DNA of 56,855 nt from Patescibacteria group bacterium. Its GTDB lineage: Bacteria > Patescibacteriota > Microgenomatia > UBA1400 > PJMF01. Every line of letters starts with the position of its first letter. Within the stretch, counting starts at the first letter, position 1. Made by a program: the position numbers and the translations under genes. Location: positions 1 to 56,855 of the forward strand of contig JBMORQ010000024.1 in NCBI GenBank assembly GCA_049322575.1, read 5' to 3'. This document shows, in pieces, positions 1 to 56,855 of the stretch. The notes below the pieces were generated by a model. That model did not search any database, was not told where the DNA came from, and saw nothing but the letters and a program-made list of their open reading frames with translations.

Positions 1-80
1 CGAGATCGCTGACCTTTTTTATTTTAGCTAGCCAGAATTTATCAACCGTCTTCACCAAGTCCGAGTCCACCACACAATGG

Positions 81-273
81 CACTTCAGACTTGCTTGTTA
101 GTTGAATTAGAACGCAGATGCCCTGAACGAATATCGTAGTGAAAAACTGATTTTTTTGAACGAAAAGGGTTTTTTTGAGCGAAGTAGTAGCATAGCTACT
201 TCGAGCGAGAAAAAACCTTTGTAGTACTTAAAAGCAGTTTTGTAATAAAACTGTTATTTCACTACAAGTCTAT
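81..273 (+). repeat. Composite copy of the interspersed repeat family (inverted end modules, internal hairpins), just 3' of infB
   Basis: The right module GCAGTTTTGTAATAAAACTGTTATTTCACTACAAGTCTA lies at 234-272. GTAGTGAAA at 136-144 is the exact reverse complement of TTTCACTAC at 257-265. An internal 8-bp hairpin pairs CGAAGTAG (180-187) with CTACTTCG (196-203). By eye it is about 85-90% identical to 50221-50361. Confidence 0.8.
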
Positions 274-302
274 TGCCAAGACCAACCATAAACAAACTGA
301 TA

Positions 303-1790
303 TTAAAGTAACTCATCCTCTTTCTTATAAGCTACGATCAAGTCTCCCACTCGGAAATCTAAACTTTTGTTCTTGAAAGTCAAGCCTGCCTCGTTTTTGG
401 TTTTGACGACCAAGATGTCATCTTTGCCGTGCTTCATGCTTTTAACCACCGGGTTAGCAATAATTTCCTCACCGCGCTTGAGGTGAAACCAGTCATGTTT
501 CTTGAGTTCGCCGGTTTTTACTTTGATTCCAGCAATTCGCTCACCTTTCATCTCGAAAACCTGCACGATCTCACCTTCACCAGTAACCACTTCGTCGATG
601 GTAGGCTCCATTAACTTGAGCATTTGTTTTTGCAAATCTTCGATTAGGTGGTAGATAATGTCGTACTCTTTAATCCTGACGCCCTGACGCCTTGCCAGTT
701 CTTTAATTTGGCGAGATACCTTGATGTGAAAAGCGATAATCTTGGCACCAGACGTAGCAGCCAATTCAATGTCCTGTTCTGTGATGTTACCAACGCCTGC
801 AGCCAAGAGCTCAACACTTTCCGAATCAATGTTCTGCATCACTGCCTCTAAGGTACCCTTGACGTCGGTGCGAACAATTAGTTTGAGTTTTTCCTGGTCA
901 CTTAGCAAGGAATCAAAGTCTAGCTCACTAAGACTTGAGCCAAGTTCTCTCTCAGTATGAGTCGACTCAAGCTGTGATTCACCAACCTCGATTGAGGAAT
1001 AATCGGCGGCTGCATCCATCACAATCAATCCAACCTCCGGAACATCCTTCAAGCCAACAATTTCGGCTGGAGATCCGGGCCCAACTGATTCAAGCACCTC
1101 ACCACGTTCATTATTGAGAGCTCGAATTCTGCCTTCAACCTTATCTGCAAAAACATCTTGACGGACGCGTAAGGTTCCTTGCTTAACGATAACTCTAGCC
1201 AAGACTCCCTTACGATCATCTTTTGCTGATTCAATCACCACCGCTTTTAGAGGCGCGTCGGGATCTGCCTTAAGTTCAAGCATCTCCGTCATCAGCGCTA
1301 AGTTTTCAAGTAACTCATCAACGCCCTTACCGGTTTTTGCTGAAATCAAGACTGTATCAACTTCTCCACCGAAATCACGTACTAAAACCTCATGCTCGGC
1401 TAACTGGGCTTTGACGTCGTCGGGCCTGACACCTTCTATATCAGTTTTGTTTATTGCGACTATGAAAGGTACCTTACTTTCCTTAATGTATCTGATTGAT
1501 TCAATTGTCTGTGGTTTGACACCATCATTTGCCGCCACTACCAAGACTACAATGTCGGTAACCTTAGCGCCTCGCTGGCGCATCTTATTAAAGGCGGCGT
1601 GGCCGGGAGTATCGATAAAGGTGATTTTGCTACCTTGAAAGTCGATCTGATAAGCACCGATATGCTGTGTAATACCACCTGCCTCACGAGCCTGAACATT
1701 TGTCTTACGGATGTAATCCAAGAGCGAGGTTTTGCCATGATCAACATGACCCATAATGGTAATGATTGGTGGCCTGGTTTGTAAACTCAT
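303..1790 (-). CDS. infB: Translation initiation factor IF-2, short 495-aa form starting directly at the GTPase domain
   Basis: G-domain motifs GHVDHGKT, DTPGH and NKTD are followed by IF-2 C-terminal domains. It lies immediately downstream of nusA, as in the conserved nusA-infB operon. Confidence 0.95.
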   Translation of the reverse strand: MSLQTRPPIITIMGHVDHGKTSLLDYIRKTNVQAREAGGITQHIGAYQIDFQGSKITFIDTPGHAAFNKMRQRGAKVTDIVVLVVAANDGVKPQTIESIRYIKESKVPFIVAINKTDIEGVRPDDVKAQLAEHEVLVRDFGGEVDTVLISAKTGKGVDELLENLALMTEMLELKADPDAPLKAVVIESAKDDRKGVLARVIVKQGTLRVRQDVFADKVEGRIRALNNERGEVLESVGPGSPAEIVGLKDVPEVGLIVMDAAADYSSIEVGESQLESTHTERELGSSLSELDFDSLLSDQEKLKLIVRTDVKGTLEAVMQNIDSESVELLAAGVGNITEQDIELAATSGAKIIAFHIKVSRQIKELARRQGVRIKEYDIIYHLIEDLQKQMLKLMEPTIDEVVTGEGEIVQVFEMKGERIAGIKVKTGELKKHDWFHLKRGEEIIANPVVKSMKHGKDDILVVKTKNEAGLTFKNKSLDFRVGDLIVAYKKEDELL

Positions 1791-1835
1791 GTCGATTTCC
1801 TTTGCGTACTATGATGGCACTAGCCAAGAAATGAT

Positions 1836-3179
1836 TTAAACAGCTTCGGTGGCGGTTTCAAGCTCGGTTTTATCTCCGGATGAATCATCAACTGGTGCTT
1901 CACTGGCAACTGCTCTTTTTCTATCAAACGAAGCTTCGTGTTCAGCACGAGCCTTCTGCTCCTCTTCAACTTTAGCTTTAAGGATAGCTTTTTGCTCGTC
2001 GGACAAGTCGGCCATAGCCATCCATTTGTCCTGGAATCTTTCTAGGTCGTTGACGGTTGTTAATTTGTGTTCGATCAAGATAGTTCTTGATTCTGGAGTC
2101 AAACCTTTAAAAGTATCGATCTCGTATTCTTCAGAACCTGTAACTTTAGATTGAACCTGGCCTGAGGCAGACTTGATGGTAATTTGATAACCAGTCAATT
2201 TTGCGGCCAAACGCACGTTCTGGCCACCCTTGCCGATAGCTAACGACAGCTGATCATCTGGAGCGGTCACGGTGACCAAGCCGTTTTTATCATCAATTTC
2301 AATCTTGAGGTTCTCGGCTGGAGCCAAAGCACCTTGCAAGAAGGTCTTCTGATCCTCGGTGTGAGGAATAATATCGATTTTCTCGTTGTTTAGCTCCTCG
2401 ATGACTTTTTGCACACGCACGCCGCGTTGACCAACACACGAACCGACTGGATCAACTCCATCTTGAGTAGAACGAACCGAGAGCTTGGTGCGCACACCGG
2501 CCTCACGAGCAATTCTCACGATCTCAACTGCACCAGAAGCAACTTCTGGAACTTCGCGGGCAAAAAGTTTGCTTACCAATGAAGAATCAGCTCTGGAAAC
2601 GATCACTACGTCGCCTTTGTGAGTCTGGCGAATTTCTTTGATCAGAACAGCCATGCGCTGGTTAAGGCGATAAAACTCACCACGCATCTGTTCTTCTGGT
2701 GGCATCCAGGCGTAACCACGGCCAATGTCGACAATCACAATGCGGCCATTCATGCGCAAAACTTGACCGGTCACAACTTCTCCAATTCTATCCTGGAAAT
2801 CAGAAATTATCTGATCTTTCTCTGACTGGCGGATTTTCTGCAAAATCACCTGCTTGGCAGTCTGGGCAGCAATACGACCAAACCCAGCTGGAGTTACGTC
2901 GACGGCCTTGGTTTCGTCCCACTTGGTGATTTCGCCGGTTTCTTCATCATGCTCCAAGGCTGGACATTGCATGATGCGAGCCTCGCCGGTATCGTGATTT
3001 AAGTCGACAAAATAATAATATTCGTTAGTCTCGGTCTCGCTCTGTTTGCGATAGGCAGAGACTAAGGCTTGAGAAATAGCATCGTAGATTGATTCAACGG
3101 GGATTTTTCTCTCGGTTGCAATTTGCTGAATGGCTGCTGCAAACTCTGTGCGAATCACATTGCTGTTGGTGTTTGACAT
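1836..3179 (-). CDS. nusA: Transcription termination/antitermination factor NusA
   Basis: A 447-aa ORF with the NusA N-terminal domain, an S1-like region and tandem KH regions (GxxG: IGKGGQNVRLA), plus an acidic C-terminal tail. It sits upstream of infB. Confidence 0.95.
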   Translation of the reverse strand: MSNTNSNVIRTEFAAAIQQIATERKIPVESIYDAISQALVSAYRKQSETETNEYYYFVDLNHDTGEARIMQCPALEHDEETGEITKWDETKAVDVTPAGFGRIAAQTAKQVILQKIRQSEKDQIISDFQDRIGEVVTGQVLRMNGRIVIVDIGRGYAWMPPEEQMRGEFYRLNQRMAVLIKEIRQTHKGDVVIVSRADSSLVSKLFAREVPEVASGAVEIVRIAREAGVRTKLSVRSTQDGVDPVGSCVGQRGVRVQKVIEELNNEKIDIIPHTEDQKTFLQGALAPAENLKIEIDDKNGLVTVTAPDDQLSLAIGKGGQNVRLAAKLTGYQITIKSASGQVQSKVTGSEEYEIDTFKGLTPESRTILIEHKLTTVNDLERFQDKWMAMADLSDEQKAILKAKVEEEQKARAEHEASFDRKRAVASEAPVDDSSGDKTELETATEAV

Positions 3180-3220
3180 AGTTTTTCCTTTTCTTTGTTT
3201 TGCTTGATTTTAAGCTAAAT

Positions 3221-3248
3221 AACTGGCAAATGTGCCAGTTTAATTTTT
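3221..3248. terminator. Perfect 8-bp hairpin with a T-rich tail between dnaJ and nusA
   Basis: AACTGGCA-aatg-TGCCAGTT is followed by TAATTTTT on the plus strand and by ATTTAGCTT on the minus strand. Both flanking genes are on the minus strand, so its function as the dnaJ terminator is uncertain. Confidence 0.4.
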
Positions 3249-3400
3249 GGTTTAAACGTGGCCTAATAGAAAAAAAGACGTGCTCTCGTCAAGCCCGTCC
3301 TTATTCATCAAACCAGGAGTATTATAACATGGAATCTGGAGAAAAGTAGGCTACCTGCACCATATTTTTTTCAATCGGTTTCCGATTACTCTTAAACAAA

Positions 3401-4357
3401 CTAACCATCGTTCTCTCGCAACTCCTCCAAAATCCGCTTTTGCTCGCGGCTGAGTTTCTCCGGCACCTCGACAATCAAGCGAACATAAAGATCACCCTTA
3501 CCTTTTTGCTGCAAACGCTGCACACCTTCGTCGCGCAAGCGCACCAGGGAGTGGCTCTGAGTACCCGGACGCACCTTCATGCGCAATTTGCCAGTGAGAG
3601 TTGGGACCTCGATCTCGCCTCCCAAAGCGGCAGTGGTAAAAGAGATGGGCTGATCGACAAAAATATCGTAACCATCGCGCTTAAAACGCTTGTCTGGCAT
3701 GACATCGATGGTGATATCAAAGTTTTCGTAGCGAATTCGAGTACCATCATTTGCACCTGCTGGAACCTTGATTTTGTGTTTTTTGCCATCGATAGTGACC
3801 TCTTTGGTGGTACCCAGAGCTGCATCAAGAAATTCTACCTGCAACGAGTAGCGCGGACGCCTAGCAGCTCGACCAAAACCTCCCATTCCACCGCCAAAAA
3901 TCGATTCAAAAATCTCGAATGGATCAGAAAAGTCAAAGTCACCCTGGCCTGCCTGGCCACCCTGACCGCCAAAACCACCGGGACCAGAGGTATACGTCCA
4001 GGTGAAAGGGCCATTTTGAAACCCACCTGCACCGCCAAAGGGGTTGCCGCCTGCAAAGGGATTGCCGCCAAAACCACCAGAAAAGGGGCCACCAGCACCA
4101 CCCATTCCAGAGGCTGGATCAAAGGCCGCGTGTCCAAATTGATCGTAGGCCGCGCGCTTTTGTTTGTCGGAAAGAATTTGATATGCCTGGTTGATTTCCT
4201 TGAATTTTTCCTCGGCTTCTTTTTTGCTTTCCGGGCTCTTGGAGTGCCGATCTGGGTGCCACTTCAAGGCCATTTTCTTGTAAGCAGACTTGAGTTCGGC
4301 CTCGCTGGCCGATTTGTTGACTCCTAGGACTTCGTAAAAATCGCGTTTGGTTGGCAT
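3401..4357 (-). CDS. dnaJ: J-domain co-chaperone, class B (DnaJ/CbpA-like): J domain, long G/F-rich region and C-terminal substrate-binding domains, with no zinc-finger domain
   Basis: It contains [10 protein letters not shown]...HPDR (HPD motif), a Gly/Phe-rich stretch and a DnaJ C-terminal domain, but no CxxCxGxG repeats and no Cys at all in that region. The ORF extends to 4408, but [13 protein letters not shown] (ATG at 4357) is the typical N-terminus. Confidence 0.85.
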
Positions 4358-4432
4358 AGGTTTAGTTGGACAAAACTTTTTTGATTTTAGGTGACTACAG
4401 GCAGCCATTTTAGCAAGAAAGTGAGCTGGTGT

Positions 4433-4459
4433 TAAGCAGAGGAAGAGGAGGAGTGCTAA
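4433..4459 (-). promoter_or_regulatory. CIRCE-like operator upstream of dnaJ (one perfect arm, one degenerate arm)
   Basis: The minus strand reads TTAGCACTC-ctcctcttc-CTCTGCTTA. The left arm matches the CIRCE consensus TTAGCACTC-N9-GAGTGCTAA exactly and the spacer is 9 nt. The right arm matches only 5/9. Confidence 0.45.
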
Positions 4460-4477
4460 AAATGGTTAGGTTTATGG

Positions 4478-6262
4478 TTAGGTTTGAGGATGATAATGAT
4501 CATGAATAATTTTTCTTCCCAATTCTTCAATCTCACTTTTTCCTACGTTTGAGCGCGGATCTATTGACATGTCATGAATGCAGTGATCATCAAATCCAAG
4601 CAGCTTTCCTTCGTCGCTACTTGGAACATCTGCTTTTCCTATTCCATGCTCTCTTTGGAATCTCAAGACTGCCTCTGTCGGATCGCCATCATAATACACA
4701 ATGTGTTTAGGTCTCTGATTTTCGTGGGTAGAGAAATAGTCTTCCCAATATTGCTCAGCAGAAACAGTATTTTCGGCTCTTTTATACTTAACTATATTGA
4801 CCTCGTTAATAATTTTGATGGCATGCTCACGATCAATCGTAGGTGAATAGTACATTGCACCGATAATCGCCGACGCAAGTGACATACTGTCATCTGGGTG
4901 AACACCAATTTCTATAAGAGTATCGGAAAAGCTTTGATGCAAATCCATTAAAACCGACTGTCTCTCAAGGTAGTTTTTTTGCTCATCCAAAGCATGAAAT
5001 TGCTCATAAAGCTTAGACCCGGGTTGAATTCCTTCACAAAAATCAATAATCTTACCAACCAATTGACCATCTTCAACCATCACTCTTTTCTGCTCGCCAT
5101 CAATGGTAGCAATTTGGGAGAGATACTTTGAACCAGTTTCCCTATCAACCTGTGTACTTTTGGGCAAGAAAACAATACCAGCATTCAAATTTATTCCATT
5201 TTGTTCGTTACTTGGCCAAACAAACACGTCGTTCCATTTCAATTCGCTCTGAGCATTTGTCAGGGTTTCTTCAGAACCATTAAAAGCAAAATTGTGTTGG
5301 GATACAATAACGTCAGTTGGAAAAACAAAAAAAGCTTCGTTATTTCTCTCACCACCATAATGACTATCAACAACTGCTTCTGACGCAAAGTGCACTGCGG
5401 TTTTGTCTGGGTACTTTGGTGCTTTAGCTATGGAATAGTTTAAAAGATCGTCAAATGCATCATATGCCGCACTTTCGTCACCCTGAAAAACCAAACTCCC
5501 CATCCACTCCTTAACAGATTCCTCGCTGACAGTTTGTAATGGTCCAATTCTGAGAGGCGGCAATAACATTTGTTCTTGGGCGCTAGCAATAGCAGTAAAC
5601 CCGCTGTGATACTCATTGAAACCACCCTCGTGATAAGACATCGCATTATGATCTCTAAAACCTTGTCTTGTAACGTGAGATAAAAAATGTGGGTTTAGTT
5701 TTTTCCACAGCTGAATATATTGCTCCATGCTAAGTTGAGAAAGAGCTTCATGTTTTAATAGATCACGCTTTTGCTCGTTAGATAATGGAATATTTTCGAT
5801 TTCACTATAGTGTTTTTCAACAATACCTCTTGGATCGGCCAAATGATTCAATGCGTTTTCTAGAGTCTCAATAGTCGCTCCAAGTTGATGGATAGACGAC
5901 TGTAATTCATCCGCCTGTTTTTCTAAAGTATCTGTCTCCAGCTGCAATAAAGCAGTTTTTTTATCAGTGAATCCAAACTTCTCTGCAATTTTGAAACGAA
6001 GCTGATCACTCCTGGACGAAAGTGACTGTCTTTTTTCTGTTAACAGACCTCTTAAATCATCTAACTGACCAAGCAAATCACCCAGCCTCTGCCTTAGCAC
6101 TGTCGTTTCATTAGCAATCTTGTCTCTTTGTTGCCTAAGATCTATTACCTGACGGGCAGTTTCAGCTCTTTTATGAGGCTCGACATTCTTCGAAACAAGC
6201 CTCGCATCTAAATGCTGATTTAAACTGTTTTCCGTCATGTCAAATGCTTTATGTTGATACAA
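4478..6262 (-). CDS. Hypothetical protein, 594 aa, with an N-terminal coiled coil (about 150 aa) and a large uncharacterised globular region
   Basis: A long uninterrupted ORF in the same orientation as its neighbours, with a heptad-like Q/L/E/R-rich N-terminus. I recognise no family motif. Confidence 0.7.
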   Translation of the reverse strand: MYQHKAFDMTENSLNQHLDARLVSKNVEPHKRAETARQVIDLRQQRDKIANETTVLRQRLGDLLGQLDDLRGLLTEKRQSLSSRSDQLRFKIAEKFGFTDKKTALLQLETDTLEKQADELQSSIHQLGATIETLENALNHLADPRGIVEKHYSEIENIPLSNEQKRDLLKHEALSQLSMEQYIQLWKKLNPHFLSHVTRQGFRDHNAMSYHEGGFNEYHSGFTAIASAQEQMLLPPLRIGPLQTVSEESVKEWMGSLVFQGDESAAYDAFDDLLNYSIAKAPKYPDKTAVHFASEAVVDSHYGGERNNEAFFVFPTDVIVSQHNFAFNGSEETLTNAQSELKWNDVFVWPSNEQNGINLNAGIVFLPKSTQVDRETGSKYLSQIATIDGEQKRVMVEDGQLVGKIIDFCEGIQPGSKLYEQFHALDEQKNYLERQSVLMDLHQSFSDTLIEIGVHPDDSMSLASAIIGAMYYSPTIDREHAIKIINEVNIVKYKRAENTVSAEQYWEDYFSTHENQRPKHIVYYDGDPTEAVLRFQREHGIGKADVPSSDEGKLLGFDDHCIHDMSIDPRSNVGKSEIEELGRKIIHDHYHPQT

Positions 6263-6305
6263 ATATCATGATATCACGATCTGTTTCAATAAAGATGTGT
6301 TTCGT

Positions 6306-8774
6306 TCAATACTCAACAGCCACCTTGTTCTCTCCTTGCCCCAACCCCTCAATGCATCTCATGCCGCCGCAGTTTTTTATCTCAACTTCGCGTCCGTTCA
6401 CCCATGCGCGCCAGTGTTTATCATAGCGATCTGCCACCACCAACTGCGAATAACCACCGGGGTTATCAAAAACTATCTCAATTTTGTTGGGTGTTTCGGT
6501 TAATTTGAAGATGGTTGGTTCAACCCAAATATCATGGCCAGCATTAGCGTCATTAGCGGCATTGACATCATCAGCAGCATTAGCAACATTTGAACTGTTT
6601 GAACCATTAACCAACCTAAATCTCGGTTTGGCTCCAGCCAACTCATACAGCTTCCAATCACCTTCCTCGGCCAACAGTTTTAATCCAGACAAATCCTCTC
6701 GCACCTCATACCAACTGTCCACCAGATAGTATCGGACGGACCACTCGGCGAGCAGGGGGTTGGACAACTCAACTTGGTCAATAAAATTAATTCTCGCGCC
6801 GGCTTGGTCGGCTGAATTTTTGGGCGAACCATTATTGCTTTCAGTACCAACCTCCTGCGCAGCCAAGCTCCAAATCTGGGCATAATCTCTTGGTAGCAAA
6901 GTGGTATAGCCATGCACCATGGGAACACCAACCATCTGGCCAAAACCGCCGCTTCCTCCCACCTTCATCGCCATATTCCAGTCTGGGGTTAAACCATCCC
7001 GCAACCGCGCTAGACCAGCCCCGCTCGTCAACTCCGCCTTGTCCACATACGAATCACTAAACGGCGCTCGCACCACCATCGATTCCCAGTGCGTGCCATA
7101 GTCGGTGTAGGGCCGGTTGGAGTTACGAGTCAACCAACGATACTGGGGATTGATGTATTGGGAAAAAGCCTCCGGAAACTTGGGCAACTTATATAAAGAG
7201 TTTGGCCCAAAAAACAATAAACCTTGGGTGCTATAAACCAATTCCCAACCTAGAATCAATATCAAAACCAGATAATGTTTGCGGTTCCACAGCCACAGAG
7301 CTACAACAAAAAAAGCACTGGCGATCAGCAAATTATCTGTAATCATCCGGCCAATCAGCCAATCTCGCTCCAAAGTATGAAAACTACTGTGACTCAACCA
7401 ACCCGCCAACATGCTATCAGCTCCAGTCCAGATTTGTGGAAACCAAAAAGCCACTATCAACCATAGTGATACGGCCACAACTAGTAAACCACCAACCAAC
7501 CACCAACAAGTTTTTTTAAGTTCAAAAACCACATGGCTGGCTATCAAATCTCGCCAAGCCTTTGCCACCAGCAGTACCAGTAGTAAATTTGTCACTATCA
7601 TGACCATGCTCGGATAGCGGCCAACACGAAACAAAGGAATTAAGCCCTGGATCAAACCAAAAAAAGGGAGACGCTCGCCAAGGGAAAATAGCAACGTCCC
7701 CACCACCACCAACACCACCAACCAATCCCGCCAGGATTTTTGCTTGATAAATGAGGAAATTTTCTTTGCCAAACCGCCATGTGTCGCTTTTCCAGCCATA
7801 AACCACCAACCTAAAACCAACAACCCGAACCACGTAACATAAATTCCCACATTAGGTTGGCCGCTCCAGGCTGGGCCCCACTTGATTCCTCCCGCAGGAT
7901 TATCGAAAAAATATGGCATTATGGTCTTTATTAACATGGCTGGATGAAGTGAACCAACCATAGCCTGGTCCGCCGACTGCTCCATCCGGGTGGAATTTAA
8001 GAAAGCTTCAACAAACGGCAACCAAGCAAAGGCCGACAAGATCAAGCTCATTAAACCGGCTACCGACCAGCGATACAACCACGGCCACCAACCGATTTCT
8101 CGTCGGCTATGAACAAAAGAAGCCACCACCGCTGCCATCACAGAAAAAATCATGTGTTGGGGATAGCCAGCTAAAAACTGCAGGCTAATTAAAAAAGCCA
8201 GCAAGAACGCGCGCCACAACCAGTTTTTTACCCGCATTTCTCGAGTTTCTTGCCCAATCCGCGACTCAACTAACACCAACCCGCCCCAAACCACCCAAGG
8301 TAACCAACTCAACGCCTGCAATGTAGAAAAGTTATTAATGCTGCCAGTTATCTGTGTCGAGAAGGCCCACAAAACTGCCGCCAATAAGGCTGCCCTCCAA
8401 TCTCGCAATAATTTTCTGGCCAGAAACCACATCCCCCAAAAAGTCAAAAAAAGGTGCTGAATCAAGTTTAAATTGAGAGCCACCACCGGCGGAAAAACTA
8501 CAAATAAAAAGGTGGAAAAATAAAAAACTGACTGGTTATTGTCTGCCACCCAGGGAATGCCTCCCAAAATTGTCGGGTTCCATCGCGGCAAAATGCCCTG
8601 GCGTAACCACTCTGCTGTGAAGATTTTTCCCGGCACCATCAAGGAATAATTGTCACCAAAAATCGGCGACCTACCAAAAAAAACTGGATGGAAACGAAGA
8701 GAGAGTAGAATAAAAAGGATTAGCCAGGATAAAGGAATGGCGTTTCGCAGTAGAAGTCTTGATTTTGAAAACAT
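6306..8774 (-). CDS. YfhO-like GT-C family membrane glycosyltransferase (polytopic N-terminal part, extracytoplasmic C-terminal domain)
   Basis: The N-terminus carries the YfhO-type signature (...FGDNYSLMVPGKIFTAEWLRQGILPRWNPTILGGIPW...) followed by more than 10 predicted TM helices. The ORF opens at 8786 (TTG) and the first ATG is at 8774. It lies adjacent to a CsbB-like GT2. Confidence 0.75.
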   Translation of the reverse strand: MFSKSRLLLRNAIPLSWLILFILLSLRFHPVFFGRSPIFGDNYSLMVPGKIFTAEWLRQGILPRWNPTILGGIPWVADNNQSVFYFSTFLFVVFPPVVALNLNLIQHLFLTFWGMWFLARKLLRDWRAALLAAVLWAFSTQITGSINNFSTLQALSWLPWVVWGGLVLVESRIGQETREMRVKNWLWRAFLLAFLISLQFLAGYPQHMIFSVMAAVVASFVHSRREIGWWPWLYRWSVAGLMSLILSAFAWLPFVEAFLNSTRMEQSADQAMVGSLHPAMLIKTIMPYFFDNPAGGIKWGPAWSGQPNVGIYVTWFGLLVLGWWFMAGKATHGGLAKKISSFIKQKSWRDWLVVLVVVGTLLFSLGERLPFFGLIQGLIPLFRVGRYPSMVMIVTNLLLVLLVAKAWRDLIASHVVFELKKTCWWLVGGLLVVAVSLWLIVAFWFPQIWTGADSMLAGWLSHSSFHTLERDWLIGRMITDNLLIASAFFVVALWLWNRKHYLVLILILGWELVYSTQGLLFFGPNSLYKLPKFPEAFSQYINPQYRWLTRNSNRPYTDYGTHWESMVVRAPFSDSYVDKAELTSGAGLARLRDGLTPDWNMAMKVGGSGGFGQMVGVPMVHGYTTLLPRDYAQIWSLAAQEVGTESNNGSPKNSADQAGARINFIDQVELSNPLLAEWSVRYYLVDSWYEVREDLSGLKLLAEEGDWKLYELAGAKPRFRLVNGSNSSNVANAADDVNAANDANAGHDIWVEPTIFKLTETPNKIEIVFDNPGGYSQLVVADRYDKHWRAWVNGREVEIKNCGGMRCIEGLGQGENKVAVEY

Positions 8775-8810
8775 AAATAATTGCAATATTTCAGTTTAGC
8801 TTAAAATTTG

Positions 8811-8842
8811 CATTCGTGTGAAATATGATTTTGTAACGACAG
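8811..8842 (-). repeat. Single copy of the interspersed repeat family, upstream of the YfhO-like gene
   Basis: CATTCGTGTGAAATATGATTTTGTAACGAC matches the left module of the composite copies (compare 37068-37100, TAGACTTCCCGCGAAATATGATTTTGTAG). Confidence 0.6.
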
Positions 8843-8873
8843 GCGGATCCATCTGAGACAAAACCGCAGGACC

Positions 8874-9575
8874 TCAGATCCAGACTTTGAAAATCATCCG
8901 CAGCGCTGCAAAACCATCTTTCCAGGTGATTTTCTTGCCCTCGGTAAAATCTCGACCCACATAGCTAATCGGCACCTCAAAAATCTTAATGCCTCGGCGC
9001 AAGACTTTGCAGGTAATCTCTGGCTCTAACTCAAAAGAATTGGCTCGTAAATCCAACTGACGCATCAGGCCTGTGGGCAGTACCTTGTAGCAAGTTTCCA
9101 TATCAGAAAGAGTGGTATCAAATAAAATATTTACGACAAAATTCAAAAACTCATTCCCGGCCCGGTGCCAAAATAACAAATTAGAGTGAGGACCCAAAAA
9201 CCTCGAGCCATAGACGACCTCAACCCGTCCTTTTTCAAGCGGCTCCAACAAACTAGGAATGTCGTCTGGATCGTACTCCAAGTCAGCATCTTGAATTAAC
9301 ACATGACTACCGGTAACTTTCTTTAAACCGAAACGAACAGCGCTGCCTTTTCCACCATTCTCTTTATGATAAATCTCGACTTTTTTACTAAAAACTTTGG
9401 GCAATTTTTCTAAGGTTCTTTTGGCGAGTTTGAGCGAGTCATCTGTTGAGCCGTCATCCACGATCACCACCTGGTGGATTACCTTTGACTGTTTTGCCAA
9501 ACGACCGATTATCCCGCCGATAGTCTGACTTTCGTTGTACAGCGGCACGATTAGAGAAAGGCTGAGTTTTGACAT
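8874..9575 (-). CDS. GT2 family glycosyltransferase, polyprenyl-phosphate sugar synthase type (CsbB/GtrB/DPM1-like)
   Basis: It contains LSLIVPLYNE, VDDGSTD and a DAD(L) motif (IQDADLEYDP), typical of GT-A fold GT2 enzymes. The likely start is the ATG at 9575 (MSKLSLSLIVP); the ORF extends to 9719. Confidence 0.85.
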   Translation of the reverse strand: MSKLSLSLIVPLYNESQTIGGIIGRLAKQSKVIHQVVIVDDGSTDDSLKLAKRTLEKLPKVFSKKVEIYHKENGGKGSAVRFGLKKVTGSHVLIQDADLEYDPDDIPSLLEPLEKGRVEVVYGSRFLGPHSNLLFWHRAGNEFLNFVVNILFDTTLSDMETCYKVLPTGLMRQLDLRANSFELEPEITCKVLRRGIKIFEVPISYVGRDFTEGKKITWKDGFAALRMIFKVWI

Positions 9576-9722
9576 CAACAAGACAATATCATATTTTGCA
9601 ATAGAATGTGCAGAAATCTTTCTAGATAGCGATACAAATTGCCAAAGAGGTGTGGTTTCCCGAATGTATCGTACGTACCTGGGTTTTTGGGATTTCACCT
9701 TGCCTGGCAGATTACACAAACC

Positions 9723-9751
9723 AAAAACCCCGGCACTCGGCCGGGGTTTTT
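9723..9751 (-). terminator. Intrinsic terminator downstream of dnaK (bidirectional architecture)
   Basis: AAAAA-CCCCGGC-actcg-GCCGGGG-TTTTT forms a 7-bp GC stem flanked by an A-run and a T-run, 30 nt after the dnaK stop. Confidence 0.8.
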
Positions 9752-9781
9752 CTTTTTCAATTAAAAGTTGCTGTTTAGAAA

Positions 9782-11761
9782 CTATTCCTTAACTACTTCG
9801 CCTTCCTCAGCGTCCTTTTTGGCTGAGTCATCGGTCTTTTTGGCTTCACCTTCTTCAGTTTTGTTCTCAGTTGTGTCGGATGCTGATGCTCCACCTGCTC
9901 CAGCTCCTGCGGCACCAGGCCCACCAGCAGCCCCGCCGGCTTTTGCAGCCTGAGCCTTTTGCATAGCCTCACCAAGTTTTTGAGCAGAGGTTAGAGTTTC
10001 CTCGGTGGCTTTATCCAAAGCCTCTTTGGTAACGTCGGCTTTCTCGGCCATTTCCTTCAACTTTTTGACGTTTTCCTCGATGGTTTTCTTGTCGGCTTCA
10101 GCCAAGTGCTCGCCGTAATCTTTGAGCTGTTTCTCGATTTCAAAAGCCACACCATTGGCTTTATTTTTCGACTCAACAAGCTCCTTTTTGCGTTTGTCTT
10201 CCTCGGCGTGCTTTTCAGCGTCTGCCTTCATTTTCTCGACTTCTTCATCGGACAGGTTGGTCGAGTTTTGAATGGTGATTTTTTGCTCTTTGCCAGAGGT
10301 CTTGTCTTTAGCCGAGACATTCAAGATGCCATTTGAATCGATATCAAAAGTCACCTCGATCTGAGGCATACCACGCATGGCCGGTGGAATGCCATCAAGA
10401 ATGAAACGACCCAAGGATTTGTTATCTGCTGCCATCTCTCGCTCGCCCTGCAAAACATTGATTTCAACCTGGGTTTGGTTGTCGGCAGCGGTTGAAAAAA
10501 CTTGAGATTTACTGGTCGGGATGGTGGTATTGCGCTCGATCAAAGGAGTACGTACCCCTCCAAGAGTTTCAAGACCAAGCGTTAGTGGTGTTACATCAAG
10601 CAAAACCACGTCGGTGACATCGCCACCAATCACACCCGCCTGGATAGCGGCTCCAACTGCCACCACCTCGTCTGGGTTAACTCCTTTGTGAGGCTCTTTG
10701 CCAAAAAACTTCTTAACCTCGTCCTGAACCTTAGGCATACGGGTCTGACCACCCACCAAAACCACATCACCAATATCGGCTGGCTTGAGCTTGGCGTCGG
10801 CCAGGGCTTTTTCGACTGGAACAAAACTACGCTTGATTAAGTCATCCACTAATTCCTCAAGTTTAGCGCGAGTCAAAGTCATGGTTAAATGCAACGGACC
10901 GGAGTCACCTTGAGTAATGAATGGTTGGTTGATTTCAGTCTGCTGAGCAGCTGACAACTCGATCTTGGCCTTTTCTGCCGCGTCCTTGATACGTTGCATG
11001 GCCTGGGGATCACCGCTCAGGTCTTTACCAGTTTCTTTCTTGAATTCTGAAACAATGTACTCAATGATCTTGCTATCAAAATCATCACCACCTAGGAAAG
11101 TGTCGCCATTGGTTGATTTGACTTCGAAGACTCCATCACCTATTTCCAGAATTGAGATGTCGAAAGTACCACCACCTAGATCGTAGACGGCAATGGTTTT
11201 ACTACCTTTTTTGTCTAAACCATACGCCAGGGCGGCGGCAGTCGGTTCATTGACAATGCGCTCCACGGTTAGGCCAGCAATTTCACCGGCTTGCTTGGTT
11301 GCTTGACGTTGAGAATCATCAAAATAAGCTGGAACGGTAATGACAGCACGCTCGACTTTTTCGCCCAGATAGCTCTCGGCATCGGCCTTGGCTTTCGCCA
11401 AGATCTTTGCTGAGATTTCTTGTGGGGTGTACTGTTTATCGTCGATTTTTGCAACGGCCATGCCATCTTTACCTTCAACCACATCGTAGGAAACGTGCTT
11501 AATGGCTTCTTTGACAGCCTGATCACTTAATTTACGACCCATGAACCTCTTGACGGAATTAACAGTCAATTTGGGGTTCATGACCATCTGGCGCTTAGCT
11601 GGATCTCCCACAGTGACTGTGCCACCCTTAAAAGAAACAATCGAGGGAAAAGTGTTACGTCCTTCGGCTGTGGGGATAATTTTTGGTGATCCACCCTCCA
11701 TCACTGCTACTGCTGAGTTAGTAGTACCTAAATCGATACCAATAATTTTGCCAGATGCCAT
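9782..11761 (-). CDS. dnaK: Molecular chaperone DnaK (Hsp70)
   Basis: It begins [13 protein letters not shown] and carries DLGGGTFD and other Hsp70 signatures over 659 aa. Confidence 0.97.
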
Positions 11762-11825
11762 ACTTCCTCCTTATTTATCTACGGTTTCATTTAAATATTA
11801 ATGATTGAACAATTACAAAATAATT

Positions 11826-11878
11826 TTAGCAGACCATCCAAATGACTGCTAGTAGCAGTTTGAAGACTCATCTGCTAA
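11826..11878 (-). promoter_or_regulatory. Two abutting CIRCE-variant inverted repeats upstream of dnaK
   Basis: TTAGCAGAC-N9-GACTGCTAG lies at 11826-11852 and GTAGCAGTT-N9-ATCTGCTAA at 11852-11878. The shared core is TAGCAG...CTGCTA, the same variant seen upstream of groES. Confidence 0.6.
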
Positions 11879-11939
11879 TTATCGGCTGTCTCCAGGCTAG
11901 AATCTCCGCTATTTTAAAAAGCATTATGCGCGATTGCTT

Positions 11940-12503
11940 TTAGCCCAGAATAACCTTGGCGTGCTGAATTACTTCGCCGTTTAGCTTATAGCCGCGACGA
12001 ACTACTTTAACAACTTTTGTTGACTCATCAGCTTGTTCCACGGCTTCCATCAGGTTGTAATCGAATCTTTTTCCCATGACTTCGATCTCTTCCAGCCCAA
12101 CTTCTGCCAAAGCCTGACGGAACTGGTTAACCACCATGTTCAATCCCTGGTCATTGAGTTGCTCTGCAGCCAGCTGTAAGTGTTCAAAGGGTTGCAAAAG
12201 TGATTCGACAATTTCCAAACCAGCCATTTTCACCAAGCGCTGACGCTCGTCTTGTTGGCGACGCAACAAGTTCTGGTAGTCGGCAATGGCCCGTCGCTCC
12301 TTTTCCTGGAGAATAGCATTTTGCTGTTTCAAAGCATCGAGTTGTTGCTTCAGGGAAGCTATCTCGGTTGCGTCTGACGAAGGAGCTTTGACCTGTCTGT
12401 TTGCATCTCGGTCTGGCTCTGATCCATCAACTGAATTGTTATTTGTAGTAGCGTTTTTATCCTGGTCTGACTGATGAGGCTGCTGGGATTGTTGCTTGAT
12501 CAT
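11940..12503 (-). CDS. grpE: Nucleotide exchange factor GrpE
   Basis: A coiled-coil N-terminal part is followed by the GrpE C-terminal domain (...RRGYKLNGEVIQHAKVILG). The ATG at 12503 is preceded by GGAGAGA 7 nt upstream; the ORF opens at a TTG at 12521. It is located between hrcA and dnaK. Confidence 0.9.
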   Translation of the reverse strand: MIKQQSQQPHQSDQDKNATTNNNSVDGSEPDRDANRQVKAPSSDATEIASLKQQLDALKQQNAILQEKERRAIADYQNLLRRQQDERQRLVKMAGLEIVESLLQPFEHLQLAAEQLNDQGLNMVVNQFRQALAEVGLEEIEVMGKRFDYNLMEAVEQADESTKVVKVVRRGYKLNGEVIQHAKVILG

Positions 12504-12535
12504 CTTAGATTCTCTCCGCAAAAAAAATACTTTAT

Positions 12536-13258
12536 TTATCGCACCATTTCCTCAATCAAGCCCTTGAAGTATTTCATCATTGGGATGACATAAGGATAAT
12601 CAAAACGGCATGAACCAATCACACCAATCTTGCTTTTGTGTCCGGCGGCATCGATGGTCATGTAGACCACGCCCATCTGCTCTAGGTAGCGATTGCCCAA
12701 GTCTCGGCCAAAAACTATATGTACTGGGTTTTCACTAGAGCTGAAGTTAAAGATTTCTTCCATGAGTGAAACCTCCTCGATGAGAGAAAGAGCGTGACGC
12801 ATGGTGTTGATGTCATAAAACTCTGGCATTTTGAGTAAATTGGAGTAACCTGAGTGATATAAACGACGCTGATCTGTCAAAGCAATTCCCAAAGCCTTGG
12901 ATCTATCGGCCAAAACGCGAGTTGCTTCGTAAAGCAAGTCATCGAGCTCATTGCGATATCGCCAAATCTTCTCTTTGACACCTACTTCGTCCGCCACCGA
13001 CAACTCTTCCTCTTTCATCAGCTCGTTGACGTAAAGTTTAAGAGCCAAGGGAGTGGGCATACGGCCAGAGCTGGAATGCTCTTTGGAAAGATAACCATGA
13101 TCGGTGAGGTAGACCATTTCGTTGCGAATAGTGGCAGGAGAAACACCGATATTATATTTTTTATCGATGGTATCCGAACCAACCGGCAAGCCAGTTTCGA
13201 TAAATTCCTCGATGATGGCACGAAGTATTTGAATCTGACGGGCGACGAGATCGATCAT
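12536..13258 (-). CDS. hrcA: Heat-inducible transcription repressor HrcA (short form, about 240 aa)
   Basis: The N-terminal wHTH region (ILRAIIEEFIETGLPVGSDTI...SPATIRNEM) is typical of HrcA. A predicted promoter and CIRCE overlap the upstream ATG at 13357, so the ATG at 13258 is the preferred start. Confidence 0.85.
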   Translation of the reverse strand: MIDLVARQIQILRAIIEEFIETGLPVGSDTIDKKYNIGVSPATIRNEMVYLTDHGYLSKEHSSSGRMPTPLALKLYVNELMKEEELSVADEVGVKEKIWRYRNELDDLLYEATRVLADRSKALGIALTDQRRLYHSGYSNLLKMPEFYDINTMRHALSLIEEVSLMEEIFNFSSSENPVHIVFGRDLGNRYLEQMGVVYMTIDAAGHKSKIGVIGSCRFDYPYVIPMMKYFKGLIEEMVR

Positions 13259-13346
13259 ATCAAGTTGGCCTTTCGCCTGATTGTTTGGCGGCTTGGCTGG
13301 CAAGGTTGCCAATTTGCCAATAAATCTTGAATAAAAATATTCTTTA

Positions 13347-13373
13347 TTAGCAATCATAGCGATTGAGTGCTAG
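13347..13373 (-). promoter_or_regulatory. Near-canonical CIRCE operator of the hrcA-grpE operon
   Basis: TTAGCAATC-atagcgatt-GAGTGCTAG compares with the consensus TTAGCACTC-N9-GAGTGCTAA (16/18 arm positions). It overlaps the predicted -10 and spacer. Confidence 0.8.
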
Positions 13374-13381
13374 CGTGTCAA
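13353..13381 (-). promoter_or_regulatory. Sigma70-type promoter of hrcA
   Basis: The minus strand reads TTGACA (13381-13376), a 17-nt spacer, then TATGAT (13358-13353). Confidence 0.65.
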
Positions 13382-13449
13382 GCGGGGAGGATAAAACCAA
13401 AAAAAATAAAAAATCCCATATTTGTCGAAGATGGGAATTTTACACTATC

Positions 13450-13477
13450 TTGACAAACTGATGAGCAATATTAGATT
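13450..13477 (+). promoter_or_regulatory. Sigma70-type promoter of the small divergent ORF
   Basis: TTGACA (13450-13455), a 16-nt spacer, then TAGATT (13472-13477). Confidence 0.45.
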
Positions 13478-13509
13478 GTTACTTGATTAGAAAATTTTAT
13501 GAAAGAAGA

Positions 13510-13842
13510 ATGTTCCACACTCAAGAATTAGGACAAAATCCAGAATCAATTAAAAGCCTAATAAAAAATACTACTAGCTTGTCAGAACTTGCGAAAATTT
13601 GGCCACAAATTAGAGAATCTGGCAACGAAGCATTAAAAAAAACTTTCAGCACTAGAATCGATGTTATTTTTGAACAAATGGTTACATATTGTAGTAGAGA
13701 CCAATTAAAAAAGGAATTTGTAGCAAGAGTACTTACACATTTCCAGTCTGCTACCAATAATTATCTTTCGGTTGAGAAACTAATTTCATACTTAAAACGA
13801 CTTGATAATATTGATAGCGGATCGTCCGCAAACTCTCAATAA
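13510..13842 (+). CDS. Hypothetical small protein (about 110 aa), AT-rich gene
   Basis: The ORF track opens at a TTG at 13483. The first in-frame ATG is at 13510, preceded by the purine-rich GAAAGAAG. No recognisable motif, and composition is visibly more AT-rich than the neighbours. Confidence 0.45.
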   Translation: MFHTQELGQNPESIKSLIKNTTSLSELAKIWPQIRESGNEALKKTFSTRIDVIFEQMVTYCSRDQLKKEFVARVLTHFQSATNNYLSVEKLISYLKRLDNIDSGSSANSQ

Positions 13843-13860
13843 ATAGAGCAAACCCATCTC

Positions 13861-13900
13861 AACTTCCCACGACCCCTCAACTCGTGTAATATGATGTTGT
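13861..13900 (-). repeat. Degenerate copy of the interspersed repeat family
   Basis: AACTTCCCACGAC...CGTGTAATATGATGTTGTG resembles GACTTCCCGCGAAATATGATTTTGTAG. It overlaps the GTG start of the hydrolase gene. Confidence 0.4.
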
Positions 13901-15347
13901 GTTCAAACAAACATCTAATTCAAGATATCAGTTAAGAGGCGGTCTGCAGTCGCAAAAAACTAAGCGTCGTCTCATTCTCAACGCCTTACTGCTACTCTTA
14001 ATCACTGCAGCCGGGTTGGCTGGCGTGTCGCAACTAAAAGTTGTGCGTCAGTTTTTCTCGCGTGCATCTGGTATCCCGGCCAACATTATCGTTGATACTC
14101 AAGCCGTGATTGGCCCCATGCCTCGTCCCTGGCGCAATCTGGCTCAGGGTGGCGAAGACCACGCCTGGCGTTTGCAACCTCTTCAAGCTCAAGTCAATGC
14201 CCTCCACCCTCGTTATATTCGCCTTGATCATATTTATGATTTTTATGACATTGTGGGAGGATCGCCTGGCAATTTAACTTTTGACTTCAGCAAGCTTGAT
14301 CTAGTCCTGGATGACATCAAGGCGGCCGGAGCCAAGCCCTACATCGCCTTGAGCTATATGCCTCCGGTCATTGCCGAGGGTGATATTGTCAGCAAACCCA
14401 AAAACTGGGCAGATTGGCAACTAACCGTGCAAAAAACCATCGAGCATATCAGCGGCAAACGCGGCACCGACGATGTTTATTATGAGGTTTGGAATGAACC
14501 TGACCTCTTTGGCGGCTGGAAATATTACGGCGATAAAAGTTATCTAGATTTGTACACCTATGCGGCCCGTGGGGCGGCGGCGGCTCGGGGGGTTAAGCCA
14601 TTTAAAATTGGTGGCCCGGCCACCACGGCCCTTTATAAAAACTGGTTTGACGCCTTGGCCAAGCATGTTATCAAGAACCGGCTTCGTTTCGATTTCTTTT
14701 CCTGGCACCGTTATGCCATGAGTGTCGATGCTTATGGCAAAGACATGGCCGAAGCAAGTTCTTGGCTTGAGAACTATCCACAGCTGATGGCCACCGCCGA
14801 GCTTCACATCACTGAATGGGGCCACGACAGCAATAATCATCCAGGATATGACGGTTATCTTGGGGCGGCTCACACCGTGGCCGGCTCAATCAACATGATC
14901 GGTATCATCGATAATGCTTTTGTTTTCGAAATCCAGGACGGTAAGGGTCCAGAGAACCAGGCGCGTTGGGGACGTTGGGGGCTGTTCACCCACTCGAGCG
15001 CTGGCGCCGAGGCCAAGCCCCGTTATAACGCCCTGCGCATGTTGGACAAAATTGCCGATCAACGCCTACAAACCATCGGAGCCGGCAGCTGGGTTAGGGC
15101 TGTGGCAGCCCGCGACGAACAAGGCAACACCGAGGTGGTGCTGGCAAATTACGACGCCAACGCCTCTCACGCCGAGAATGTCCCCGTGACCTTCCGCAAC
15201 ATCGAGCCCGGTGACTATCAATTGACCGTCGAAATGATCAACGGCCAAAACGTCAACAAGCCTATTTCCACCAGCTCTGCCGAATTGCGAGTTAATGTTT
15301 ACATGAATCCAAATAGCGTGGGATTTGTGGAGTTGAAGAGACGGTGA
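13899..15347 (+). CDS. Membrane-anchored glycoside hydrolase, clan GH-A (GH39-like)
   Basis: It has an N-terminal TM anchor, an acid/base motif YYEVWNEPD and a nucleophile motif HITEWG typical of (beta/alpha)8 clan A hydrolases. The start codon is GTG. Confidence 0.7.
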   Translation: MFKQTSNSRYQLRGGLQSQKTKRRLILNALLLLLITAAGLAGVSQLKVVRQFFSRASGIPANIIVDTQAVIGPMPRPWRNLAQGGEDHAWRLQPLQAQVNALHPRYIRLDHIYDFYDIVGGSPGNLTFDFSKLDLVLDDIKAAGAKPYIALSYMPPVIAEGDIVSKPKNWADWQLTVQKTIEHISGKRGTDDVYYEVWNEPDLFGGWKYYGDKSYLDLYTYAARGAAAARGVKPFKIGGPATTALYKNWFDALAKHVIKNRLRFDFFSWHRYAMSVDAYGKDMAEASSWLENYPQLMATAELHITEWGHDSNNHPGYDGYLGAAHTVAGSINMIGIIDNAFVFEIQDGKGPENQARWGRWGLFTHSSAGAEAKPRYNALRMLDKIADQRLQTIGAGSWVRAVAARDEQGNTEVVLANYDANASHAENVPVTFRNIEPGDYQLTVEMINGQNVNKPISTSSAELRVNVYMNPNSVGFVELKRR

Positions 15348-15376
15348 GATTTTTTGATCGTTGGTACAGATTGAAA

Positions 15377-15413
15377 AATATGGTATAGACTATTTTTTTA
15401 CATATACCATATT
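15377..15413. terminator. 11-bp perfect hairpin between convergent genes (candidate bidirectional terminator)
   Basis: AATATGGTATA-(15 nt)-TATACCATATT lies between the hydrolase stop (15347) and the GT4 stop (15490). Confidence 0.5.
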
Positions 15414-15489
15414 AAGAAAGATAATTTAAATTGTTGCCATTTAAAATAAAAATTTGTCGTAAAAAAATTTATTTTGAATCTGTGACAAT

Positions 15490-16635
15490 TTAATGGCTTG
15501 GGTGCAAAGCACACTTTTTCACCAACTCATCAATTTCTCTCATAAAACGTTGCTTGGAAAATTTCTGGGCGTGTTGACGAATTTTTTGTGGATCAAACTT
15601 TATTTGGTCAAATCTACCAATCGCCTCAATCAAGCCAGTCTCACTCAAATCATCAAACAAAACTCCTGTTTGACCATCCACAACCGACTCACGGTAACCG
15701 CCACCGTTGAAAGCGACCACCGGTGTGCCGGCCATCATCGCCTCCACTGGAGTGATACCAAAATCTTCATCACTTGCCAGGGCCAAAAAACCGCGTGCAT
15801 GGGCATAAAGACCAACCAGCTCCTCATCCGGAACAAAACCGAGAAACTCGATTTGTCCGCCACTGGCCAGATCCAAGAGCTCTTGGTACTCAGTGGAATA
15901 GCCGGCCGGTTTGCCCGCAATCTTAAGATTTAAGCCGAGCTTAACGGCCGCCTTAACTGCCAGATCCAAACCCTTGCCACCCACAATCCGCGAAATTATC
16001 AAAAAATAATCGTCGCGTTTTTTGGTTTTGTCCCAATCATCAGCCAAAATGAATTCATCGACTGGAGGATAAATTACCTGGCTGTCGCGTCGGTAAAATT
16101 TTTCAATTCTTCTGGCAACATTCCGAGAATTGGCCACAAATTGATCAACTCGCTGGGCAGCATTGAAGTCATAAAGGCGCATAAAATGGCCAATCAGTTG
16201 GCCATAAACGCGGATCGGCCACCATTTTTGCCATTCAATTGAAGTCGGATACCCGTACAGCCAACGAGGTGGAGTGTGACAGTAACAAATCTCTTTGGCC
16301 TGGTCTTTTTTGGCAAAACCCTTGGTGATATACCAGCTGGCTGAACCAATTATTACGTCGTATCCGGAAAAATCAAAACTATTCCAGATCTGAGGTGCCA
16401 AAAAACGTAAGGGACTGTGGAGTTTACTGGCAAAAAACGGAACCCTTTGAGCCCAAGAGGTGCGGACATCTTTATGTTTAAACCTCTCCCAAGCCGGCGA
16501 ACCAGCGCGATAAAAGGCAGTATAGATTGGTGCATCAGGATAAAGCTTTGAAAGAGCCAACAAGACACGCTCCGCGCCACCAAATTCGTTGAGATAGTCA
16601 TGAACAAGGGCAATTTTGAGAGGGGATTTTTTCAT
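15490..16635 (-). CDS. GT4 family (GT-B fold) glycosyltransferase
   Basis: The N-terminus KIALVHDYLNEFGGAERV and the C-terminal E-x7-E region (EDFGITPVEAMMAGTPV) are typical of group 1 glycosyltransferases. The ATG at 16635 overlaps the upstream stop (ATGA). Confidence 0.85.
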   Translation of the reverse strand: MKKSPLKIALVHDYLNEFGGAERVLLALSKLYPDAPIYTAFYRAGSPAWERFKHKDVRTSWAQRVPFFASKLHSPLRFLAPQIWNSFDFSGYDVIIGSASWYITKGFAKKDQAKEICYCHTPPRWLYGYPTSIEWQKWWPIRVYGQLIGHFMRLYDFNAAQRVDQFVANSRNVARRIEKFYRRDSQVIYPPVDEFILADDWDKTKKRDDYFLIISRIVGGKGLDLAVKAAVKLGLNLKIAGKPAGYSTEYQELLDLASGGQIEFLGFVPDEELVGLYAHARGFLALASDEDFGITPVEAMMAGTPVVAFNGGGYRESVVDGQTGVLFDDLSETGLIEAIGRFDQIKFDPQKIRQHAQKFSKQRFMREIDELVKKCALHPSH

Positions 16636-17282
16636 TCCGGTGAAATCTCTTCCCCAATGTAGGTCATCACCTGTTTCTGAATTGACTTCTTCATCTCCTC
16701 CCAAGAGGTTTCAGAGTCAATTAAACGGGGCATTGGTTGCTGATCGGCATCGATAAAAAAGACTAAAGATTTAATTAGATGACCAGAATTAAAATTTACT
16801 TTTTCATATTTTTTATCAATTGCTGTGAAAATCATATCTAACGAATAATGTTTCAGGATGAAATAAAGATCAACAAAATCTTTTTTGCTACCTCTAGAAC
16901 TAATTGTAATGATTTTTGTACAGGCGATATCTAACACCGAACTTATGTTGATCGATTTTACATTTTGCAAAGATTCCAAGAGTTTATAGGGGTAATTTAA
17001 AAACTGCAATTTCACATCACCCATGAATACATTCAACGTTCCTTGCGCAATTTCAACTGATGATACCTCAGCCAGTTCTTTAAGCTGACTTAGAATAAGT
17101 TCAGGTGAAAAATCCCGCTCACAGAAAAAATCTAGATCTTCTGACTGTCTATGTCCCAACTGAAGCGATAAACCAGTACCGCCAGACAAATAAAAATCAT
17201 CTAGCAAACTTAATCTGCTGTCAGTTAATTTATCAAAAATAGCTCTGGTTTTTGTTGGTAATGTATTTAACTTATACATCAT
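16632..17282 (-). CDS. AbiEii/DUF1814-like nucleotidyltransferase (type IV toxin-like)
   Basis: The motif FYLSGGTGLSLQLGHRQSEDLDFF matches the GGTAL...R.S.D(L/I)DF signature of AbiEii-family NTases. The ATG at 17282 forms an ATGA overlap with the upstream small ORF; the ORF opens at a TTG at 17300. Confidence 0.7.
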   Translation of the reverse strand: MMYKLNTLPTKTRAIFDKLTDSRLSLLDDFYLSGGTGLSLQLGHRQSEDLDFFCERDFSPELILSQLKELAEVSSVEIAQGTLNVFMGDVKLQFLNYPYKLLESLQNVKSINISSVLDIACTKIITISSRGSKKDFVDLYFILKHYSLDMIFTAIDKKYEKVNFNSGHLIKSLVFFIDADQQPMPRLIDSETSWEEMKKSIQKQVMTYIGEEISPE

Positions 17283-17518
17283 GACAAATAACTTTTCCAA
17301 AAATTTTTTGACTTAGAACTAAGTCTATATGATTCGAAGTTATTGAGGATTTCATCCCTTGGTACCTGTTTTAACAACCATGACCAAGAAACAATATCTG
17401 CCTTGTCTAGTATTGTTTCAATAATATACTTTTGGTGAAGTTCCCAATCCAGTTTGGACAAATCATCTCCCCAAAAGTACTTTTTTATGTGACTGGGAAT
17501 AGTAGTAGATAGTGACAT
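17279..17518 (-). CDS. Small 79-aa partner protein of the AbiEii-like NTase
   Basis: KKYFWGDDLSKLDWELHQKYIIETIL...SSKSKNFW resembles the small proteins or domains I recall next to AbiEii-like NTases (FWDVD..LD...H...IIERVL...S.KS.NFW). It is translationally coupled to the NTase. Confidence 0.55.
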   Translation of the reverse strand: MSLSTTIPSHIKKYFWGDDLSKLDWELHQKYIIETILDKADIVSWSWLLKQVPRDEILNNFESYRLSSKSKNFWKSYLS

Positions 17519-17552
17519 ATGATTAATCTGAAGAGTAAACTTAATTTTCTAT

Positions 17553-17590
17553 TAGACTCGTAATAAAAACTCTATTTCGATACGAGTCTA
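17553..17590. repeat. Hairpin form of the interspersed repeat family
   Basis: TAGACTCGTA-(18 nt: ATAAAAACTCTATTTCGA)-TACGAGTCTA forms a 10-bp perfect stem. The loop and right arm match GTAATAAAAA..TTATTTC..TAC.AGTCTA of the family consensus. Confidence 0.8.
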
Positions 17591-17604
17591 TTATAAACCA
17601 ACCA

Positions 17605-18657
17605 CTAAAACAACGCCTGTTGTACGCTCGCCTCAAACTCGTCCACGGGCAACATGTGGATCAACGAACCAAAATCCAGTTCTTTAAAAATGGCTATGGC
17701 AGCTTCTTTGTCGTAACTCGAGATGACACAAGCCGACAAGTCCAACTCGATTGGTGCCTGACAATCAATTGTTGCCAGCTTTTTACTCAAAAACGCGTTG
17801 TCTTTGTCTGTTGAAAGTTTTTGGCGGACTGATTTTGTGAGAACTTTCTCTTGATCTGGGCTAAGAACGACTTCCGCCGCGGCTTTGACTTTATCCGCCA
17901 CATCAACAGAATTATTTTGGCTCTCCAAAGCCATGTAAAGATTCTCAATGTTGTCAAAGGCTTGCACCAAGCCCACTGCCGTTTTCGGACCGATACCTTT
18001 AACACCCGGGATGTCATCGGAAGAATCACCCATCAACGCCTTGAGATCAATAATTTGCTTGGGGGTCACGCCCATTTTTTCCATCACAGCCTGGGAATCG
18101 TATTCCTTGTCTGTCTGGAACTTGCCACGGGCCGGCAGCCAGACATGAGTGTTGTCGTCCACAAGCTGAAAAGCGTCTCGATCACCAGTTACTATCACAG
18201 TGAGAACTTCACCCCAGCGTTTTCGGTCGGTCTTTTGGTCAAGTTGGCAACTAATTGTGCCAATCAAGTCGTCGGCCTCAAAACCAGCCAGCTCAAATTG
18301 CGGAATGTTGAGGGCAGCCACAACCTGTTTAATTATCTCGACCTGGGGCTTAAGCTCGTCTGGCATCTCGGCTCGATGGGCCTTGTATCCTGCAAAATCT
18401 TGGTGGCGAAAAGTTGGGGTGGGATGATCGAAGGTAACGGCCAGATACTTGGGCTCATACTCAGCAATCGCCTTGAGCAAAATACGAGTGAAACCGTAAA
18501 CGGCGTTGATTAATCTGCCATCAGGAGCCGTGAGTCCAGGAAAGGCGTAAAAGGCGCGATATATCAAAGCGTGTCCGTCGATTAATAGGAAAATCGGACG
18601 TTCTGCCATATCTTGTGATGAGTTTGATGGATGGTTTTTGTGAGAGTTTTTCAGCAC
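17605..18657 (-). CDS. Stand-alone 5'-3' exonuclease / flap endonuclease (Pol I N-terminal domain homologue)
   Basis: It contains LLIDGHALIYRAFYA, VTGDRDAFQL and the H3TH region GDSSDDIPGVKGIGPKTA, with no polymerase domain. The ORF opens at a GTG at 18657; an alternative ATG is at 18609. Confidence 0.85.
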   Translation of the reverse strand: MLKNSHKNHPSNSSQDMAERPIFLLIDGHALIYRAFYAFPGLTAPDGRLINAVYGFTRILLKAIAEYEPKYLAVTFDHPTPTFRHQDFAGYKAHRAEMPDELKPQVEIIKQVVAALNIPQFELAGFEADDLIGTISCQLDQKTDRKRWGEVLTVIVTGDRDAFQLVDDNTHVWLPARGKFQTDKEYDSQAVMEKMGVTPKQIIDLKALMGDSSDDIPGVKGIGPKTAVGLVQAFDNIENLYMALESQNNSVDVADKVKAAAEVVLSPDQEKVLTKSVRQKLSTDKDNAFLSKKLATIDCQAPIELDLSACVISSYDKEAAIAIFKELDFGSLIHMLPVDEFEASVQQALF

Positions 18658-18737
18658 TTTTTGTCTTGATCAAAAGCTAATCATATTTTTTTCTGGCTGC
18701 AATTAAAGCCAACAAGATCCCTTGAAAAAATCCAGTG

Positions 18738-18765
18738 GGCCTGCTGTGAAATAATAACACAATCT
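18738..18765 (-). repeat. Degenerate copy of the interspersed repeat family
   Basis: GGCCTGCTGTGAAATAATAACACAATC compares with AGACTTGTAGTGAAATAACATTTTTAT. Confidence 0.35.
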
Positions 18766-19194
18766 TTACGACTTCTTACTTTTCTCATTGATCAAAAAGC
18801 CAGACTGTTTTTTTATTTCACGCAGTTCGCCCTCAATTTGATCAAGACGTGTAAACAAACGCTGCCAATTGTACTCAGTTTGGGTGCGGTTAACATAAAC
18901 AGTCACCATGCCGATTAGACTGCTGTATAGCAAAATTCCCGAGATTTGCAAAATGACGCCGATGATCCGTCCCACAGCAGTTACCGGCACAACGTCACCA
19001 TAACCAACGGTCGTGACTGTGGCCGAGGCCCACCAAAGGCCATCACCTAAATTTTTGATTGATGAGCCGGGTTCTGCCACCTCAAAAGGTACAACCAAGA
19101 TACCCATGAAAACAGCAACCGTTATTAAGGACAAAAAAACTTTGCGGAAACGATAGCGTTTAATTAATTCTTGTGGGACAGAAAAGAAAATCAT
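18766..19194 (-). CDS. Small two-TM potassium channel (KcsA-like pore)
   Basis: The selectivity filter TVTTVGYGD lies between two hydrophobic helices in a 142-aa protein. Confidence 0.85.
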   Translation of the reverse strand: MIFFSVPQELIKRYRFRKVFLSLITVAVFMGILVVPFEVAEPGSSIKNLGDGLWWASATVTTVGYGDVVPVTAVGRIIGVILQISGILLYSSLIGMVTVYVNRTQTEYNWQRLFTRLDQIEGELREIKKQSGFLINEKSKKS

Positions 19195-19310
19195 GAAGAC
19201 ATTATGACAATTTATTGTATTTTATTCAATTTTTGTACTGGTTGCCCACTTATGAATGGTGTGGCTGATTTTTTTGACAACTGAACAAAGAAAAAGAAGT
19301 GACGTCAAAA

Positions 19311-20279
19311 TTATTTTCCTAATAATTGCAAAATCAATCCAATTACCTTTTCTTTGTCCTTTGGGTTACTCTCAGCAACAAGCAGGGTTAGAGTTGTCAA
19401 TGTTTCCGGAGAAATTCTATCTTTACGCAAGAGACTAACCTTATTTAGAAACCACACGAAAGCCAAGGCTCCGCTGCGTTTGTTGCCATCGGTAAAAGGG
19501 TGATTTTTGACGAAAAAATAAAGGAGATGCGCCGCTTTTTCTTCCAAGGTTTCATAAGCGTCGCGCCCAAAGGCTGACTGAAAGACGTTGCCTATAATGC
19601 CAGCAACCACGTCTGGCTGTTTCTCTTGGGCGAACAATTCACTTGCTTCGTTTTTTCTGATCAACTCTTGCTTTAGAGCTCCGATGGCTTGTGATAGCTC
19701 CGCTGAATCCAGGCTAGCTTGCATCTTGCTTGAGCCAACTTTTGGCAGAGTCGATTTATCATAAGCATCGAGTGATTGCCAAGTACCTGCAAAAATCTTT
19801 ACTAATTCCAAAGCATCTTTGGCCGTTATTTTGTTACCTTCTGGGAGAAGAATTTGTAATGACTGCACTGCCTGCAAAAACTCTTGGTGATTTTTAACCA
19901 ATCTCTTTTTGTTTAGGGTGTAACCCTTGATGATATGCTGGCGTAAGGTCTTGGTCGCCCATTGGCGGAATTTAGTAGCTGTTTTAGAGTTAACACGATA
20001 ACCAACAGAAAGAATTAAATCTAAATTATAATGTTCAATCTCTCTTTGTACTGTTCTTATACCTTCGGTTCGAACTGTTGCAATTTTTGCAACAGTTGCC
20101 TTTATATCAAGCTCGCCAGTATCATAAATATTTTTTATATGACGCGAAATACCGGACTTATCAATCTCAAAAAGATCTGCAATTTGTTGCAAACTCGCCC
20201 AGAGCGTCTCCTTTTCCAAGTCACCACGAAATTCTATCTCGCCTTGCTTTGATTGGTAGATGATGATGTCTTTTTTCAT
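19311..20279 (-). CDS. RhuM-like N-terminal domain fused to a Fic/Doc-type C-terminal domain
   Basis: The N-terminus (...LILSVGYRVNSKTATKFRQWATKTLRQHIIKGYTLNKKRL) is typical of the RhuM family. The C-terminus carries HPFTDGNKRSGA, which matches the Doc/Fic motif HxFx(D/E)(A/G)N(K/G)R. The ATG is at 20279; the ORF opens at a TTG at 20288. Confidence 0.75.
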   Translation of the reverse strand: MKKDIIIYQSKQGEIEFRGDLEKETLWASLQQIADLFEIDKSGISRHIKNIYDTGELDIKATVAKIATVRTEGIRTVQREIEHYNLDLILSVGYRVNSKTATKFRQWATKTLRQHIIKGYTLNKKRLVKNHQEFLQAVQSLQILLPEGNKITAKDALELVKIFAGTWQSLDAYDKSTLPKVGSSKMQASLDSAELSQAIGALKQELIRKNEASELFAQEKQPDVVAGIIGNVFQSAFGRDAYETLEEKAAHLLYFFVKNHPFTDGNKRSGALAFVWFLNKVSLLRKDRISPETLTTLTLLVAESNPKDKEKVIGLILQLLGK

Positions 20280-20468
20280 TGCTTTCAAACAAAATAATAA
20301 TACATCAATTGCTCAAGAAATAAACCCAAAGATAAATACTCAAACTGAGTCAAAAATCTAACCAAAAGTTGAACTTGAATGGCAAAATTACATAGAGAAA
20401 AGCCGCAAAAAATAAACCACAAAATCAAATAGTGCTCTTAAAACCTTGAAACAATCAAATCAAGCAAT

Positions 20469-21608
20469 CTAGATTGCATCAACAACTTCAGGAACCTCAA
20501 ACTCATAACCAATAATTTCATCAAATGCGTTTATAGCCTGGTCCAGAATAGGATAATCAACCTTCAAGGGCTCAGTAACAAAACTTTTTCCGTACAAAGA
20601 ATCATTCGAGTAGTTTGCTTGTTGTTGAGTGATTTTGCCCTCAGCCAAATCTCGTTTGAGCTTATCTACATCAATCATATTGATACCAAGATCACCTGTC
20701 CATTGTATGTGAGCTAAGATATTTCTAGCTGGGTAGTTATGAGCGCTAAATTGTGTAGCGGCATTAATATCATCAAGCACGTAAACATTCCAATTTTCTC
20801 CGAAGAACACCCATTTTTGTTGATTTTTGACCTTTAAAGGCATGCCGCTTGCAGAGTCGCGCAAGTCTTCAATTTTGGTTATTCTCTCTGCTAAGGCTGC
20901 CTTGGCACCTTCAAATTTTTCCTGTTCAGCAATTAATTCTTGTGGAGGCCAAGTTAAGTCTTTTACGGTCTGTTGAGCGGCTCTGATTTCTTCGACATCG
21001 CCTCTATCTTGCAAACGGCTAAGTTCTACCACGTCATCTGCAGCGTACCAACCATATTTCTGATTGTAAGAAACAAAATCATCCAATACAGCACGGGAGT
21101 ACTTAAAGACAGAATTTAGTCGCTTCCCTTGAAAATCAAAAACTACTATTTGATAGTTGTCTACATCAGAACTCGATATATCGTCCTGAGAAGCCCACCA
21201 ATGATTCAAAGGAACTTTCCTATCGGGGTCACTCGAAACCATCATCAGAATTCTGTCTCTCGTCCGACAAATGTGCATAGTTTTTCCCTCAAATGGAAAA
21301 CTATATTGCTTATCCTGAATCATAAATGGAAAAATTTTCTCAAAAACCGCCAACTGCTGCTTTAAGACCTCTAACTCCAAAGCTCTTTCATTTTCCAAGG
21401 AGGCAAGTCTCTGTTTCTCCTCCTCTTGTTCTTCTGCTTTTATTTCATGAGCTGCACGATCAGCTTCATACTGTCTCATTTTTGCTTCTTGAAGTTGTTT
21501 TCTTAAGGGCTGGACCAGCTGGTGCAATTGATCATAGCTTTTCTTTCCAGATGGTTGAAAAAAATTTGATAGTAATCTAGAAAATCCCTCTGCGTTTGGA
21601 CTGCTCAT
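20469..21608 (-). CDS. Hypothetical protein, 379 aa, with an N-terminal coiled coil
   Basis: A long ORF co-directional with and upstream of the RhuM-Doc gene. No recognisable motif. Confidence 0.65.
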   Translation of the reverse strand: MSSPNAEGFSRLLSNFFQPSGKKSYDQLHQLVQPLRKQLQEAKMRQYEADRAAHEIKAEEQEEEKQRLASLENERALELEVLKQQLAVFEKIFPFMIQDKQYSFPFEGKTMHICRTRDRILMMVSSDPDRKVPLNHWWASQDDISSSDVDNYQIVVFDFQGKRLNSVFKYSRAVLDDFVSYNQKYGWYAADDVVELSRLQDRGDVEEIRAAQQTVKDLTWPPQELIAEQEKFEGAKAALAERITKIEDLRDSASGMPLKVKNQQKWVFFGENWNVYVLDDINAATQFSAHNYPARNILAHIQWTGDLGINMIDVDKLKRDLAEGKITQQQANYSNDSLYGKSFVTEPLKVDYPILDQAINAFDEIIGYEFEVPEVVDAI

Positions 21609-21658
21609 GGTTTCCTCTCTATATATAAATGCCCAAAATGAGAAGCAGTAATATCTTA

Positions 21659-23716
21659 CTACCTCTTCAGCTTGTCCACACCCATAATTTTGGTAAACTC
21701 GTCGCCGTCGAGTGTTTCGACTTCTAGCAGGCGCTCAGCGACCTCATCAAGTTTCTTTTTGTTCTTTTTGAGCAGCTCGGCTGCAATTTTTTCGCCCTCG
21801 GCTATCAATTTGGTAATTTCGATATCAACTCTCTCTTGCAACTGTGGAGAAATTTTAAATGGCTCGCCCCAAGACTTGGAGTAGTGCATCTCATATTGAG
21901 GGGCAAAATTCATTGGACCAAGATCGCTCATACCGTATTCGATAACCATCGAACGAGCAACCCTAGTGGCGCGCTCGATATCGTTGCTGGCACCTGCCGT
22001 CTGCTCATCAAAAACCAGCATCTCAGCAGCGCGTCCGCCAAACATCACCACGATATCATCTAGCAACTCTGATTTGGTAATTTGCAAACGATCTCGCTCT
22101 GGTGGGGTCAAGGTATAACCCAGGGCCTGGCCGCGCGAAATGATCGAGATGCGGTGCACAGGATCGGTGTTTGGCAATATATGAGCCAAAACTGCGTGGC
22201 CGGCTTCGTGATAAGCGGTCATCTTACGCTCCAACTCATCGTGCAAGCGTTTTTTGCTTGGACCAAGTTTAACTTTAAGCGATGCCTCTTCCAAATCATC
22301 CATTGTCACATCCATGCGGTTGTCTCTTGCTGCAGCGATGGCTGCTTCGTTGAGCATGTTTTCCAAATCAGCGCCAGAAAAACCCACCGTGCGTTTGGCG
22401 AGTTTATCTAGATCCACTGCTTTGTTGAGTGGTTTGCCAGTTGAGTGAATCTTGAGGATATTCTTTCTCTCCTCTAGATCTGGCAAATTAACCTGAACAC
22501 GGCGATCGAAGCGCCCCGGGCGGATCAAAGCCGGATCGAGCATGTCACCGCGGTTGGTGGCTGCGATTACTACCACGTTATCGTTGGGGGTAAAACCATC
22601 CATCTCAACCAGGATTTGGTTAAGAGTCTGCTCACGCTCGTCGTGACCACCCATACTTCCTTGTCCGCGAACACGACCGATAGCATCAATTTCATCAATG
22701 AAAATGATTGAAGGAGCAATTTTTTTAGCCGTAGCAAATAAATCACGAGCCCGCGAAGCACCCACACCCACCAACATTTCCATAAACTCAGAACCAGCAA
22801 TTGATAAGAACTGCACCCCAGCCTCACCGGCCACAGCTCGAGCCAACAAAGTTTTACCTGTACCAGAGGGGCCAACCAGCAGCACACCCTTTGGAGTACG
22901 GGCACCAACCTTAGTGTATTTCTTAGGGTGACGCAAAAAGTCGACAATCTCTTCAAGTTCTTGCTTGGCCTCCTGCATACCACCCACATCTTTGAACTTA
23001 ACTGATTGTTTACCTTTGACAAAAATCTTAGCCTTGCTGCGACCAAAACCCATGATCCCATCTTGAGATCCTCTCGCCTGACGCAACATGAACATAAAAA
23101 ACACCAACATGGCTAGAATCGGCAAGAAATTTATCAGCATCTCCCAAACCATCTGACCAAAAGATATGTCACGAATTTCAAGATTAACCTTGGCAAGATC
23201 GATGTCTGATGCTTCAAAAATCTGGATAACACCCTGTCCATCTTCTTTACGAGAAAGCTTGATGCTATCGTCTTTATAGAAAACTCGCAGTTCAGGTCCA
23301 GCTACTTCAATCGTTTTAACTTGATTCTCACGCACGTCAGTGACCAACTGACTTAAAGAAATTTTTTCGCGGTTACCACCCGTCATCATACTGACAATTT
23401 TGGGCACAAACAGCAGAAAAATTATCAAGTATATTAATCCCTTACTCATAAAATCATTTAGATCAAAAGAGAATCGAAATTCTTTTGTTTCACCGTCACC
23501 ATTTTGTTGATTTGAGGGAGTAGTTTTTTTGGACTTTCCAGATTGAGCGAACTTCCCAAAGTGCCCCGATTGATTCAACTGTCCTGATTTTTCTGATTCA
23601 TCAGTATTTGTCTGATCTTTAAACATAGCCTGAATTTGAGTTTTTTTGACAATTTCTGCGAGTTTTTTCTTAATTACTTCTTGTTCTTTCATCGAGAGTT
23701 TTTGCTTGTCCGTCAT
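21659..23716 (-). CDS. ftsH: ATP-dependent zinc metalloprotease FtsH
   Basis: Walker A GPSGTGKT, the AAA second region of homology, and the zinc motif HEAGHA. The ATG at 23716 is preceded by AAGGAA; the ORF extends to 23746. Confidence 0.95.
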
Positions 23717-23886
23717 GTATATTCCTTTTTTCAAAAACACCAACATTTTTGTTTTAGAAACTATTTAGTTTTTGGCAGTTTGTTTCTGATTTTTTATTGT
23801 TGAGCATCAATTTAATACTCAATTATCTTCTTACTAAACTGGAGTTATTTTAACATGGCAAAACCTAGATCGATCTCCAATTTGCT

Positions 23887-23934
23887 TAGTCTTTACGGTA
23901 ATAAACTTGTAGCGGAATAAACAAATTATCACAA
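23887..23934 (-). repeat. Tandem (direct) pair of repeat-family cores upstream of ftsH
   Basis: TAGTCTTTACGGTAATAA is followed by ACTTGTAGCGGAATAAACAAATTATCACAA, which compares with AGACTTGTAGTGAAATAACATTTTTATTACAAAA. Confidence 0.6.
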
Positions 23935-23940
23935 TTCGTT

Positions 23941-26112
23941 TTAATCAGAAACGATCAAAACCTGATCGCCGGAGTCGTTGCCAGACTTTAAATTGATAAT
24001 TTTTTCACCATCGTTATTTTTAATTTCCCAATAACCGGCCGGTGGGTTGGCGGCACCAACTCTTGATACGGCTTCAAGTATCTGAGGCCAAGTAAGTTTC
24101 TGGTCTTTAGTCTTTGAATTAAGTTTTGTGGTTCGCCATTCAACAACTTCCAAACCTAATTCCTCGATTTGTTTTTTCAATTTCGGCGTCATCTCCACGT
24201 GGAAACGAAATACCTCAAATCTTCTTTGGCTGGATAAAAGTTGGTCTTCTAAATCAACTGCCCTAACCCCGACTAGATTAGTCAACTTATCCATCATCCC
24301 AAAAACTTTAGGGCTATTTTGTATACCAATCATCGACACAATCTCCCAGGAAGCTAGTGGTTTTTTATCTGCCGTCACTATCGATTGTTCTGCAAGTTGC
24401 CGAGAGATTTCTGAATCAGAATTCCAGTTTGGCAGAATCAAACCGTCGTCCCATATCAAAACCCAACGATTGGCTCTCCTTTCAAGAAAACCCTCAATTG
24501 TATGAGTATAAGTTCCCACGTCAGTTATATAAAAGTGCTTAACTGTTACCGGTACCTTGTTGCTAAACAAAACATAATTATTAACTGTGATTTCGGTTTG
24601 TTGTTGTTTGACAAAAGAATTCTCAGTGAAGACAAACAGATCATTTGCAAACTCTTGCCACGATGAATTGGGTTTTTCCACGAAAAAATATAAATCTTCA
24701 AATCTGTTGTCCGTCCACATCTGCCCAATCGTTTTTGCATCAGCTAGAGGAGAAGGAAACAGAAGCAAAAGCCACTGAACAAAAGAAACAACCGTTAATA
24801 TAAAAATTAACAACGATTGTTTTAGTTTGTGCTGCGATTGGCGGGATAAAAATTCGATGAATATTAACAATAACAACGGTTCGATTACTAGCAAATAACG
24901 GGAATAAAAACTACTGAACGAAAAGAAAACAATTAACGAGGTTGTAACAATCAACAAATAAACCACTGAGGTAGATGTTGAAACAAAAAAATGTGTGACA
25001 ATTTGAAACCAGTTAATGAAATTAGCAAAAAATCGGAAAGATTTTTTGTATTTATTTTTTTTTGAGAAAGAAAAGACAACCGACTTATCTGAGTTTTTTG
25101 CAAAAAAACCTGACAAATACCTAAACCAATACCCTAACAGTACTAATAAACCAACCAACCACCAAACCGACCATTCTCTAATGAACTGCCACTCTCCCGT
25201 TGCAAACAATTTATATACTCCAAACATCATCGCAAAAAATATTTGCATAAACGCTGGCTTAGCCATTGAGTTCAGGTAAAAGTGTACTGTCCACAGTTCA
25301 GACTTAAGCCAGTCAATCAAATTGTTTCCTTGCAAGAAAAATGGCAAAAACCAAAAAATATAAGTCACAACAGCAACAACTAGCAATGGGACAAAAATCG
25401 ACAAAATTTGGCGCACCAAAAATGTTATTTTTTTGTTTTTAAGCGTCCAATAAAAAAACAATAAATCAGTAAAAAAAACTGGTCCAACTAATACTGGAAA
25501 TTTAACAGCAGCAAAACAACCTAAACTTACGCCAGCCAATGATAAGTATATGATGACATTCTTTCGAAATCCAAATTCCCTGATTTTTGCTAATTTTTGA
25601 ATCGAATAAATATGCACAACTAAAAACATTAGAAGTGGCAAATCCAATACTGTTTGAGTTAATTGACTCGTCAGTAGCGGTAAAAATAAGAGATTTAGCA
25701 AATAAATCATCAGCCAGTTTTTATCAGTAACAATCTCTCGTGCTAACAAAAACAAAACTAATATGACAACTAAGTAACAAAACAAGATACTATATATAGG
25801 AGTACCCCAATATTCATAGCTTAACCCTAAAATATACTTTCCAAGTGGTGGAACCTCTGGGTTTATGTCAAAAAGTGACCGACCTTCAAAATATTTAGCT
25901 CCAGCGTAAACATACAAATCACCATCGCCCATGATTCTTTTGCTTAACGGCAGTTTCCATTGTGAGTGAATAAATAAATCATCCAAATAATCGATACTGT
26001 AGTATTGTTTTAAACTCAAAAAACCAAAAACTATGTTGATGAAAAAAATTCCTATGAAAAGAAGTAAGTTGAATAAAAAGAATTTTTTTGTTGAAGAAAA
26101 AGTTCTCATCAT
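23941..26112 (-). CDS. Large polytopic GT-C-fold glycosyltransferase-like membrane protein (PMT/ArnT, GT39/83-like) with a soluble C-terminal domain
   Basis: The first loop carries GDGDLYVYAGAKYF and NPEVPPLGKYILGL (compare the hPPLgkyl motif of the PMT/ArnT families), followed by more than 10 TM helices. The gene is strikingly AT-rich. Confidence 0.65.
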   Translation of the reverse strand: MMRTFSSTKKFFLFNLLLFIGIFFINIVFGFLSLKQYYSIDYLDDLFIHSQWKLPLSKRIMGDGDLYVYAGAKYFEGRSLFDINPEVPPLGKYILGLSYEYWGTPIYSILFCYLVVILVLFLLAREIVTDKNWLMIYLLNLLFLPLLTSQLTQTVLDLPLLMFLVVHIYSIQKLAKIREFGFRKNVIIYLSLAGVSLGCFAAVKFPVLVGPVFFTDLLFFYWTLKNKKITFLVRQILSIFVPLLVVAVVTYIFWFLPFFLQGNNLIDWLKSELWTVHFYLNSMAKPAFMQIFFAMMFGVYKLFATGEWQFIREWSVWWLVGLLVLLGYWFRYLSGFFAKNSDKSVVFSFSKKNKYKKSFRFFANFINWFQIVTHFFVSTSTSVVYLLIVTTSLIVFFSFSSFYSRYLLVIEPLLLLIFIEFLSRQSQHKLKQSLLIFILTVVSFVQWLLLLFPSPLADAKTIGQMWTDNRFEDLYFFVEKPNSSWQEFANDLFVFTENSFVKQQQTEITVNNYVLFSNKVPVTVKHFYITDVGTYTHTIEGFLERRANRWVLIWDDGLILPNWNSDSEISRQLAEQSIVTADKKPLASWEIVSMIGIQNSPKVFGMMDKLTNLVGVRAVDLEDQLLSSQRRFEVFRFHVEMTPKLKKQIEELGLEVVEWRTTKLNSKTKDQKLTWPQILEAVSRVGAANPPAGYWEIKNNDGEKIINLKSGNDSGDQVLIVSD

Positions 26113-26209
26113 AGTCCTGCAGATTGAATTAAAACCATTGAAAAATCAACAACTCAACACATCATAATATCACGCCACTTAGTGAAGCGCTGGCAAAAAT
26201 GAAATGTGT

Positions 26210-26548
26210 CTATGCCATCGGGCAACCAGGTTGCAAATCGTTGGGAGTTGGTACCGGCACGGGCTTGTCTTCTTGGTCAGCCATCAGCATCATACCCTGA
26301 CTCACCGATGGGCCCATTTTTCGTTCTGCCAAATTCACCACAAAAATAAATTTTTTGCCCAGAAAATCCTCTGGTTGGTACCAAGCTTTGACTCCAGAAA
26401 AAATCGTCTTCATGCCGATTTCTTCCCCGAAATCAACTTTAAACTCCAACAGTTTTTCACTCCATTCTGGAACATTTGCCTCGATAATCATTCCAACACG
26501 AAGATCAAGTTTTTCAAAATCACTATAAATAATGGTCGGTTTCATCAA
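26210..26548 (-). CDS. tRNA-binding domain protein (CsaA/Trbp111/EMAP-like OB fold)
   Basis: FEKLDLRVGMIIEA...FIFVVNLAERKMGPSVSQGMMLMA is typical of the tRNA_bind domain. It lies directly downstream of trpS. Confidence 0.8.
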   Translation of the reverse strand: MMKPTIIYSDFEKLDLRVGMIIEANVPEWSEKLLEFKVDFGEEIGMKTIFSGVKAWYQPEDFLGKKFIFVVNLAERKMGPSVSQGMMLMADQEDKPVPVPTPNDLQPGCPMA

Positions 26549-26569
26549 TCCTTTCTTACCTTTGAATAG

Positions 26570-27601
26570 TTAGGTTAGGCCTAATTTATTTTTAACTTCA
26601 CTAATGGTTTGACCAGCAATTTCTCGGGCTTTTTCTGCTCCTTGCTCAATAATTTGATCAACATATTCCGGCCGCGCCATAAGTTCGCGGTGTTTTTGCT
26701 GAATTGGTGTTAAATCAGCAAAAATCGCCTCGGCCAAAGCACGCTTAACATCACCATAGCGCAAACCCTCAGCCTGGTAACTTTTTTCCAAACTCTTGCG
26801 CTGCTCTTCGCCCATAAACATTTCCACAAAGTGCATGAGCGAGGCTACCCCTCCAGATTCACTGCCAGATTGATCGTAGTAAATGGCACCGGCCTTGGCT
26901 TGAGAGCTTGGTTCAACTCGACCCTTACCAGAATCAGTGGGAATCCGCGAAACCTTTTTGAGAATCGTTTCCAGATCGTCTGTCAGACCAATCGAGCTAC
27001 CCTCAACTGACTTGCTCATCTTGCCCTCGCCCAACAACGACGGCACATATTCTGCCTTGGTGGCGAAACGTTGAGCCTCGGGAAAATCCGTCCCAAATTG
27101 CTCATTCATTTTGCGTGCCACCTCACGGGTGACCTCCAGATGTGGCTCCTGATCAAGCCCGACCGGCACCAACTCCGCCTTATATGCCAAGATATCAGCC
27201 GCCATCAAAACGGGATAGTTGAGCAAAGCCATGGTCACATTATCCGGATGCTGTTTAACTTTATCTTTGAACGTTGGTAAGTGCTGCATCCTTGCCACCG
27301 ACATCACTGAGGAAAAAATAAAAGCTAAATAGGTGTGCTCCGGCACTCTTGCTTGGGAAGTAATGATCGATTTCTCCGGATCAAGACCAGCAGCCAAATA
27401 ATCAACGATCACTGCCTTGGTATCCTGCGCTAAAGTGTGGTTGTTAAATGGCGTGGTAATGGTGTGCAAATCCATTGCCATGTAAATGCAATCGTACTGA
27501 GGATCATTTTGTAAAGCGATGTAACCTTTAACTGCTCCCAGATAGTTGCCTAAATGCAAACGGCCGGTGGCTCTAGTGCCAGAAAAAACTCTTTTTTTCA
27601 T
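26570..27601 (-). CDS. trpS: Tryptophan--tRNA ligase
   Basis: Class I motifs HLGNYLGA (HIGH-like) and KMSKS are present, with TrpRS-like overall length (343 aa). Confidence 0.95.
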   Translation of the reverse strand: MKKRVFSGTRATGRLHLGNYLGAVKGYIALQNDPQYDCIYMAMDLHTITTPFNNHTLAQDTKAVIVDYLAAGLDPEKSIITSQARVPEHTYLAFIFSSVMSVARMQHLPTFKDKVKQHPDNVTMALLNYPVLMAADILAYKAELVPVGLDQEPHLEVTREVARKMNEQFGTDFPEAQRFATKAEYVPSLLGEGKMSKSVEGSSIGLTDDLETILKKVSRIPTDSGKGRVEPSSQAKAGAIYYDQSGSESGGVASLMHFVEMFMGEEQRKSLEKSYQAEGLRYGDVKRALAEAIFADLTPIQQKHRELMARPEYVDQIIEQGAEKAREIAGQTISEVKNKLGLT

Positions 27602-27694
27602 ATTTTTAATTCCTTGTTTTAATTCTATCTTTATTTTTTAATTTATTTTTATTGAAAATGCCTGATTGTGGCTAAAAAAATAGGATTTCGGCAC

Positions 27695-27716
27695 AAAAAA
27701 ACTCCCTATTTGGGAG
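27695..27716 (-). terminator. Short hairpin plus U-tract about 95 nt upstream of the trpS start (possible attenuator)
   Basis: The minus strand reads CTCCC-aaata-GGGAG-TTTTTTT. Confidence 0.4.
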
Positions 27717-27753
27717 CGATTTTGTCAAAACCTTTTGCCGTTAAGCCTTTTTT

Positions 27754-27782
27754 CAACAAAAACAACTCCCTAGCCGAGAGTT
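27754..27782 (-). terminator. Hairpin plus U-tract downstream of the recombinase gene
   Basis: The minus strand reads AACTCTC-ggcta-GGGAGTT-GTTTTTGTTG. One position is a G-U pair on the minus strand but a C-A mismatch on the plus strand, which supports the minus-strand assignment. Confidence 0.5.
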
Positions 27783-28024
27783 CGCCAACAAGCGTCGAAA
27801 GCAAAACATTTTTTTGACATTAAGAGAAATATACCGCAAGCTGAGAAAAAAACAACCTACGTATTTCGGTAAAGATCTCAGCGAGGATTAGCAGAGAAAT
27901 AGAAGTCAATTCAACTTACTCAGATAGCCAGTCCACCGAGATTACTTAAATATCTGAACTATCTTATCGATGTGACTCGGAGCACTGCATCTGATCTCAG
28001 GACCAGAAACTAAAGGTGTAAGAA

Positions 28025-28900
28025 TTAAAGCTCCTCAATCTGGACGTTGGGGGTCATCTCAGGAGCGTCGATGAGCTTGAGATACTTCTCGGTGGTGGTA
28101 ATGCGCTTATGGCCCACCAACTGAGAAATGTAAACCAATGGAGTACCCGCCTTAAGTTGTTCAACAATAAAAGTGTGTCGCAAGTCGTTGACTTTGGCGT
28201 TAGAAATGCCAGCCAAGCGGAAATAGCGATCGATAGCCGTACGGATGTTGCGAACCAAGAATGGTCGGCAAGTTTTGGTCAAGAAAACAGTTTTTTCTCT
28301 GGCACGAGGACGAATTTTCAGATAGTCCATCAGGGAATTCTTAGCTGCAGCATTCAGGGGCACCCGACGAGCCTCACGCGAGTTCTGGGGTTGGATGTAA
28401 ATGATACCTCTCTCAAGATCAACGTCGTCAGATTGTAAATAGGCCAACTCACTGATTCTCATACCTGTCTGGAGAAGCATTTCGACAATAGCAAACATTC
28501 TTGAATCACCACGACAAGCATCCCGAAGAGCTCGGTACTCGAGCTTTGATAAGACTCTCGGAGGAGATTGATCCACTTTAGGGTGGGAAATAACTTCGGC
28601 CGGATTAGTATCGACCACGTTTTCATTGATTAAGTAACGGAAAAAAGCCTTGATTGAGTTAATTTTGCGTGAGATTGACTTAGTGGTATAGCGTTGTTTA
28701 GAGAGCAGATCTTTGAACTCATCGATATCATCGCTGGTCACATCTGCTGGCGATAACTTACCCTTTTTGGTCATGAAATCAACCAATTGCTCGATATCCT
28801 TGCTGTAAGCAATTACAGTTGCATGAGCTTTGCCATCACCCTGCAAACGCTGGGTGAATTTGGCGTGTGAGTCAGATAAATTAATTGATGTATCAGACAT
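28025..28900 (-). CDS. Tyrosine recombinase, XerC/XerD-like
   Basis: An N-terminal SAM-like core-binding domain is followed by catalytic residues in GMRISEL (Arg), DLRHTF (His-x-x-Arg region), LVGHKRITTTEKY (His, Tyr). Confidence 0.85.
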   Translation of the reverse strand: MSDTSINLSDSHAKFTQRLQGDGKAHATVIAYSKDIEQLVDFMTKKGKLSPADVTSDDIDEFKDLLSKQRYTTKSISRKINSIKAFFRYLINENVVDTNPAEVISHPKVDQSPPRVLSKLEYRALRDACRGDSRMFAIVEMLLQTGMRISELAYLQSDDVDLERGIIYIQPQNSREARRVPLNAAAKNSLMDYLKIRPRAREKTVFLTKTCRPFLVRNIRTAIDRYFRLAGISNAKVNDLRHTFIVEQLKAGTPLVYISQLVGHKRITTTEKYLKLIDAPEMTPNVQIEEL

Positions 28901-29357
28901 ATTTTGTTTCTGTGTATTTTAGCATTAAAACTCAGAATGTTAAGTTATTGGCTTGTCTGGTTGTACTTGACTAAACGACAAACCCCGCGAACAAAAAGGC
29001 TCACTCTTTAACAAACTAGTTGGGGCAGGAAACTAGTGAATTAATCTGAAATTTAAAGCTAAAGCTCGACAACATTTTTTGCAATATATGTCGAACTAAG
29101 TGTCTTATAATATCACAAAAGAGGTTGGTGCGCAATAATCTCTCTTGGGGTCGCCCGAGCAGAATACTCAGCAGTAGATTTTCAAAAACACATTTGCCAC
29201 AATACCTATAGAGTTGGACAAAAACGTGAGTCAAGGACCGCAAGCCTGGGACGCGACTAATCAACCATAACACAGCTTGCCAGCAACTCCCAGGCCTTTT
29301 ATGATGCTACTGGCAAACCACTTCAACTGTGACTCTTTAACAGAGAGAACTAAAAGA

Positions 29358-29413
29358 TTAGACTCCTGCTAGGCAAGATCTTGTAATAAAAATGTTATTC
29401 CACTACAAGTATA
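29358..29413 (+). repeat. Repeat-family copy (weak left arm plus strong right module) upstream of the FtsB-like gene
   Basis: TAGACTCCTGCTAGG...CTTGTAATAAAAATGTTATTCCACTACAAGTATA, with the right module at 29380-29413. A TTGACA hexamer lies immediately 3' of it (29414-29419). Confidence 0.7.
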
Positions 29414-29549
29414 TTGACAGCACTAAAAAAGCAATTTGGTAATTCATAACGTGTTCAGACTTGTTGGGACATACCCCACTGGTCAAGACGTAGCAAACAA
29501 AAGATACTAATACCTGGAAACCTATCAGCTCAGGGAAGCACCATCACCA

Positions 29550-29903
29550 ATGCCAAAAATTCTTACCAACCCTTTTGTCATCTTAGCAATCACTCTACTG
29601 GCGATAACTTTTTTTCTCTCACTACAAAAAAGCGCCAAACAGGCAACATATTCCAAGCAAAGTATCGAACAGCTTGAGGCAGAGGTTCAGGAACTGGAAA
29701 AAATTCGAGATGAAGACAAGAAAAAGCTCGAATTAGCCGACAAACCTATCGCCAAAGAAAAAATTATTCGCAATGAACTTTTAATGCAAAAACCGGGAGA
29801 GTATGTGGTGCAAATTGCAGTCGAAACTGAAACAACCGCCAAAGAACTCAGCCCAACTCCTAGGCCCCCCATCCAAGCATGGATGGAGCTTTTAAGAGAA
29901 TAA
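29550..29903 (+). CDS. FtsB/DivIC-like septum formation initiator (single TM plus coiled coil)
   Basis: An N-terminal TM helix and a coiled coil are followed by the C-terminal EKIIRNELLMQKPGEYVVQI, which resembles the FtsB/DivIC family motif. Confidence 0.55.
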   Translation: MPKILTNPFVILAITLLAITFFLSLQKSAKQATYSKQSIEQLEAEVQELEKIRDEDKKKLELADKPIAKEKIIRNELLMQKPGEYVVQIAVETETTAKELSPTPRPPIQAWMELLRE

Positions 29904-29911
29904 AACGATTA

Positions 29912-30568
29912 TCAACGCTTGTTAGCCCAACCAAAAGGATCCTCTAACCAAGACTCGATGGAGGTTTTCTGTTCTTCTGTTAATAAATTTCTTTTAATCG
30001 CCTCGGACAAGATTGTGGGAAAGTCTGTTAGTGAATGAAGATTAACGCCAGCTTGGGCAAAAGCCTCGACCGACTCCTCAAAGCCATAGCTCACAATAAC
30101 CAGACAGTCAGTGACGACCGCACCAGCTTGGCGCAACGATTCCACCCCGGCCAGACTCGAACCGCCAGTGGTAACTAAATCCTCGATTAACAAGACCTTT
30201 TTTTCCTTAACATCGCCACCCTCAACCATTTTCTTGGTACCGTGGTCTTTAGCCTTTTTGCGCACAAAAACTGATGGTTTATCCAGAGAAAAGCCCAGAG
30301 CCGCGCTGTGAGGAATGCCGGCCGTCTCGATGCCTGCGATAAAATCAAACTCAAGGTGCTGGCTGGAAATGAGTTGAGAAAAACCGCCAATCACTACTTT
30401 CCACTCAGTGGTGTGAGCAGGAAAAGTGCGATTATCGACGTAAACAGGCGAAATTATGCCAGATTTAAAAGTCACAGGCTGATCAAGCGAAAAACCAACG
30501 GCCTTGATGTCAAGGAGGGCTCCAGCTACTTTTTTTGCAAGGTCTTGATTTGAGATAAGGACTGACAT
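29912..30568 (-). CDS. pyrE: Orotate phosphoribosyltransferase
   Basis: The PRPP-binding motif VLLIEDLVTTGGS is present, and the N-terminal region (FKSGIISPVYVDNR) is typical of PyrE. Confidence 0.88.
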   Translation of the reverse strand: MSVLISNQDLAKKVAGALLDIKAVGFSLDQPVTFKSGIISPVYVDNRTFPAHTTEWKVVIGGFSQLISSQHLEFDFIAGIETAGIPHSAALGFSLDKPSVFVRKKAKDHGTKKMVEGGDVKEKKVLLIEDLVTTGGSSLAGVESLRQAGAVVTDCLVIVSYGFEESVEAFAQAGVNLHSLTDFPTILSEAIKRNLLTEEQKTSIESWLEDPFGWANKR

Positions 30569-30637
30569 ATCGCTCCTTTTTTTGGGAATTAGTTGACTGT
30601 CGGGCTTTCGTCAGGTTGAAAAAAACCAACCTTCATT

Positions 30638-30666
30638 TAGATTTTATTTCGGGGCGAGATTGATTA
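30638..30666 (+). repeat. Degenerate copy of the interspersed repeat family
   Basis: TAGATTTTATTTCGGGGCGAGATTGATTA compares with ATGTTATTTCACTACAAGTCTAATA and with 35725-35750. Confidence 0.35.
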
Positions 30667-30741
30667 CCAGTGTTAGTTTTTGGGGTAAAAGAGGAGTGAA
30701 AAAAATGTGGCTGGACCGTTCAAATTTGGTCTCAAAAAATG

Positions 30742-30810
30742 TTGCGGGACTAGGAGTCGAACCTAGCCTGTGAGATTATGAGCCTCACGTGCACCGTACA
30801 CTATCCCGCG
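30742..30810 (-). tRNA. tRNA(CAT), candidate initiator tRNA-fMet, compact (69 nt without CCA)
   Basis: A manual cloverleaf gives acceptor CGCGGGA/TCCCGCA with a C1xA72 mismatch and A73 (the bacterial initiator hallmark). It has U8, a short D arm (5-nt loop), anticodon loop CTCATAA and T arm CTAGG-TTCGACT-CCTAG. The three consecutive G-C pairs expected in an initiator anticodon stem are absent. CCA is not encoded. Confidence 0.75.
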
Positions 30811-30922
30811 ATTTTTGTTTGTTAACTTCCCAACCCGTTTGCTAACCCAAACTTGGTTTAATAGAAGACGTCTATTGTATCACGATTGGCCATTTTTAAG
30901 AAGCCAACAACCTATCAGTGCG

Positions 30923-30931
30923 TGTTATAAT
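30923..30931 (+). promoter_or_regulatory. Extended -10 promoter element upstream of tRNA-Met
   Basis: TGTTATAAT (TGn plus a perfect TATAAT) ends 38 nt upstream of the tRNA 5' end. Confidence 0.55.
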
Positions 30932-30969
30932 CTTAACTCGTAAATCCATCGTTTTAAGATGGTACGAAT

Positions 30970-31043
30970 GGCAAGGTAGCTCAGTTGGTTAGAGCATCGG
31001 ATTCATAAACCGAAGGTCCTGGGTTCGATTCCCAGCCTTGCTA
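30970..31043 (+). tRNA. tRNA(CAT), elongator Met-like (Ile2/lysidine type cannot be excluded)
   Basis: The cloverleaf has acceptor GGCAAGG/CCTTGCT (G1-U72), D arm GCTC-AGTTGGTTA-GAGC, anticodon loop TTCATAA and T arm CTGGG-TTCGATT-CCCAG. CCA is not encoded. Confidence 0.85.
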
Positions 31044-31202
31044 CAAAACTTACCACCGTCAAAATTGCTGCTGCAAGACTTGGCGGTCTGAGCCCCAAGT
31101 TAAAAAACTCAAAAACAAAGCAAAAAGCTCCCAAATCCTTGTTAGACAACTTTGAGCAAAGAAAAAACAGCCGAAAAGCCAAGAGTTTCTGAACACCTAC
31201 AA

Positions 31203-31257
31203 TAGACTTTTAGTGAAATAACATTTTTATTACAAAATTTATTTCGCTACAAGTCTA
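31203..31257. repeat. Hairpin form of the interspersed repeat family (two inverted cores)
   Basis: TAGACTTTTAGTGAAATAA-(17 nt)-TTATTTCGCTACAAGTCTA pairs at 17 of 19 positions. It lies 8 nt from the stop of ORF 31265-31759. Confidence 0.85.
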
Positions 31258-31264
31258 ATAAAAA

Positions 31265-31759
31265 TTAATCGTACAGATATTTTAATTCAATCTCGTATAA
31301 AACCGGAACGTATTGTTCCTGGCTATTGATCACCTCGCACATCATGCGATAGCGACGCCTGGTATCGTCGGTCGTCTCGCCCTCAAAACGGCGATAGAGT
31401 TTGCTGCCTTGGTTATCGCCATATGCAATGCGATTTTTGTAGAGCTTGTAGAGTTCTCTCAGGCCAGACAAGTGGTGCTGCGAATGGTCAGTAAAAACTA
31501 CTTCAGAGCCTTCTTGGGTTGAATTGCGCTTAGCTGTAACTGTACAGGAAATACCACCACCTGAACGGATCACATAGACTTTTAATTCGCAATCGTCTGG
31601 AGAACGAGAAACAATCTCGGTATCATAAACATTATTTTTGTACTCACCATAGCGGTTGCGATAGGTGATGTAAATCAAGGCTTTTTTTAAGTTAAGCCGG
31701 ACTGGCCGATTCCATAGGTAGGCGGTCAAGGCCACGACGCACATCGAATGTGGTTGCAT
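31265..31759 (-). CDS. Hypothetical protein, 164 aa
   Basis: An ORF with protein-like composition and no recognisable motif, adjacent to a repeat-family hairpin. Confidence 0.5.
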   Translation of the reverse strand: MQPHSMCVVALTAYLWNRPVRLNLKKALIYITYRNRYGEYKNNVYDTEIVSRSPDDCELKVYVIRSGGGISCTVTAKRNSTQEGSEVVFTDHSQHHLSGLRELYKLYKNRIAYGDNQGSKLYRRFEGETTDDTRRRYRMMCEVINSQEQYVPVLYEIELKYLYD

Positions 31760-31898
31760 ATTGCAGGTATTTTATATCTACCAGAGGGAATTGCAATAAG
31801 CCAGGAATACAGTTTTGGCCAACTCGAGCGACTTAAATTTAATTACTTGACGTCTTTGACGCGTTCTTCGTGCTATGAAGTCTGCTCTGGAAGCCTGA

Positions 31899-32462
31899 TT
31901 AAATCTTTCCCACTAATTCCATACTTGGTTTGAGAGTTTTTTCTCCTGGCTGCCAACTTGCCGGACAGACCTCGCCACCATGCTCGCGCACAAACTGCGC
32001 TGCCTGGACTTTGCGAATTAATTCGTTGGCGCTGCGACCAATGTCATTGTTGTTGATCTCCATAGCCTTGAGAACCCCATCAGGATCGATCAAAAAGGTG
32101 CCGCGCAAGGCAACACCCTCTTCCTCAAGATAAACACCAAACTCCCGAGACAAATTGCCGGTTGGATCGGCCAACATTGGGAACTTGATCTTATGAATAA
32201 CCTTGGACGAGTCATGCCAGGCTTTGTGAACATAAACTGTGTCAGTGCTGACACTCAAAACCTCCACGTCCATTTGTTGTAACTGTTGATAGTTATCTGC
32301 CACTTCGCCTAACTCTGTTGGGCAAACAAAAGTAAAATCAGCTGGATAGAAGAATAAGACAAGCCACTTGCCCTTTAGCTTGGCAGAGTCGATTTTAATA
32401 ATCTGACCATTTTGGAAAGCGTCAGCTGTAAAGGGGGCGATTGCTTGATTAACTTGTAGCAT
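31899..32462 (-). CDS. ahpC: Typical 2-Cys peroxiredoxin (AhpC/Prx1 type)
   Basis: The peroxidatic Cys lies in FYPADFTFVCPTE and the resolving Cys in GEVCPASW. Confidence 0.92.
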   Translation of the reverse strand: MLQVNQAIAPFTADAFQNGQIIKIDSAKLKGKWLVLFFYPADFTFVCPTELGEVADNYQQLQQMDVEVLSVSTDTVYVHKAWHDSSKVIHKIKFPMLADPTGNLSREFGVYLEEEGVALRGTFLIDPDGVLKAMEINNNDIGRSANELIRKVQAAQFVREHGGEVCPASWQPGEKTLKPSMELVGKI

Positions 32463-32488
32463 AGGTCCTTTCTTAAAAAAAGCTTCGT

Positions 32489-32516
32489 CAATTCTCTTGT
32501 GGCAATTCTCTTGTGG
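32489..32516. repeat. Perfect tandem duplication of a 14-mer upstream of ahpC
   Basis: CAATTCTCTTGTGG occurs twice (32489-32502 and 32503-32516), 27-54 nt upstream of the ahpC start. Confidence 0.9.
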
Positions 32517-32644
32517 CTATATTCTGTTACTCACATTTTAGACACAAGCCAGAAAAATGCAAAAGATGTTGGAATGACAAGTCCCGGAAAGTATCTACCT
32601 GATCTCTCAGGCTCAAATCCGGTACCAACGATGTAAATTCTAAC

Positions 32645-32677
32645 AAAAACCCCGGTGGTTGACCGGGGCTTTCTTTT
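32645..32677 (-). terminator. Intrinsic terminator downstream of groEL (bidirectional architecture)
   Basis: AAAAA-CCCCGGT-ggttg-ACCGGGG-cTTTCTTTT lies 25 nt after the groEL stop. Confidence 0.8.
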
Positions 32678-32702
32678 CAAAGTCAGAATTTAGCAATCCA
32701 TC

Positions 32703-34397
<1,695 letters not shown>

Positions 34398-34420
34398 TCA
34401 CATACGCATTTTAGCCAAAG

Positions 34421-34789
34421 CTATTTGATACCGTTTTCTTCTAAAACGGTATTAATTGCCACATCAAGGGGCATATCACCTTTTTGATGAATAACTGCCA
34501 AAATGTCTTCGAACTTTAAAAATTGATACTCAACATCGTCAATTTTGACGTCATTACCACCCCATTTTTTATAGATGACACTTTGACCAACCTTGACTGG
34601 GCATTTGACGGTTGCACCTTCGACAACTGTGTCACCACCACAAGCCAAGACTTTACCATGCTGTGGCTTTTCATCGGAGGATTCTGGCAAATAAATGCCT
34701 GAGGAAGTTTTTTCCTCGGCTGCAGCTGGCTCTACTAAAACATAACCAGCCAGGGGTTTAAGTTGTGAGACCTTGATCGAGAGGGACAT
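34421..34789 (-). CDS. groS: Co-chaperonin GroES with a C-terminal extension of about 25 aa
   Basis: LKPLAGYVLVEP...SGIYLP (mobile loop) is typical of GroES. At 122 aa it is longer than the usual ~95 aa. Confidence 0.92.
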   Translation of the reverse strand: MSLSIKVSQLKPLAGYVLVEPAAAEEKTSSGIYLPESSDEKPQHGKVLACGGDTVVEGATVKCPVKVGQSVIYKKWGGNDVKIDDVEYQFLKFEDILAVIHQKGDMPLDVAINTVLEENGIK

Positions 34790-34904
34790 GGGTTCCTTTC
34801 TTTGCTTTGTCCGAAAAATATTACTAATTGATACTAATATTTGCGCCTACCAACCGGCAGCTTGAGCATTTTTGCTGATTTTTCTGCCTGGAGATGAGGC
34901 ACTT

Positions 34905-34963
34905 CTAGCAGACGAGAAAGCTGTCTGCTACTTTCACTAGCAGTTATCTTAAAAGACTGCTAA
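34905..34963 (-). promoter_or_regulatory. Two CIRCE-variant inverted repeats upstream of groES
   Basis: CTAGCAGAC-gagaaagct-GTCTGCTAC (34905-34931) has a perfect 8-bp IR with a 9-nt spacer. CTAGCAGTT-atcttaaaa-GACTGCTAA lies at 34937-34963. Confidence 0.7.
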
Positions 34964-34974
34964 AAAAGTGTCAA
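34946..34974 (-). promoter_or_regulatory. Sigma70-type promoter of groES-groEL
   Basis: The minus strand reads TTGACA (34974-34969), a 17-nt spacer, then TAAGAT (34951-34946). The spacer and -10 overlap the second CIRCE-variant repeat. Confidence 0.6.
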
Positions 34975-35043
34975 TGGGAAAAAATAAACAAAAAATTTAT
35001 TTAGTTTCTTTGCTTTAATCGAAAATTATTGCTAGGAATTTCC

Positions 35044-35601
35044 TCAAACCACTCCCACTTCGCTCAATAAAAAGCCTTCGCAATCCAAGCCCTTGTTCTT
35101 GAAATGCTCGTTGAGATCATCACGAATAATTTCCTCGACACGAGTGCGATGAGCCTTGACCTGATCCAGGGTAAGGTCACTAAAAACAGCCGAGATGCGG
35201 CTACGAGAAAACGGTCGTACAACTTTAGAGACCACGTGTTCACCGATCGTTTCCCAGAGCTCAGGAGCGTTTTTGCGGTCGATTTTAAACAAAATCGAGC
35301 CTTCGATCGAGACGTTGTAACCATCTTTAGTGTTGGCAATTATCGGTTCGTCACCCAGAGCCTCTTTGTTCTGAGAAGTATCAAACTGACGACGAATGGA
35401 ATACTCGAGTATTTGGGCATTAAAAAGCTTAGCAACTTGTAGGAAAGGTACCTTGAGGTGCAAACCTGGGCCCCAAACGTGAGGTAAAACACCACGGATG
35501 CGATCATAAACGCAGGCGATGTGGCCGGGTGGCACAGAAATAAAAAAGCCACCAACCACCTCATCAACTAAAAAAGACACAACCAATTTATCAAATTCCA
35601 T
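35044..35601 (-). CDS. SPFH/band 7 (prohibitin-like) domain protein, short form
   Basis: It has an N-terminal hydrophobic segment followed by an SPFH-like core (PGLHLKVPFLQ...TKDGYNVSIEGSILFKI). Confidence 0.7.
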   Translation of the reverse strand: MEFDKLVVSFLVDEVVGGFFISVPPGHIACVYDRIRGVLPHVWGPGLHLKVPFLQVAKLFNAQILEYSIRRQFDTSQNKEALGDEPIIANTKDGYNVSIEGSILFKIDRKNAPELWETIGEHVVSKVVRPFSRSRISAVFSDLTLDQVKAHRTRVEEIIRDDLNEHFKNKGLDCEGFLLSEVGVV

Positions 35602-35724
35602 AGCTGGTATTGTACAGGTTCCTCTAAAGGGTGTCTATGAATGCTAGAAAAACTGACAAGACGAGCGAATATCAAATAGGCAAAGCCTTTGGGCATCCAT
35701 GTTGGCAGAATCTGTTCGATCAAA

Positions 35725-35750
35725 AGATTTTATTTCGCAGCAAGCTTATT
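35725..35750 (+). repeat. Degenerate copy of the interspersed repeat family overlapping the yidC stop
   Basis: AGATTTTATTTCGCAGCAAGCTTATT compares with ATGTTATTTCACTACAAGTCTAAT. Confidence 0.4.
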
Positions 35751-36531
35751 CTTTTATCTCGATGAGAACCTTCTCTTCTGCTGGCATCAATTCTGCTTGC
35801 TCCCGCTTAATTCGGTACTCCTCGAAACGTCGCATAATCGCTTTGCAGATTGTCAGCACAATACTGAAACAGAGAGTGGTAATAACAAAAAGTTTTTTAC
35901 CGGCTGGCAAGTTCATAAAAATCAAAAATGAAACAATGGGTAGGATAAGTTGGAGGCGCACAGCGTCGGCACGGGTTTGAGGATAGGCTGAGGTGTAAAT
36001 TGAAACCGTTTCAAGGACAAAGATCAGCAGAGTTTGCAATAAATTGAGAAAGAGATGGGGATGGGTTAGGTCGTACTTGCCCAGAAAAACCAAGTTGAGT
36101 GGCGTTTTAATCTCGGGCATAAAACTATAGACCAAATGAAAATCATCTCCAGACAAACCACTAGCAAAAATTCTCCACAACATTAAAGCTATGGCGGTTT
36201 GGATTAGCAAGGAAAACACTTCTGCAATTAAAACACCTCGACTTTCCTTAAGCACCACTCGTTTACGATCTCGCAAGACAATTGGTTCTGCAGCATACTC
36301 TGCCTCGATTTCCTTGATTTGTCTTGCTATTTCTCGTTTTTGCTCCTCTGAATTATGCCCTCGTAGTGACAATGGCAGCATTAAGAATCTAATAAAAAGT
36401 GTTAGGAGAATGACTGCAACACCCATGTCTGGTTGACCATGAGTAACCTTGTCCAATAAATAATAAATAAACAACAAGACATTGAAGAATGGCTGATAAA
36501 CAATAATTGTAAAAATTTGTTCTATACCCAT
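35746..36531 (-). CDS. yidC: Membrane protein insertase YidC (short, Gram-positive/Oxa1-like form)
   Basis: It has five predicted TM helices. The first is followed by GVAVILLTLFIRFLMLPLSL and a positively charged coiled loop, as in the YidC/Oxa1 family. Confidence 0.82.
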   Translation of the reverse strand: MGIEQIFTIIVYQPFFNVLLFIYYLLDKVTHGQPDMGVAVILLTLFIRFLMLPLSLRGHNSEEQKREIARQIKEIEAEYAAEPIVLRDRKRVVLKESRGVLIAEVFSLLIQTAIALMLWRIFASGLSGDDFHLVYSFMPEIKTPLNLVFLGKYDLTHPHLFLNLLQTLLIFVLETVSIYTSAYPQTRADAVRLQLILPIVSFLIFMNLPAGKKLFVITTLCFSIVLTICKAIMRRFEEYRIKREQAELMPAEEKVLIEIKE

Positions 36532-36604
36532 AGTTCGCTCTTTTAATGATTTTAATTGCCCACACTCACAGGCAGAGAACTCCCGCTTGATTAGTACTGA
36601 ATTT

Positions 36605-36630
36605 TAGACTTTTGTTTTGAAAAATGAATC
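36605..36630 (-). repeat. Degenerate copy of the interspersed repeat family upstream of yidC
   Basis: TAGACTTTTGTTTTGAAAAATGAATC compares with TAGACTTTTAGTGAAATAACATTTTT. Confidence 0.35.
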
Positions 36631-36658
36631 AGTAAATCTATTGCTAAAAGTAGTTGGA

Positions 36659-37051
36659 TTAAAACACAACTGGGCCATCAACATCATGGCGTAAACTTTG
36701 TAAAATACTTGTGATTTCCCTTAAGCTGGTTACAAACTGGCTGGAAAGCTCCATCGCTTCATTATCCATCTGCAAACCATCAATCACCTGGAAAGAGCTA
36801 TCCATGAATGTTTCCATCATCTGACTAACAAAGTCAGCGTTCTCCAAAAACCACTTCTTACGAGAAGTTCTATCCAACTTAACAACATCACGCAGAATCT
36901 CATTGGCTTGGCTTATTTGACGAGCTTTTAGATAGAGCTCGAATTTCTCCTCACCAGGCGTGTCTGTTGATGGGTCAAAGCTGAAAGACCAACTTCCGCT
37001 AGGAGTATTTTTATTTTTCATGCAAGCATTTCCTATTTTAACCAGTTGCAT
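36659..37051 (-). CDS. Hypothetical protein (130 aa, or 120 aa from the ATG at 37021), predicted helical
   Basis: An ORF with protein-like composition and no recognisable motif. The repeat element starts 17 nt upstream. Confidence 0.5.
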   Translation of the reverse strand: MQLVKIGNACMKNKNTPSGSWSFSFDPSTDTPGEEKFELYLKARQISQANEILRDVVKLDRTSRKKWFLENADFVSQMMETFMDSSFQVIDGLQMDNEAMELSSQFVTSLREITSILQSLRHDVDGPVVF

Positions 37052-37067
37052 TCTGTGTCAACTTCAT

Positions 37068-37235
37068 TAGACTTCCCGCGAAATATGATTTTGTAGTTAA
37101 AACTGATTTGTCTGAGCTAAAAAGCTGCTGTCCTGACGAGGTAGTCACATAACTAACTCGAGCGTGCAAACAATCTTGGTAGCTCTAAAAAAAGCAGTTT
37201 TGTAACAAAAATGTTATTACGCAACATGTCCATTA
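37068..37235 (+). repeat. Composite copy of the interspersed repeat family between a divergent gene pair
   Basis: The left module TAGACTTCCCGCGAAATATGATTTTGTAGTTAAAACTGA is an imperfect inverted repeat of the right module GCAGTTTTGTAACAAAAATGTTATTACGCAACATGTCCA. The internal hairpin CGAGGTAGT/ACTAACTCG (37137-37160) is homologous to the one at 180-203, with one A-T to G-C compensatory pair. Confidence 0.75.
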
Positions 37236-37342
37236 TAACAAGTGGCGCAATAGTTCGAGATATAGTTAAGATAAAAATGCTTAAACTCAATTGAGAAGTG
37301 AAGGTCAACATCTATCTCGAGAAAACCGATATATAATACGTC

Positions 37343-38593
37343 ATGGAAATTTTGCAGCTCACCATAAACAATCCACAGCAGTTGGATGAAAGTCAAACCA
37401 ACGAGGAACGAGACATAGTTGACAATGCCGTCAAGTGTTTGTTGTCCGGTGGTTTAATCATTTACCCGACGGAAACGGTCTATGGCATAGGTGCTGACGC
37501 AGAGAATCCTCAGGCTGTGGCAAAGCTTTTGCGATACAAAGAGAGACGAGAAGGCAAACCACTTTCGATTGCTGTTACGAATCAAGACATGGCAGAAAAA
37601 TATGTTGAACTCAATCAACAAGCCCGCAATATCTATCGGAAGTTTTTGCCTGGACCTTTTACGGTGGTCTCGAAGAATCTTGGCAGAGTTGCTCCAGGAG
37701 TTGCTTCAGAATTCAACACCCTGGGCGTGAGAATTCCGAGTCATCGATTAATCTTGGCAATTGTCAAAAAACTTGGTCATGCAATTACGGCTACATCGGC
37801 CAACCCCAGTGGTGAAAAAAACCCCTACACTTTGGATGACATTTTCTGTAAGTTGTCAGAACGACAAAAAAGATTGGTTGATCTTGCTATTGATGCTGGC
37901 ACACTACCTCACAATCAACCCTCAACTGTGATCGACACAACCCTTTCAACACCTATTACTCTAAGGAAGGGCGACCGCGACATTCTTGACCCAGAGATGC
38001 AGGAAAAAATGAGTTTGCTTGATGACACCACCAGGCCTGGAACTACATCGTTGGCAAATGGTGCAAATGCGCAATTGCGCAATTCAGCAACTTCATCTTT
38101 CTCTTTACCTTCGGCTTCTGAAAGTGACACTCAAGGTATTGCGGGTCGACTCTTGCTCAAACACTGGAATGAATTGCGCAAATCTGGGTTAATCATAGGT
38201 TTGGACGGACCATTGGGAGCTGGTAAAACCATCTTTGCCAAAGGAATTGCCCAGTTTTTAGGTATAGAAGAAAATATTGTTTCACCAACATATTCTTATA
38301 TAAATGAGTATGATTTTTTGCGTCATCAAGTGCCGGGAAAATTGTTCCATTTGGACGTCTGGAAAATTGACACCGCAGAGCAATTTATCTTACTTGAGTT
38401 TGACAAAATGCTGGCTCCAAACCATCTAATTTTAATAGAGTGGTGGGATCAGATTAAGCCCTTCATACCAGTAAGCATGATGAGCAATCAGGCAATAAAA
38501 AACCTCATTGAAATCGAGATTCGACCCCAAAAGAACAATCTCTCAAATCCTGCAAACAACCGCTTGCTCATCATCAAAGAACCCAAAACATGA
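37343..38593 (+). CDS. Fusion protein: threonylcarbamoyl-AMP synthase TsaC/YrdC domain (N-terminal) plus t6A ATPase TsaE (C-terminal)
   Basis: The N-terminal half carries YrdC motifs (IIYPTETVYGIGADA...KGRxxxKPLSI...TSAN). The C-terminal ~140 aa carry TsaE motifs (GLDGPLGAGKT, SPTYSY, HLDVW). A low-complexity linker of about 55 aa joins them. Confidence 0.85.
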   Translation: MEILQLTINNPQQLDESQTNEERDIVDNAVKCLLSGGLIIYPTETVYGIGADAENPQAVAKLLRYKERREGKPLSIAVTNQDMAEKYVELNQQARNIYRKFLPGPFTVVSKNLGRVAPGVASEFNTLGVRIPSHRLILAIVKKLGHAITATSANPSGEKNPYTLDDIFCKLSERQKRLVDLAIDAGTLPHNQPSTVIDTTLSTPITLRKGDRDILDPEMQEKMSLLDDTTRPGTTSLANGANAQLRNSATSSFSLPSASESDTQGIAGRLLLKHWNELRKSGLIIGLDGPLGAGKTIFAKGIAQFLGIEENIVSPTYSYINEYDFLRHQVPGKLFHLDVWKIDTAEQFILLEFDKMLAPNHLILIEWWDQIKPFIPVSMMSNQAIKNLIEIEIRPQKNNLSNPANNRLLIIKEPKT

Positions 38594-39765
38594 AACAGCA
38601 ACCAAAAAAACATAAACAAGTTGTGCCTCTCACTTTGGCCATCGATACCTCTTGTGACGATACTTCAGCTGCAGTGGTTTTTGGCAACACAGTTTTGTCA
38701 AATGTCATTGCTTCTCAAACCCAACTGCACAAACCCTATGGGGGTGTCTTTCCAACAGTTGCCAAACAAGCACACCGTCAAAATATTGAGCGAGTGGTCG
38801 ATTTGGCAATCAAAAGAGCCAGGGTGAGTCAAAACGAGCTCTCAGCAGTGGCCGTGACACAAGGACCAGGATTGGCACCAGCGTTAGAAGTAGGTATCGA
38901 GAAAGCAAAAGAAATTGGTCAGCAACTCGATTTGCCAGTTTTTGCCATTAACCATATCGAGGGCCACGCCTTATCATCTCTAGGTAAACCAAGGCATAGA
39001 TCGAGCAAATCGATCGAACAAATTGATCACCAGGAGTTTTTTAGCCTCTTGCAGGCGCAAGGAATCTTTCCAGCCCTATCAATAGTTGTTTCAGGCGGAC
39101 ATACCGAGTTTGTTTTAATCAAAGCGATCGGCAATTACCAAGTACTCGGTGAAACTATCGACGACGCAGCTGGTGAAGCCTTGGACAAGGTGGGACGAAT
39201 GCTTGACCTGGGCTATCCCGCTGGCCCAGTTATGGAACAATTTGCCAAACTTGGAAACCCGAAACGCTTTGATTTTCCTTTACCCATGACCAACAGTCGC
39301 GATTTAAATTTGAGTTTTTCTGGTCTCAAAACCCATGCCCGAAATTTAGTCGAAAAGCTAGAGTCAGAAAACCTCTTAGACAAGCAGGCAAGTTTTGATT
39401 TTGCTGCGTCATTTCAAACAGCGGTCTTCAGGCATATTTCTCACAAATTGAACAAACTTTTACAAGAAGAGACAATTAAGAGCTTTTTGCTGGGCGGAGG
39501 CGTGGCGGCCAACATCGCCCTTCGTCAAAAAATACGCCAAACAATTCACCAAGCAACTCAGTCTCAAGCAAAAACCAAAACCCGAAATCAAAAATATAAA
39601 TTGCTCATCCCTTACAGCAAACGGCTTTGCATGGATAACGCGGCCATGATCGGTTTGGTAGCCAATTTGCGTATGGCAAGTAACCAGACGAATTCCCAGA
39701 AAATCATGCCAAACAGAAACATCGATCGCCAGCCGAGGTTGAGAATATCCTCAATTGTCCGATAA
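38590..39765 (+). CDS. tsaD: tRNA N6-adenosine threonylcarbamoyltransferase TsaD (Kae1/OSGEP family)
   Basis: LAIDTSCDDTSAAVV, HIEGH (metal-binding) and SGGHTE motifs are present. Its start forms an ATGA overlap with the upstream tsaC-tsaE fusion. Confidence 0.9.
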   Translation: MKQQPKKHKQVVPLTLAIDTSCDDTSAAVVFGNTVLSNVIASQTQLHKPYGGVFPTVAKQAHRQNIERVVDLAIKRARVSQNELSAVAVTQGPGLAPALEVGIEKAKEIGQQLDLPVFAINHIEGHALSSLGKPRHRSSKSIEQIDHQEFFSLLQAQGIFPALSIVVSGGHTEFVLIKAIGNYQVLGETIDDAAGEALDKVGRMLDLGYPAGPVMEQFAKLGNPKRFDFPLPMTNSRDLNLSFSGLKTHARNLVEKLESENLLDKQASFDFAASFQTAVFRHISHKLNKLLQEETIKSFLLGGGVAANIALRQKIRQTIHQATQSQAKTKTRNQKYKLLIPYSKRLCMDNAAMIGLVANLRMASNQTNSQKIMPNRNIDRQPRLRISSIVR

Positions 39766-39797
39766 ACAAAGCAAGCTAAAAAGACTATGCAGCAAAA

Positions 39798-39818
39798 AAG
39801 ACTTACTTCGAAATCGAT
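39798..39818 (-). repeat. Degenerate copy of the interspersed repeat family
   Basis: AAGACTTACTTCGAAATCGAT compares with TAGACTTCCCGCGAAATATGAT. Confidence 0.3.
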
Positions 39819-39873
39819 GCCTAAGTCAGAACCCTCTCCAAATATCTATGTTAGCTAAACAAATAGCACAAAC

Positions 39874-39895
39874 TAGCACAACTTCGTGCTACAAT
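39874..39895 (+). promoter_or_regulatory. Inverted repeat overlapping a candidate -10 box 7 nt upstream of the 802-aa ORF start
   Basis: TAGCAC-aacttc-GTGCTA lies at 39874-39891 and TACAAT at 39890-39895. The ATG is at 39903, so the transcript would be near-leaderless. Confidence 0.35.
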
Positions 39896-39902
39896 AGATC
39901 GA

Positions 39903-42311
39903 ATGTCAAACGTGCAGACGACACCGGTTATTGGTCTGCCCCTTAACGTCGGCTGGTCACAAGTAGTTACTAACTCTCGTGGCAGCCTGATATGTGCTTT
40001 TTCCGTTGGTGGAAACAACGCCAACAACTTGGGACGAGATATCGCCGAGGATCTAATCAACAACGAACCCCAAGGCTCCTCCGACTTACATAACACTTTG
40101 CTTGATATTTTGGCAAAAGTAAGACGTTCCAACAACCAACTACAAATTGCTTGTGTTTTATTGATAGATGGGGTCATTACCCTGGCCACACATCAAGGCT
40201 CAATCCTGTTGCGTCGAGGTAATAAAATCGGGCGTATCCTTTCTTCAGCAGCTGAGCCAAGGATTGTTGAAGGCCAATATAAACCTGAAGACCTCTACGT
40301 ACTCTGCACTCTCCAGGGTTTCCCATATCAAGAGGAAATAAAAATTAAGCTTTCTCAGGGCTTCGACGTCGATACCGTTATCACTTCAATCGTCCCCGAG
40401 CTTCATAGTCAAAATAACTCCTCGTTGTCGGCCTTTGCCTTTGTCGAGGTAAAACAACAATCGTCACCTCGGGTGGTGGAGGTCGAGACAATGCTCGAGG
40501 AAGCAGAAGCCCAGCCGCTTGCCCAACCAGCCATTACCACCATCTCTCGGCCTACGTCGGCTGCAGCTGTTGAGTCGATTACTAAACCGGATCAGTTGCA
40601 TGTAACTGAAAAACCAAGTGTTCAGACAGTTTCTCAACCGGTTTCCATGACTTCCAACCAAACATCTAGATCAGACAAAGACGTGATTACCGATCCGGTC
40701 CAACCAGCAACATTCAACAACCACATAGATCACCAAGAAACAACTCAACAAAATACCAAGAGAACAAATTTGCCTGATCAAAACCCAGTAATTCCTACCG
40801 GCATGATACAACCAGGAATAACAACTCAGCAGTTTGGCCAAGGATCATTTTCAACCCAAGTGGCTCAACCCAACTACACCGATCAAACCATGCAAACTGC
40901 CACAATTCCACTGTCTAACTCTCAAGAACAGACGAGACCGAGCAAAGAGCCACGAAGCTTTAACTTGCCTAAAATTTCTCTTTCGCCTCCCAAGATCGCT
41001 AAAACCAGCCTGGGAAAAATTGGGCAACTTAGGCAATTTCCCATGCGTGAGACCTTAAAAAAGATTGGCCTAACTGTCTTGAGCATTCTTAGAAAAATCT
41101 GGTCAAAAATCCTAATTGTCTTACAAGTCACCCTGAGCTTAATAAAGTTTTTGATTGCTAAGATCCGTCGCCAACCAGATCATCTGTCTTTCCGTGACAA
41201 AAACCACCTTCGTAACCAGCTGCGCAATCTGCTCATTGTTGCTCTGGTCTTGGTCGCTTTTGCCGTGGCTGTCTTGTGGTATCAATGGCAAAAAAATGCT
41301 GACATATCCGCAATAAACCAAGAATTAGAGCCATATAACCAACGACTAGCCGACGCCAAGAAACTTGCTGAGAGTGATGTCTTGCAGGCAAGAGCAGCCA
41401 CCAATGAAGTCATGAATGGACTACGAAGCTTAGCTGAAAAAAATCAAGACAATAAAAGACGCTTTGAGCTGGTCAAAATCAAACTACTCGAAACCCAACA
41501 ATTCTCTGATCAAATTGCCGGATTGGAGCAGATGAGCCAATTACCAGTTTTCTTCGATCTTCGACTAGTGCAAACCGGCTTCATAATCAACAAAACAGAA
41601 ATCTACGAACAAACTGGCTTTTTCCTAGACACAGAAAAAAAGCAAATCGTCAAACTCGACCTCGAAAAAAAGCAGGCGAAACTCATCTCGCTACCCGATG
41701 CAACTCCCAAACCAAAAGATATGGTTTACGGTGAACAAGCTGTCTTTCTACTCGGCGATGGAATCCGTAAAATCGCCAACAAAGGTGAGGGCAACATCAC
41801 AACTCTCAAAGAAGCCGGCGATTCAGATCGCGACGGCACAATTTTGACCAACTTCGGCAAGTATCTTTATGTCTTCAACCCTGAGAAACGAAATATCTAC
41901 CGCTATCTAATAGATGATAGCAGCCTAAGCGAGCCAATCGGCTGGCTGGTAGACAAACAAGGCTTGGATTTCGCCGAGATCAGCTCGATGACTATTGATG
42001 GTGACCTTTGGTTAACGACCAAAGGCGGTGAAATCAAGAAGTACAACAAAGGTAATCGGAGCGATTTCCAGATTATAGGGATGGAGAAGCCCTTCCAGTC
42101 CAACATTCTACTCTTTACCAAAGAAAACGTTGACAATCTCTACATAATCGAGCCTGACCAAAAACGACTTGTCATTTTGAATAAGCAGGGCCAATTTCTG
42201 CGAGAGATTAAAAGCGAGTCCTTTGCATCTGCAACCTCTCTGGTGGTCACAGAAGACAACAAAAAAGTTTTAGTGATCAGTGGCTCAATCATCTTTGAAG
42301 TTGAGATATAA
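39903..42311 (+). CDS. Large hypothetical membrane protein (802 aa) with an N-terminal globular domain, a Q/T/P/S-rich low-complexity linker, a TM helix, a coiled coil and a beta-rich C-terminal domain
   Basis: A long uninterrupted ORF with a hydrophobic helix LLIVALVLVAFAVAVLWYQW near residue 465. The C-terminal ~250 aa have repetitive beta-strand-like segments (propeller-like). No catalytic motif recognised. Confidence 0.75.
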   Translation: MSNVQTTPVIGLPLNVGWSQVVTNSRGSLICAFSVGGNNANNLGRDIAEDLINNEPQGSSDLHNTLLDILAKVRRSNNQLQIACVLLIDGVITLATHQGSILLRRGNKIGRILSSAAEPRIVEGQYKPEDLYVLCTLQGFPYQEEIKIKLSQGFDVDTVITSIVPELHSQNNSSLSAFAFVEVKQQSSPRVVEVETMLEEAEAQPLAQPAITTISRPTSAAAVESITKPDQLHVTEKPSVQTVSQPVSMTSNQTSRSDKDVITDPVQPATFNNHIDHQETTQQNTKRTNLPDQNPVIPTGMIQPGITTQQFGQGSFSTQVAQPNYTDQTMQTATIPLSNSQEQTRPSKEPRSFNLPKISLSPPKIAKTSLGKIGQLRQFPMRETLKKIGLTVLSILRKIWSKILIVLQVTLSLIKFLIAKIRRQPDHLSFRDKNHLRNQLRNLLIVALVLVAFAVAVLWYQWQKNADISAINQELEPYNQRLADAKKLAESDVLQARAATNEVMNGLRSLAEKNQDNKRRFELVKIKLLETQQFSDQIAGLEQMSQLPVFFDLRLVQTGFIINKTEIYEQTGFFLDTEKKQIVKLDLEKKQAKLISLPDATPKPKDMVYGEQAVFLLGDGIRKIANKGEGNITTLKEAGDSDRDGTILTNFGKYLYVFNPEKRNIYRYLIDDSSLSEPIGWLVDKQGLDFAEISSMTIDGDLWLTTKGGEIKKYNKGNRSDFQIIGMEKPFQSNILLFTKENVDNLYIIEPDQKRLVILNKQGQFLREIKSESFASATSLVVTEDNKKVLVISGSIIFEVEI

Positions 42312-42436
42312 AACTTGAAGATAATTCATCTGTGCTCTATACATGCTGTTTGACAAGAAATTAACTTTAGGTTTCGTGCCGCTGAGTAAATGCCAATCTG
42401 CAGCAAGCAACCCAAGAAAGACTGTTAAAATATACA

Positions 42437-42566
42437 TAGACTTCCTACGTAATAGACTTGTATGGCACTGCTACTAGTTTTGATATTTGTAAAGAATTCA
42501 TACTCGCAGGAACAAGCCTCTCTCTGAGGACAAGCAATAAAAATGCTAATACCAAGCAAGTCGAAT
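42437..42566 (+). repeat. Diverged composite copy of the interspersed repeat family upstream of smpB
   Basis: Left cores TAGACTTCCTACGTAATA (42437) and TAGACTTGTATGGCACTGC (42453) are present. The right module GCAATAAAAATGCTAATACCAAGCAAGTCGAAT (42534-42566) ends 28 nt before the smpB ATG. Confidence 0.6.
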
Positions 42567-42594
42567 GAAATAATACCCGGCAGGAAGCCATACT

Positions 42595-43038
42595 ATGCTC
42601 TTAGCGATCAATAAACGTGCAAAAAGTGAATATGAAATCAACAAAACCTACCAAGCTGGCATAGTTTTATCTGGCAGTGAAGTAAAAAGTCTCCGTAACA
42701 AGCATGCAAGTTTCCTTGGCAGTTATGTCAAAATTTTGCAAAATGAAGCCTTTTTGCTAAACGCACAAATCAATCCCTACAAATTCTCAAACAACGATGA
42801 TTACGATCCCAAACGTAGCCGTAAATTGTTACTCAAAAAACGAGAAATTCAGGGATTGATTGCTGTCAGCGACCAAAAAGGATGGGCGGTTGTACCACTC
42901 TCTTTTGAGCTTGTCGGTAATAAGATTAAACTCAATCTTGGTGTTGGAAAAGGCAAAAAAGTCTACGAAAAACGTCAAGATATCAAAAAACGAGATCTTG
43001 AGAGAGAAACTTCGAGAGAAATGAAATATCGTCTTTAG
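42595..43038 (+). CDS. smpB: SsrA-binding protein SmpB
   Basis: INKRAKSEYEI...GIVLSGSEVKSLR...RKLLLKKREI are typical SmpB motifs in a 147-aa protein. Confidence 0.93.
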   Translation: MLLAINKRAKSEYEINKTYQAGIVLSGSEVKSLRNKHASFLGSYVKILQNEAFLLNAQINPYKFSNNDDYDPKRSRKLLLKKREIQGLIAVSDQKGWAVVPLSFELVGNKIKLNLGVGKGKKVYEKRQDIKKRDLERETSREMKYRL

Positions 43039-43095
43039 CTGAGTTTGCAATACAATGGAGTGACACAATTAGAATGACATTCTGCAGGGAATTCA

Positions 43096-44661
43096 ATGAA
43101 AGCTCCAGTCAATTTCTGTTTGCGTACCGTGTCAAGTGAGCTATTTTTGCTTTTTTTGCTGCTTTTCTCATATCTTATTTTCTTGATCCAACCCATCTCC
43201 CTAACAACTACTGATTTAGGTCGCCATCTGGCAAACGGTCGAGAAATATTAGCGGCAAATCATCAAATTCTCTTTAAGAACGTTTACTCATACACCATGC
43301 CGGAACAAGCCTTCGTCAACCACCACTGGCTGAGCGGCCTGATTTTTTATCTGATTACCCTTCCAGGCAGAACCAGCCAGCTGGGCTTGGTCATGCTTCA
43401 GCTGGCATTTGCGACCCTCTCGGTCAGCACTTTTTTATTGTTTTATACTGGCATTCGCCGATTAAGCACTTGGAAGATTGCTTCGTTACTATCCCTACTA
43501 TTCGTCTTTGTTTTTGGGCATAGGACTGAGATTCGCCCCGAAGTTTTTGGTTATTTTTTCATTAGTGTCTATCTAATCATCGTCCAAAAAATTCAACAAA
43601 ATCATCAGCTTAGTCTAAGCTCAATTGTTTTGTTACTCGCCCAACAACTTCTCTGGACAAACTTGCATATTTCCTTTTTCTTTGGCCCAATGATCTTCTT
43701 CCTCTTGGTGCTTGAAAAGCTTTTCTACAGTCGATTTAAACTCACGAAAGATGTTAAGAAACTAATATTTGCCTTTATTAGCTTGATGGTTGTTTCGATT
43801 ATTAATCCCAACCATTTTTTTGGCCTATTGCAACCTTTGTCAATTTTCCATAACTACGGCTATGACGTTGTGGAAAATAAAGACTTAATTTTTCTGCTGA
43901 GTTATTTCAATATGACGTCGGTGGCAATTGTTTTATTAGCGGCAGCCTTTTGCCTCGCTTTGCTAGTTTTTTACTATAAAAAGATCCAACCTTTCTACTT
44001 GGCGTTAGCAGCAATCGGTGTTTTGCTCGGTGTCGGAGCGCTACGCAACATTACGCTTTTTATTCTGTTCTCTGGGCCATTGCTTGCCCTCGGCACACAA
44101 AACCTGCTCGATGATGTGAGAAACAAGCTCAAAATTACTTGGCAAAAGTCACAGAGCTTAATTTTCCTTGTGATTCTAGCTGTGACTATGTCACTACTCG
44201 CAAGTTCTGGCAAAATTAAAGCAAATGCTATGTTGTCCACGATTCAGCTTGGCTTAGCCACTAGTCAGGCAGAAGGAGCAATCTATTTCAAGAACAATCA
44301 GCTGAAAGGACCAATTTTCAATGACTTTGATCTGGGTAGCTACCTCATCTTCTACCTTTATCCGCAAGAAAAGGTCTTCGTTGACAATCGCCCTGAGGCT
44401 TTTTCGGTCAATTTTTTCCAAAAAACCTATATTCCCATGCAACTTGATGAAAATCTTTGGCAAGAACAATTGGCCAAATATAATTTCCAAACAATCTTTT
44501 TTCGCACGGCCGACTACACTCCTTGGGCAAGACAATTCCTGAGGAAGCGGCGTGATGATCCTGCCTGGAGAAAGGTACAAGAAAACCAGGATACTATTAT
44601 TTTTGTCAGAAACGATAAACCTAATTCCAGCCCTATGACGGGCGCGCAAACTTTCAACTGA
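43096..44661 (+). CDS. Polytopic membrane protein (521 aa), possibly a GT-C-like glycosyltransferase
   Basis: It has about 12 predicted TM helices and an early loop motif TTDLGRHLANGREI...HHWLSG. The family assignment is uncertain. Confidence 0.65.
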   Translation: MKAPVNFCLRTVSSELFLLFLLLFSYLIFLIQPISLTTTDLGRHLANGREILAANHQILFKNVYSYTMPEQAFVNHHWLSGLIFYLITLPGRTSQLGLVMLQLAFATLSVSTFLLFYTGIRRLSTWKIASLLSLLFVFVFGHRTEIRPEVFGYFFISVYLIIVQKIQQNHQLSLSSIVLLLAQQLLWTNLHISFFFGPMIFFLLVLEKLFYSRFKLTKDVKKLIFAFISLMVVSIINPNHFFGLLQPLSIFHNYGYDVVENKDLIFLLSYFNMTSVAIVLLAAAFCLALLVFYYKKIQPFYLALAAIGVLLGVGALRNITLFILFSGPLLALGTQNLLDDVRNKLKITWQKSQSLIFLVILAVTMSLLASSGKIKANAMLSTIQLGLATSQAEGAIYFKNNQLKGPIFNDFDLGSYLIFYLYPQEKVFVDNRPEAFSVNFFQKTYIPMQLDENLWQEQLAKYNFQTIFFRTADYTPWARQFLRKRRDDPAWRKVQENQDTIIFVRNDKPNSSPMTGAQTFN

Positions 44662-44888
44662 TTCGATCTCTTGCGAAATAAAAACTTCCAACGAGAACTT
44701 ATTTTTTGAGTGGAAAGAGATTTGCAGTGCCAAGCAGCTTAAAAGTTGCGCAAGTTAGCAACCAAGCCATTTCAGCGGTGACAACGGTAGCAGCAACAAA
44801 AATGGCAAAAGTTCAGCCAATCGGAACTGCTAACAAATGCTAAATTAGGCACGATGCTTTCCGGAAAGTGCATGCCAATAACAAATAC

Positions 44889-44918
44889 TTGATCTTAGCA
44901 AAGCTTTCAGCGTAGAAT
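44889..44918 (+). promoter_or_regulatory. Sigma70-type promoter of the small membrane protein gene
   Basis: TTGATC (44889-44894), an 18-nt spacer, then TAGAAT (44913-44918). An AGGAG Shine-Dalgarno lies 8 nt before the ATG at 44945. Confidence 0.55.
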
Positions 44919-44944
44919 GGAGAAAGTAAAAGGAGATACCATTT

Positions 44945-45190
44945 ATGCCAAAGAAAATATTCTGGCCTGCAGCCTTGGTCACAATGGGACTAATTTATTT
45001 AGCTTCCAATCTTGGATACATCCCAACCACTTTCTGGAACCTCTGGCCGATCATCCTGATCGTCGTCGGTTTGGGCGGTCTTGTTACCTCAGATCGTGAG
45101 GAGTGGATGGTCGACACATCCAAAAAAGTAAAAACTAGCCCTGCCCCAAAGAAAAAGACAGTAGTCAAAAGCAAAAAAGTTCGAAAATAG
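44945..45190 (+). CDS. Small membrane protein with a LiaF/LiaI-type TM domain and a lysine-rich tail
   Basis: It has two TM helices with a WPIILIVVGLGGL motif and a good SD and promoter. Confidence 0.6.
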   Translation: MPKKIFWPAALVTMGLIYLASNLGYIPTTFWNLWPIILIVVGLGGLVTSDREEWMVDTSKKVKTSPAPKKKTVVKSKKVRK

Positions 45191-45246
45191 TTTGTTTTTC
45201 GGCTCGGTTTATCAACCTAAGCTTGTCTCTGTTATAACACCAACCT

Positions 45247-45945
45247 ATGTCACAAGCATTTCAAATTGCTATTGATGGTCCTGTTGCTGCTGGTAAGGGC
45301 ACTGTTTCAAAGCTAGTGGCCGAGCGGCTCGGTTTCTTGTATGTCGACACCGGAGCAATGTATCGGGTAGCTGCTCTCTTAGCCATCAGGAACAAGCTTG
45401 AAATGTCATTGAAGTATGAAGACAAAATCGCGCAAGCTGTTGACCAAGTTGAGATCATGATGCGCAATCCTAAGGAAGATGAAGCCGATGGTCGCCTAAC
45501 AACAGTACTCGTTGACCGAGAAGACGTTTCCTGGAAGATTAGGACAGAAAAAATCGGCCTGGGTGCATCGGCAGTTTCACAGCTTTCAAAGGTCAGACAG
45601 GTTTTGGTCAAAAAACAACAAGTCATCGCCAACAACCAGAACGTTATCATGGAAGGTCGTGACATCACATATCGAGTTTTACCTAATGCTCAGCTTAAAA
45701 TCTTTCTGACAGCATCAGACACAGTTCGGGCAAAACGCCGATACACCCAGCTTCTTGTTAAGGGTCAGGACACAGATTTTGAGCAGGTTTACCACGATAT
45801 GTCCCAAAGAGACAAAAACGATCTAGAACGAGCCAACGATCCCTTGAAAATCGTCGATGAAGCCTGGGTTATTGACACCTCTGATTTAGAAATAGACAAG
45901 GTGGTAGATTTAATTTGTGCTAAAGCCAAATTAATGATGGAATAA
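45247..45945 (+). CDS. cmk: Cytidylate kinase
   Basis: IAIDGPVAAGKGTVSKLVAERLGFLYVDTGAMYR is the canonical Cmk N-terminus. Confidence 0.92.
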   Translation: MSQAFQIAIDGPVAAGKGTVSKLVAERLGFLYVDTGAMYRVAALLAIRNKLEMSLKYEDKIAQAVDQVEIMMRNPKEDEADGRLTTVLVDREDVSWKIRTEKIGLGASAVSQLSKVRQVLVKKQQVIANNQNVIMEGRDITYRVLPNAQLKIFLTASDTVRAKRRYTQLLVKGQDTDFEQVYHDMSQRDKNDLERANDPLKIVDEAWVIDTSDLEIDKVVDLICAKAKLMME

Positions 45946-45952
45946 TTTTCCC

Positions 45953-46177
45953 ATGAAAAATGCTCGGAAGAACTCTCCTCAAGAACTTCATCGCATCCAA
46001 GAAGAAATCGAGCGCGACGAAAAACTGATTGAAGAGTCAAGGAAAAAAACAGCCCGACGTCGTAAACAAAAAGAAATAATCTCAGAAAAGCCTAGCTCGT
46101 GGGAAAGGGTCTTTGCACACCTAATCTTGATTGCCACCGTTGCAATCTCCTACTTGATCATGCTCTTAGCGAATTGA
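45953..46177 (+). CDS. Hypothetical small tail-anchored membrane protein (74 aa)
   Basis: A charged N-terminal part is followed by one C-terminal TM helix. It starts 8 nt after the cmk stop and its 3' end overlaps the convergent PBP gene by 12 nt. Confidence 0.4.
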   Translation: MKNARKNSPQELHRIQEEIERDEKLIEESRKKTARRRKQKEIISEKPSSWERVFAHLILIATVAISYLIMLLAN

Positions 46178-49042
46178 TGCCTCTCGCTCTCGTTGCTTCT
46201 CCTCCTCAGTTTTTGGCCTGAAGTAGGCTGGGCTGCAAGCCTTGGTCGGTTCCATTCCCTGGATGAAAGCCTCCTCCTTGACTAGTGGACAGCCAGCACA
46301 AGGCAAGGTACCTGTCTTGGCACACACCTTGAGCCTCACGATTCCAGACGGGGTAGCAAATTGGTGCGGCTTTTCTGAATCCAGAAGCAACTGCATTGTC
46401 TCATTCCAGATCGGCGAAGCACCGGTGACACCTGATGCCACATAACTCATGGGTGAGTTGTCGTTATTGCCAACCCAAACAGCCACTAGACGGTCAGTGG
46501 TGTAGCCAATTGTCCAGTTGTCACGCAAACTGTTGGTAGTACCGGTTTTGACAGCAACCTGTTGTCCTGGGATGTGCAAAAAAGAACGCAGACCAAAGGC
46601 AGGAGCCCTTGCGTTATCATCCGATAGTATGTCGCTGATAAGATAAGCAACCTTCGGATCCAGTTTTTGCTCTGTAAAGCATTGTTTCTGGTCCAGGGCA
46701 CAGTCATTACGATAAAAAACCTCACCTCGGTAGTTACGAATTTCCAAGAAAGGATTGGGCTCAACCGGATAACCTAAATTGGCAAAGCTGCTGTAAAGCT
46801 GGGACATATCAAGCATTGTTACCTCGCCTCCTCCAAGAGTAAGGGATAAACCATAACGTTTACGATCCTGCCAAGTATCGATGCCCAACGCCTCGGCCTT
46901 ATCGATCACGTTGTCAACTCCCACAGCTGCCAGAGTTTTAACTGCTGGGATGTTGTATGACGAAGCAAGTGATTCACGTAAGGTGACTTTGCCGTGATAC
47001 TTTCCATCATAATTCTTGGGACTATACGGCGGACTACCAACTAGTTTGTAAGTAATGGGTGCGTCATCAATAATAGTGGAGGGGTTTTGGCCTTTTTCCA
47101 TAGCTACAGCATAAGTAAGCGGTTTAATTGAACTTCCTGGCTGCCGCTCTCGTAAGACAACATTAACCTGACCATCGTGAGCAAAGTCGAAATAATCGGC
47201 GCTACCAACCATTGCCAAGATTTCTCCGGTACGTGGATTTGTGACCAGAGAAGCACCATTGGAAATTCTCAAGCGAGTTAACGAAGCAATTTCTTCACTC
47301 ACGATCTTCTGAGCATTTTCTTGTAATTCTAGATCCAAAGTTGTATAAACTTCCAAACCTCCCTGGGTCAAAGTCTCTTCACCAAATTTTTCTGCCAAAA
47401 GTTTTTTTACGTACATGACAAAATGTGGTGCTTTAATGTCAATCGTGTCAGTACGAAAAGTAATTTTTTCCTGTGCGGCCGTCTCTGCTTGCTCGGTGCT
47501 GATGTATCCGTCCTCCACCATTCTACGCAATACCTCATGTTGGCGCTGATACGCCAATTCGGGATTGGGACCATAGGGACTAAAAACCGATGGAGCTGCA
47601 GGCAACCCGGCCAGCAAAGCGCTTTCTGCCAAAGTTAAGTCTTTGGCAGACTTATTAAAATACCTCCAAGCTGCCTCTTCCACGCCATAGGTCGAACCAC
47701 CATAGGGTACTTGATTAAAATACATTTCTAAAATTTCATCTTTTGAATAGGTTGCCTCAACAATCACCGACAACAATAGCTCGCGCAATTTGCGACGCAC
47801 TGTCTTTTCCGTTGTCAGCAAACGATTTTTCACCAACTGCTGAGTGATTGTCGAGCCACCTTGTTCGATCTTATCTCCGCGAACATTGGCAACAAACGCG
47901 CGAACAATTCCTTTGAGATCAAAGCCATTGTGGCGATAAAATGATTTGTCTTCGATAGCTATGGTAGCATTGATCATGTGAGGTGAAATATCTTTGAGTT
48001 TTACCAATGTCCGATTCTCATCCTTATAGATGCGATAAAGCAGCTCGCCGTGACGATCATAGATCTTGGTCGTGACAACTTGCTCCCGATTTTTTAGCTC
48101 AGAGGCAGCAGGCAAATCGGCAAAAATTGCGTCGTATGTCAACCAAGCTGATAATACAATTGCCACGGTTAACAAGATCGAAATTAATATTTGACGCCGC
48201 TCTTTTCTTTTTCTTTGCTCTGGTGTAAGAATTATATTTTTCTTTGGTGGAATGAATTGAAAAAATCTTTTGTCATTTTTGACGAGGTTGAGCGCGACTA
48301 ATATACGATAAGGCAAGTATAAAACTGCGGTAACAACCTGATTCTTTAGTTTTTGGCGTTGTATAGCCAACCATCTTGACTGAAAACGCAAGTTCTTTTT
48401 GAACCGCTTACGAAACTGACGAATCTCGCTCGGATAGCTCTGTAAATATTCTTTAGTTGCCAAGAATAACTTCTGGAAACTCTTAGACAAAGAGCGACGC
48501 AACTTCCTATTATTCGCCTTAGCTGACTTGACAGCCGATGCAACTACTCTGACAATCGCTGTCTGATTCTGTTTGTTTTTTCTTGGTCTAGTAAAGAACT
48601 TGACAGTTCGAGCAACCTTTTTTGAGACTTTTTTCAGTTTCTTAATCTGCCTTTTTACTTTGCGCAAGAAAACTAATTTAACCAATCGAAGCTGGTCGAG
48701 AGAGTCTTCAATCAACCGACTTTTGGAACGAAAAACCACAATCTCCCGCCGACGTTGGTCGGCTTGCTGATGACTGGGAGAGCGCTTACTCTCCAATGAT
48801 TTCTTGACTTTGTTGGAAAGTGATTTTAATCGTCTCTTTTTTAACTCTTTTTTCGTTATTTTGCCGATATTAAGTGCTGTAATTTTTGGTTGAAGATTGT
48901 GGACCAATCTTTTTACTCCAGTAAGAGACTTCTTAATGTCCGGTAAAACCAAAAAATCCCTCTCTTGTGGGAGGGTTTTTTTAGCTTTTTTCTTGAGCTT
49001 TTTGGGCTTTTTACTAGATACAGCAAGTTTTCTTCTGGGCAC
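46166..49042 (-). CDS. Class A penicillin-binding protein (glycosyltransferase GT51 plus transpeptidase) with a ~285-aa highly basic N-terminal cytoplasmic extension
   Basis: GT51 motifs (IAIEDKSFYRHNGFD, GGSTITQQLVKN, RKLRE) and transpeptidase motifs (SSIKP = SxxK, SYN = SxN, KTGTT) follow a TM helix near residue 285-305. The start codon is GTG. Confidence 0.9.
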   Translation of the reverse strand: MPRRKLAVSSKKPKKLKKKAKKTLPQERDFLVLPDIKKSLTGVKRLVHNLQPKITALNIGKITKKELKKRRLKSLSNKVKKSLESKRSPSHQQADQRRREIVVFRSKSRLIEDSLDQLRLVKLVFLRKVKRQIKKLKKVSKKVARTVKFFTRPRKNKQNQTAIVRVVASAVKSAKANNRKLRRSLSKSFQKLFLATKEYLQSYPSEIRQFRKRFKKNLRFQSRWLAIQRQKLKNQVVTAVLYLPYRILVALNLVKNDKRFFQFIPPKKNIILTPEQRKRKERRQILISILLTVAIVLSAWLTYDAIFADLPAASELKNREQVVTTKIYDRHGELLYRIYKDENRTLVKLKDISPHMINATIAIEDKSFYRHNGFDLKGIVRAFVANVRGDKIEQGGSTITQQLVKNRLLTTEKTVRRKLRELLLSVIVEATYSKDEILEMYFNQVPYGGSTYGVEEAAWRYFNKSAKDLTLAESALLAGLPAAPSVFSPYGPNPELAYQRQHEVLRRMVEDGYISTEQAETAAQEKITFRTDTIDIKAPHFVMYVKKLLAEKFGEETLTQGGLEVYTTLDLELQENAQKIVSEEIASLTRLRISNGASLVTNPRTGEILAMVGSADYFDFAHDGQVNVVLRERQPGSSIKPLTYAVAMEKGQNPSTIIDDAPITYKLVGSPPYSPKNYDGKYHGKVTLRESLASSYNIPAVKTLAAVGVDNVIDKAEALGIDTWQDRKRYGLSLTLGGGEVTMLDMSQLYSSFANLGYPVEPNPFLEIRNYRGEVFYRNDCALDQKQCFTEQKLDPKVAYLISDILSDDNARAPAFGLRSFLHIPGQQVAVKTGTTNSLRDNWTIGYTTDRLVAVWVGNNDNSPMSYVASGVTGASPIWNETMQLLLDSEKPHQFATPSGIVRLKVCAKTGTLPCAGCPLVKEEAFIQGMEPTKACSPAYFRPKTEEEKQREREASIR

Positions 49043-49165
49043 GATGGCGAATCATATCATGTAGGCCTATATCAATCAATATATAGATGTATCGGAATGG
49101 ATCAAATATGATGAAATTACTCCCAGGCCTTGCAGTTGTAGATTTAAGGGAGGTTAATTAAAACC

Positions 49166-50122
49166 CTATTGAACAGCATTTACAAAGCCCCGTTGCGAAT
49201 CTTGGCCCAACCTGTCAAATTCACTCTTCGTTCCCAGTACACAGTATGTTAAAAATATCCCCCCGCTTCTGAACTTCCCATATTCAACTTCCAAAGAACG
49301 AGTAACGCCTTCAATCAGCGTTTCGAGATGTGTGTATATTTCTTTAGGTTTCCACATGAATAATCCGGCCTCTAGAGAAAAATTGCTAATTGCCACTTTT
49401 AACAATTGGGCAGTTGATTGTCCCAGAAGGCCGCCTCCAAAATCATAACCATCTGGTTTTTTCAGTAAACTGTTTCTAACAAAACTCCTTGACCTATTTT
49501 CATCATGATTAATTCTAAATGCTATTTTTTCTGCCGAGAAAGGATAGTTAACCCTAGCAACTATAACCCTTGCTTGATAATCCTTACCTGCCAACAACCT
49601 CTCAGAACCGTCTTTAAGCAACCTATCTTTTACTTCTCGTTCCTCTTCGTCATGTTTAGCTGCTTCCACCTGAGCTTTTATCTGTTTTTCCATTTTAATG
49701 TATTCTTGGCCGAACACACTTTTAAAACTAGACAAAAACGATTTACAATTACTTCTGACAAACTCCCTTAGCTCTTGTTCTGCAGGCTCCTCGTAAAAAA
49801 GATCATCATATACGCTAAAACGGTCAGTTTGAATGAGCTCTGGATGGAGTTTGATTAATACCCGCCATGTAATGCCATTGAGAATCAACCCGGGCTTGAA
49901 TTGCCCATCTGCCGAAAGAAACCAATTAGAAGGAAAAAATCCTTTATCAAGACAATGTTCAAGAATTCCTTGATCAACTTCGCCTAGATCAAAATCTGGG
50001 ATACGATTACGAACACCCTTTGACTCAATAAAATATGTGTCTATTACTAAGCCTTCCGTTCCGGTCAGATCTTCGCCAGAAGATCGTACATTTTCTATGT
50101 GAGTCTCTTTACTTAAAACCAT
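49166..50122 (-). CDS. Hypothetical protein, 318 aa
   Basis: A long ORF with no recognisable motif and a central acidic or coiled segment. A composite repeat element starts about 45 nt upstream. Confidence 0.6.
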   Translation of the reverse strand: MVLSKETHIENVRSSGEDLTGTEGLVIDTYFIESKGVRNRIPDFDLGEVDQGILEHCLDKGFFPSNWFLSADGQFKPGLILNGITWRVLIKLHPELIQTDRFSVYDDLFYEEPAEQELREFVRSNCKSFLSSFKSVFGQEYIKMEKQIKAQVEAAKHDEEEREVKDRLLKDGSERLLAGKDYQARVIVARVNYPFSAEKIAFRINHDENRSRSFVRNSLLKKPDGYDFGGGLLGQSTAQLLKVAISNFSLEAGLFMWKPKEIYTHLETLIEGVTRSLEVEYGKFRSGGIFLTYCVLGTKSEFDRLGQDSQRGFVNAVQ

Positions 50123-50165
50123 GTCTAATTATACCATCATGAATTGAGTGAGTTTGGCATCTTAT

Positions 50166-50363
50166 TACACTTCCCGAGAAACAATCTCTAATTAAATAGA
50201 CCGTAGCAAAACAAGATTTTGTAGTGAGAAACTGATTTTTTTGAGCGAAAAGGGCTTTTTTGAGCGAAGTAGTAGTATAGCTATGCCTAGAATGAGAAAA
50301 CTAACCTTATAGTACTTATAAGGCAGTTTTGTAATAGAAATGTTATTTCACTACAAGTCTAAT
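50166..50363 (+). repeat. Composite copy of the interspersed repeat family between the 318-aa ORF start and the nrdJ stop
   Basis: The left part TACACTTCCCGAGAAAC...GATTTTGTAGTGAGAAACTGATTTTTTT is followed by a core nearly identical to 136-273. An internal 7-bp hairpin is CCTTATA-gtact-TATAAGG (50304-50322). The right module is GCAGTTTTGTAATAGAAATGTTATTTCACTACAAGTCTA. Confidence 0.8.
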
Positions 50364-50465
50364 ATAATGGGAAGCACTTATCATCTCTGTTAAAGAGTCG
50401 CCAATGAGCTTTTCACATCTTTTCAGAGGTCGTGGTCTTTTTCCAGCTACAATCTATGGACTAGT

Positions 50466-53400
50466 CTATATCGGACAAGCCCCTGACTCACACCTCAGGT
50501 GCTCCATATTAATATCTTCAGCCAAGGCATTTTCGTCACTAATCTCACGTACTATCTTCATAAACTCATTGATGGTAACGGCTTCTTCTGGTTGATACTC
50601 ATAAGCGGTGGCATCGACATGTGGCATGACTGAGCAGGTCTTGATTTGAGGCTGGTATCGGGAAATCATGGCCGTGAATTTCTTAAAGCTGACTTTCTTT
50701 GGATTGTACTTAAGTGTGTATGAAATCTGATTACCATGGTCCTCAGCTAAAGGCTTGCCATTTTCGTCAACACCTACAATCCAGTATTTCTCAAGAAGCA
50801 TCAGCCATCTGAACTGCTCTGCTGGGGTTGCTTCGCTGGCGGTCACTAGTTTGTCACCCATATCTAGACGACAAATTTCTGGCTGAGTGGGAAAGCCAAC
50901 CACGGTTGTGCCTTGATAACTGCGAAGGTCCTTGGTGGGATAGCCCATGCGACGGTATTTTTTGACCAGCGGATCATCGCTTCTAAACTGCACCCAGCGC
51001 AAGTACTCACGCATTGCCGGTAGATGGGCTCCCTCTGACAAGCTAAAAAGCTTGGAGGTGGTACCAGCTGGCTTGATGGTTGTGTTGGTATGAGGTACAT
51101 TAACGCCCAGTCTCTGAGAATATTTACGAGCCTCATCGTCCACCGCTCGGCGAAACCGAGCCAAGGTCATCCAAAAATCCTTTGACTTTTTTTCGTTAAT
51201 TAGATCACGAAAGCCATAGCCAAAAGCATTCCAAGCGTACTCATGCACGCCTGTCATGCCCACACCAATCCTATTTGTACGACGCACCTCACGGCTATAC
51301 AAACTATCCATAAAAGAGTTAACCCTGATTAAAGCCCGTGTGGCAACCCGGAAAGCTTCCTCGGCGGCATCTGCATTGGGCGTATGGTACGGAACCACGT
51401 CAGCAATCACACAATAACCGCCCAACATGTTTAAAGTAATTTCTCCGCAAGGGTTGGGTATCTGGGTATAGTATTTAGCACTAGCGTGTTTGGCTATTTG
51501 AGCCATCATTTTGATCGAACGGCGCATTGGCTGATATTTCTGACTCATGGCGTATTTGCCATCAAGATAGCCATCAAAACCATCGTCGTTCTGGACTAGC
51601 TTATGCTGATTAATAAATCCTGGTTCACCTGTTAAGTCATAATAAGAAGCTCGCAAAACCTCCCTTAACACTCGCTGAGAGTGCTTGCTGCGCTGTTTCC
51701 AAAATTTATCATCGACAGCTACGCTGTTATTAGCAGACCAAAGAAAGCCTCCGCGTTTTATTGAGATAAAGTCGGAAATTGCAGCATCTGTCCAGCTTTT
51801 GGTTGCAATACGCGCTGCCCTCCTGGCACCTCCAACCAAGACACATTCCGAGAGGTAGTGATCAACAAACAAGGTCTGCTTCCAAGGCTCCATGTGAGCG
51901 TTCTTAACAGTGGCAACCTTGGCAATCGCCTTCATCAAAGGTCTCGGACCAGAAGCTGGTCGATTTTGCATACCCTTTATCAGAGAACCCTTGGGTCTAA
52001 CCTTAGAAAAATCGATAATCAGCATGTCACTCTTAAATTTCTTCTCGTATGTCATTACCTCGATTTGCTCTACTGCCTGGGCCCAACCCTCACGGGTATC
52101 AGGCACTTCAAACCAATGAGCTTTGTCATATTTGTGTTTGGCATCGCGCACGCTTTCATCCTCGCCCCACAAGAAATCTGGATGTTTCTCATCTAAGACC
52201 AAGCGAATATCTGGCATAAAATCCCAGTCAACCACCATTAGATCATCGTCGTAGGCCCGACCTACACCAGAACCGTTTAGCAACAAGTAAAAAAGGAGAA
52301 AAGAGCTTGATGCGGTACTGCAGTTGCCAGTAAGCAGCCCATTAGACAAAACGAAACCTGTTGTAACAGGTTCTTCAACACAATAAACTTCTTCTTCGCC
52401 AACTAATTCAATGCTCGCAACTTTACGAATTGCTGATCTGCTAAGTCTAATACAATGCAGGGTTTTTCCATTTGCGTAACTACCATCACCTTCTTTTCTT
52501 TCAAAGACCCGATGAGAAGTAATAATATAACCAGCATATGCTGCGTAGTTTTCCAACCATTCGATTGCATCCTCTCTAGTTGTAGAGATTTCGATACTAA
52601 CAGTATTTGTCAAAGTTTTGGAACCATCAGCCATCCACCATCCTTTGATAAATCCGGCTATATAAGAAGGATCGACCGTGAATGGCAAATCTTTTAAAAA
52701 TGATTTTCTACCCAAATATACGACTGCGTCTCCTTTTGCATGCTTGGGATAATGGATTCTATATTGGCTGAAAAAATCTAAATATTTTTTATCTTTTCCG
52801 CACAACCTGATAGCAGGATAATCTCTACCCTGTGCAGCAATAACATCTGGATAGTCACGACGATTTTTGTGTGCTGAACCATCGCCAAAAATCAAACCGT
52901 GTTGAATTCCTTCTATTGATTCTTCTTCTAATGTTGGAACTGTCATTAAACAATCACCAACTTTTATTTCATCCGTTACTAAACCATTTTCTAAAAACCA
53001 TCTGTGATTCTTTGTTGCAATAACCTCATGAGAATAATTGCTAGTACCAGTTTTTGGTACAAAAGTAATTTTGTATAATTTTTGAATACCGTATGCATCT
53101 ACTTTAGCTTCTCTCCACTCACCATCAGCTGCCTTAACAGTCACATTCTCCCCCGAAATACTGCCAATAGCTACTGAACCAAATTCCTGAGTAAGAATTT
53201 TTGTATTTTTTTCTAGACAGTTAGTGAAAACTTCCATATTTCTGCCTGGCTGAGTTTCGTCACCATGTTGCAGGTGGCGTCCACTCAATAAAATCGAAGC
53301 GTTAGCTATATGCTTTTTAAGCAGTTCTTTTTCTTCTTTGCGATGGGCTTTGTATTTCTCTGGCAAAAGCCCCGAATTGCCTTCTGCCACGCGCTCTGCG

Positions 53401-53552
53401 ACATCTTCCCAGCTTTCTATCTCACCATTCTGCTTTGTCCGCAAAATCGTGCGCTTGGCAACAGCCTCACCCAAACCACTCGACAATTGCCTAATCTTGA
53501 AGCTCATTTTTTTCTTGGGTAGAGTACTGGCTACTTTCTTGTCTGGCGACAT
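50466..53552 (-). CDS. nrdJ: Class II (adenosylcobalamin-dependent-type) ribonucleoside reductase NrdJ, interrupted by an in-frame intein
   Basis: The thiyl-radical loop IPNPCGEI and a C-terminal redox Cys pair CESGAC are present. There is no ATP cone and no adjacent small subunit. The extein is about 729 aa once the 299-aa intein is removed. Confidence 0.88.
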   Translation of the reverse strand: MSPDKKVASTLPKKKMSFKIRQLSSGLGEAVAKRTILRTKQNGEIESWEDVAERVAEGNSGLLPEKYKAHRKEEKELLKKHIANASILLSGRHLQHGDETQPGRNMEVFTNCLEKNTKILTQEFGSVAIGSISGENVTVKAADGEWREAKVDAYGIQKLYKITFVPKTGTSNYSHEVIATKNHRWFLENGLVTDEIKVGDCLMTVPTLEEESIEGIQHGLIFGDGSAHKNRRDYPDVIAAQGRDYPAIRLCGKDKKYLDFFSQYRIHYPKHAKGDAVVYLGRKSFLKDLPFTVDPSYIAGFIKGWWMADGSKTLTNTVSIEISTTREDAIEWLENYAAYAGYIITSHRVFERKEGDGSYANGKTLHCIRLSRSAIRKVASIELVGEEEVYCVEEPVTTGFVLSNGLLTGNCSTASSSFLLFYLLLNGSGVGRAYDDDLMVVDWDFMPDIRLVLDEKHPDFLWGEDESVRDAKHKYDKAHWFEVPDTREGWAQAVEQIEVMTYEKKFKSDMLIIDFSKVRPKGSLIKGMQNRPASGPRPLMKAIAKVATVKNAHMEPWKQTLFVDHYLSECVLVGGARRAARIATKSWTDAAISDFISIKRGGFLWSANNSVAVDDKFWKQRSKHSQRVLREVLRASYYDLTGEPGFINQHKLVQNDDGFDGYLDGKYAMSQKYQPMRRSIKMMAQIAKHASAKYYTQIPNPCGEITLNMLGGYCVIADVVPYHTPNADAAEEAFRVATRALIRVNSFMDSLYSREVRRTNRIGVGMTGVHEYAWNAFGYGFRDLINEKKSKDFWMTLARFRRAVDDEARKYSQRLGVNVPHTNTTIKPAGTTSKLFSLSEGAHLPAMREYLRWVQFRSDDPLVKKYRRMGYPTKDLRSYQGTTVVGFPTQPEICRLDMGDKLVTASEATPAEQFRWLMLLEKYWIVGVDENGKPLAEDHGNQISYTLKYNPKKVSFKKFTAMISRYQPQIKTCSVMPHVDATAYEYQPEEAVTINEFMKIVREISDENALAEDINMEHLRCESGACPI
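52323..53219 (-). mobile_element. Intein (299 aa) with a LAGLIDADG homing-endonuclease domain inside nrdJ
   Basis: The extein/intein junctions are EVFTN|CLEKNTKIL (Cys1) and VLSNGLLTGN|CST (terminal Asn, +1 Cys). Block B is IATKNH. LAGLIDADG-type motifs are GLIFGDGSA and YIAGFIKGWWMADGS. Block F/G is VYCVEEPVTTGFVLSNGLLTGN. Confidence 0.88.
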
Positions 53553-53697
53553 GTTTATTTCTCCAAATCAGACCTCTAGTTAAATATCGATTCGAATAAT
53601 GTTCGAAAACTGTGCTTTGCTGTATTTTTCTAGAAGTCACTTAATAATTTGTAAGTCTTTTTAGGTTTTATCGGTTGTACCCTGCATCAGGGACGAA

Positions 53698-54165
53698 TTA
53701 CTTCTCACCGTCTTCAATCTGCTGGATCTTCTCAATCTCTGTTTTGAAGTCCTCTAGAGAGGCGAAATCCCTGTAAACGCTGGCAAAGAGCAAATATGAA
53801 AGCTTATCAATTTTCTTGAGTCGATTAATAACTAAGTTGCCAATTTCCCAGCTCTTGACCTCTCTTGTGTCGCGCAAGCGCAGCTTGCGCTCTACATCGC
53901 TAATTAGCTCACCAATTTGCTCCATGGAAACCGGCCTTTTCCAGGTTGCCTTGATCAAGCCACGTTTAATCTTTTCTCGATCAAACTGTTCTTTCTCGCC
54001 GTTCTTCTTGATAACTTTGATATTAATGTCCTCGACCCTCTCGTATGTCGTAAAACGGCGCTGGCATTCCAGGCATTCGCGTCTACGACGAATTGCTTCT
54101 CCTCCCTCGGTGTCACGAGAGTCTAAAACCGTGAGCTGGTCACTCTTACAAAAAGGACAGTTCAT
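53698..54165 (-). CDS. nrdR: Transcriptional repressor NrdR
   Basis: The zinc ribbon MNCPFCKS...CLECQRRFTTYE is followed by an ATP-cone domain. It lies directly upstream of nrdJ. Confidence 0.93.
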   Translation of the reverse strand: MNCPFCKSDQLTVLDSRDTEGGEAIRRRRECLECQRRFTTYERVEDINIKVIKKNGEKEQFDREKIKRGLIKATWKRPVSMEQIGELISDVERKLRLRDTREVKSWEIGNLVINRLKKIDKLSYLLFASVYRDFASLEDFKTEIEKIQQIEDGEK

Positions 54166-54174
54166 ATTGAGTAA

Positions 54175-54223
54175 ACACTACCTGTTGTGGTTTTGTTACA
54201 TACAAAACACTATTGGTGGTAGT
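54175..54223. promoter_or_regulatory. Candidate pair of NrdR boxes flanking a 7-bp hairpin, upstream of nrdR
   Basis: ACACTACCTGTTGTGG (54175-54190) matches about 12/16 to the recalled consensus acaCwAtATaTwGtgt. ACACTATTGGTGGTAG (54207-54222) matches about 10/16. The start-to-start spacing is 32 bp. GTTTTGT-tacat-ACAAAAC lies between them. Confidence 0.4.
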
Positions 54224-54483
54224 TCACATTCCGGCGGACTTAAAGAATCTCACAAAATAGGGGTCAAAGTCAACTAACTAAAAATGTATCAAAAGATTTA
54301 ACAATAAACAATATGGTTTCTACCAAATAAAATTCCAGCTAAAAAGGTCATTTTGACAAATAAAATTTGCAATTCACAGAGCCTTCATTCTGGACGGTAG
54401 GAGTCTGTGCTTTTGAACACATATAATAAATAGTACGAAAGAAATCTAGGGTAGGAGGCCAATTTCAGGGAAAGTCTCTTAGC

Positions 54484-55029
54484 TTAGTTTTGTTTCTCTA
54501 GGGAATGATTGATTCTGTCTTGGATTTGCTGGCCCTCGCAGCAAAGCTGATCTAACAAACTTTTGTCTTGGGTCTCAAAGCTATCGGCTAGTTGCCGCAC
54601 CTGGGCTAAGTTCTTTTTCATGATCCTACTGACGTATTGTTTGTCCTGTTCTGGCATGTTGTGGTCCAAAACATCTTGGGCCGCTTGATTGAGGTATTTT
54701 TGGGATTTGGTTAAGGTACTCAAGGCTAAGGATTTTTTGTTTTTCTCGATCATCTTCTTGGCGTATTCCAGCCTTCTCTCAGCGTACTCCACCTTAATGT
54801 AAACTGCATCTCGCTGGGAGCTGGCTTCAAGCCTGGCACGGTCTGCAATAATTAGCAAAGGGTAACCTACATGATCAGGTAAAATCTCATCGCTCACATA
54901 AAACCTCATATCGCTTGCGGCCTCTTCACTACCAAGAACTCTGCTTGCCGAGATCAGCGAGACCCACAAAATCCCAACCCCAAAAAGTAGAAAAACAAAA
55001 GAAAAGCTAAAACGCCAAGGAATTTGCAT
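54484..55029 (-). CDS. Hypothetical membrane-anchored or secreted helical protein (181 aa)
   Basis: An N-terminal hydrophobic signal/anchor is followed by helical repeats rich in K/E/Q/A. No catalytic motif. Confidence 0.6.
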   Translation of the reverse strand: MQIPWRFSFSFVFLLFGVGILWVSLISASRVLGSEEAASDMRFYVSDEILPDHVGYPLLIIADRARLEASSQRDAVYIKVEYAERRLEYAKKMIEKNKKSLALSTLTKSQKYLNQAAQDVLDHNMPEQDKQYVSRIMKKNLAQVRQLADSFETQDKSLLDQLCCEGQQIQDRINHSLEKQN

Positions 55030-55174
55030 AAAGTTATGAAGGCATAATTATACCACTTTTGCTAACTTTTATTGCAGTATTATTAACGCAACCAATCAAA
55101 TTTACACTAATAAATCTGATAGGCCTGTGGCGGAATATCATTCCTGTACGAAATTTACTCTGCCACCAATCCAA

Positions 55175-55930
55175 TTAAAAATGAACAAGTAAAACCATTC
55201 CCCAAATGGCGTGTGACAAAACCAATGCAAAGCCATTCTTTTCACTCGCAAACAAATATCCTTGGCCCAAAGAAAAAAGGGCCAGTAACATAATTTGATA
55301 GGCAATCTCAACCCCACTGAACCGCAAAACGATGTTTGGTAAGTGAAAAACTGTAAAGACTAGCATCACCAGCAAAAGTTGGTTTAGTAATGGCCAGCGT
55401 CGATATTTTTCCTGAACAATTAACATGACAAAGCTGTAGAAAAAGAGAGTCTCCCAAAAACCGGTAAGCATCGCCAGTAAAAACTCCCACCAAAAGGCGT
55501 CAGAAACGTAAAAGGCAGCATTGGCCCAGTGACCGGATCTTTGAAAAGAACCTAAAATAGCGGCGATAAAACCATAGATGCCACCGATGGCGATACCCAT
55601 CCAAAGTCCTCTTTTAATTTTCTGCAAAGAAAAACTCTCTGCAATCTGAAAACTGCTCGTGGCGGTCATGTACAACCAAACAGGCATTCCCAGAAAGACG
55701 GCTTTACCTATCAACTCATCGAACCAAACCTCAAAACTAAACAAGCTGCGATAAACAACCCAGAGGATAAACACCAAAAAAACAAATGGTAAAAACAAAA
55801 AATGATTTTTGCCAGAAACCTTCTGACTTGTCTTTGATTTAACTTCCCAGCCAGAACCTAAAGAGTTCTGGCTTTTTCTTTTAGCGAATTGAGATATCTT
55901 GGCAGGTTTATCTTTATTTTTTGATGGCAT
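55175..55930 (-). CDS. CPBP (CAAX protease/Abi)-like intramembrane protein with partly degenerate motifs
   Basis: A multi-TM protein with FTVFHLPN (FxxxH) and SHAIWG (HxxxN-like). The EExxxR motif is reduced to WETLFF. Confidence 0.45.
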   Translation of the reverse strand: MPSKNKDKPAKISQFAKRKSQNSLGSGWEVKSKTSQKVSGKNHFLFLPFVFLVFILWVVYRSLFSFEVWFDELIGKAVFLGMPVWLYMTATSSFQIAESFSLQKIKRGLWMGIAIGGIYGFIAAILGSFQRSGHWANAAFYVSDAFWWEFLLAMLTGFWETLFFYSFVMLIVQEKYRRWPLLNQLLLVMLVFTVFHLPNIVLRFSGVEIAYQIMLLALFSLGQGYLFASEKNGFALVLSHAIWGMVLLVHF

Positions 55931-56537
55931 TCATCACAATCTCATAAGTCTGTTTTTGGTTATTAGAATAAGTATCAATAACAATATCGTAGAGATCTGG
56001 ATGCCAAAAATCAATTGGAGCTTCTGCACTCAAAGTACCAGCAGTTACTACCCACTCCTGCCATTCCTTACCATACATCCTGGTCCATTTGTTTAAATTA
56101 GTCTGATAACGGTTCTGGATGTCGGTCTTTGCTTTTTCAACCGTGGCGTTGTCACGATTGACAATCCGGTCAATTCTGACTGAGTCGTCACTACAAATCA
56201 CCAAGACTTTTAGAACGTCCTTTAACCCCTGGGCTAAAAAGCCAGAAAGCCAAGACTCAATGATCCAATTACTCTGACCTTCAAGCTTAGAACGCATACC
56301 CATATCAACTTGACGATCGAAGTCATCACTATAAGCCTCAGCAGTGTGGTGTATCTTGTCGTTTGCATCGATCAAGCCTTTTTCTGCGGCGTAGGCCCTC
56401 ATAAACTCTCCTCCGGAAAAACCAGTCCAACCGTCAAACTTCAAACCTTCGCGCAGTAAATTTAGCAGAGTAGTTGAGCCACATCCTGGCAGACCAGAAA
56501 TGGTAATATTTTTGTACTTGTAATCTTTGCCAGGCAT
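55914..56537 (-). CDS. P-loop nucleoside monophosphate kinase-like protein (cytidylate kinase-like family 2)
   Basis: It has the Walker A motif ISGLPGCGSTT at the N-terminus with NMP-kinase-like length. It overlaps the downstream gene by 17 nt. Confidence 0.65.
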   Translation of the reverse strand: MPGKDYKYKNITISGLPGCGSTTLLNLLREGLKFDGWTGFSGGEFMRAYAAEKGLIDANDKIHHTAEAYSDDFDRQVDMGMRSKLEGQSNWIIESWLSGFLAQGLKDVLKVLVICSDDSVRIDRIVNRDNATVEKAKTDIQNRYQTNLNKWTRMYGKEWQEWVVTAGTLSAEAPIDFWHPDLYDIVIDTYSNNQKQTYEIVMNAIKK

Positions 56538-56590
56538 GTTTTTTTCCTCTCTGATTATTAAATAGATTTATTACTGAAATGACTAATATC

Positions 56591-56686
56591 AAACTTGTTG
56601 CGTTGTAACATTTTTATCACCTTTGTAGCAAAAAGTGCTATCTATATTCTACTAAACTTGGTGCTAAATAACATTTCCATTACGAT
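56591..56686 (-). repeat. Two direct copies of the repeat-family core, 63 nt apart, upstream of the kinase-like gene
   Basis: AAACTTGTTGCGTTGTAACATTTTTATCACC starts at 56591 and AAACTTGGTGCTAAATAACATTTCCATTACGAT at 56654. Both are the reverse complement of the family consensus. Confidence 0.65.
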
Positions 56687-56855
56687 ATTTAATTGAGTTG
56701 AGGCCTGTCTGCTTTGGTTACAAACTTATCAGGACTTTCGCTTCAGCCACGATAATTTGATATAGTGAAGAGGTGAAAAAGAATCAGTACATTGAATTTT
56801 TGATTCATACGCCAGTCAATTACACAGGGACGGCACTGGCAGATCATGTTGAGGG

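Follow-up and report, generated by a model that had tools for sequence, protein, structure and literature searches.

The window, by which we mean the whole stretch of 56,855 nucleotides that was analysed, carries housekeeping genes, among them nusA, ftsH, yidC, tsaC-tsaE, smpB and nrdJ, and at most 13.9% of it is non-coding. A preliminary description of this DNA reported a motif recurring in its intergenic spacers. When the window was scanned with a 20-nt core of this motif, TAGACTTGTAGYGAAATAAC, 15 sites were found at up to 5 mismatches compared to 0.9 (0.92) expected, and 9 sites at up to 4 mismatches compared to 0.07 expected. The sequence CACTACAAGTCTA at up to 2 mismatches matched 7 times against an expectation of 0.88, a number reached in none of 100 shuffles, and nhmmer with a 45-nt seed model gave 9 matches at E<=1e-6. 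At up to 6 mismatches 25 matches were observed and 6.6 were expected, so that chance should account for about a quarter of all matches at this level and for roughly one in two of the matches that have exactly 6 mismatches. All 15 core sites at up to 5 mismatches are non-coding, for which the chance probability, calculated from the non-coding share given above, is about 1e-13. The claim of a dispersed intergenic repeat family is thus borne out by the core counts and the placement of the sites, and the density is about 15-17 ends per 57 kb of window. The nine copies that had been described as clear are all genuine and lie where they had been placed. Among the eight half or degenerate copies, those at 29456, 35725 and 8811 were upheld, either by a core match with 5 mismatches or by a 30-nt stretch 80% identical to another copy. 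Those at 13861, 18738, 30638, 36605 and 39798 have 6 or more mismatches each, the level at which chance matches become frequent. Decayed ends at 3204, 53569 and 55120 had not been listed before. The features of the window, named according to the reading that we favour below, are as follows, no strand being given for the seven elements that have two inverted ends.

84-108, + strand: TIR-like remnant TTCAGACTTGCTTGTTAG... adjoining the 163-nt copy that follows; read by eye, weak and uncertain, fails the 5-mismatch threshold
109-271: 163-nt MITE copy with an ATT duplication at 106-108 and 272-274; right TIR perfect (0 mismatches, 253-272), left TIR degenerate (AGAACGCAG...); 82% identical to 50198-50360; E=6e-23 to the cross-genome MITE profile
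3204-3223, + strand: decayed solo TIR with 5 mismatches; the nusA start codon follows 25 nt downstream
8806-8835, + strand: left-end remnant of a 163-nt-type copy, sharing 80% identity with 37066-37095 over 30 nt
17554-17589: 36-nt mini-element made up of two TIR cores; perfect ATT/ATT duplication
23902-23921, + strand: solo TIR, 3 mismatches, 156 nt upstream of ftsH; a second TIR-like fragment lies just before it at 23887-23901
29360-29412: 53-nt mini-MITE; perfect ATT/ATT duplication; 79% identical to 31204-31256
29456-29475, + strand: decayed solo TIR, 5 mismatches
31204-31256: 53-nt mini-MITE; perfect AAT/AAT duplication; 1 mismatch in each TIR
35729-35748, - strand: decayed solo TIR with 5 mismatches; the stop codon of yidC, TAA at 35748-35746, is formed by the first three bases of the TIR
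37069-37231: 163-nt MITE copy between divergent genes, a 130-aa ORF and tsaC-tsaE; perfect ATT/ATT duplication; E=5e-20 to the cross-genome MITE profile
42438-42563: 126-nt degenerate MITE, 32 nt upstream of smpB; flanks CAT/AAT (2/3 match); tandem TIR fragment on the left end
50167-50197, + strand: TIR-like remnant ACACTTCCCGAGAAACAA... adjoining the 163-nt copy that follows
50198-50360: 163-nt MITE copy between a 318-aa ORF and the nrdJ 3' end; perfect AAT/AAT duplication; 0 mismatches at 50342-50361; E=8e-23 to the cross-genome MITE profile
53569-53588, + strand: decayed TIR with 5 mismatches; the nrdJ start follows 17 nt downstream; may represent the left end of an element of about 80 nt that has decayed
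55120-55139, + strand: decayed solo TIR, 5 mismatches
56590-56672, + strand: two TIRs of the same orientation, 63 nt apart, at 56590-56609 (6 mismatches) and 56653-56672 (4 mismatches); the simplest reading is a pair of adjoining decayed mini-elements

The window thus holds seven complete copies (three of 163 nt, one of 126 nt, two of 53 nt and one of 36 nt) and about ten solo or decayed ends, and the elements, 36-163 nt long, are non-coding throughout. The four architectures that had been distinguished earlier are genuine, but they are merely size classes of one element and not distinct kinds: the composites are the 163-nt copies, the hairpins are the 53-nt and 36-nt copies, the tandems are adjoining decayed copies and the single copies are solo ends. 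Since the window copies are only 70-82% identical among themselves, they look old and not recently active. Most of the insertions are missing from relatives syntenic with the window over 21-54 kb: 0, 0, 1 and 1 elements were found in them compared to about 12 ends in the window. These relatives, the closest that were found, share just 50-80% amino-acid identity, so that the 'empty' sites are not base-precise. In one of them (L078) tblastn coordinates suggest a much shorter spacer in front of tsaC-tsaE, and a TIR was not detected there.

The exact 18-mer TATTTCRCTACAAGTCTA was found at 76 loci in other genomes, and at these loci the similarity stops at ...AAGTCTA without exception, which is a sharp boundary, while on the interior side of the 18-mer the sequence is conserved inside one genome and different between genomes. 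The majority of the copies are inverted pairs of the form TAGACTTG...CAAGTCTA whose lengths, 42-184 nt, cluster near 51 and 163-166 nt, and 57 non-redundant pairs were collected among the related loci. When these were aligned in the register ANT/AGAC...GTCT/ANT, where the slashes mark the ends of the element, the flanking 3-mers were identical in 36 of the 57 elements and none matched at lengths 4 or 5. The duplication is usually AAT or ATT, and perfect duplications flank six of the seven complete window copies. This consensus overlaps with the target preference and some identical flanks could be a coincidence. What argues against coincidence is that the variable middle base of the flanking 3-mer agrees in 44 of 57 elements compared to 22.6 +/- 3.4 when permuted, with none of 10,000 permutations reaching 44, and that matching non-consensus duplications (ACT/ACT, TTT/TTT, AGT/AGT, TAT/TAT and AAG/AAG) are also present. 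The outer 'T' and 'A' of TAGAC...GTCTA, together with the '(A/T)T' that follows, are the duplicated target and lie outside the element, which explains the motif as it was first drawn.

The same data bear on whether these elements might be MITEs of the IS630/Tc1-mariner type, which would duplicate TA as Correia and RUP elements do. The elements do seem to begin with TA-GAC and to finish with GTC-TA, and flanking TA dinucleotides had been noted earlier, but these are really the base that closes the left duplication and the base that opens the right one. Bases outside a duplicated TA are predicted to be uncorrelated, yet they agree at the 44 of 57 elements given above, and elements flanked by TTT, TAT or AAG lack the TA altogether. 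The partner transposase described next matches the DDE_Tnp_4 and IS5-family models and has no comparable score elsewhere, and we consider duplication of TA highly improbable.

In MAGs of Paceibacterota, Daviesbacteria and Collierbacteria the same 18-nt ends were found on both sides of three longer elements, 1018-1074 bp in size. These transposase-bearing elements of other genomes are:

L044, 5727-6744
L058, 1563-2636
L056, 4-1024

Each of them has a single ORF, of 298-314 aa, that encodes a DDE transposase. In Pfam the three ORFs scored 93-96 bits with DDE_Tnp_4 (cut-off 24.8) and 54-67 bits with DDE_Tnp_1 (cut-off 23), and one of them matched HTH_Tnp_4 at 26.3 bits, which is under the cut-off of 27. 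The best NCBIfam model was transpos_IS5_4 at 88-98 bits, and the IS5 equivalog cut-off of 140 was not reached. No other transposase family scored comparably to these DDE_Tnp_4 and IS5-family models, and as judged from sequence the partner transposases are a divergent branch of the IS5 family. The size of the partners (1.00-1.07 kb), a TIR of about 18 nt and the 3-bp duplication fit this family, whose members are about 0.8-1.5 kb. A transposase profile search retrieved at least 539 loci. Among the 80 of these that were retained, 50 are bounded by TAGAsyTGTyGnGAAATA ends, at a distance of 1.0-1.3 kb and in most cases of 1.00-1.06 kb. Isolate genomes with these ends include Nostoc punctiforme PCC 73102 and Leptolyngbya boryana, and distant homologues of about 36% identity with the same TIR consensus occur in Nostoc, Leptolyngbya, archaea and others. 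In the source annotations the homologues are called merely 'transposase family protein'.

These observations lead us to conclude, with a probability of about 0.93, that the motif is the TIR, AGACTTGTAG(C/T)GAAATA(A), of an IS5-family cut-and-paste transposon and that the window contains only non-autonomous MITEs of it. The likeness of the inverted-end composites to MITEs, suggested earlier, was confirmed by their two TIRs, by the duplications and by ends shared with a transposase-encoding element. Also as reported before, no transposase or other mobile-element gene was found in the window, from gene identities and including tblastn, and an autonomous copy was not seen in the DNA of this organism that was covered, the 57-kb window and one identical 24-kb contig. 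A match to a known IS end had been named beforehand as something that would remove the novelty of the motif, and such a match was found. The finding is an ordinary kind of selfish DNA, a member of a known transposon class, and in a literature search no description of MITEs in Patescibacteria-type bacteria was found.

The preliminary description had instead compared the layout to REP elements and BIMEs, extragenic palindromes mobilised by a RAYT (IS200/IS605-like Y1) transposase. The resemblance is real in that the repeats are intergenic and palindromic, have GTAG in the core (TTGTAGCG), occur in single, paired and composite forms, and lie in a window without a DDE transposase. REPs and IS200/IS605 relatives, however, make no target-site duplication, and here there is one of 3 bp, a unit of 163 nt with defined ends, and in other genomes DDE_Tnp_4 transposase genes bounded by the same ends. 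A Y1/RAYT-like ORF was not found in the window, and the GTAG is internal (positions 8-11) and not at the 5' tip, sister elements having GTTG or GTCG in its place. We give this explanation next to no chance.

Another explanation would be that the motif is a promoter, an UP-like element or an operator upstream of many housekeeping genes, its AAGTCTA end directed toward the start codon. Many window ends are indeed 17-160 nt upstream of start codons, about six of the seven window solo ends are directed at a start codon, TTGTAA-N17-TACAAG is a possible reading of the subterminal sequence specific to the window, and TAGACT is like a -10 hexamer. When the 76 related loci were examined, however, the orientation was balanced for paired ends (42:39 for gene starts versus stops) and reversed for solo ends (10:19). 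The window ratio of solo ends is not significant, and over these 110 ends the motif has no orientation bias as a property of its own; the bias had been reported because both ends of each complete element face outward. Where such an element lies between co-directional genes, one of its ends faces a 3' end. The distances to start codons have no fixed value and vary between 17 and 460 nt, and conservation of the subterminal TTGTAA does not extend to other genomes. In a consensus scan sigma-70-like sites were not enriched (31 compared to 34 expected) and none read outward from element ends, one match that uses TAGACT (29337-29364) reading into the element. Given also that the conserved block terminates an IS that bears a transposase gene and has target-site duplications, a regulatory site is very unlikely.

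The complete copies are long imperfect palindromes, several lie directly after stop codons, and the central hairpin AGTAGC...GCTACT is common to 163-nt copies from different genomes, all of which would be expected of a structured non-coding RNA or a terminator module whose hairpin is itself selected. In Rfam, however, the 163-nt copies had no match at E<=1, and the whole window at the gathering threshold gave two tRNAs only. The fold of 50197-50360 is not unusually stable (z = -1.55), the hairpins are without a following T-tract and the scan placed no terminator-like site on an element. As two TIRs and a foldback origin would yield the palindromy anyway, selection on the hairpin has very little probability.

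If the IS5-family reading holds, a transposase supplied in trans would, by analogy with the family, bind the two identical ends, excise the element and insert it at a 3-bp target. As the flanking repeats show, this target is ANT, mostly AAT or ATT, and is duplicated on insertion. The intergenic placement may arise because AT-rich spacers supply AWT targets and selection purges insertions within genes. The TIR has stop codons in all three inward-reading frames, and this would make insertions at the extreme 3' end of a gene tolerable; about 10% of the ends provide the stop codon of the neighbouring gene, yidC being the case in the window. From the mini-elements, the stop codons in the TIR and the central hairpin that is common across phyla, it may be speculated that the family is more than junk in streamlined genomes, the 36-53 nt mini-elements transposing as units and the elements being co-opted as gene-end or gene-start modules or moving between bacteria and archaea of one habitat. 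We regard this as rather doubtful, but if the mini-elements do transpose they would be among the smallest mobile DNAs known.

What appeared to be an unknown regulatory or REP-like motif is thus resolved as transposon ends, and the MITE family makes up a noticeable share of the non-coding DNA of the window in a reduced, Patescibacteria-type genome. For a widespread and poorly annotated IS5-family branch that occurs in cyanobacteria, archaea and candidate phyla, the TIR (AGACTTGTAGYGAAATA) and a 3-bp duplication of ANT are now defined. MITE ends can pass for regulatory motifs, and recognising them aids annotation and gives markers for strain typing. The repeats may also break metagenome assemblies, as in a 'Clostridiales' MAG many copies lie about 100 nt or less from the end of a locus or contig.

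Among known systems the closest is the multicopy IS5-family element of Nostoc punctiforme PCC 73102 (WP_012406904.1, pNPUN02 224881-225885), which with its DDE_Tnp_4 (PIF/Harbinger-like) transposase has homologues in Leptolyngbya, ANME-1, Halobacteria archaea and Curtissbacteria. The TIR consensus is the same, TAGACTTGTCGGGAAATAAG in Nostoc and TAGACTTGTAGCGAAATAA here, the 3-bp duplication (AAT in Nostoc) is shared with the Patescibacteria partners, and both are 1.0-1.07 kb with one ORF of about 300 aa. The transposases of the Patescibacteria subgroup, however, share only about 36% identity with those of cyanobacteria, and its TIR is a separate variant with GTAGYG at positions 8-13. Compared to the Nostoc-type IS the window carries just the 36-163 nt non-coding derivatives. 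Classical bacterial MITEs, such as Correia in Neisseria, RUP in S. pneumoniae and Nezha in Anabaena/Nostoc, are small, non-coding, multicopy and largely intergenic; their TIRs also occur on a full-length IS, direct repeats flank them and they have the potential to form hairpins (PMC3184786). The window elements share these traits, and Correia, RUP and Nezha differ from them in transposase family and duplication; Nezha is not the same family because its direct repeat is 10 bp (PMC6042816). Compared to classical MITEs, the 36-53 nt mini-forms of the window are unusually short.

The motif that recurs between the genes of the window is a real repeat family. The CACTACAAGTCTA block was found 7 times in the window at up to 2 mismatches against 0.88 expected, and a 45-nt profile made from the clear copies recovered 9 sites at E<=1e-6. 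The 20-nt end TAGACTTGTAGYGAAATAAC was found at 9 sites at up to 4 mismatches, where 0.07 are expected, and at 15 sites at up to 5 mismatches, where 0.92 are expected, which is far above chance. All 15 of these sites lie outside ORFs and tRNA genes, and the non-coding share of the window is at most 13.9%. Among the copies first described as degenerate, those at 13861, 18738, 30638, 36605, and 39798 are individually uncertain because about a quarter of the hits at the 6-mismatch level are expected by chance. The window carries ordinary housekeeping genes, mostly on the minus strand, among them infB, nusA, dnaJ, dnaK-grpE-hrcA, ftsH, a Xer-like recombinase gene, ftsB, groES/EL, yidC, tsaC-tsaE, tsaD, smpB, cmk, a class A PBP gene, nrdJ, and nrdR. 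No transposase was detected in the window by gene identification or by search, as the preliminary description had stated.

Some of these genes have features of their own. The nrdJ gene (50466-53552, minus strand) encodes 1028 aa, of which only residues 6-112 and 410-1028 are covered by alignments to its relatives. The roughly 297 aa in between (insert at about 52326-53216) match LAGLIDADG_3 (E=4.5e-6) and most likely represent an intein that contains a homing endonuclease. A small accessory-gene cluster lies among the housekeeping genes at 16632-20288 and encodes a RhuM/Fic-domain protein, a potassium-channel-like protein, and a fragment of an AbiEii-type nucleotidyltransferase toxin whose match covers just the first third of the profile. 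Two divergent tRNA-Met(CAT) genes lie 160 nt apart at 30741-30810 (minus strand) and 30970-31044 (plus strand), the former scoring much lower (45 vs 72 bits).

When the species-representative genome collection was searched with the exact 18-mer TATTTCRCTACAAGTCTA, 76 loci were found (other genomes' loci carry L numbers here). By record title these are mostly Patescibacteria (Collier-, Pace-, Woese-, Gottesman-, and Daviesbacteria, Saccharibacteria, and the Parcubacteria group), together with a 55%-GC MAG labelled Clostridiales, MAGs labelled Gammaproteobacteria or Pseudomonadales, and two labelled archaeal. The archaeal-labelled contigs with this Patescibacteria-type 18-mer are from a Woesearchaeota MAG (L019) and a Methanoperedenaceae MAG (L041). 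As for the bacterial MAGs labelled Gammaproteobacteria, Pseudomonadales, and Clostridiales, some of the labels look unreliable; the alternative is that the element crossed phyla. Similarity among the related loci ends exactly at ...AAGTCTA in every case, and the interior side of the end varies between genomes and is conserved within a genome; this sharp stop next to a genome-specific interior is what marks the terminus of an element. Most related copies are inverted pairs, TAGACTTG...CAAGTCTA, that span 42-184 nt with modes near 51 nt and 163-166 nt. The motif is therefore read here as a terminal inverted repeat (TIR), with the left end AGACTTGTAG(C/T)GAAATA and its reverse complement as the right end. 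Once the ends are put in register, the single copies, tandems, hairpin pairs, and composites distinguished earlier collapse into a single element of several sizes.

Copies of the element in the window, with the 3-mers that flank each complete copy:
109-271, complete copy of 163 nt, ATT/ATT
17554-17589, complete copy of 36 nt, ATT/ATT
29360-29412, complete copy of 53 nt, ATT/ATT
31204-31256, complete copy of 53 nt, AAT/AAT
37069-37231, complete copy of 163 nt, ATT/ATT
42438-42563, complete copy of 126 nt, CAT/AAT
50198-50360, complete copy of 163 nt, AAT/AAT
3204, 8806, 23902, 29456, 35729, 53569, 55120, 56590, and 56653, solo or decayed ends
84-108 and 50167-50197, fragments adjoining two long copies

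The flanks of the element are a duplicated target site. In the register xxx-AGAC...GTCT-xxx, the flanking 3-mers were identical in 36 of 57 non-redundant elements, and at duplication lengths of 1, 2, 4, and 5 the matches numbered 3, 3, 0, and 0, respectively. The consensus of the duplication is ANT and its middle base agrees on both sides in 44 of the 57 elements, compared to 22.6 +/- 3.4 expected from permutation, and none of 10,000 permutations reached 44. Non-consensus flanks also match (ACT/ACT, TTT/TTT, and AGT/AGT, and in the wider family TAT/TAT and AAG/AAG). Therefore, the T and A that seem to bound the motif, along with the trailing (AT) that had been written as part of it, belong to the duplicated 3-bp target and not to the element. 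A TA-duplicating mechanism (IS630/Correia-like) is excluded by the flank statistics.

The autonomous partner was found at three loci where paired ends lie about 1 kb apart (L044:5727-6744, L058:1563-2636, and L056:4-1024). Each of these elements contains one ORF of 298-314 aa that matches Pfam DDE_Tnp_4 at 93-96 bits (cut-off 24.8) and also DDE_Tnp_1, and one of the three ORFs matches HTH_Tnp_4 just under the cut-off. The best NCBIfam model is an IS5-family transposase, with a score below the equivalog cut-off, and the cluster names are generic only ('transposase family protein'), without an ISfinder name. The three transposases are 44-56% identical to one another, yet their ends are almost identical, and the end predicted to be bound by a Patescibacteria transposase such as that of L056 is AGACTTGTAGCGAAATA. 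The Pfam assignment and the insertion sequence (IS) ends already settle the identity of the motif: the repeat is a family of MITEs, small non-coding derivatives of an IS5-family transposon, and belongs to a class of elements already known. With its match to the end of a known IS, the novelty first attached to it falls away. The preliminary description had compared the layout, GTAG followed by an imperfect palindrome, to REP elements mobilised by RAYT transposases; this is contradicted by the target-site duplication and by the DDE type of the partner transposase.

The transposase has a wide distribution. By tblastn, plasmid homologues of the Collierbacteria transposase with about 36% identity were found in Nostoc punctiforme, Leptolyngbya boryana, and other cyanobacteria, in elements of about 1.0 kb bounded by the inverted repeats TAGACTTGTCGGGAAATAAG and TAGAGTTGTTGGGAAATA; in the Nostoc record the element is flanked by AAT. 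A transposase profile matched at least 539 loci of the genome collection, mostly in cyanobacteria and also in ANME-1, Halobacteria, other archaea, Curtiss- and Peregrinibacteria, Chloroflexi, Planctomycetes, and Bacteroidales. In 50 of the 80 loci kept from these, TAGAsyTGTyGnGAAATA ends lie 1.0-1.3 kb apart, most of them 1.00-1.06 kb. TIR positions 8-13 vary between lineages but match between both ends of one element, as would follow from co-evolution of each pair of ends with its transposase. ANME-1, Halobacteria, and other archaeal MAGs (L087, L092, L108, L114, L115, and L126) carry full-length relatives that have the same consensus at their TIRs, and the archaeal occurrences of these and of the 18-mer suggest inter-domain spread.

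The pairing of the ends also bears on whether the motif is a promoter or UP-like element, which had been proposed because 11 copies pointed to start codons versus 4 that faced the 3' ends of genes. Complete elements have one end facing each way, and this accounts for that bias. Among the 76 related loci, starts and stops are faced in the ratio of 42:39 by paired ends and 10:19 by solo ends, and start codons lie anywhere from 17 to 460 nt away. No enrichment of sigma-70-like sites was seen (31 vs 34 +/- 4.8 expected), and no such site at an element end points outward. Some copies might nevertheless be used secondarily as promoters. That the composite copies are selected as a structured RNA is likewise not borne out, as Rfam gave no match for them either at the gathering score or with E<=1, and the one copy that was folded gave an unremarkable structure (z = -1.55). 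In an alignment of 163-166-nt copies from 13 genomes (A1), copies of different phylum-level lineages have in common, apart from the TIRs, a short central hairpin (AAGTAGnCnnnGCTACT) and flanking T-runs.

Within the MITE family, pairwise identity is 70-82% among the three 163-nt copies of the window and 79% between its two 53-nt copies, and this divergence of 18-30% suggests that the window copies are old. A 51-53-nt mini-element is made up of two TIRs joined by a loop of about 15 nt. Such elements, each with its own duplication, lie at several unrelated sites in one Patescibacteria MAG, JAHIVK01 (L015, L023, L024, and L057), as well as at 29360-29412 and 31204-31256 in the window. Units this small thus seem to have been mobilised, and this class, at least, would itself have been copied to new sites, since both sets of copies lie at different loci. 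Read inward, the TIR has stops in all three frames (TAG at positions 1 and 9, TAA at 17), and 16 of 153 examined ends terminate a reading frame that had been open for 100 codons or more; such stops are seen at L023, L046, L049, L054, L013, L014, and others. One decayed TIR in the window has the yidC stop codon (35746-35748) as its first three bases.

Four loci share synteny with the window, with proteins 50-80% identical: CP011212.1 (L077), its metagenome twin (L081), Pacebacteria UBA6188 (L079), and a Parcubacteria-group MAG (L078). Against about a dozen ends in the matching part of the window, L078 carries a single 166-nt element and L079 a single 27-nt mini-element, and no TIR match was found in the 21 kb each of L077 and L081. 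DNA identity among the syntenic loci L077, L078, and L079 is 72-84%, but the titles of their records name TM6, the Parcubacteria group, and Pacebacteria, and some of the labels look unreliable here too. Upstream of tsaC-tsaE, where the window has a 163-nt copy, the L078 spacer appears much shorter by tblastn coordinates and no TIR was detected in it. An element lies directly upstream of smpB in three genomes (window 42438-42563, L078:5345-5510, and L079:3483-3509) and in neither L077 nor L081, which could be a hot spot or retention. The L078 and L079 elements have a common left junction inside the final codons of the gene that precedes smpB, a point that L077 reads through uninterrupted, and the window's copy is an independent insertion because its position differs. 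These comparisons fit lineage-specific amplification, although divergence between the genomes is too high to define empty sites to the base. The window-specific subterminal pattern TAGYGRAATAACATTTNTATTAC had 0 matches in genome_contigs and metagenome_contigs, and protein-anchored searches gave only relatives of 44-53% identity. Exact-protein look-ups gave none except a contig assembled from run SRR32167786 (L165), which is 100% identical to window 32801-44789 and makes that run a place to look for the remainder of this genome.

The MITEs and the transposase-bearing elements have identical ends and a 3-bp duplication, and the copies fall in several size classes each with its own flanks, are strictly intergenic, and are patchy among relatives. 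By analogy with the IS5/DDE family, a transposase supplied in trans would bind both ends and move the element by cut-and-paste into ANT sites, and the short forms probably arose by internal deletion. Literature searches found no paper that describes MITEs in Patescibacteria, none with the TIR sequence in full text, and nothing relevant on IS5-type insertion sequences of CPR bacteria. Nezha, a cyanobacterial MITE tied to ISNpu3, is ruled out as a counterpart by its 10-bp direct repeat (PMC6042816). The MITEs of the window work like the Correia and RUP elements (PMC3184786), but with another transposase family and another duplication.

What the first reader, a model, noticed from the sequence alone, without database searches (positions are those of the whole stretch)
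50166..50363. Two distant composite repeat copies are near-identical and share internal hairpins with compensatory changes
Copies at 136-273 and 50221-50361 lie 50 kb apart, each just 3' of an essential gene (infB and nrdJ). They are about 94% identical over the first ~63 nt and about 88-90% over the last ~50 nt by eye. This suggests recent duplication or transposition, or strong selection. Three internal helices recur:
- **Long-range helix.** GTAGTGAAA pairs with TTTCACTAC. In the second copy an A-to-G change keeps pairing as G-U on the plus strand.
- **Central hairpin.** CGAAGTAG/CTACTTCG in copy 1 is CGAGGTAGT/ACTAACTCG in the 37068-37235 copy (an A-T to G-C swap). It has decayed in the 50-kb copy.
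- **GTACT-loop hairpin.** The stem differs between copies but still pairs (CCTTATA/TATAAGG versus CTTT.TA/TAAAAG).
This is weak but real support for a structured RNA or structured ssDNA intermediate.
Basis: seen in the sequence. Interest (0 to 1): 0.65.

Follow-up and report, generated by a model that had tools for sequence, protein, structure and literature searches.

The report
IS5-derived MITE repeats in Patescibacteria
The two look-alike stretches are copies of a small, non-coding "hitch-hiker" transposon (a MITE) that borrows the end sequences of an IS5-type insertion sequence and has multiplied to tens of copies in this tiny candidate-phyla-radiation bacterium; its hairpins are the usual palindromic build of such elements, so it is an ordinary kind of thing in an unusual host.

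Summary
The repeat is real. Copies at 136-273 and 50221-50361 are 86.7% identical overall, 93.7% over the first 63 nt and 90.2% over the last 51 (BLAST E 2e-27).

[quoted passage not shown] Its 21-nt terminal repeat, TAGACTTGTAG[T/C]GAAATAACA, also bounds 1.0-1.07 kb insertion sequences that encode IS5-type transposases (Pfam domain DDE_Tnp_4) in metagenomes. It also bounds 164-nt MITEs in other Patescibacteria.

A covariance model built only from those foreign MITEs finds all three long window copies and two mini-copies. One foreign copy has an empty site, with a single TA, in a relative whose RecA is 91% identical. In the source metagenome the repeat reaches 25-70 times the single-copy depth.

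On the three window copies their compensatory changes are not significant (57 of 500 shuffles). Across the wider family covariation is strong: 17 of 58 pairs changed on both sides, 0 of 500 shuffles. Pairing is equally good on both strands (G-U 8, A-C 6), and recent substitutions look neutral, so nothing points specifically to RNA.

There is no Rfam match and no RNA-seq data. Verdict: a new member of a known kind, of modest interest.

The parts
131..272 (+). MITE copy 1. It is truncated or degenerate at the left and lacks the outer left terminal repeat. It has the best-preserved apical hairpin.
   Evidence: The covariance model R1 scores 32.7 bits over 115-272. It folds with z -4.7 on both strands.
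252..272 (+). Right terminal inverted repeat of copy 1, TGTTATTTCACTACAAGTCTA.
   Evidence: It differs at one base (T for C) from the terminal repeats of most of the full-length IS5-family elements, and is identical to the MITE ends in L016, L021, L029, L031 and L039.
136..144 (+). Inner-left motif GTAGTGAAA that resembles the terminal repeat.
180..203 (+). Apical hairpin CGAAGTAG-TAGCATAG-CTACTTCG. It contains the family-wide motif TAGTAGC-N3-5-GCTACTT.
   Evidence: The motif is invariant in all six metagenomic MITEs (helix 5). It is absent from the full-length insertion sequences.
50197..50361 (+). MITE copy 2, complete: 165 nt, with both terminal repeats (50197-50217 and 50341-50361) and flanked by TA.
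   Evidence: R1 scores 27.4 bits.
50166..50196 (+). Degenerate solo terminal-repeat remnant (TTACACTTCCCGAGAAACAATC...) abutting copy 2.
   Evidence: Similarity by eye to the left end of copy 3, TAGACTTCCCGCGAAATATGA.
37068..37232 (+). MITE copy 3, an older and more diverged 165-nt copy with both terminal repeats. It lies between divergent genes.
   Evidence: R1 scores 32.1 bits. It folds as a full-length rod.
31203..31257 (.). 55-nt mini-element made of just the two terminal repeats, forming a near-perfect palindrome. It lies 7 nt after the stop of ORF 31265-31759(-).
   Evidence: R1 scores 39.9 and 38.7 bits on the two strands.
17553..17590 (.). 38-nt mini-element (TAGACTCGTA...TACGAGTCTA), 14 nt after the stop of the 5'-3' exonuclease gene.
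   Evidence: R1 scores 21 bits, E about 0.009.
29359..29413 (+). 55-nt mini or half element with a good right terminal repeat and a degenerate left end.
23902..23922 (-). Solo terminal repeat, TAAACTTGTAGCGGAATAAAC.
56653..56694 (-). Solo, degenerate terminal-repeat end.
8806..8835 (+). Fragment resembling the left end of copy 3 (GTGAAATATGATTTTGTA).
   Evidence: (family D9).
303..1790 (-). Context: infB, a short 495-aa IF-2. Copy 1 lies 30 nt downstream of it.
   Evidence: Pfam domains GTP_EFTU and IF-2. The closest relatives are 70% identical, and the relatives that carry names are named as Patescibacteria.
50466..53552 (-). Context: a class II (B12-dependent) ribonucleotide reductase gene with a LAGLIDADG insert. 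Copy 2 lies 104 nt downstream of it.

Best explanation
The repeats are copies of a MITE, a non-coding, non-autonomous transposon of about 165 nt.

- **Ends.** The 21-nt terminal inverted repeats (TAGACTTGTAG[T/C]GAAATAACA) are those of a roughly 1.0-1.07 kb IS5-family insertion sequence. That element encodes a 300-330 aa DDE transposase (Pfam DDE_Tnp_4).
- **Mobilisation (inferred).** A transposase of this family, supplied in trans by full-length copies elsewhere in the genome, binds the two terminal repeats, excises the element and inserts it at a TA in AT-rich intergenic DNA. The element ends up flanked by TA on both sides.
- **History.** Copies 1 and 2 belong to a young subfamily that has recently multiplied. 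Copy 3, the mini-elements and the solo ends are older or internally deleted relics.
- **Structure.** The element is a long imperfect palindrome: terminal repeats, subterminal arms and a conserved apical hairpin.
- **Why the arms stay complementary.** This is most simply a DNA-level property of the element. It is either inherited and periodically re-symmetrised, or selected at the level of transposition. It need not be a host RNA function.
For: **Shown**
1. The same terminal repeat bounds full-length elements with an intact transposase ORF in L014, L023, L032, L035, L043, L045 and L054-L056. The ORF matches Pfam DDE_Tnp_4 and DDE_Tnp_1, and its best NCBIfam match is the IS5 model transpos_IS5_4.
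2. The repeat is kept even between transposases only 33% identical. A similar one occurs in cyanobacterial relatives: TAGACTTGTCGGGAAATAAGA in the Nostoc punctiforme plasmid pNPUN02, a 1005-bp element.
3. 164-166-nt MITEs with both terminal repeats and the same apical hairpin occur in other metagenomes: L016/L029, L021/L039, L031, L038, L041 and L044.
4. An HMM of those MITEs hits copy 1 beyond the terminal repeat, at E = 6e-9. A covariance model built only from them recovers copies 1, 2 and 3 and two mini-elements, and scores the + strand better.
5. Mobility is shown for one family member. The MITE sits 22 nt upstream of recA in L016 and L029. It is absent, with a single TA and a spacer of matching length, in six contigs of a relative whose RecA is 91% identical.
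6. L014 and L023 carry an identical transposase at different sites.
7. Copy number is high. In the source run, summed contig depth over the repeat is 10,000-27,000 against 382-396 for the flanks. 55 contig pieces were laid on window 1-600, most of them on the repeat. The longest pieces shown, which lie on the repeat or on a terminal repeat, come from 10 different contigs of depth 368-398, and several contigs stop inside the repeat.
8. Short contigs at depth about 3550-3650 match the L023 transposase gene at roughly 85%.
9. The copies have no ORF, are AT-rich (GC 0.33-0.38) and are intergenic.

**Inferred:** trans-mobilisation by a resident IS5-family transposase, and duplication of a TA target.
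Against: - No transposase gene lies in the 56.9-kb window.
- A resident autonomous partner is inferred only from short high-depth contigs, which cannot be tied to this genome.
- The TA at both ends could be part of the terminal repeat rather than a target duplication. Only one filled/empty comparison exists, and the sequence around it is 78% identical.
- Copy 1 lacks the outer left terminal repeat.
- No close relative of this organism exists in the collections (best IF-2 match 70%). Insertion polymorphism of the window copies themselves could therefore not be tested.
- The MITE core, including the invariant apical hairpin, is not found inside the full-length insertion sequences. The MITE is therefore not a simple internal deletion of them.
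- The transposases score below NCBIfam's IS5 equivalog cut-off: 101 and 84 bits against 140.
- The strong family-level covariation is more than a decaying palindrome would show. It leaves room for a selected structure.
Confidence: 0.87

Rival explanations
1. The element, or a domesticated subset of copies, works as a structured RNA. As part of 3' or 5' untranslated regions, the rod-like hairpin would stabilise transcripts, terminate or attenuate them, or give rise to small RNAs. This has been proposed for bcr1, ERIC and some Coxiella MITEs.
For: - Family-level covariation is strong: 17 of 58 pairs changed on both sides, 93% of cells paired, 0 of 500 shuffles, and slid controls give 1-7 pairs.
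- Folding is stable: z -4.7 for copy 1 and z -9.4 for L016.
- Copies 1 and 2, two mini-elements and a solo terminal repeat lie 7-104 nt after stop codons.
- There is precedent for compensatory changes in MITE-like repeats that are transcribed: bcr1, as described in PMC3184786. Stable transcript structures are typical of MITEs (PMC10969869).
Against: - There is no strand signature. G-U-type cells number 8 and A-C-type 6, and both strands of copy 1 fold with the same z.
- Among closely related copies, single changes break pairs as often as they keep them. L016/L038/L039 show 6 broken, 5 wobble and 1 double change. Copy 1 against copy 2 shows 0 double, 4 broken and 5 wobble.
- The window copies keep only 40-44 of the 58 family pairs.
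- No terminator-like or promoter-like site lies inside the elements.
- There is no Rfam match even at E <= 1.
- Copy 3 sits between divergent genes.
- Transcription could not be tested.
Confidence: 0.08
2. The hairpin matters at the DNA level for transposition itself. A single-stranded or cruciform rod would bring the two terminal repeats together or be recognised by the transposase or a host factor. Elements that keep complementary arms would then transpose better, which would produce the covariation.
For: - Covariation shows no strand bias.
- The apical hairpin TAGTAGC-N3-5-GCTACTT is invariant in sequence in every full MITE, including copy 1, yet absent from the parent insertion sequences.
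- The left and right terminal repeats co-vary, C-G against T-A at repeat position 12.
- The young subfamily member copy 1 has the most intact centre, while the older copy 3 and copy 2 have decayed there.
Against: - From general knowledge, DDE transposases of the IS5 / PIF-Harbinger type act on double-stranded ends. Full-length elements with the same terminal repeats have no such palindromic interior.
- Arm complementarity of 71-78% is about what neutral decay from a once-perfect palindrome would leave.
- The double changes could instead come from occasional re-symmetrisation, through fold-back or template-switch repair, without any selection.
Confidence: 0.13
3. The element is not mobile. On this reading it is a host palindromic repeat of the REP/BIME kind, an integron attC-like recombination site, or the product of segmental duplication.
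For: The elements are palindromic, intergenic and often just downstream of genes. A tyrosine recombinase gene lies at 28025-28900.
Against: - The ends are identical to those of transposase-encoding insertion sequences.
- The flanks of the copies are unrelated, because similarity stops at the terminal repeats.
- A filled and an empty site are seen in relatives.
- At about 165 nt and AT-rich, the element is unlike 20-40-nt, GC-rich REPs.
- By eye there are no conserved attC core sites (RYYYAAC/GTTRRRY). The recombinase has the usual Xer-type domain pair (Phage_integrase plus N-terminal SAM-like domain).
Confidence: 0.02

Closest known systems
Prokaryotic MITEs in general (Correia, RUP, ERIC, Nezha, Chunjie, QMITE; reviews PMC3184786 and PMC10969869)
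   Same: Under 500 bp, non-coding, AT-rich and intergenic. They have terminal inverted repeats that match an insertion sequence, occur in many copies and fold as stable stem-loops. Filled and empty sites are seen between relatives.
   Different: The host is a candidate-phyla-radiation bacterium (Patescibacteria, Microgenomates-like). My two literature searches found no described MITE for this group. This family also has an apical hairpin that never varies in sequence, together with covarying arms.
Nezha MITE and ISNpu3 of Nostoc and Anabaena (Zhou et al. 2008, as summarised in PMC3184786)
   Same: A MITE of about 130-170 bp that shares its terminal repeats with an insertion sequence of Nostoc punctiforme. 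The N. punctiforme plasmid element I fetched (L052, 1005 bp) encodes a transposase 37% identical to the L043 one, which I used as the query. Its terminal repeat, TAGACTTGTCGGGAAATAAGA, matches 18 of 21 positions of this family's left-end terminal repeat.
   Different: I could not verify that L052 is ISNpu3, and I could not see the Nezha sequence. The link is a lead, not a test. The internal sequences are presumably unrelated.
IS5 family insertion sequences with DDE_Tnp_4 transposases, and the eukaryotic PIF/Harbinger-Tourist pairing
   Same: The parent elements have the DDE_Tnp_4 catalytic domain, one of them has the HTH_Tnp_4 domain as well, and their best NCBIfam match is the IS5 model. They are short, about 1 kb, with a single ORF and short terminal repeats. 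From general knowledge, PIF/Harbinger transposases of this superfamily mobilise Tourist MITEs and duplicate a short T/A-rich target.
   Different: The scores are below NCBI's IS5 equivalog cut-off. The subgroup is not assigned because ISfinder was not available. The target duplication here looks like TA, which is not proven.
bcr1 repeats of the Bacillus cereus group (Klevan et al. 2007, via PMC3184786)
   Same: A mobile repeat of about 155 bp, with compensatory base changes that keep a rod or cruciform-like structure.
   Different: bcr1 is known to be transcribed and has 5-bp direct repeats. Here transcription is untested, the pairing shows no strand bias, and a matching insertion sequence with the same terminal repeats is identified.

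Membership tests
Prokaryotic MITE | Short (<500 bp) and non-coding | tested here: met
   142-165 nt. No ORF of at least 100 aa overlaps the copies.
Prokaryotic MITE | Terminal inverted repeats at both ends | tested here: met
   Copy 2 (50197-50361), copy 3 and the mini-element 31203-31257 have both. Copy 1 has only the right repeat plus an inner-left look-alike.
Prokaryotic MITE | Terminal repeats match those of an autonomous insertion sequence | tested here: met
   The 21-nt ends differ by 0-3 bases from those of full-length elements with an intact transposase ORF, the window's own right terminal repeat by one base from most of them.
Prokaryotic MITE | Many dispersed copies with unrelated flanks | tested here: met
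   7 terminal-repeat matches in the window against 0.01 expected. Depth in the source run is 25-70 times single-copy, and 55 contig pieces were laid on the stretch that holds the repeat.
Prokaryotic MITE | Target-site duplication | tested here: inconclusive
   Nearly every terminal repeat end examined starts with TA (exceptions: one end of L043 and of copy 3), and the one empty site has a single TA. TA could equally be the outermost part of the terminal repeat.
Prokaryotic MITE | Presence/absence polymorphism at orthologous sites | tested here: met
   Met for the family member L016/L029 against L057-L062. It could not be tested for the window copies, because the closest relative has only 70% identical IF-2. 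In those distant relatives infB is followed directly by rpsO with no element.
IS5 family (parent element) | DDE transposase of the IS5 type | tested here: inconclusive
   Pfam DDE_Tnp_4 at 85-93 bits, above its cut-off. The best NCBIfam model is transpos_IS5_4, but 101 and 84 bits fall below the 140-bit equivalog cut-off.
Nezha / ISNpu3 | The same terminal repeat and direct repeat as ISNpu3 | not testable with these tools
   Neither the ISNpu3 nor the Nezha sequence is available. Only a related Nostoc punctiforme element, with 18 of 21 left-end terminal-repeat positions shared, could be read.
Curated RNA family (Rfam) | Match to a covariance model | tested here: not met
   Only two tRNAs reach gathering score in the window. 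Nothing is found at E <= 1 around copies 1 and 2.
Functional structured RNA | Covariation supporting the helices | tested here: met
   Met at family level: 17 of 58 pairs, 0 of 500 shuffles. Not met on the three window copies alone: 2 pairs, 57 of 500 shuffles.
Functional structured RNA | Strand-specific pairing (G-U tolerated, A-C not) | tested here: not met
   G-U-type 8 against A-C-type 6. Both strands fold with equal z.
Functional structured RNA | Transcribed as a defined RNA | not testable with these tools
   No RNA run holds the locus.

The most novel reading that the evidence does not exclude
The rod with its sequence-invariant apical hairpin (TAGTAGC-N3-5-GCTACTT) is a selected functional module shared by MITEs across Patescibacteria. 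It would act either as a single-stranded DNA or cruciform transposition substrate for an IS5-type transposase, or as an RNA element co-opted by these minimal genomes for transcript-end control. On this reading the family would not be inert selfish DNA.
Probability: 0.12. Interest if true: 0.55.

Novelty: new member of a known kind. Interest (0 to 1): 0.28.

Why it matters
- **Annotation.** The result removes a false lead. These are not riboswitch-like or small-RNA genes attached to infB and nrdJ, but copies of a mobile element.
- **Biology of the host group.** A streamlined candidate-phyla-radiation genome carries tens of MITE copies plus at least two or three multi-copy insertion sequences. 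One IS5-type family keeps its terminal repeats from cyanobacteria to Patescibacteria.
- **Assembly.** These repeats break short-read assemblies. Both ends of this window and several Logan contigs stop in repeats, so recognising them helps in closing such genomes.
- **Open question.** The covarying arms and invariant tip give a small, testable case for asking why MITE palindromes are maintained.

Tried and rejected
- **GTDB species-representative genomes.** A scan with the terminal-repeat pattern gave only 4 chance hits in unrelated phyla, so the organism and its close kin are not there.
- **Viral contigs.** No hits.
- **Exact-protein look-up of the 318-aa neighbour.** Not on record.
- **Orthologous empty sites for copies 1 and 2.** The best IF-2 relatives are only 70% identical. 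Their infB-rpsO spacers carry no element but are too distant for a nucleotide-level test.
- **More copies from the same genome.** Read laying shows their existence and depth but not their sequences.
- **Empty sites among the fetched metagenome loci.** None found.
- **RNAalifold on a plain sequence alignment of all nine copies.** It supported only the terminal-repeat stem, because the arms are misaligned. This was replaced by subgroup alignments and a covariance model.
- **Promoter and terminator scans of the three copies.** Nothing lies inside the elements.
- **Origin as an internal deletion of the full-length insertion sequence.** Rejected, because the MITE core and apical motif are absent from the insertion sequences.
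- **Other ideas rejected on sequence grounds.** Integron attC, REP/BIME, CRISPR and BOX/RUP-type streptococcal repeats. My first guess of a Lactobacillales or Saccharibacteria host was wrong. The relatives that carry names are nearly all named as Patescibacteria of the Microgenomates group.

Full report

Yes, for the repeat itself. Copy 1 (136-273) and copy 2 (50221-50361) align at 124/143 = 86.7%. The first 63 nt are 93.7% identical, the last 51 are 90.2%, and a poorly conserved 25-29 nt stretch lies between them. BLAST gives E = 2e-27. A third, older copy lies at 37068-37232.

Both young copies lie just downstream of minus-strand genes. One is a short IF-2 gene (303-1790). The other is a class II ribonucleotide reductase gene with a LAGLIDADG insert (50466-53552).

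**2. What the window is**

The window has 42.9% G+C. It encodes a 495-aa IF-2, a Sua5-TsaE fusion and a stand-alone 5'-3' exonuclease. The best IF-2 relatives are only 70% identical. Nearly all the relatives that carry names are named Woesebacteria, Pacebacteria or 'Patescibacteria group'. The organism is therefore a candidate-phyla-radiation bacterium of the Microgenomates kind, with no close relative in the collections.

The only public run holding the sequence is a biofilm metagenome.

**3. The repeat is a MITE**

*More pieces in the window.* A repeat search showed that the last ~40 nt of the copies recur elsewhere. There is a 55-nt perfect-looking palindrome at 31203-31257. The 19-nt end motif occurs 7 times against 0.01 expected.

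*The same ends elsewhere.* Scanning metagenome contigs for the end motif returned 43 loci. In these loci the motif is the terminal inverted repeat, TAGACTTGTAG[T/C]GAAATAACA, of two kinds of element:
- Elements of 1.01-1.07 kb with one ORF of 300-330 aa (L014, L023, L032, L035, L043, L045, and later L054-L056).
- Elements of 163-166 nt with no ORF (L016/L029, L021/L039, L031, L038, L041, L044).

*The ORF is a transposase.* It has the Pfam domains DDE_Tnp_4 and DDE_Tnp_1. One of the two tested also has HTH_Tnp_4. Its best NCBIfam model is an IS5-family model, though below the equivalog cut-off.

*The ends are conserved across a wide range.*
- Transposases only 33% identical keep the same terminal repeat.
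- Cyanobacterial plasmid relatives (37-40% identity) have similar ones, for example TAGACTTGTCGGGAAATAAGA on a 1005-bp element of Nostoc punctiforme pNPUN02.
- 715 homologues at E <= 1e-40 sit almost all on contigs of about 1-1.5 kb, which is typical of repeats that break assemblies. Most of the few with names are named Gottesmanbacteria.

*The short elements are the same family as the window copies.*
- They share the terminal repeats, the length and an apical hairpin, TAGTAGC-N3-5-GCTACTT.
- An HMM built from them hits copy 1 beyond the terminal repeat, at E = 6e-9.
- A covariance model built from them alone finds copy 1 (32.7 bits), copy 3 (32.1), copy 2 (27.4), the mini-element 31203-31257 (39.9) and 17553-17590 (21). 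The long copies score better on the + strand.

*Corrected boundaries.*
- Copy 2 is 50197-50361, with both terminal repeats. 50166-50196 is an additional degenerate solo end.
- Copy 1 has lost its outer left terminal repeat. Other genomic copies carry TAGACCCGTAGCGAAATAAAATTTGG in front of position 138 (loose ends).
- Window 1-125 belongs to a different repeat.

**4. Mobility and abundance**

*A filled site and an empty site.* The MITE in L016/L029 lies 22 nt upstream of recA. Six contigs of a relative whose RecA is 91% identical have the same flanks (AAAACCCAAA ... ribosome-binding site ... ATG). They lack the 164 nt, have a single TA at that point and have a spacer of equal length.

*An identical transposase at two sites.* L014 and L023 carry an identical transposase in different flanks.

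*Depth in the source run.*
- The flanks have word depth 382-396, while the repeat sums to about 10,000-27,000.
- 55 contig pieces lie on window 1-600, most of them on the copy 1 repeat, and 36 of them are at least 95% alike.
- The pieces shown come from ten contigs of depth 368-398, so they belong to this genome. They lie on the repeat or on a terminal repeat, several of them at a contig end.
- I read this as tens of copies, which is a rough figure.
- Short contigs at depth about 3550-3650 match the L023 transposase gene at about 85%. This fits some nine resident autonomous copies, but they cannot be assigned to this genome with certainty.
- No transposase lies in the window.

**5. The structure and the 'compensatory changes'**

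*One rod, not three helices.* Each copy folds as one long imperfect hairpin. For copy 1, z is -4.7 on the + strand and -4.7 on the - strand. Copies 2 and 3 give about -2. The metagenomic L016, folded as DNA, gives -9.4.

*The window copies alone are not significant.* The three helices hold 2 pairs changed on both sides, and 57 of 500 shuffles match that. Copy 1 against copy 2 shows no double change: 5 wobble, 4 broken.

*The wider family is significant.* Across six metagenomic MITEs, 93% of cells pair and 17 of 58 pairs changed on both sides (shuffles 9.3 +/- 1.9, 0 of 500). Slid controls give 1-7 pairs.

*What the covariation means is less clear.*
- G-U-type and A-C-type cells are balanced, 8 against 6.
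- The three closely related copies L016, L038 and L039 show 6 pair-breaking, 5 wobble and only 1 double change.
- Overall arm complementarity is 71-78%, about what decay from a perfect palindrome would leave.
- The window copies keep 40-44 of the 58 family pairs.
- The apical hairpin never varies in sequence and is absent from the parent insertion sequences.

I conclude that arm complementarity is maintained at the level of the element. The maintenance could come from selection for transposition or from occasional re-symmetrisation. There is no positive sign of a host RNA function.

Rfam has nothing. Promoter and terminator scans find nothing inside the elements. No RNA-seq run exists.

**6. 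Comparison with what is known**

This is a textbook MITE in every tested respect (reviews PMC3184786 and PMC10969869).
- The nearest named analogue is Nezha/ISNpu3 of Nostoc, which I could not test directly.
- Compensatory changes in a MITE-like repeat have a precedent in bcr1.
- What is new is the host group and this particular family. Two literature searches found no MITE described for Patescibacteria.

**7. Verdict**

The finding is a new member of a known kind. Interest is modest (0.28). It rises only if the rod or its invariant tip proves to be functional.

Noticed in passing
window 1-125: The left end of the window belongs to a different high-copy repeat. It lies on an 869-nt Logan contig of depth 2910, against about 385 for single-copy DNA (roughly 7-8 copies). 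Other copies diverge after position 127. Its identity is unknown. The first 30 nt read EIADLFYFS* on the + strand, which faintly resembles a transposase C-terminus.
   Followed up: partly
window 56729-56855: The right end of the window is the terminal 127 nt of another insertion sequence. It lies on a 1053-nt contig of depth about 3000 with 22-nt terminal inverted repeats (CAGGACTTTCGCTTCAGCCACG), unrelated to the MITE's terminal repeat. Both ends of the window therefore stop in multi-copy elements.
   Followed up: partly
source run X1, joints at window 272->136, 274->136 and 273->221: Some contigs join the right end of one MITE copy directly to position 136 of another. This suggests head-to-tail tandem copies in which the inner-left motif serves as the boundary.
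   Followed up: no
window 303-1790 and beyond the left end; L049-L051: In the three relatives examined (69-70% identical IF-2), rpsO lies downstream of infB. In two of them it follows after about 90-110 nt. In the third, two small unnamed genes lie between. Here infB is followed by the MITE and then by another repeat, so the usual infB-rpsO arrangement appears to be interrupted.
   Followed up: partly
window 50466-53552 (-): The class II ribonucleotide reductase gene is 1028 aa long. It carries a LAGLIDADG-type homing-endonuclease segment at residues ~297-378 (below Pfam's cut-off), probably an intein.
   Followed up: no
window 37343-38593 (+): A single ORF fuses Sua5/TsaC with TsaE, two enzymes of the t6A tRNA-modification pathway.
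   Followed up: no
window 16632-17300 (-): An AbiEii-type nucleotidyltransferase toxin gene (type IV toxin-antitoxin / abortive infection). It lies next to the mini-element at 17553-17590.
   Followed up: no
window 28901-29549: A 650-nt gap with no ORF of at least 100 aa, between a Xer-type recombinase gene and a DivIC-like gene. It contains the mini-element 29359-29413 but has no Rfam match at E <= 1 and no tmRNA. It may hold an unrecognised RNA gene.
   Followed up: partly
window 30741-31044: Two tRNA-Met (CAT) genes face away from each other, 160 nt apart, just beside the mini-element 31203-31257.
   Followed up: no
L057 7915-8025 and 8228-8320: In the RecA-91% relative, mini-elements of about 59 nt (terminal repeat + AACAAGTTAATTATG... 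+ terminal repeat) lie directly upstream of the secG start codon and of a solute-binding-protein start codon. The terminal repeat plus its inner sequence reads TTGTAG/TTGACT-N16-18-TTAATT, which is promoter-like. The ends may donate promoters.
   Followed up: no
L007 167-1968: An 1.8-kb stretch is bounded by the family's terminal repeats. It holds the transposase gene plus a HAD-family hydrolase gene (Pfam Hydrolase_3, 1e-42). It is either a passenger gene or two abutting elements.
   Followed up: partly
L045 1221-1241 and 1304-1324: The right terminal repeat of a full-length insertion sequence is duplicated 83 nt further on.
   Followed up: no
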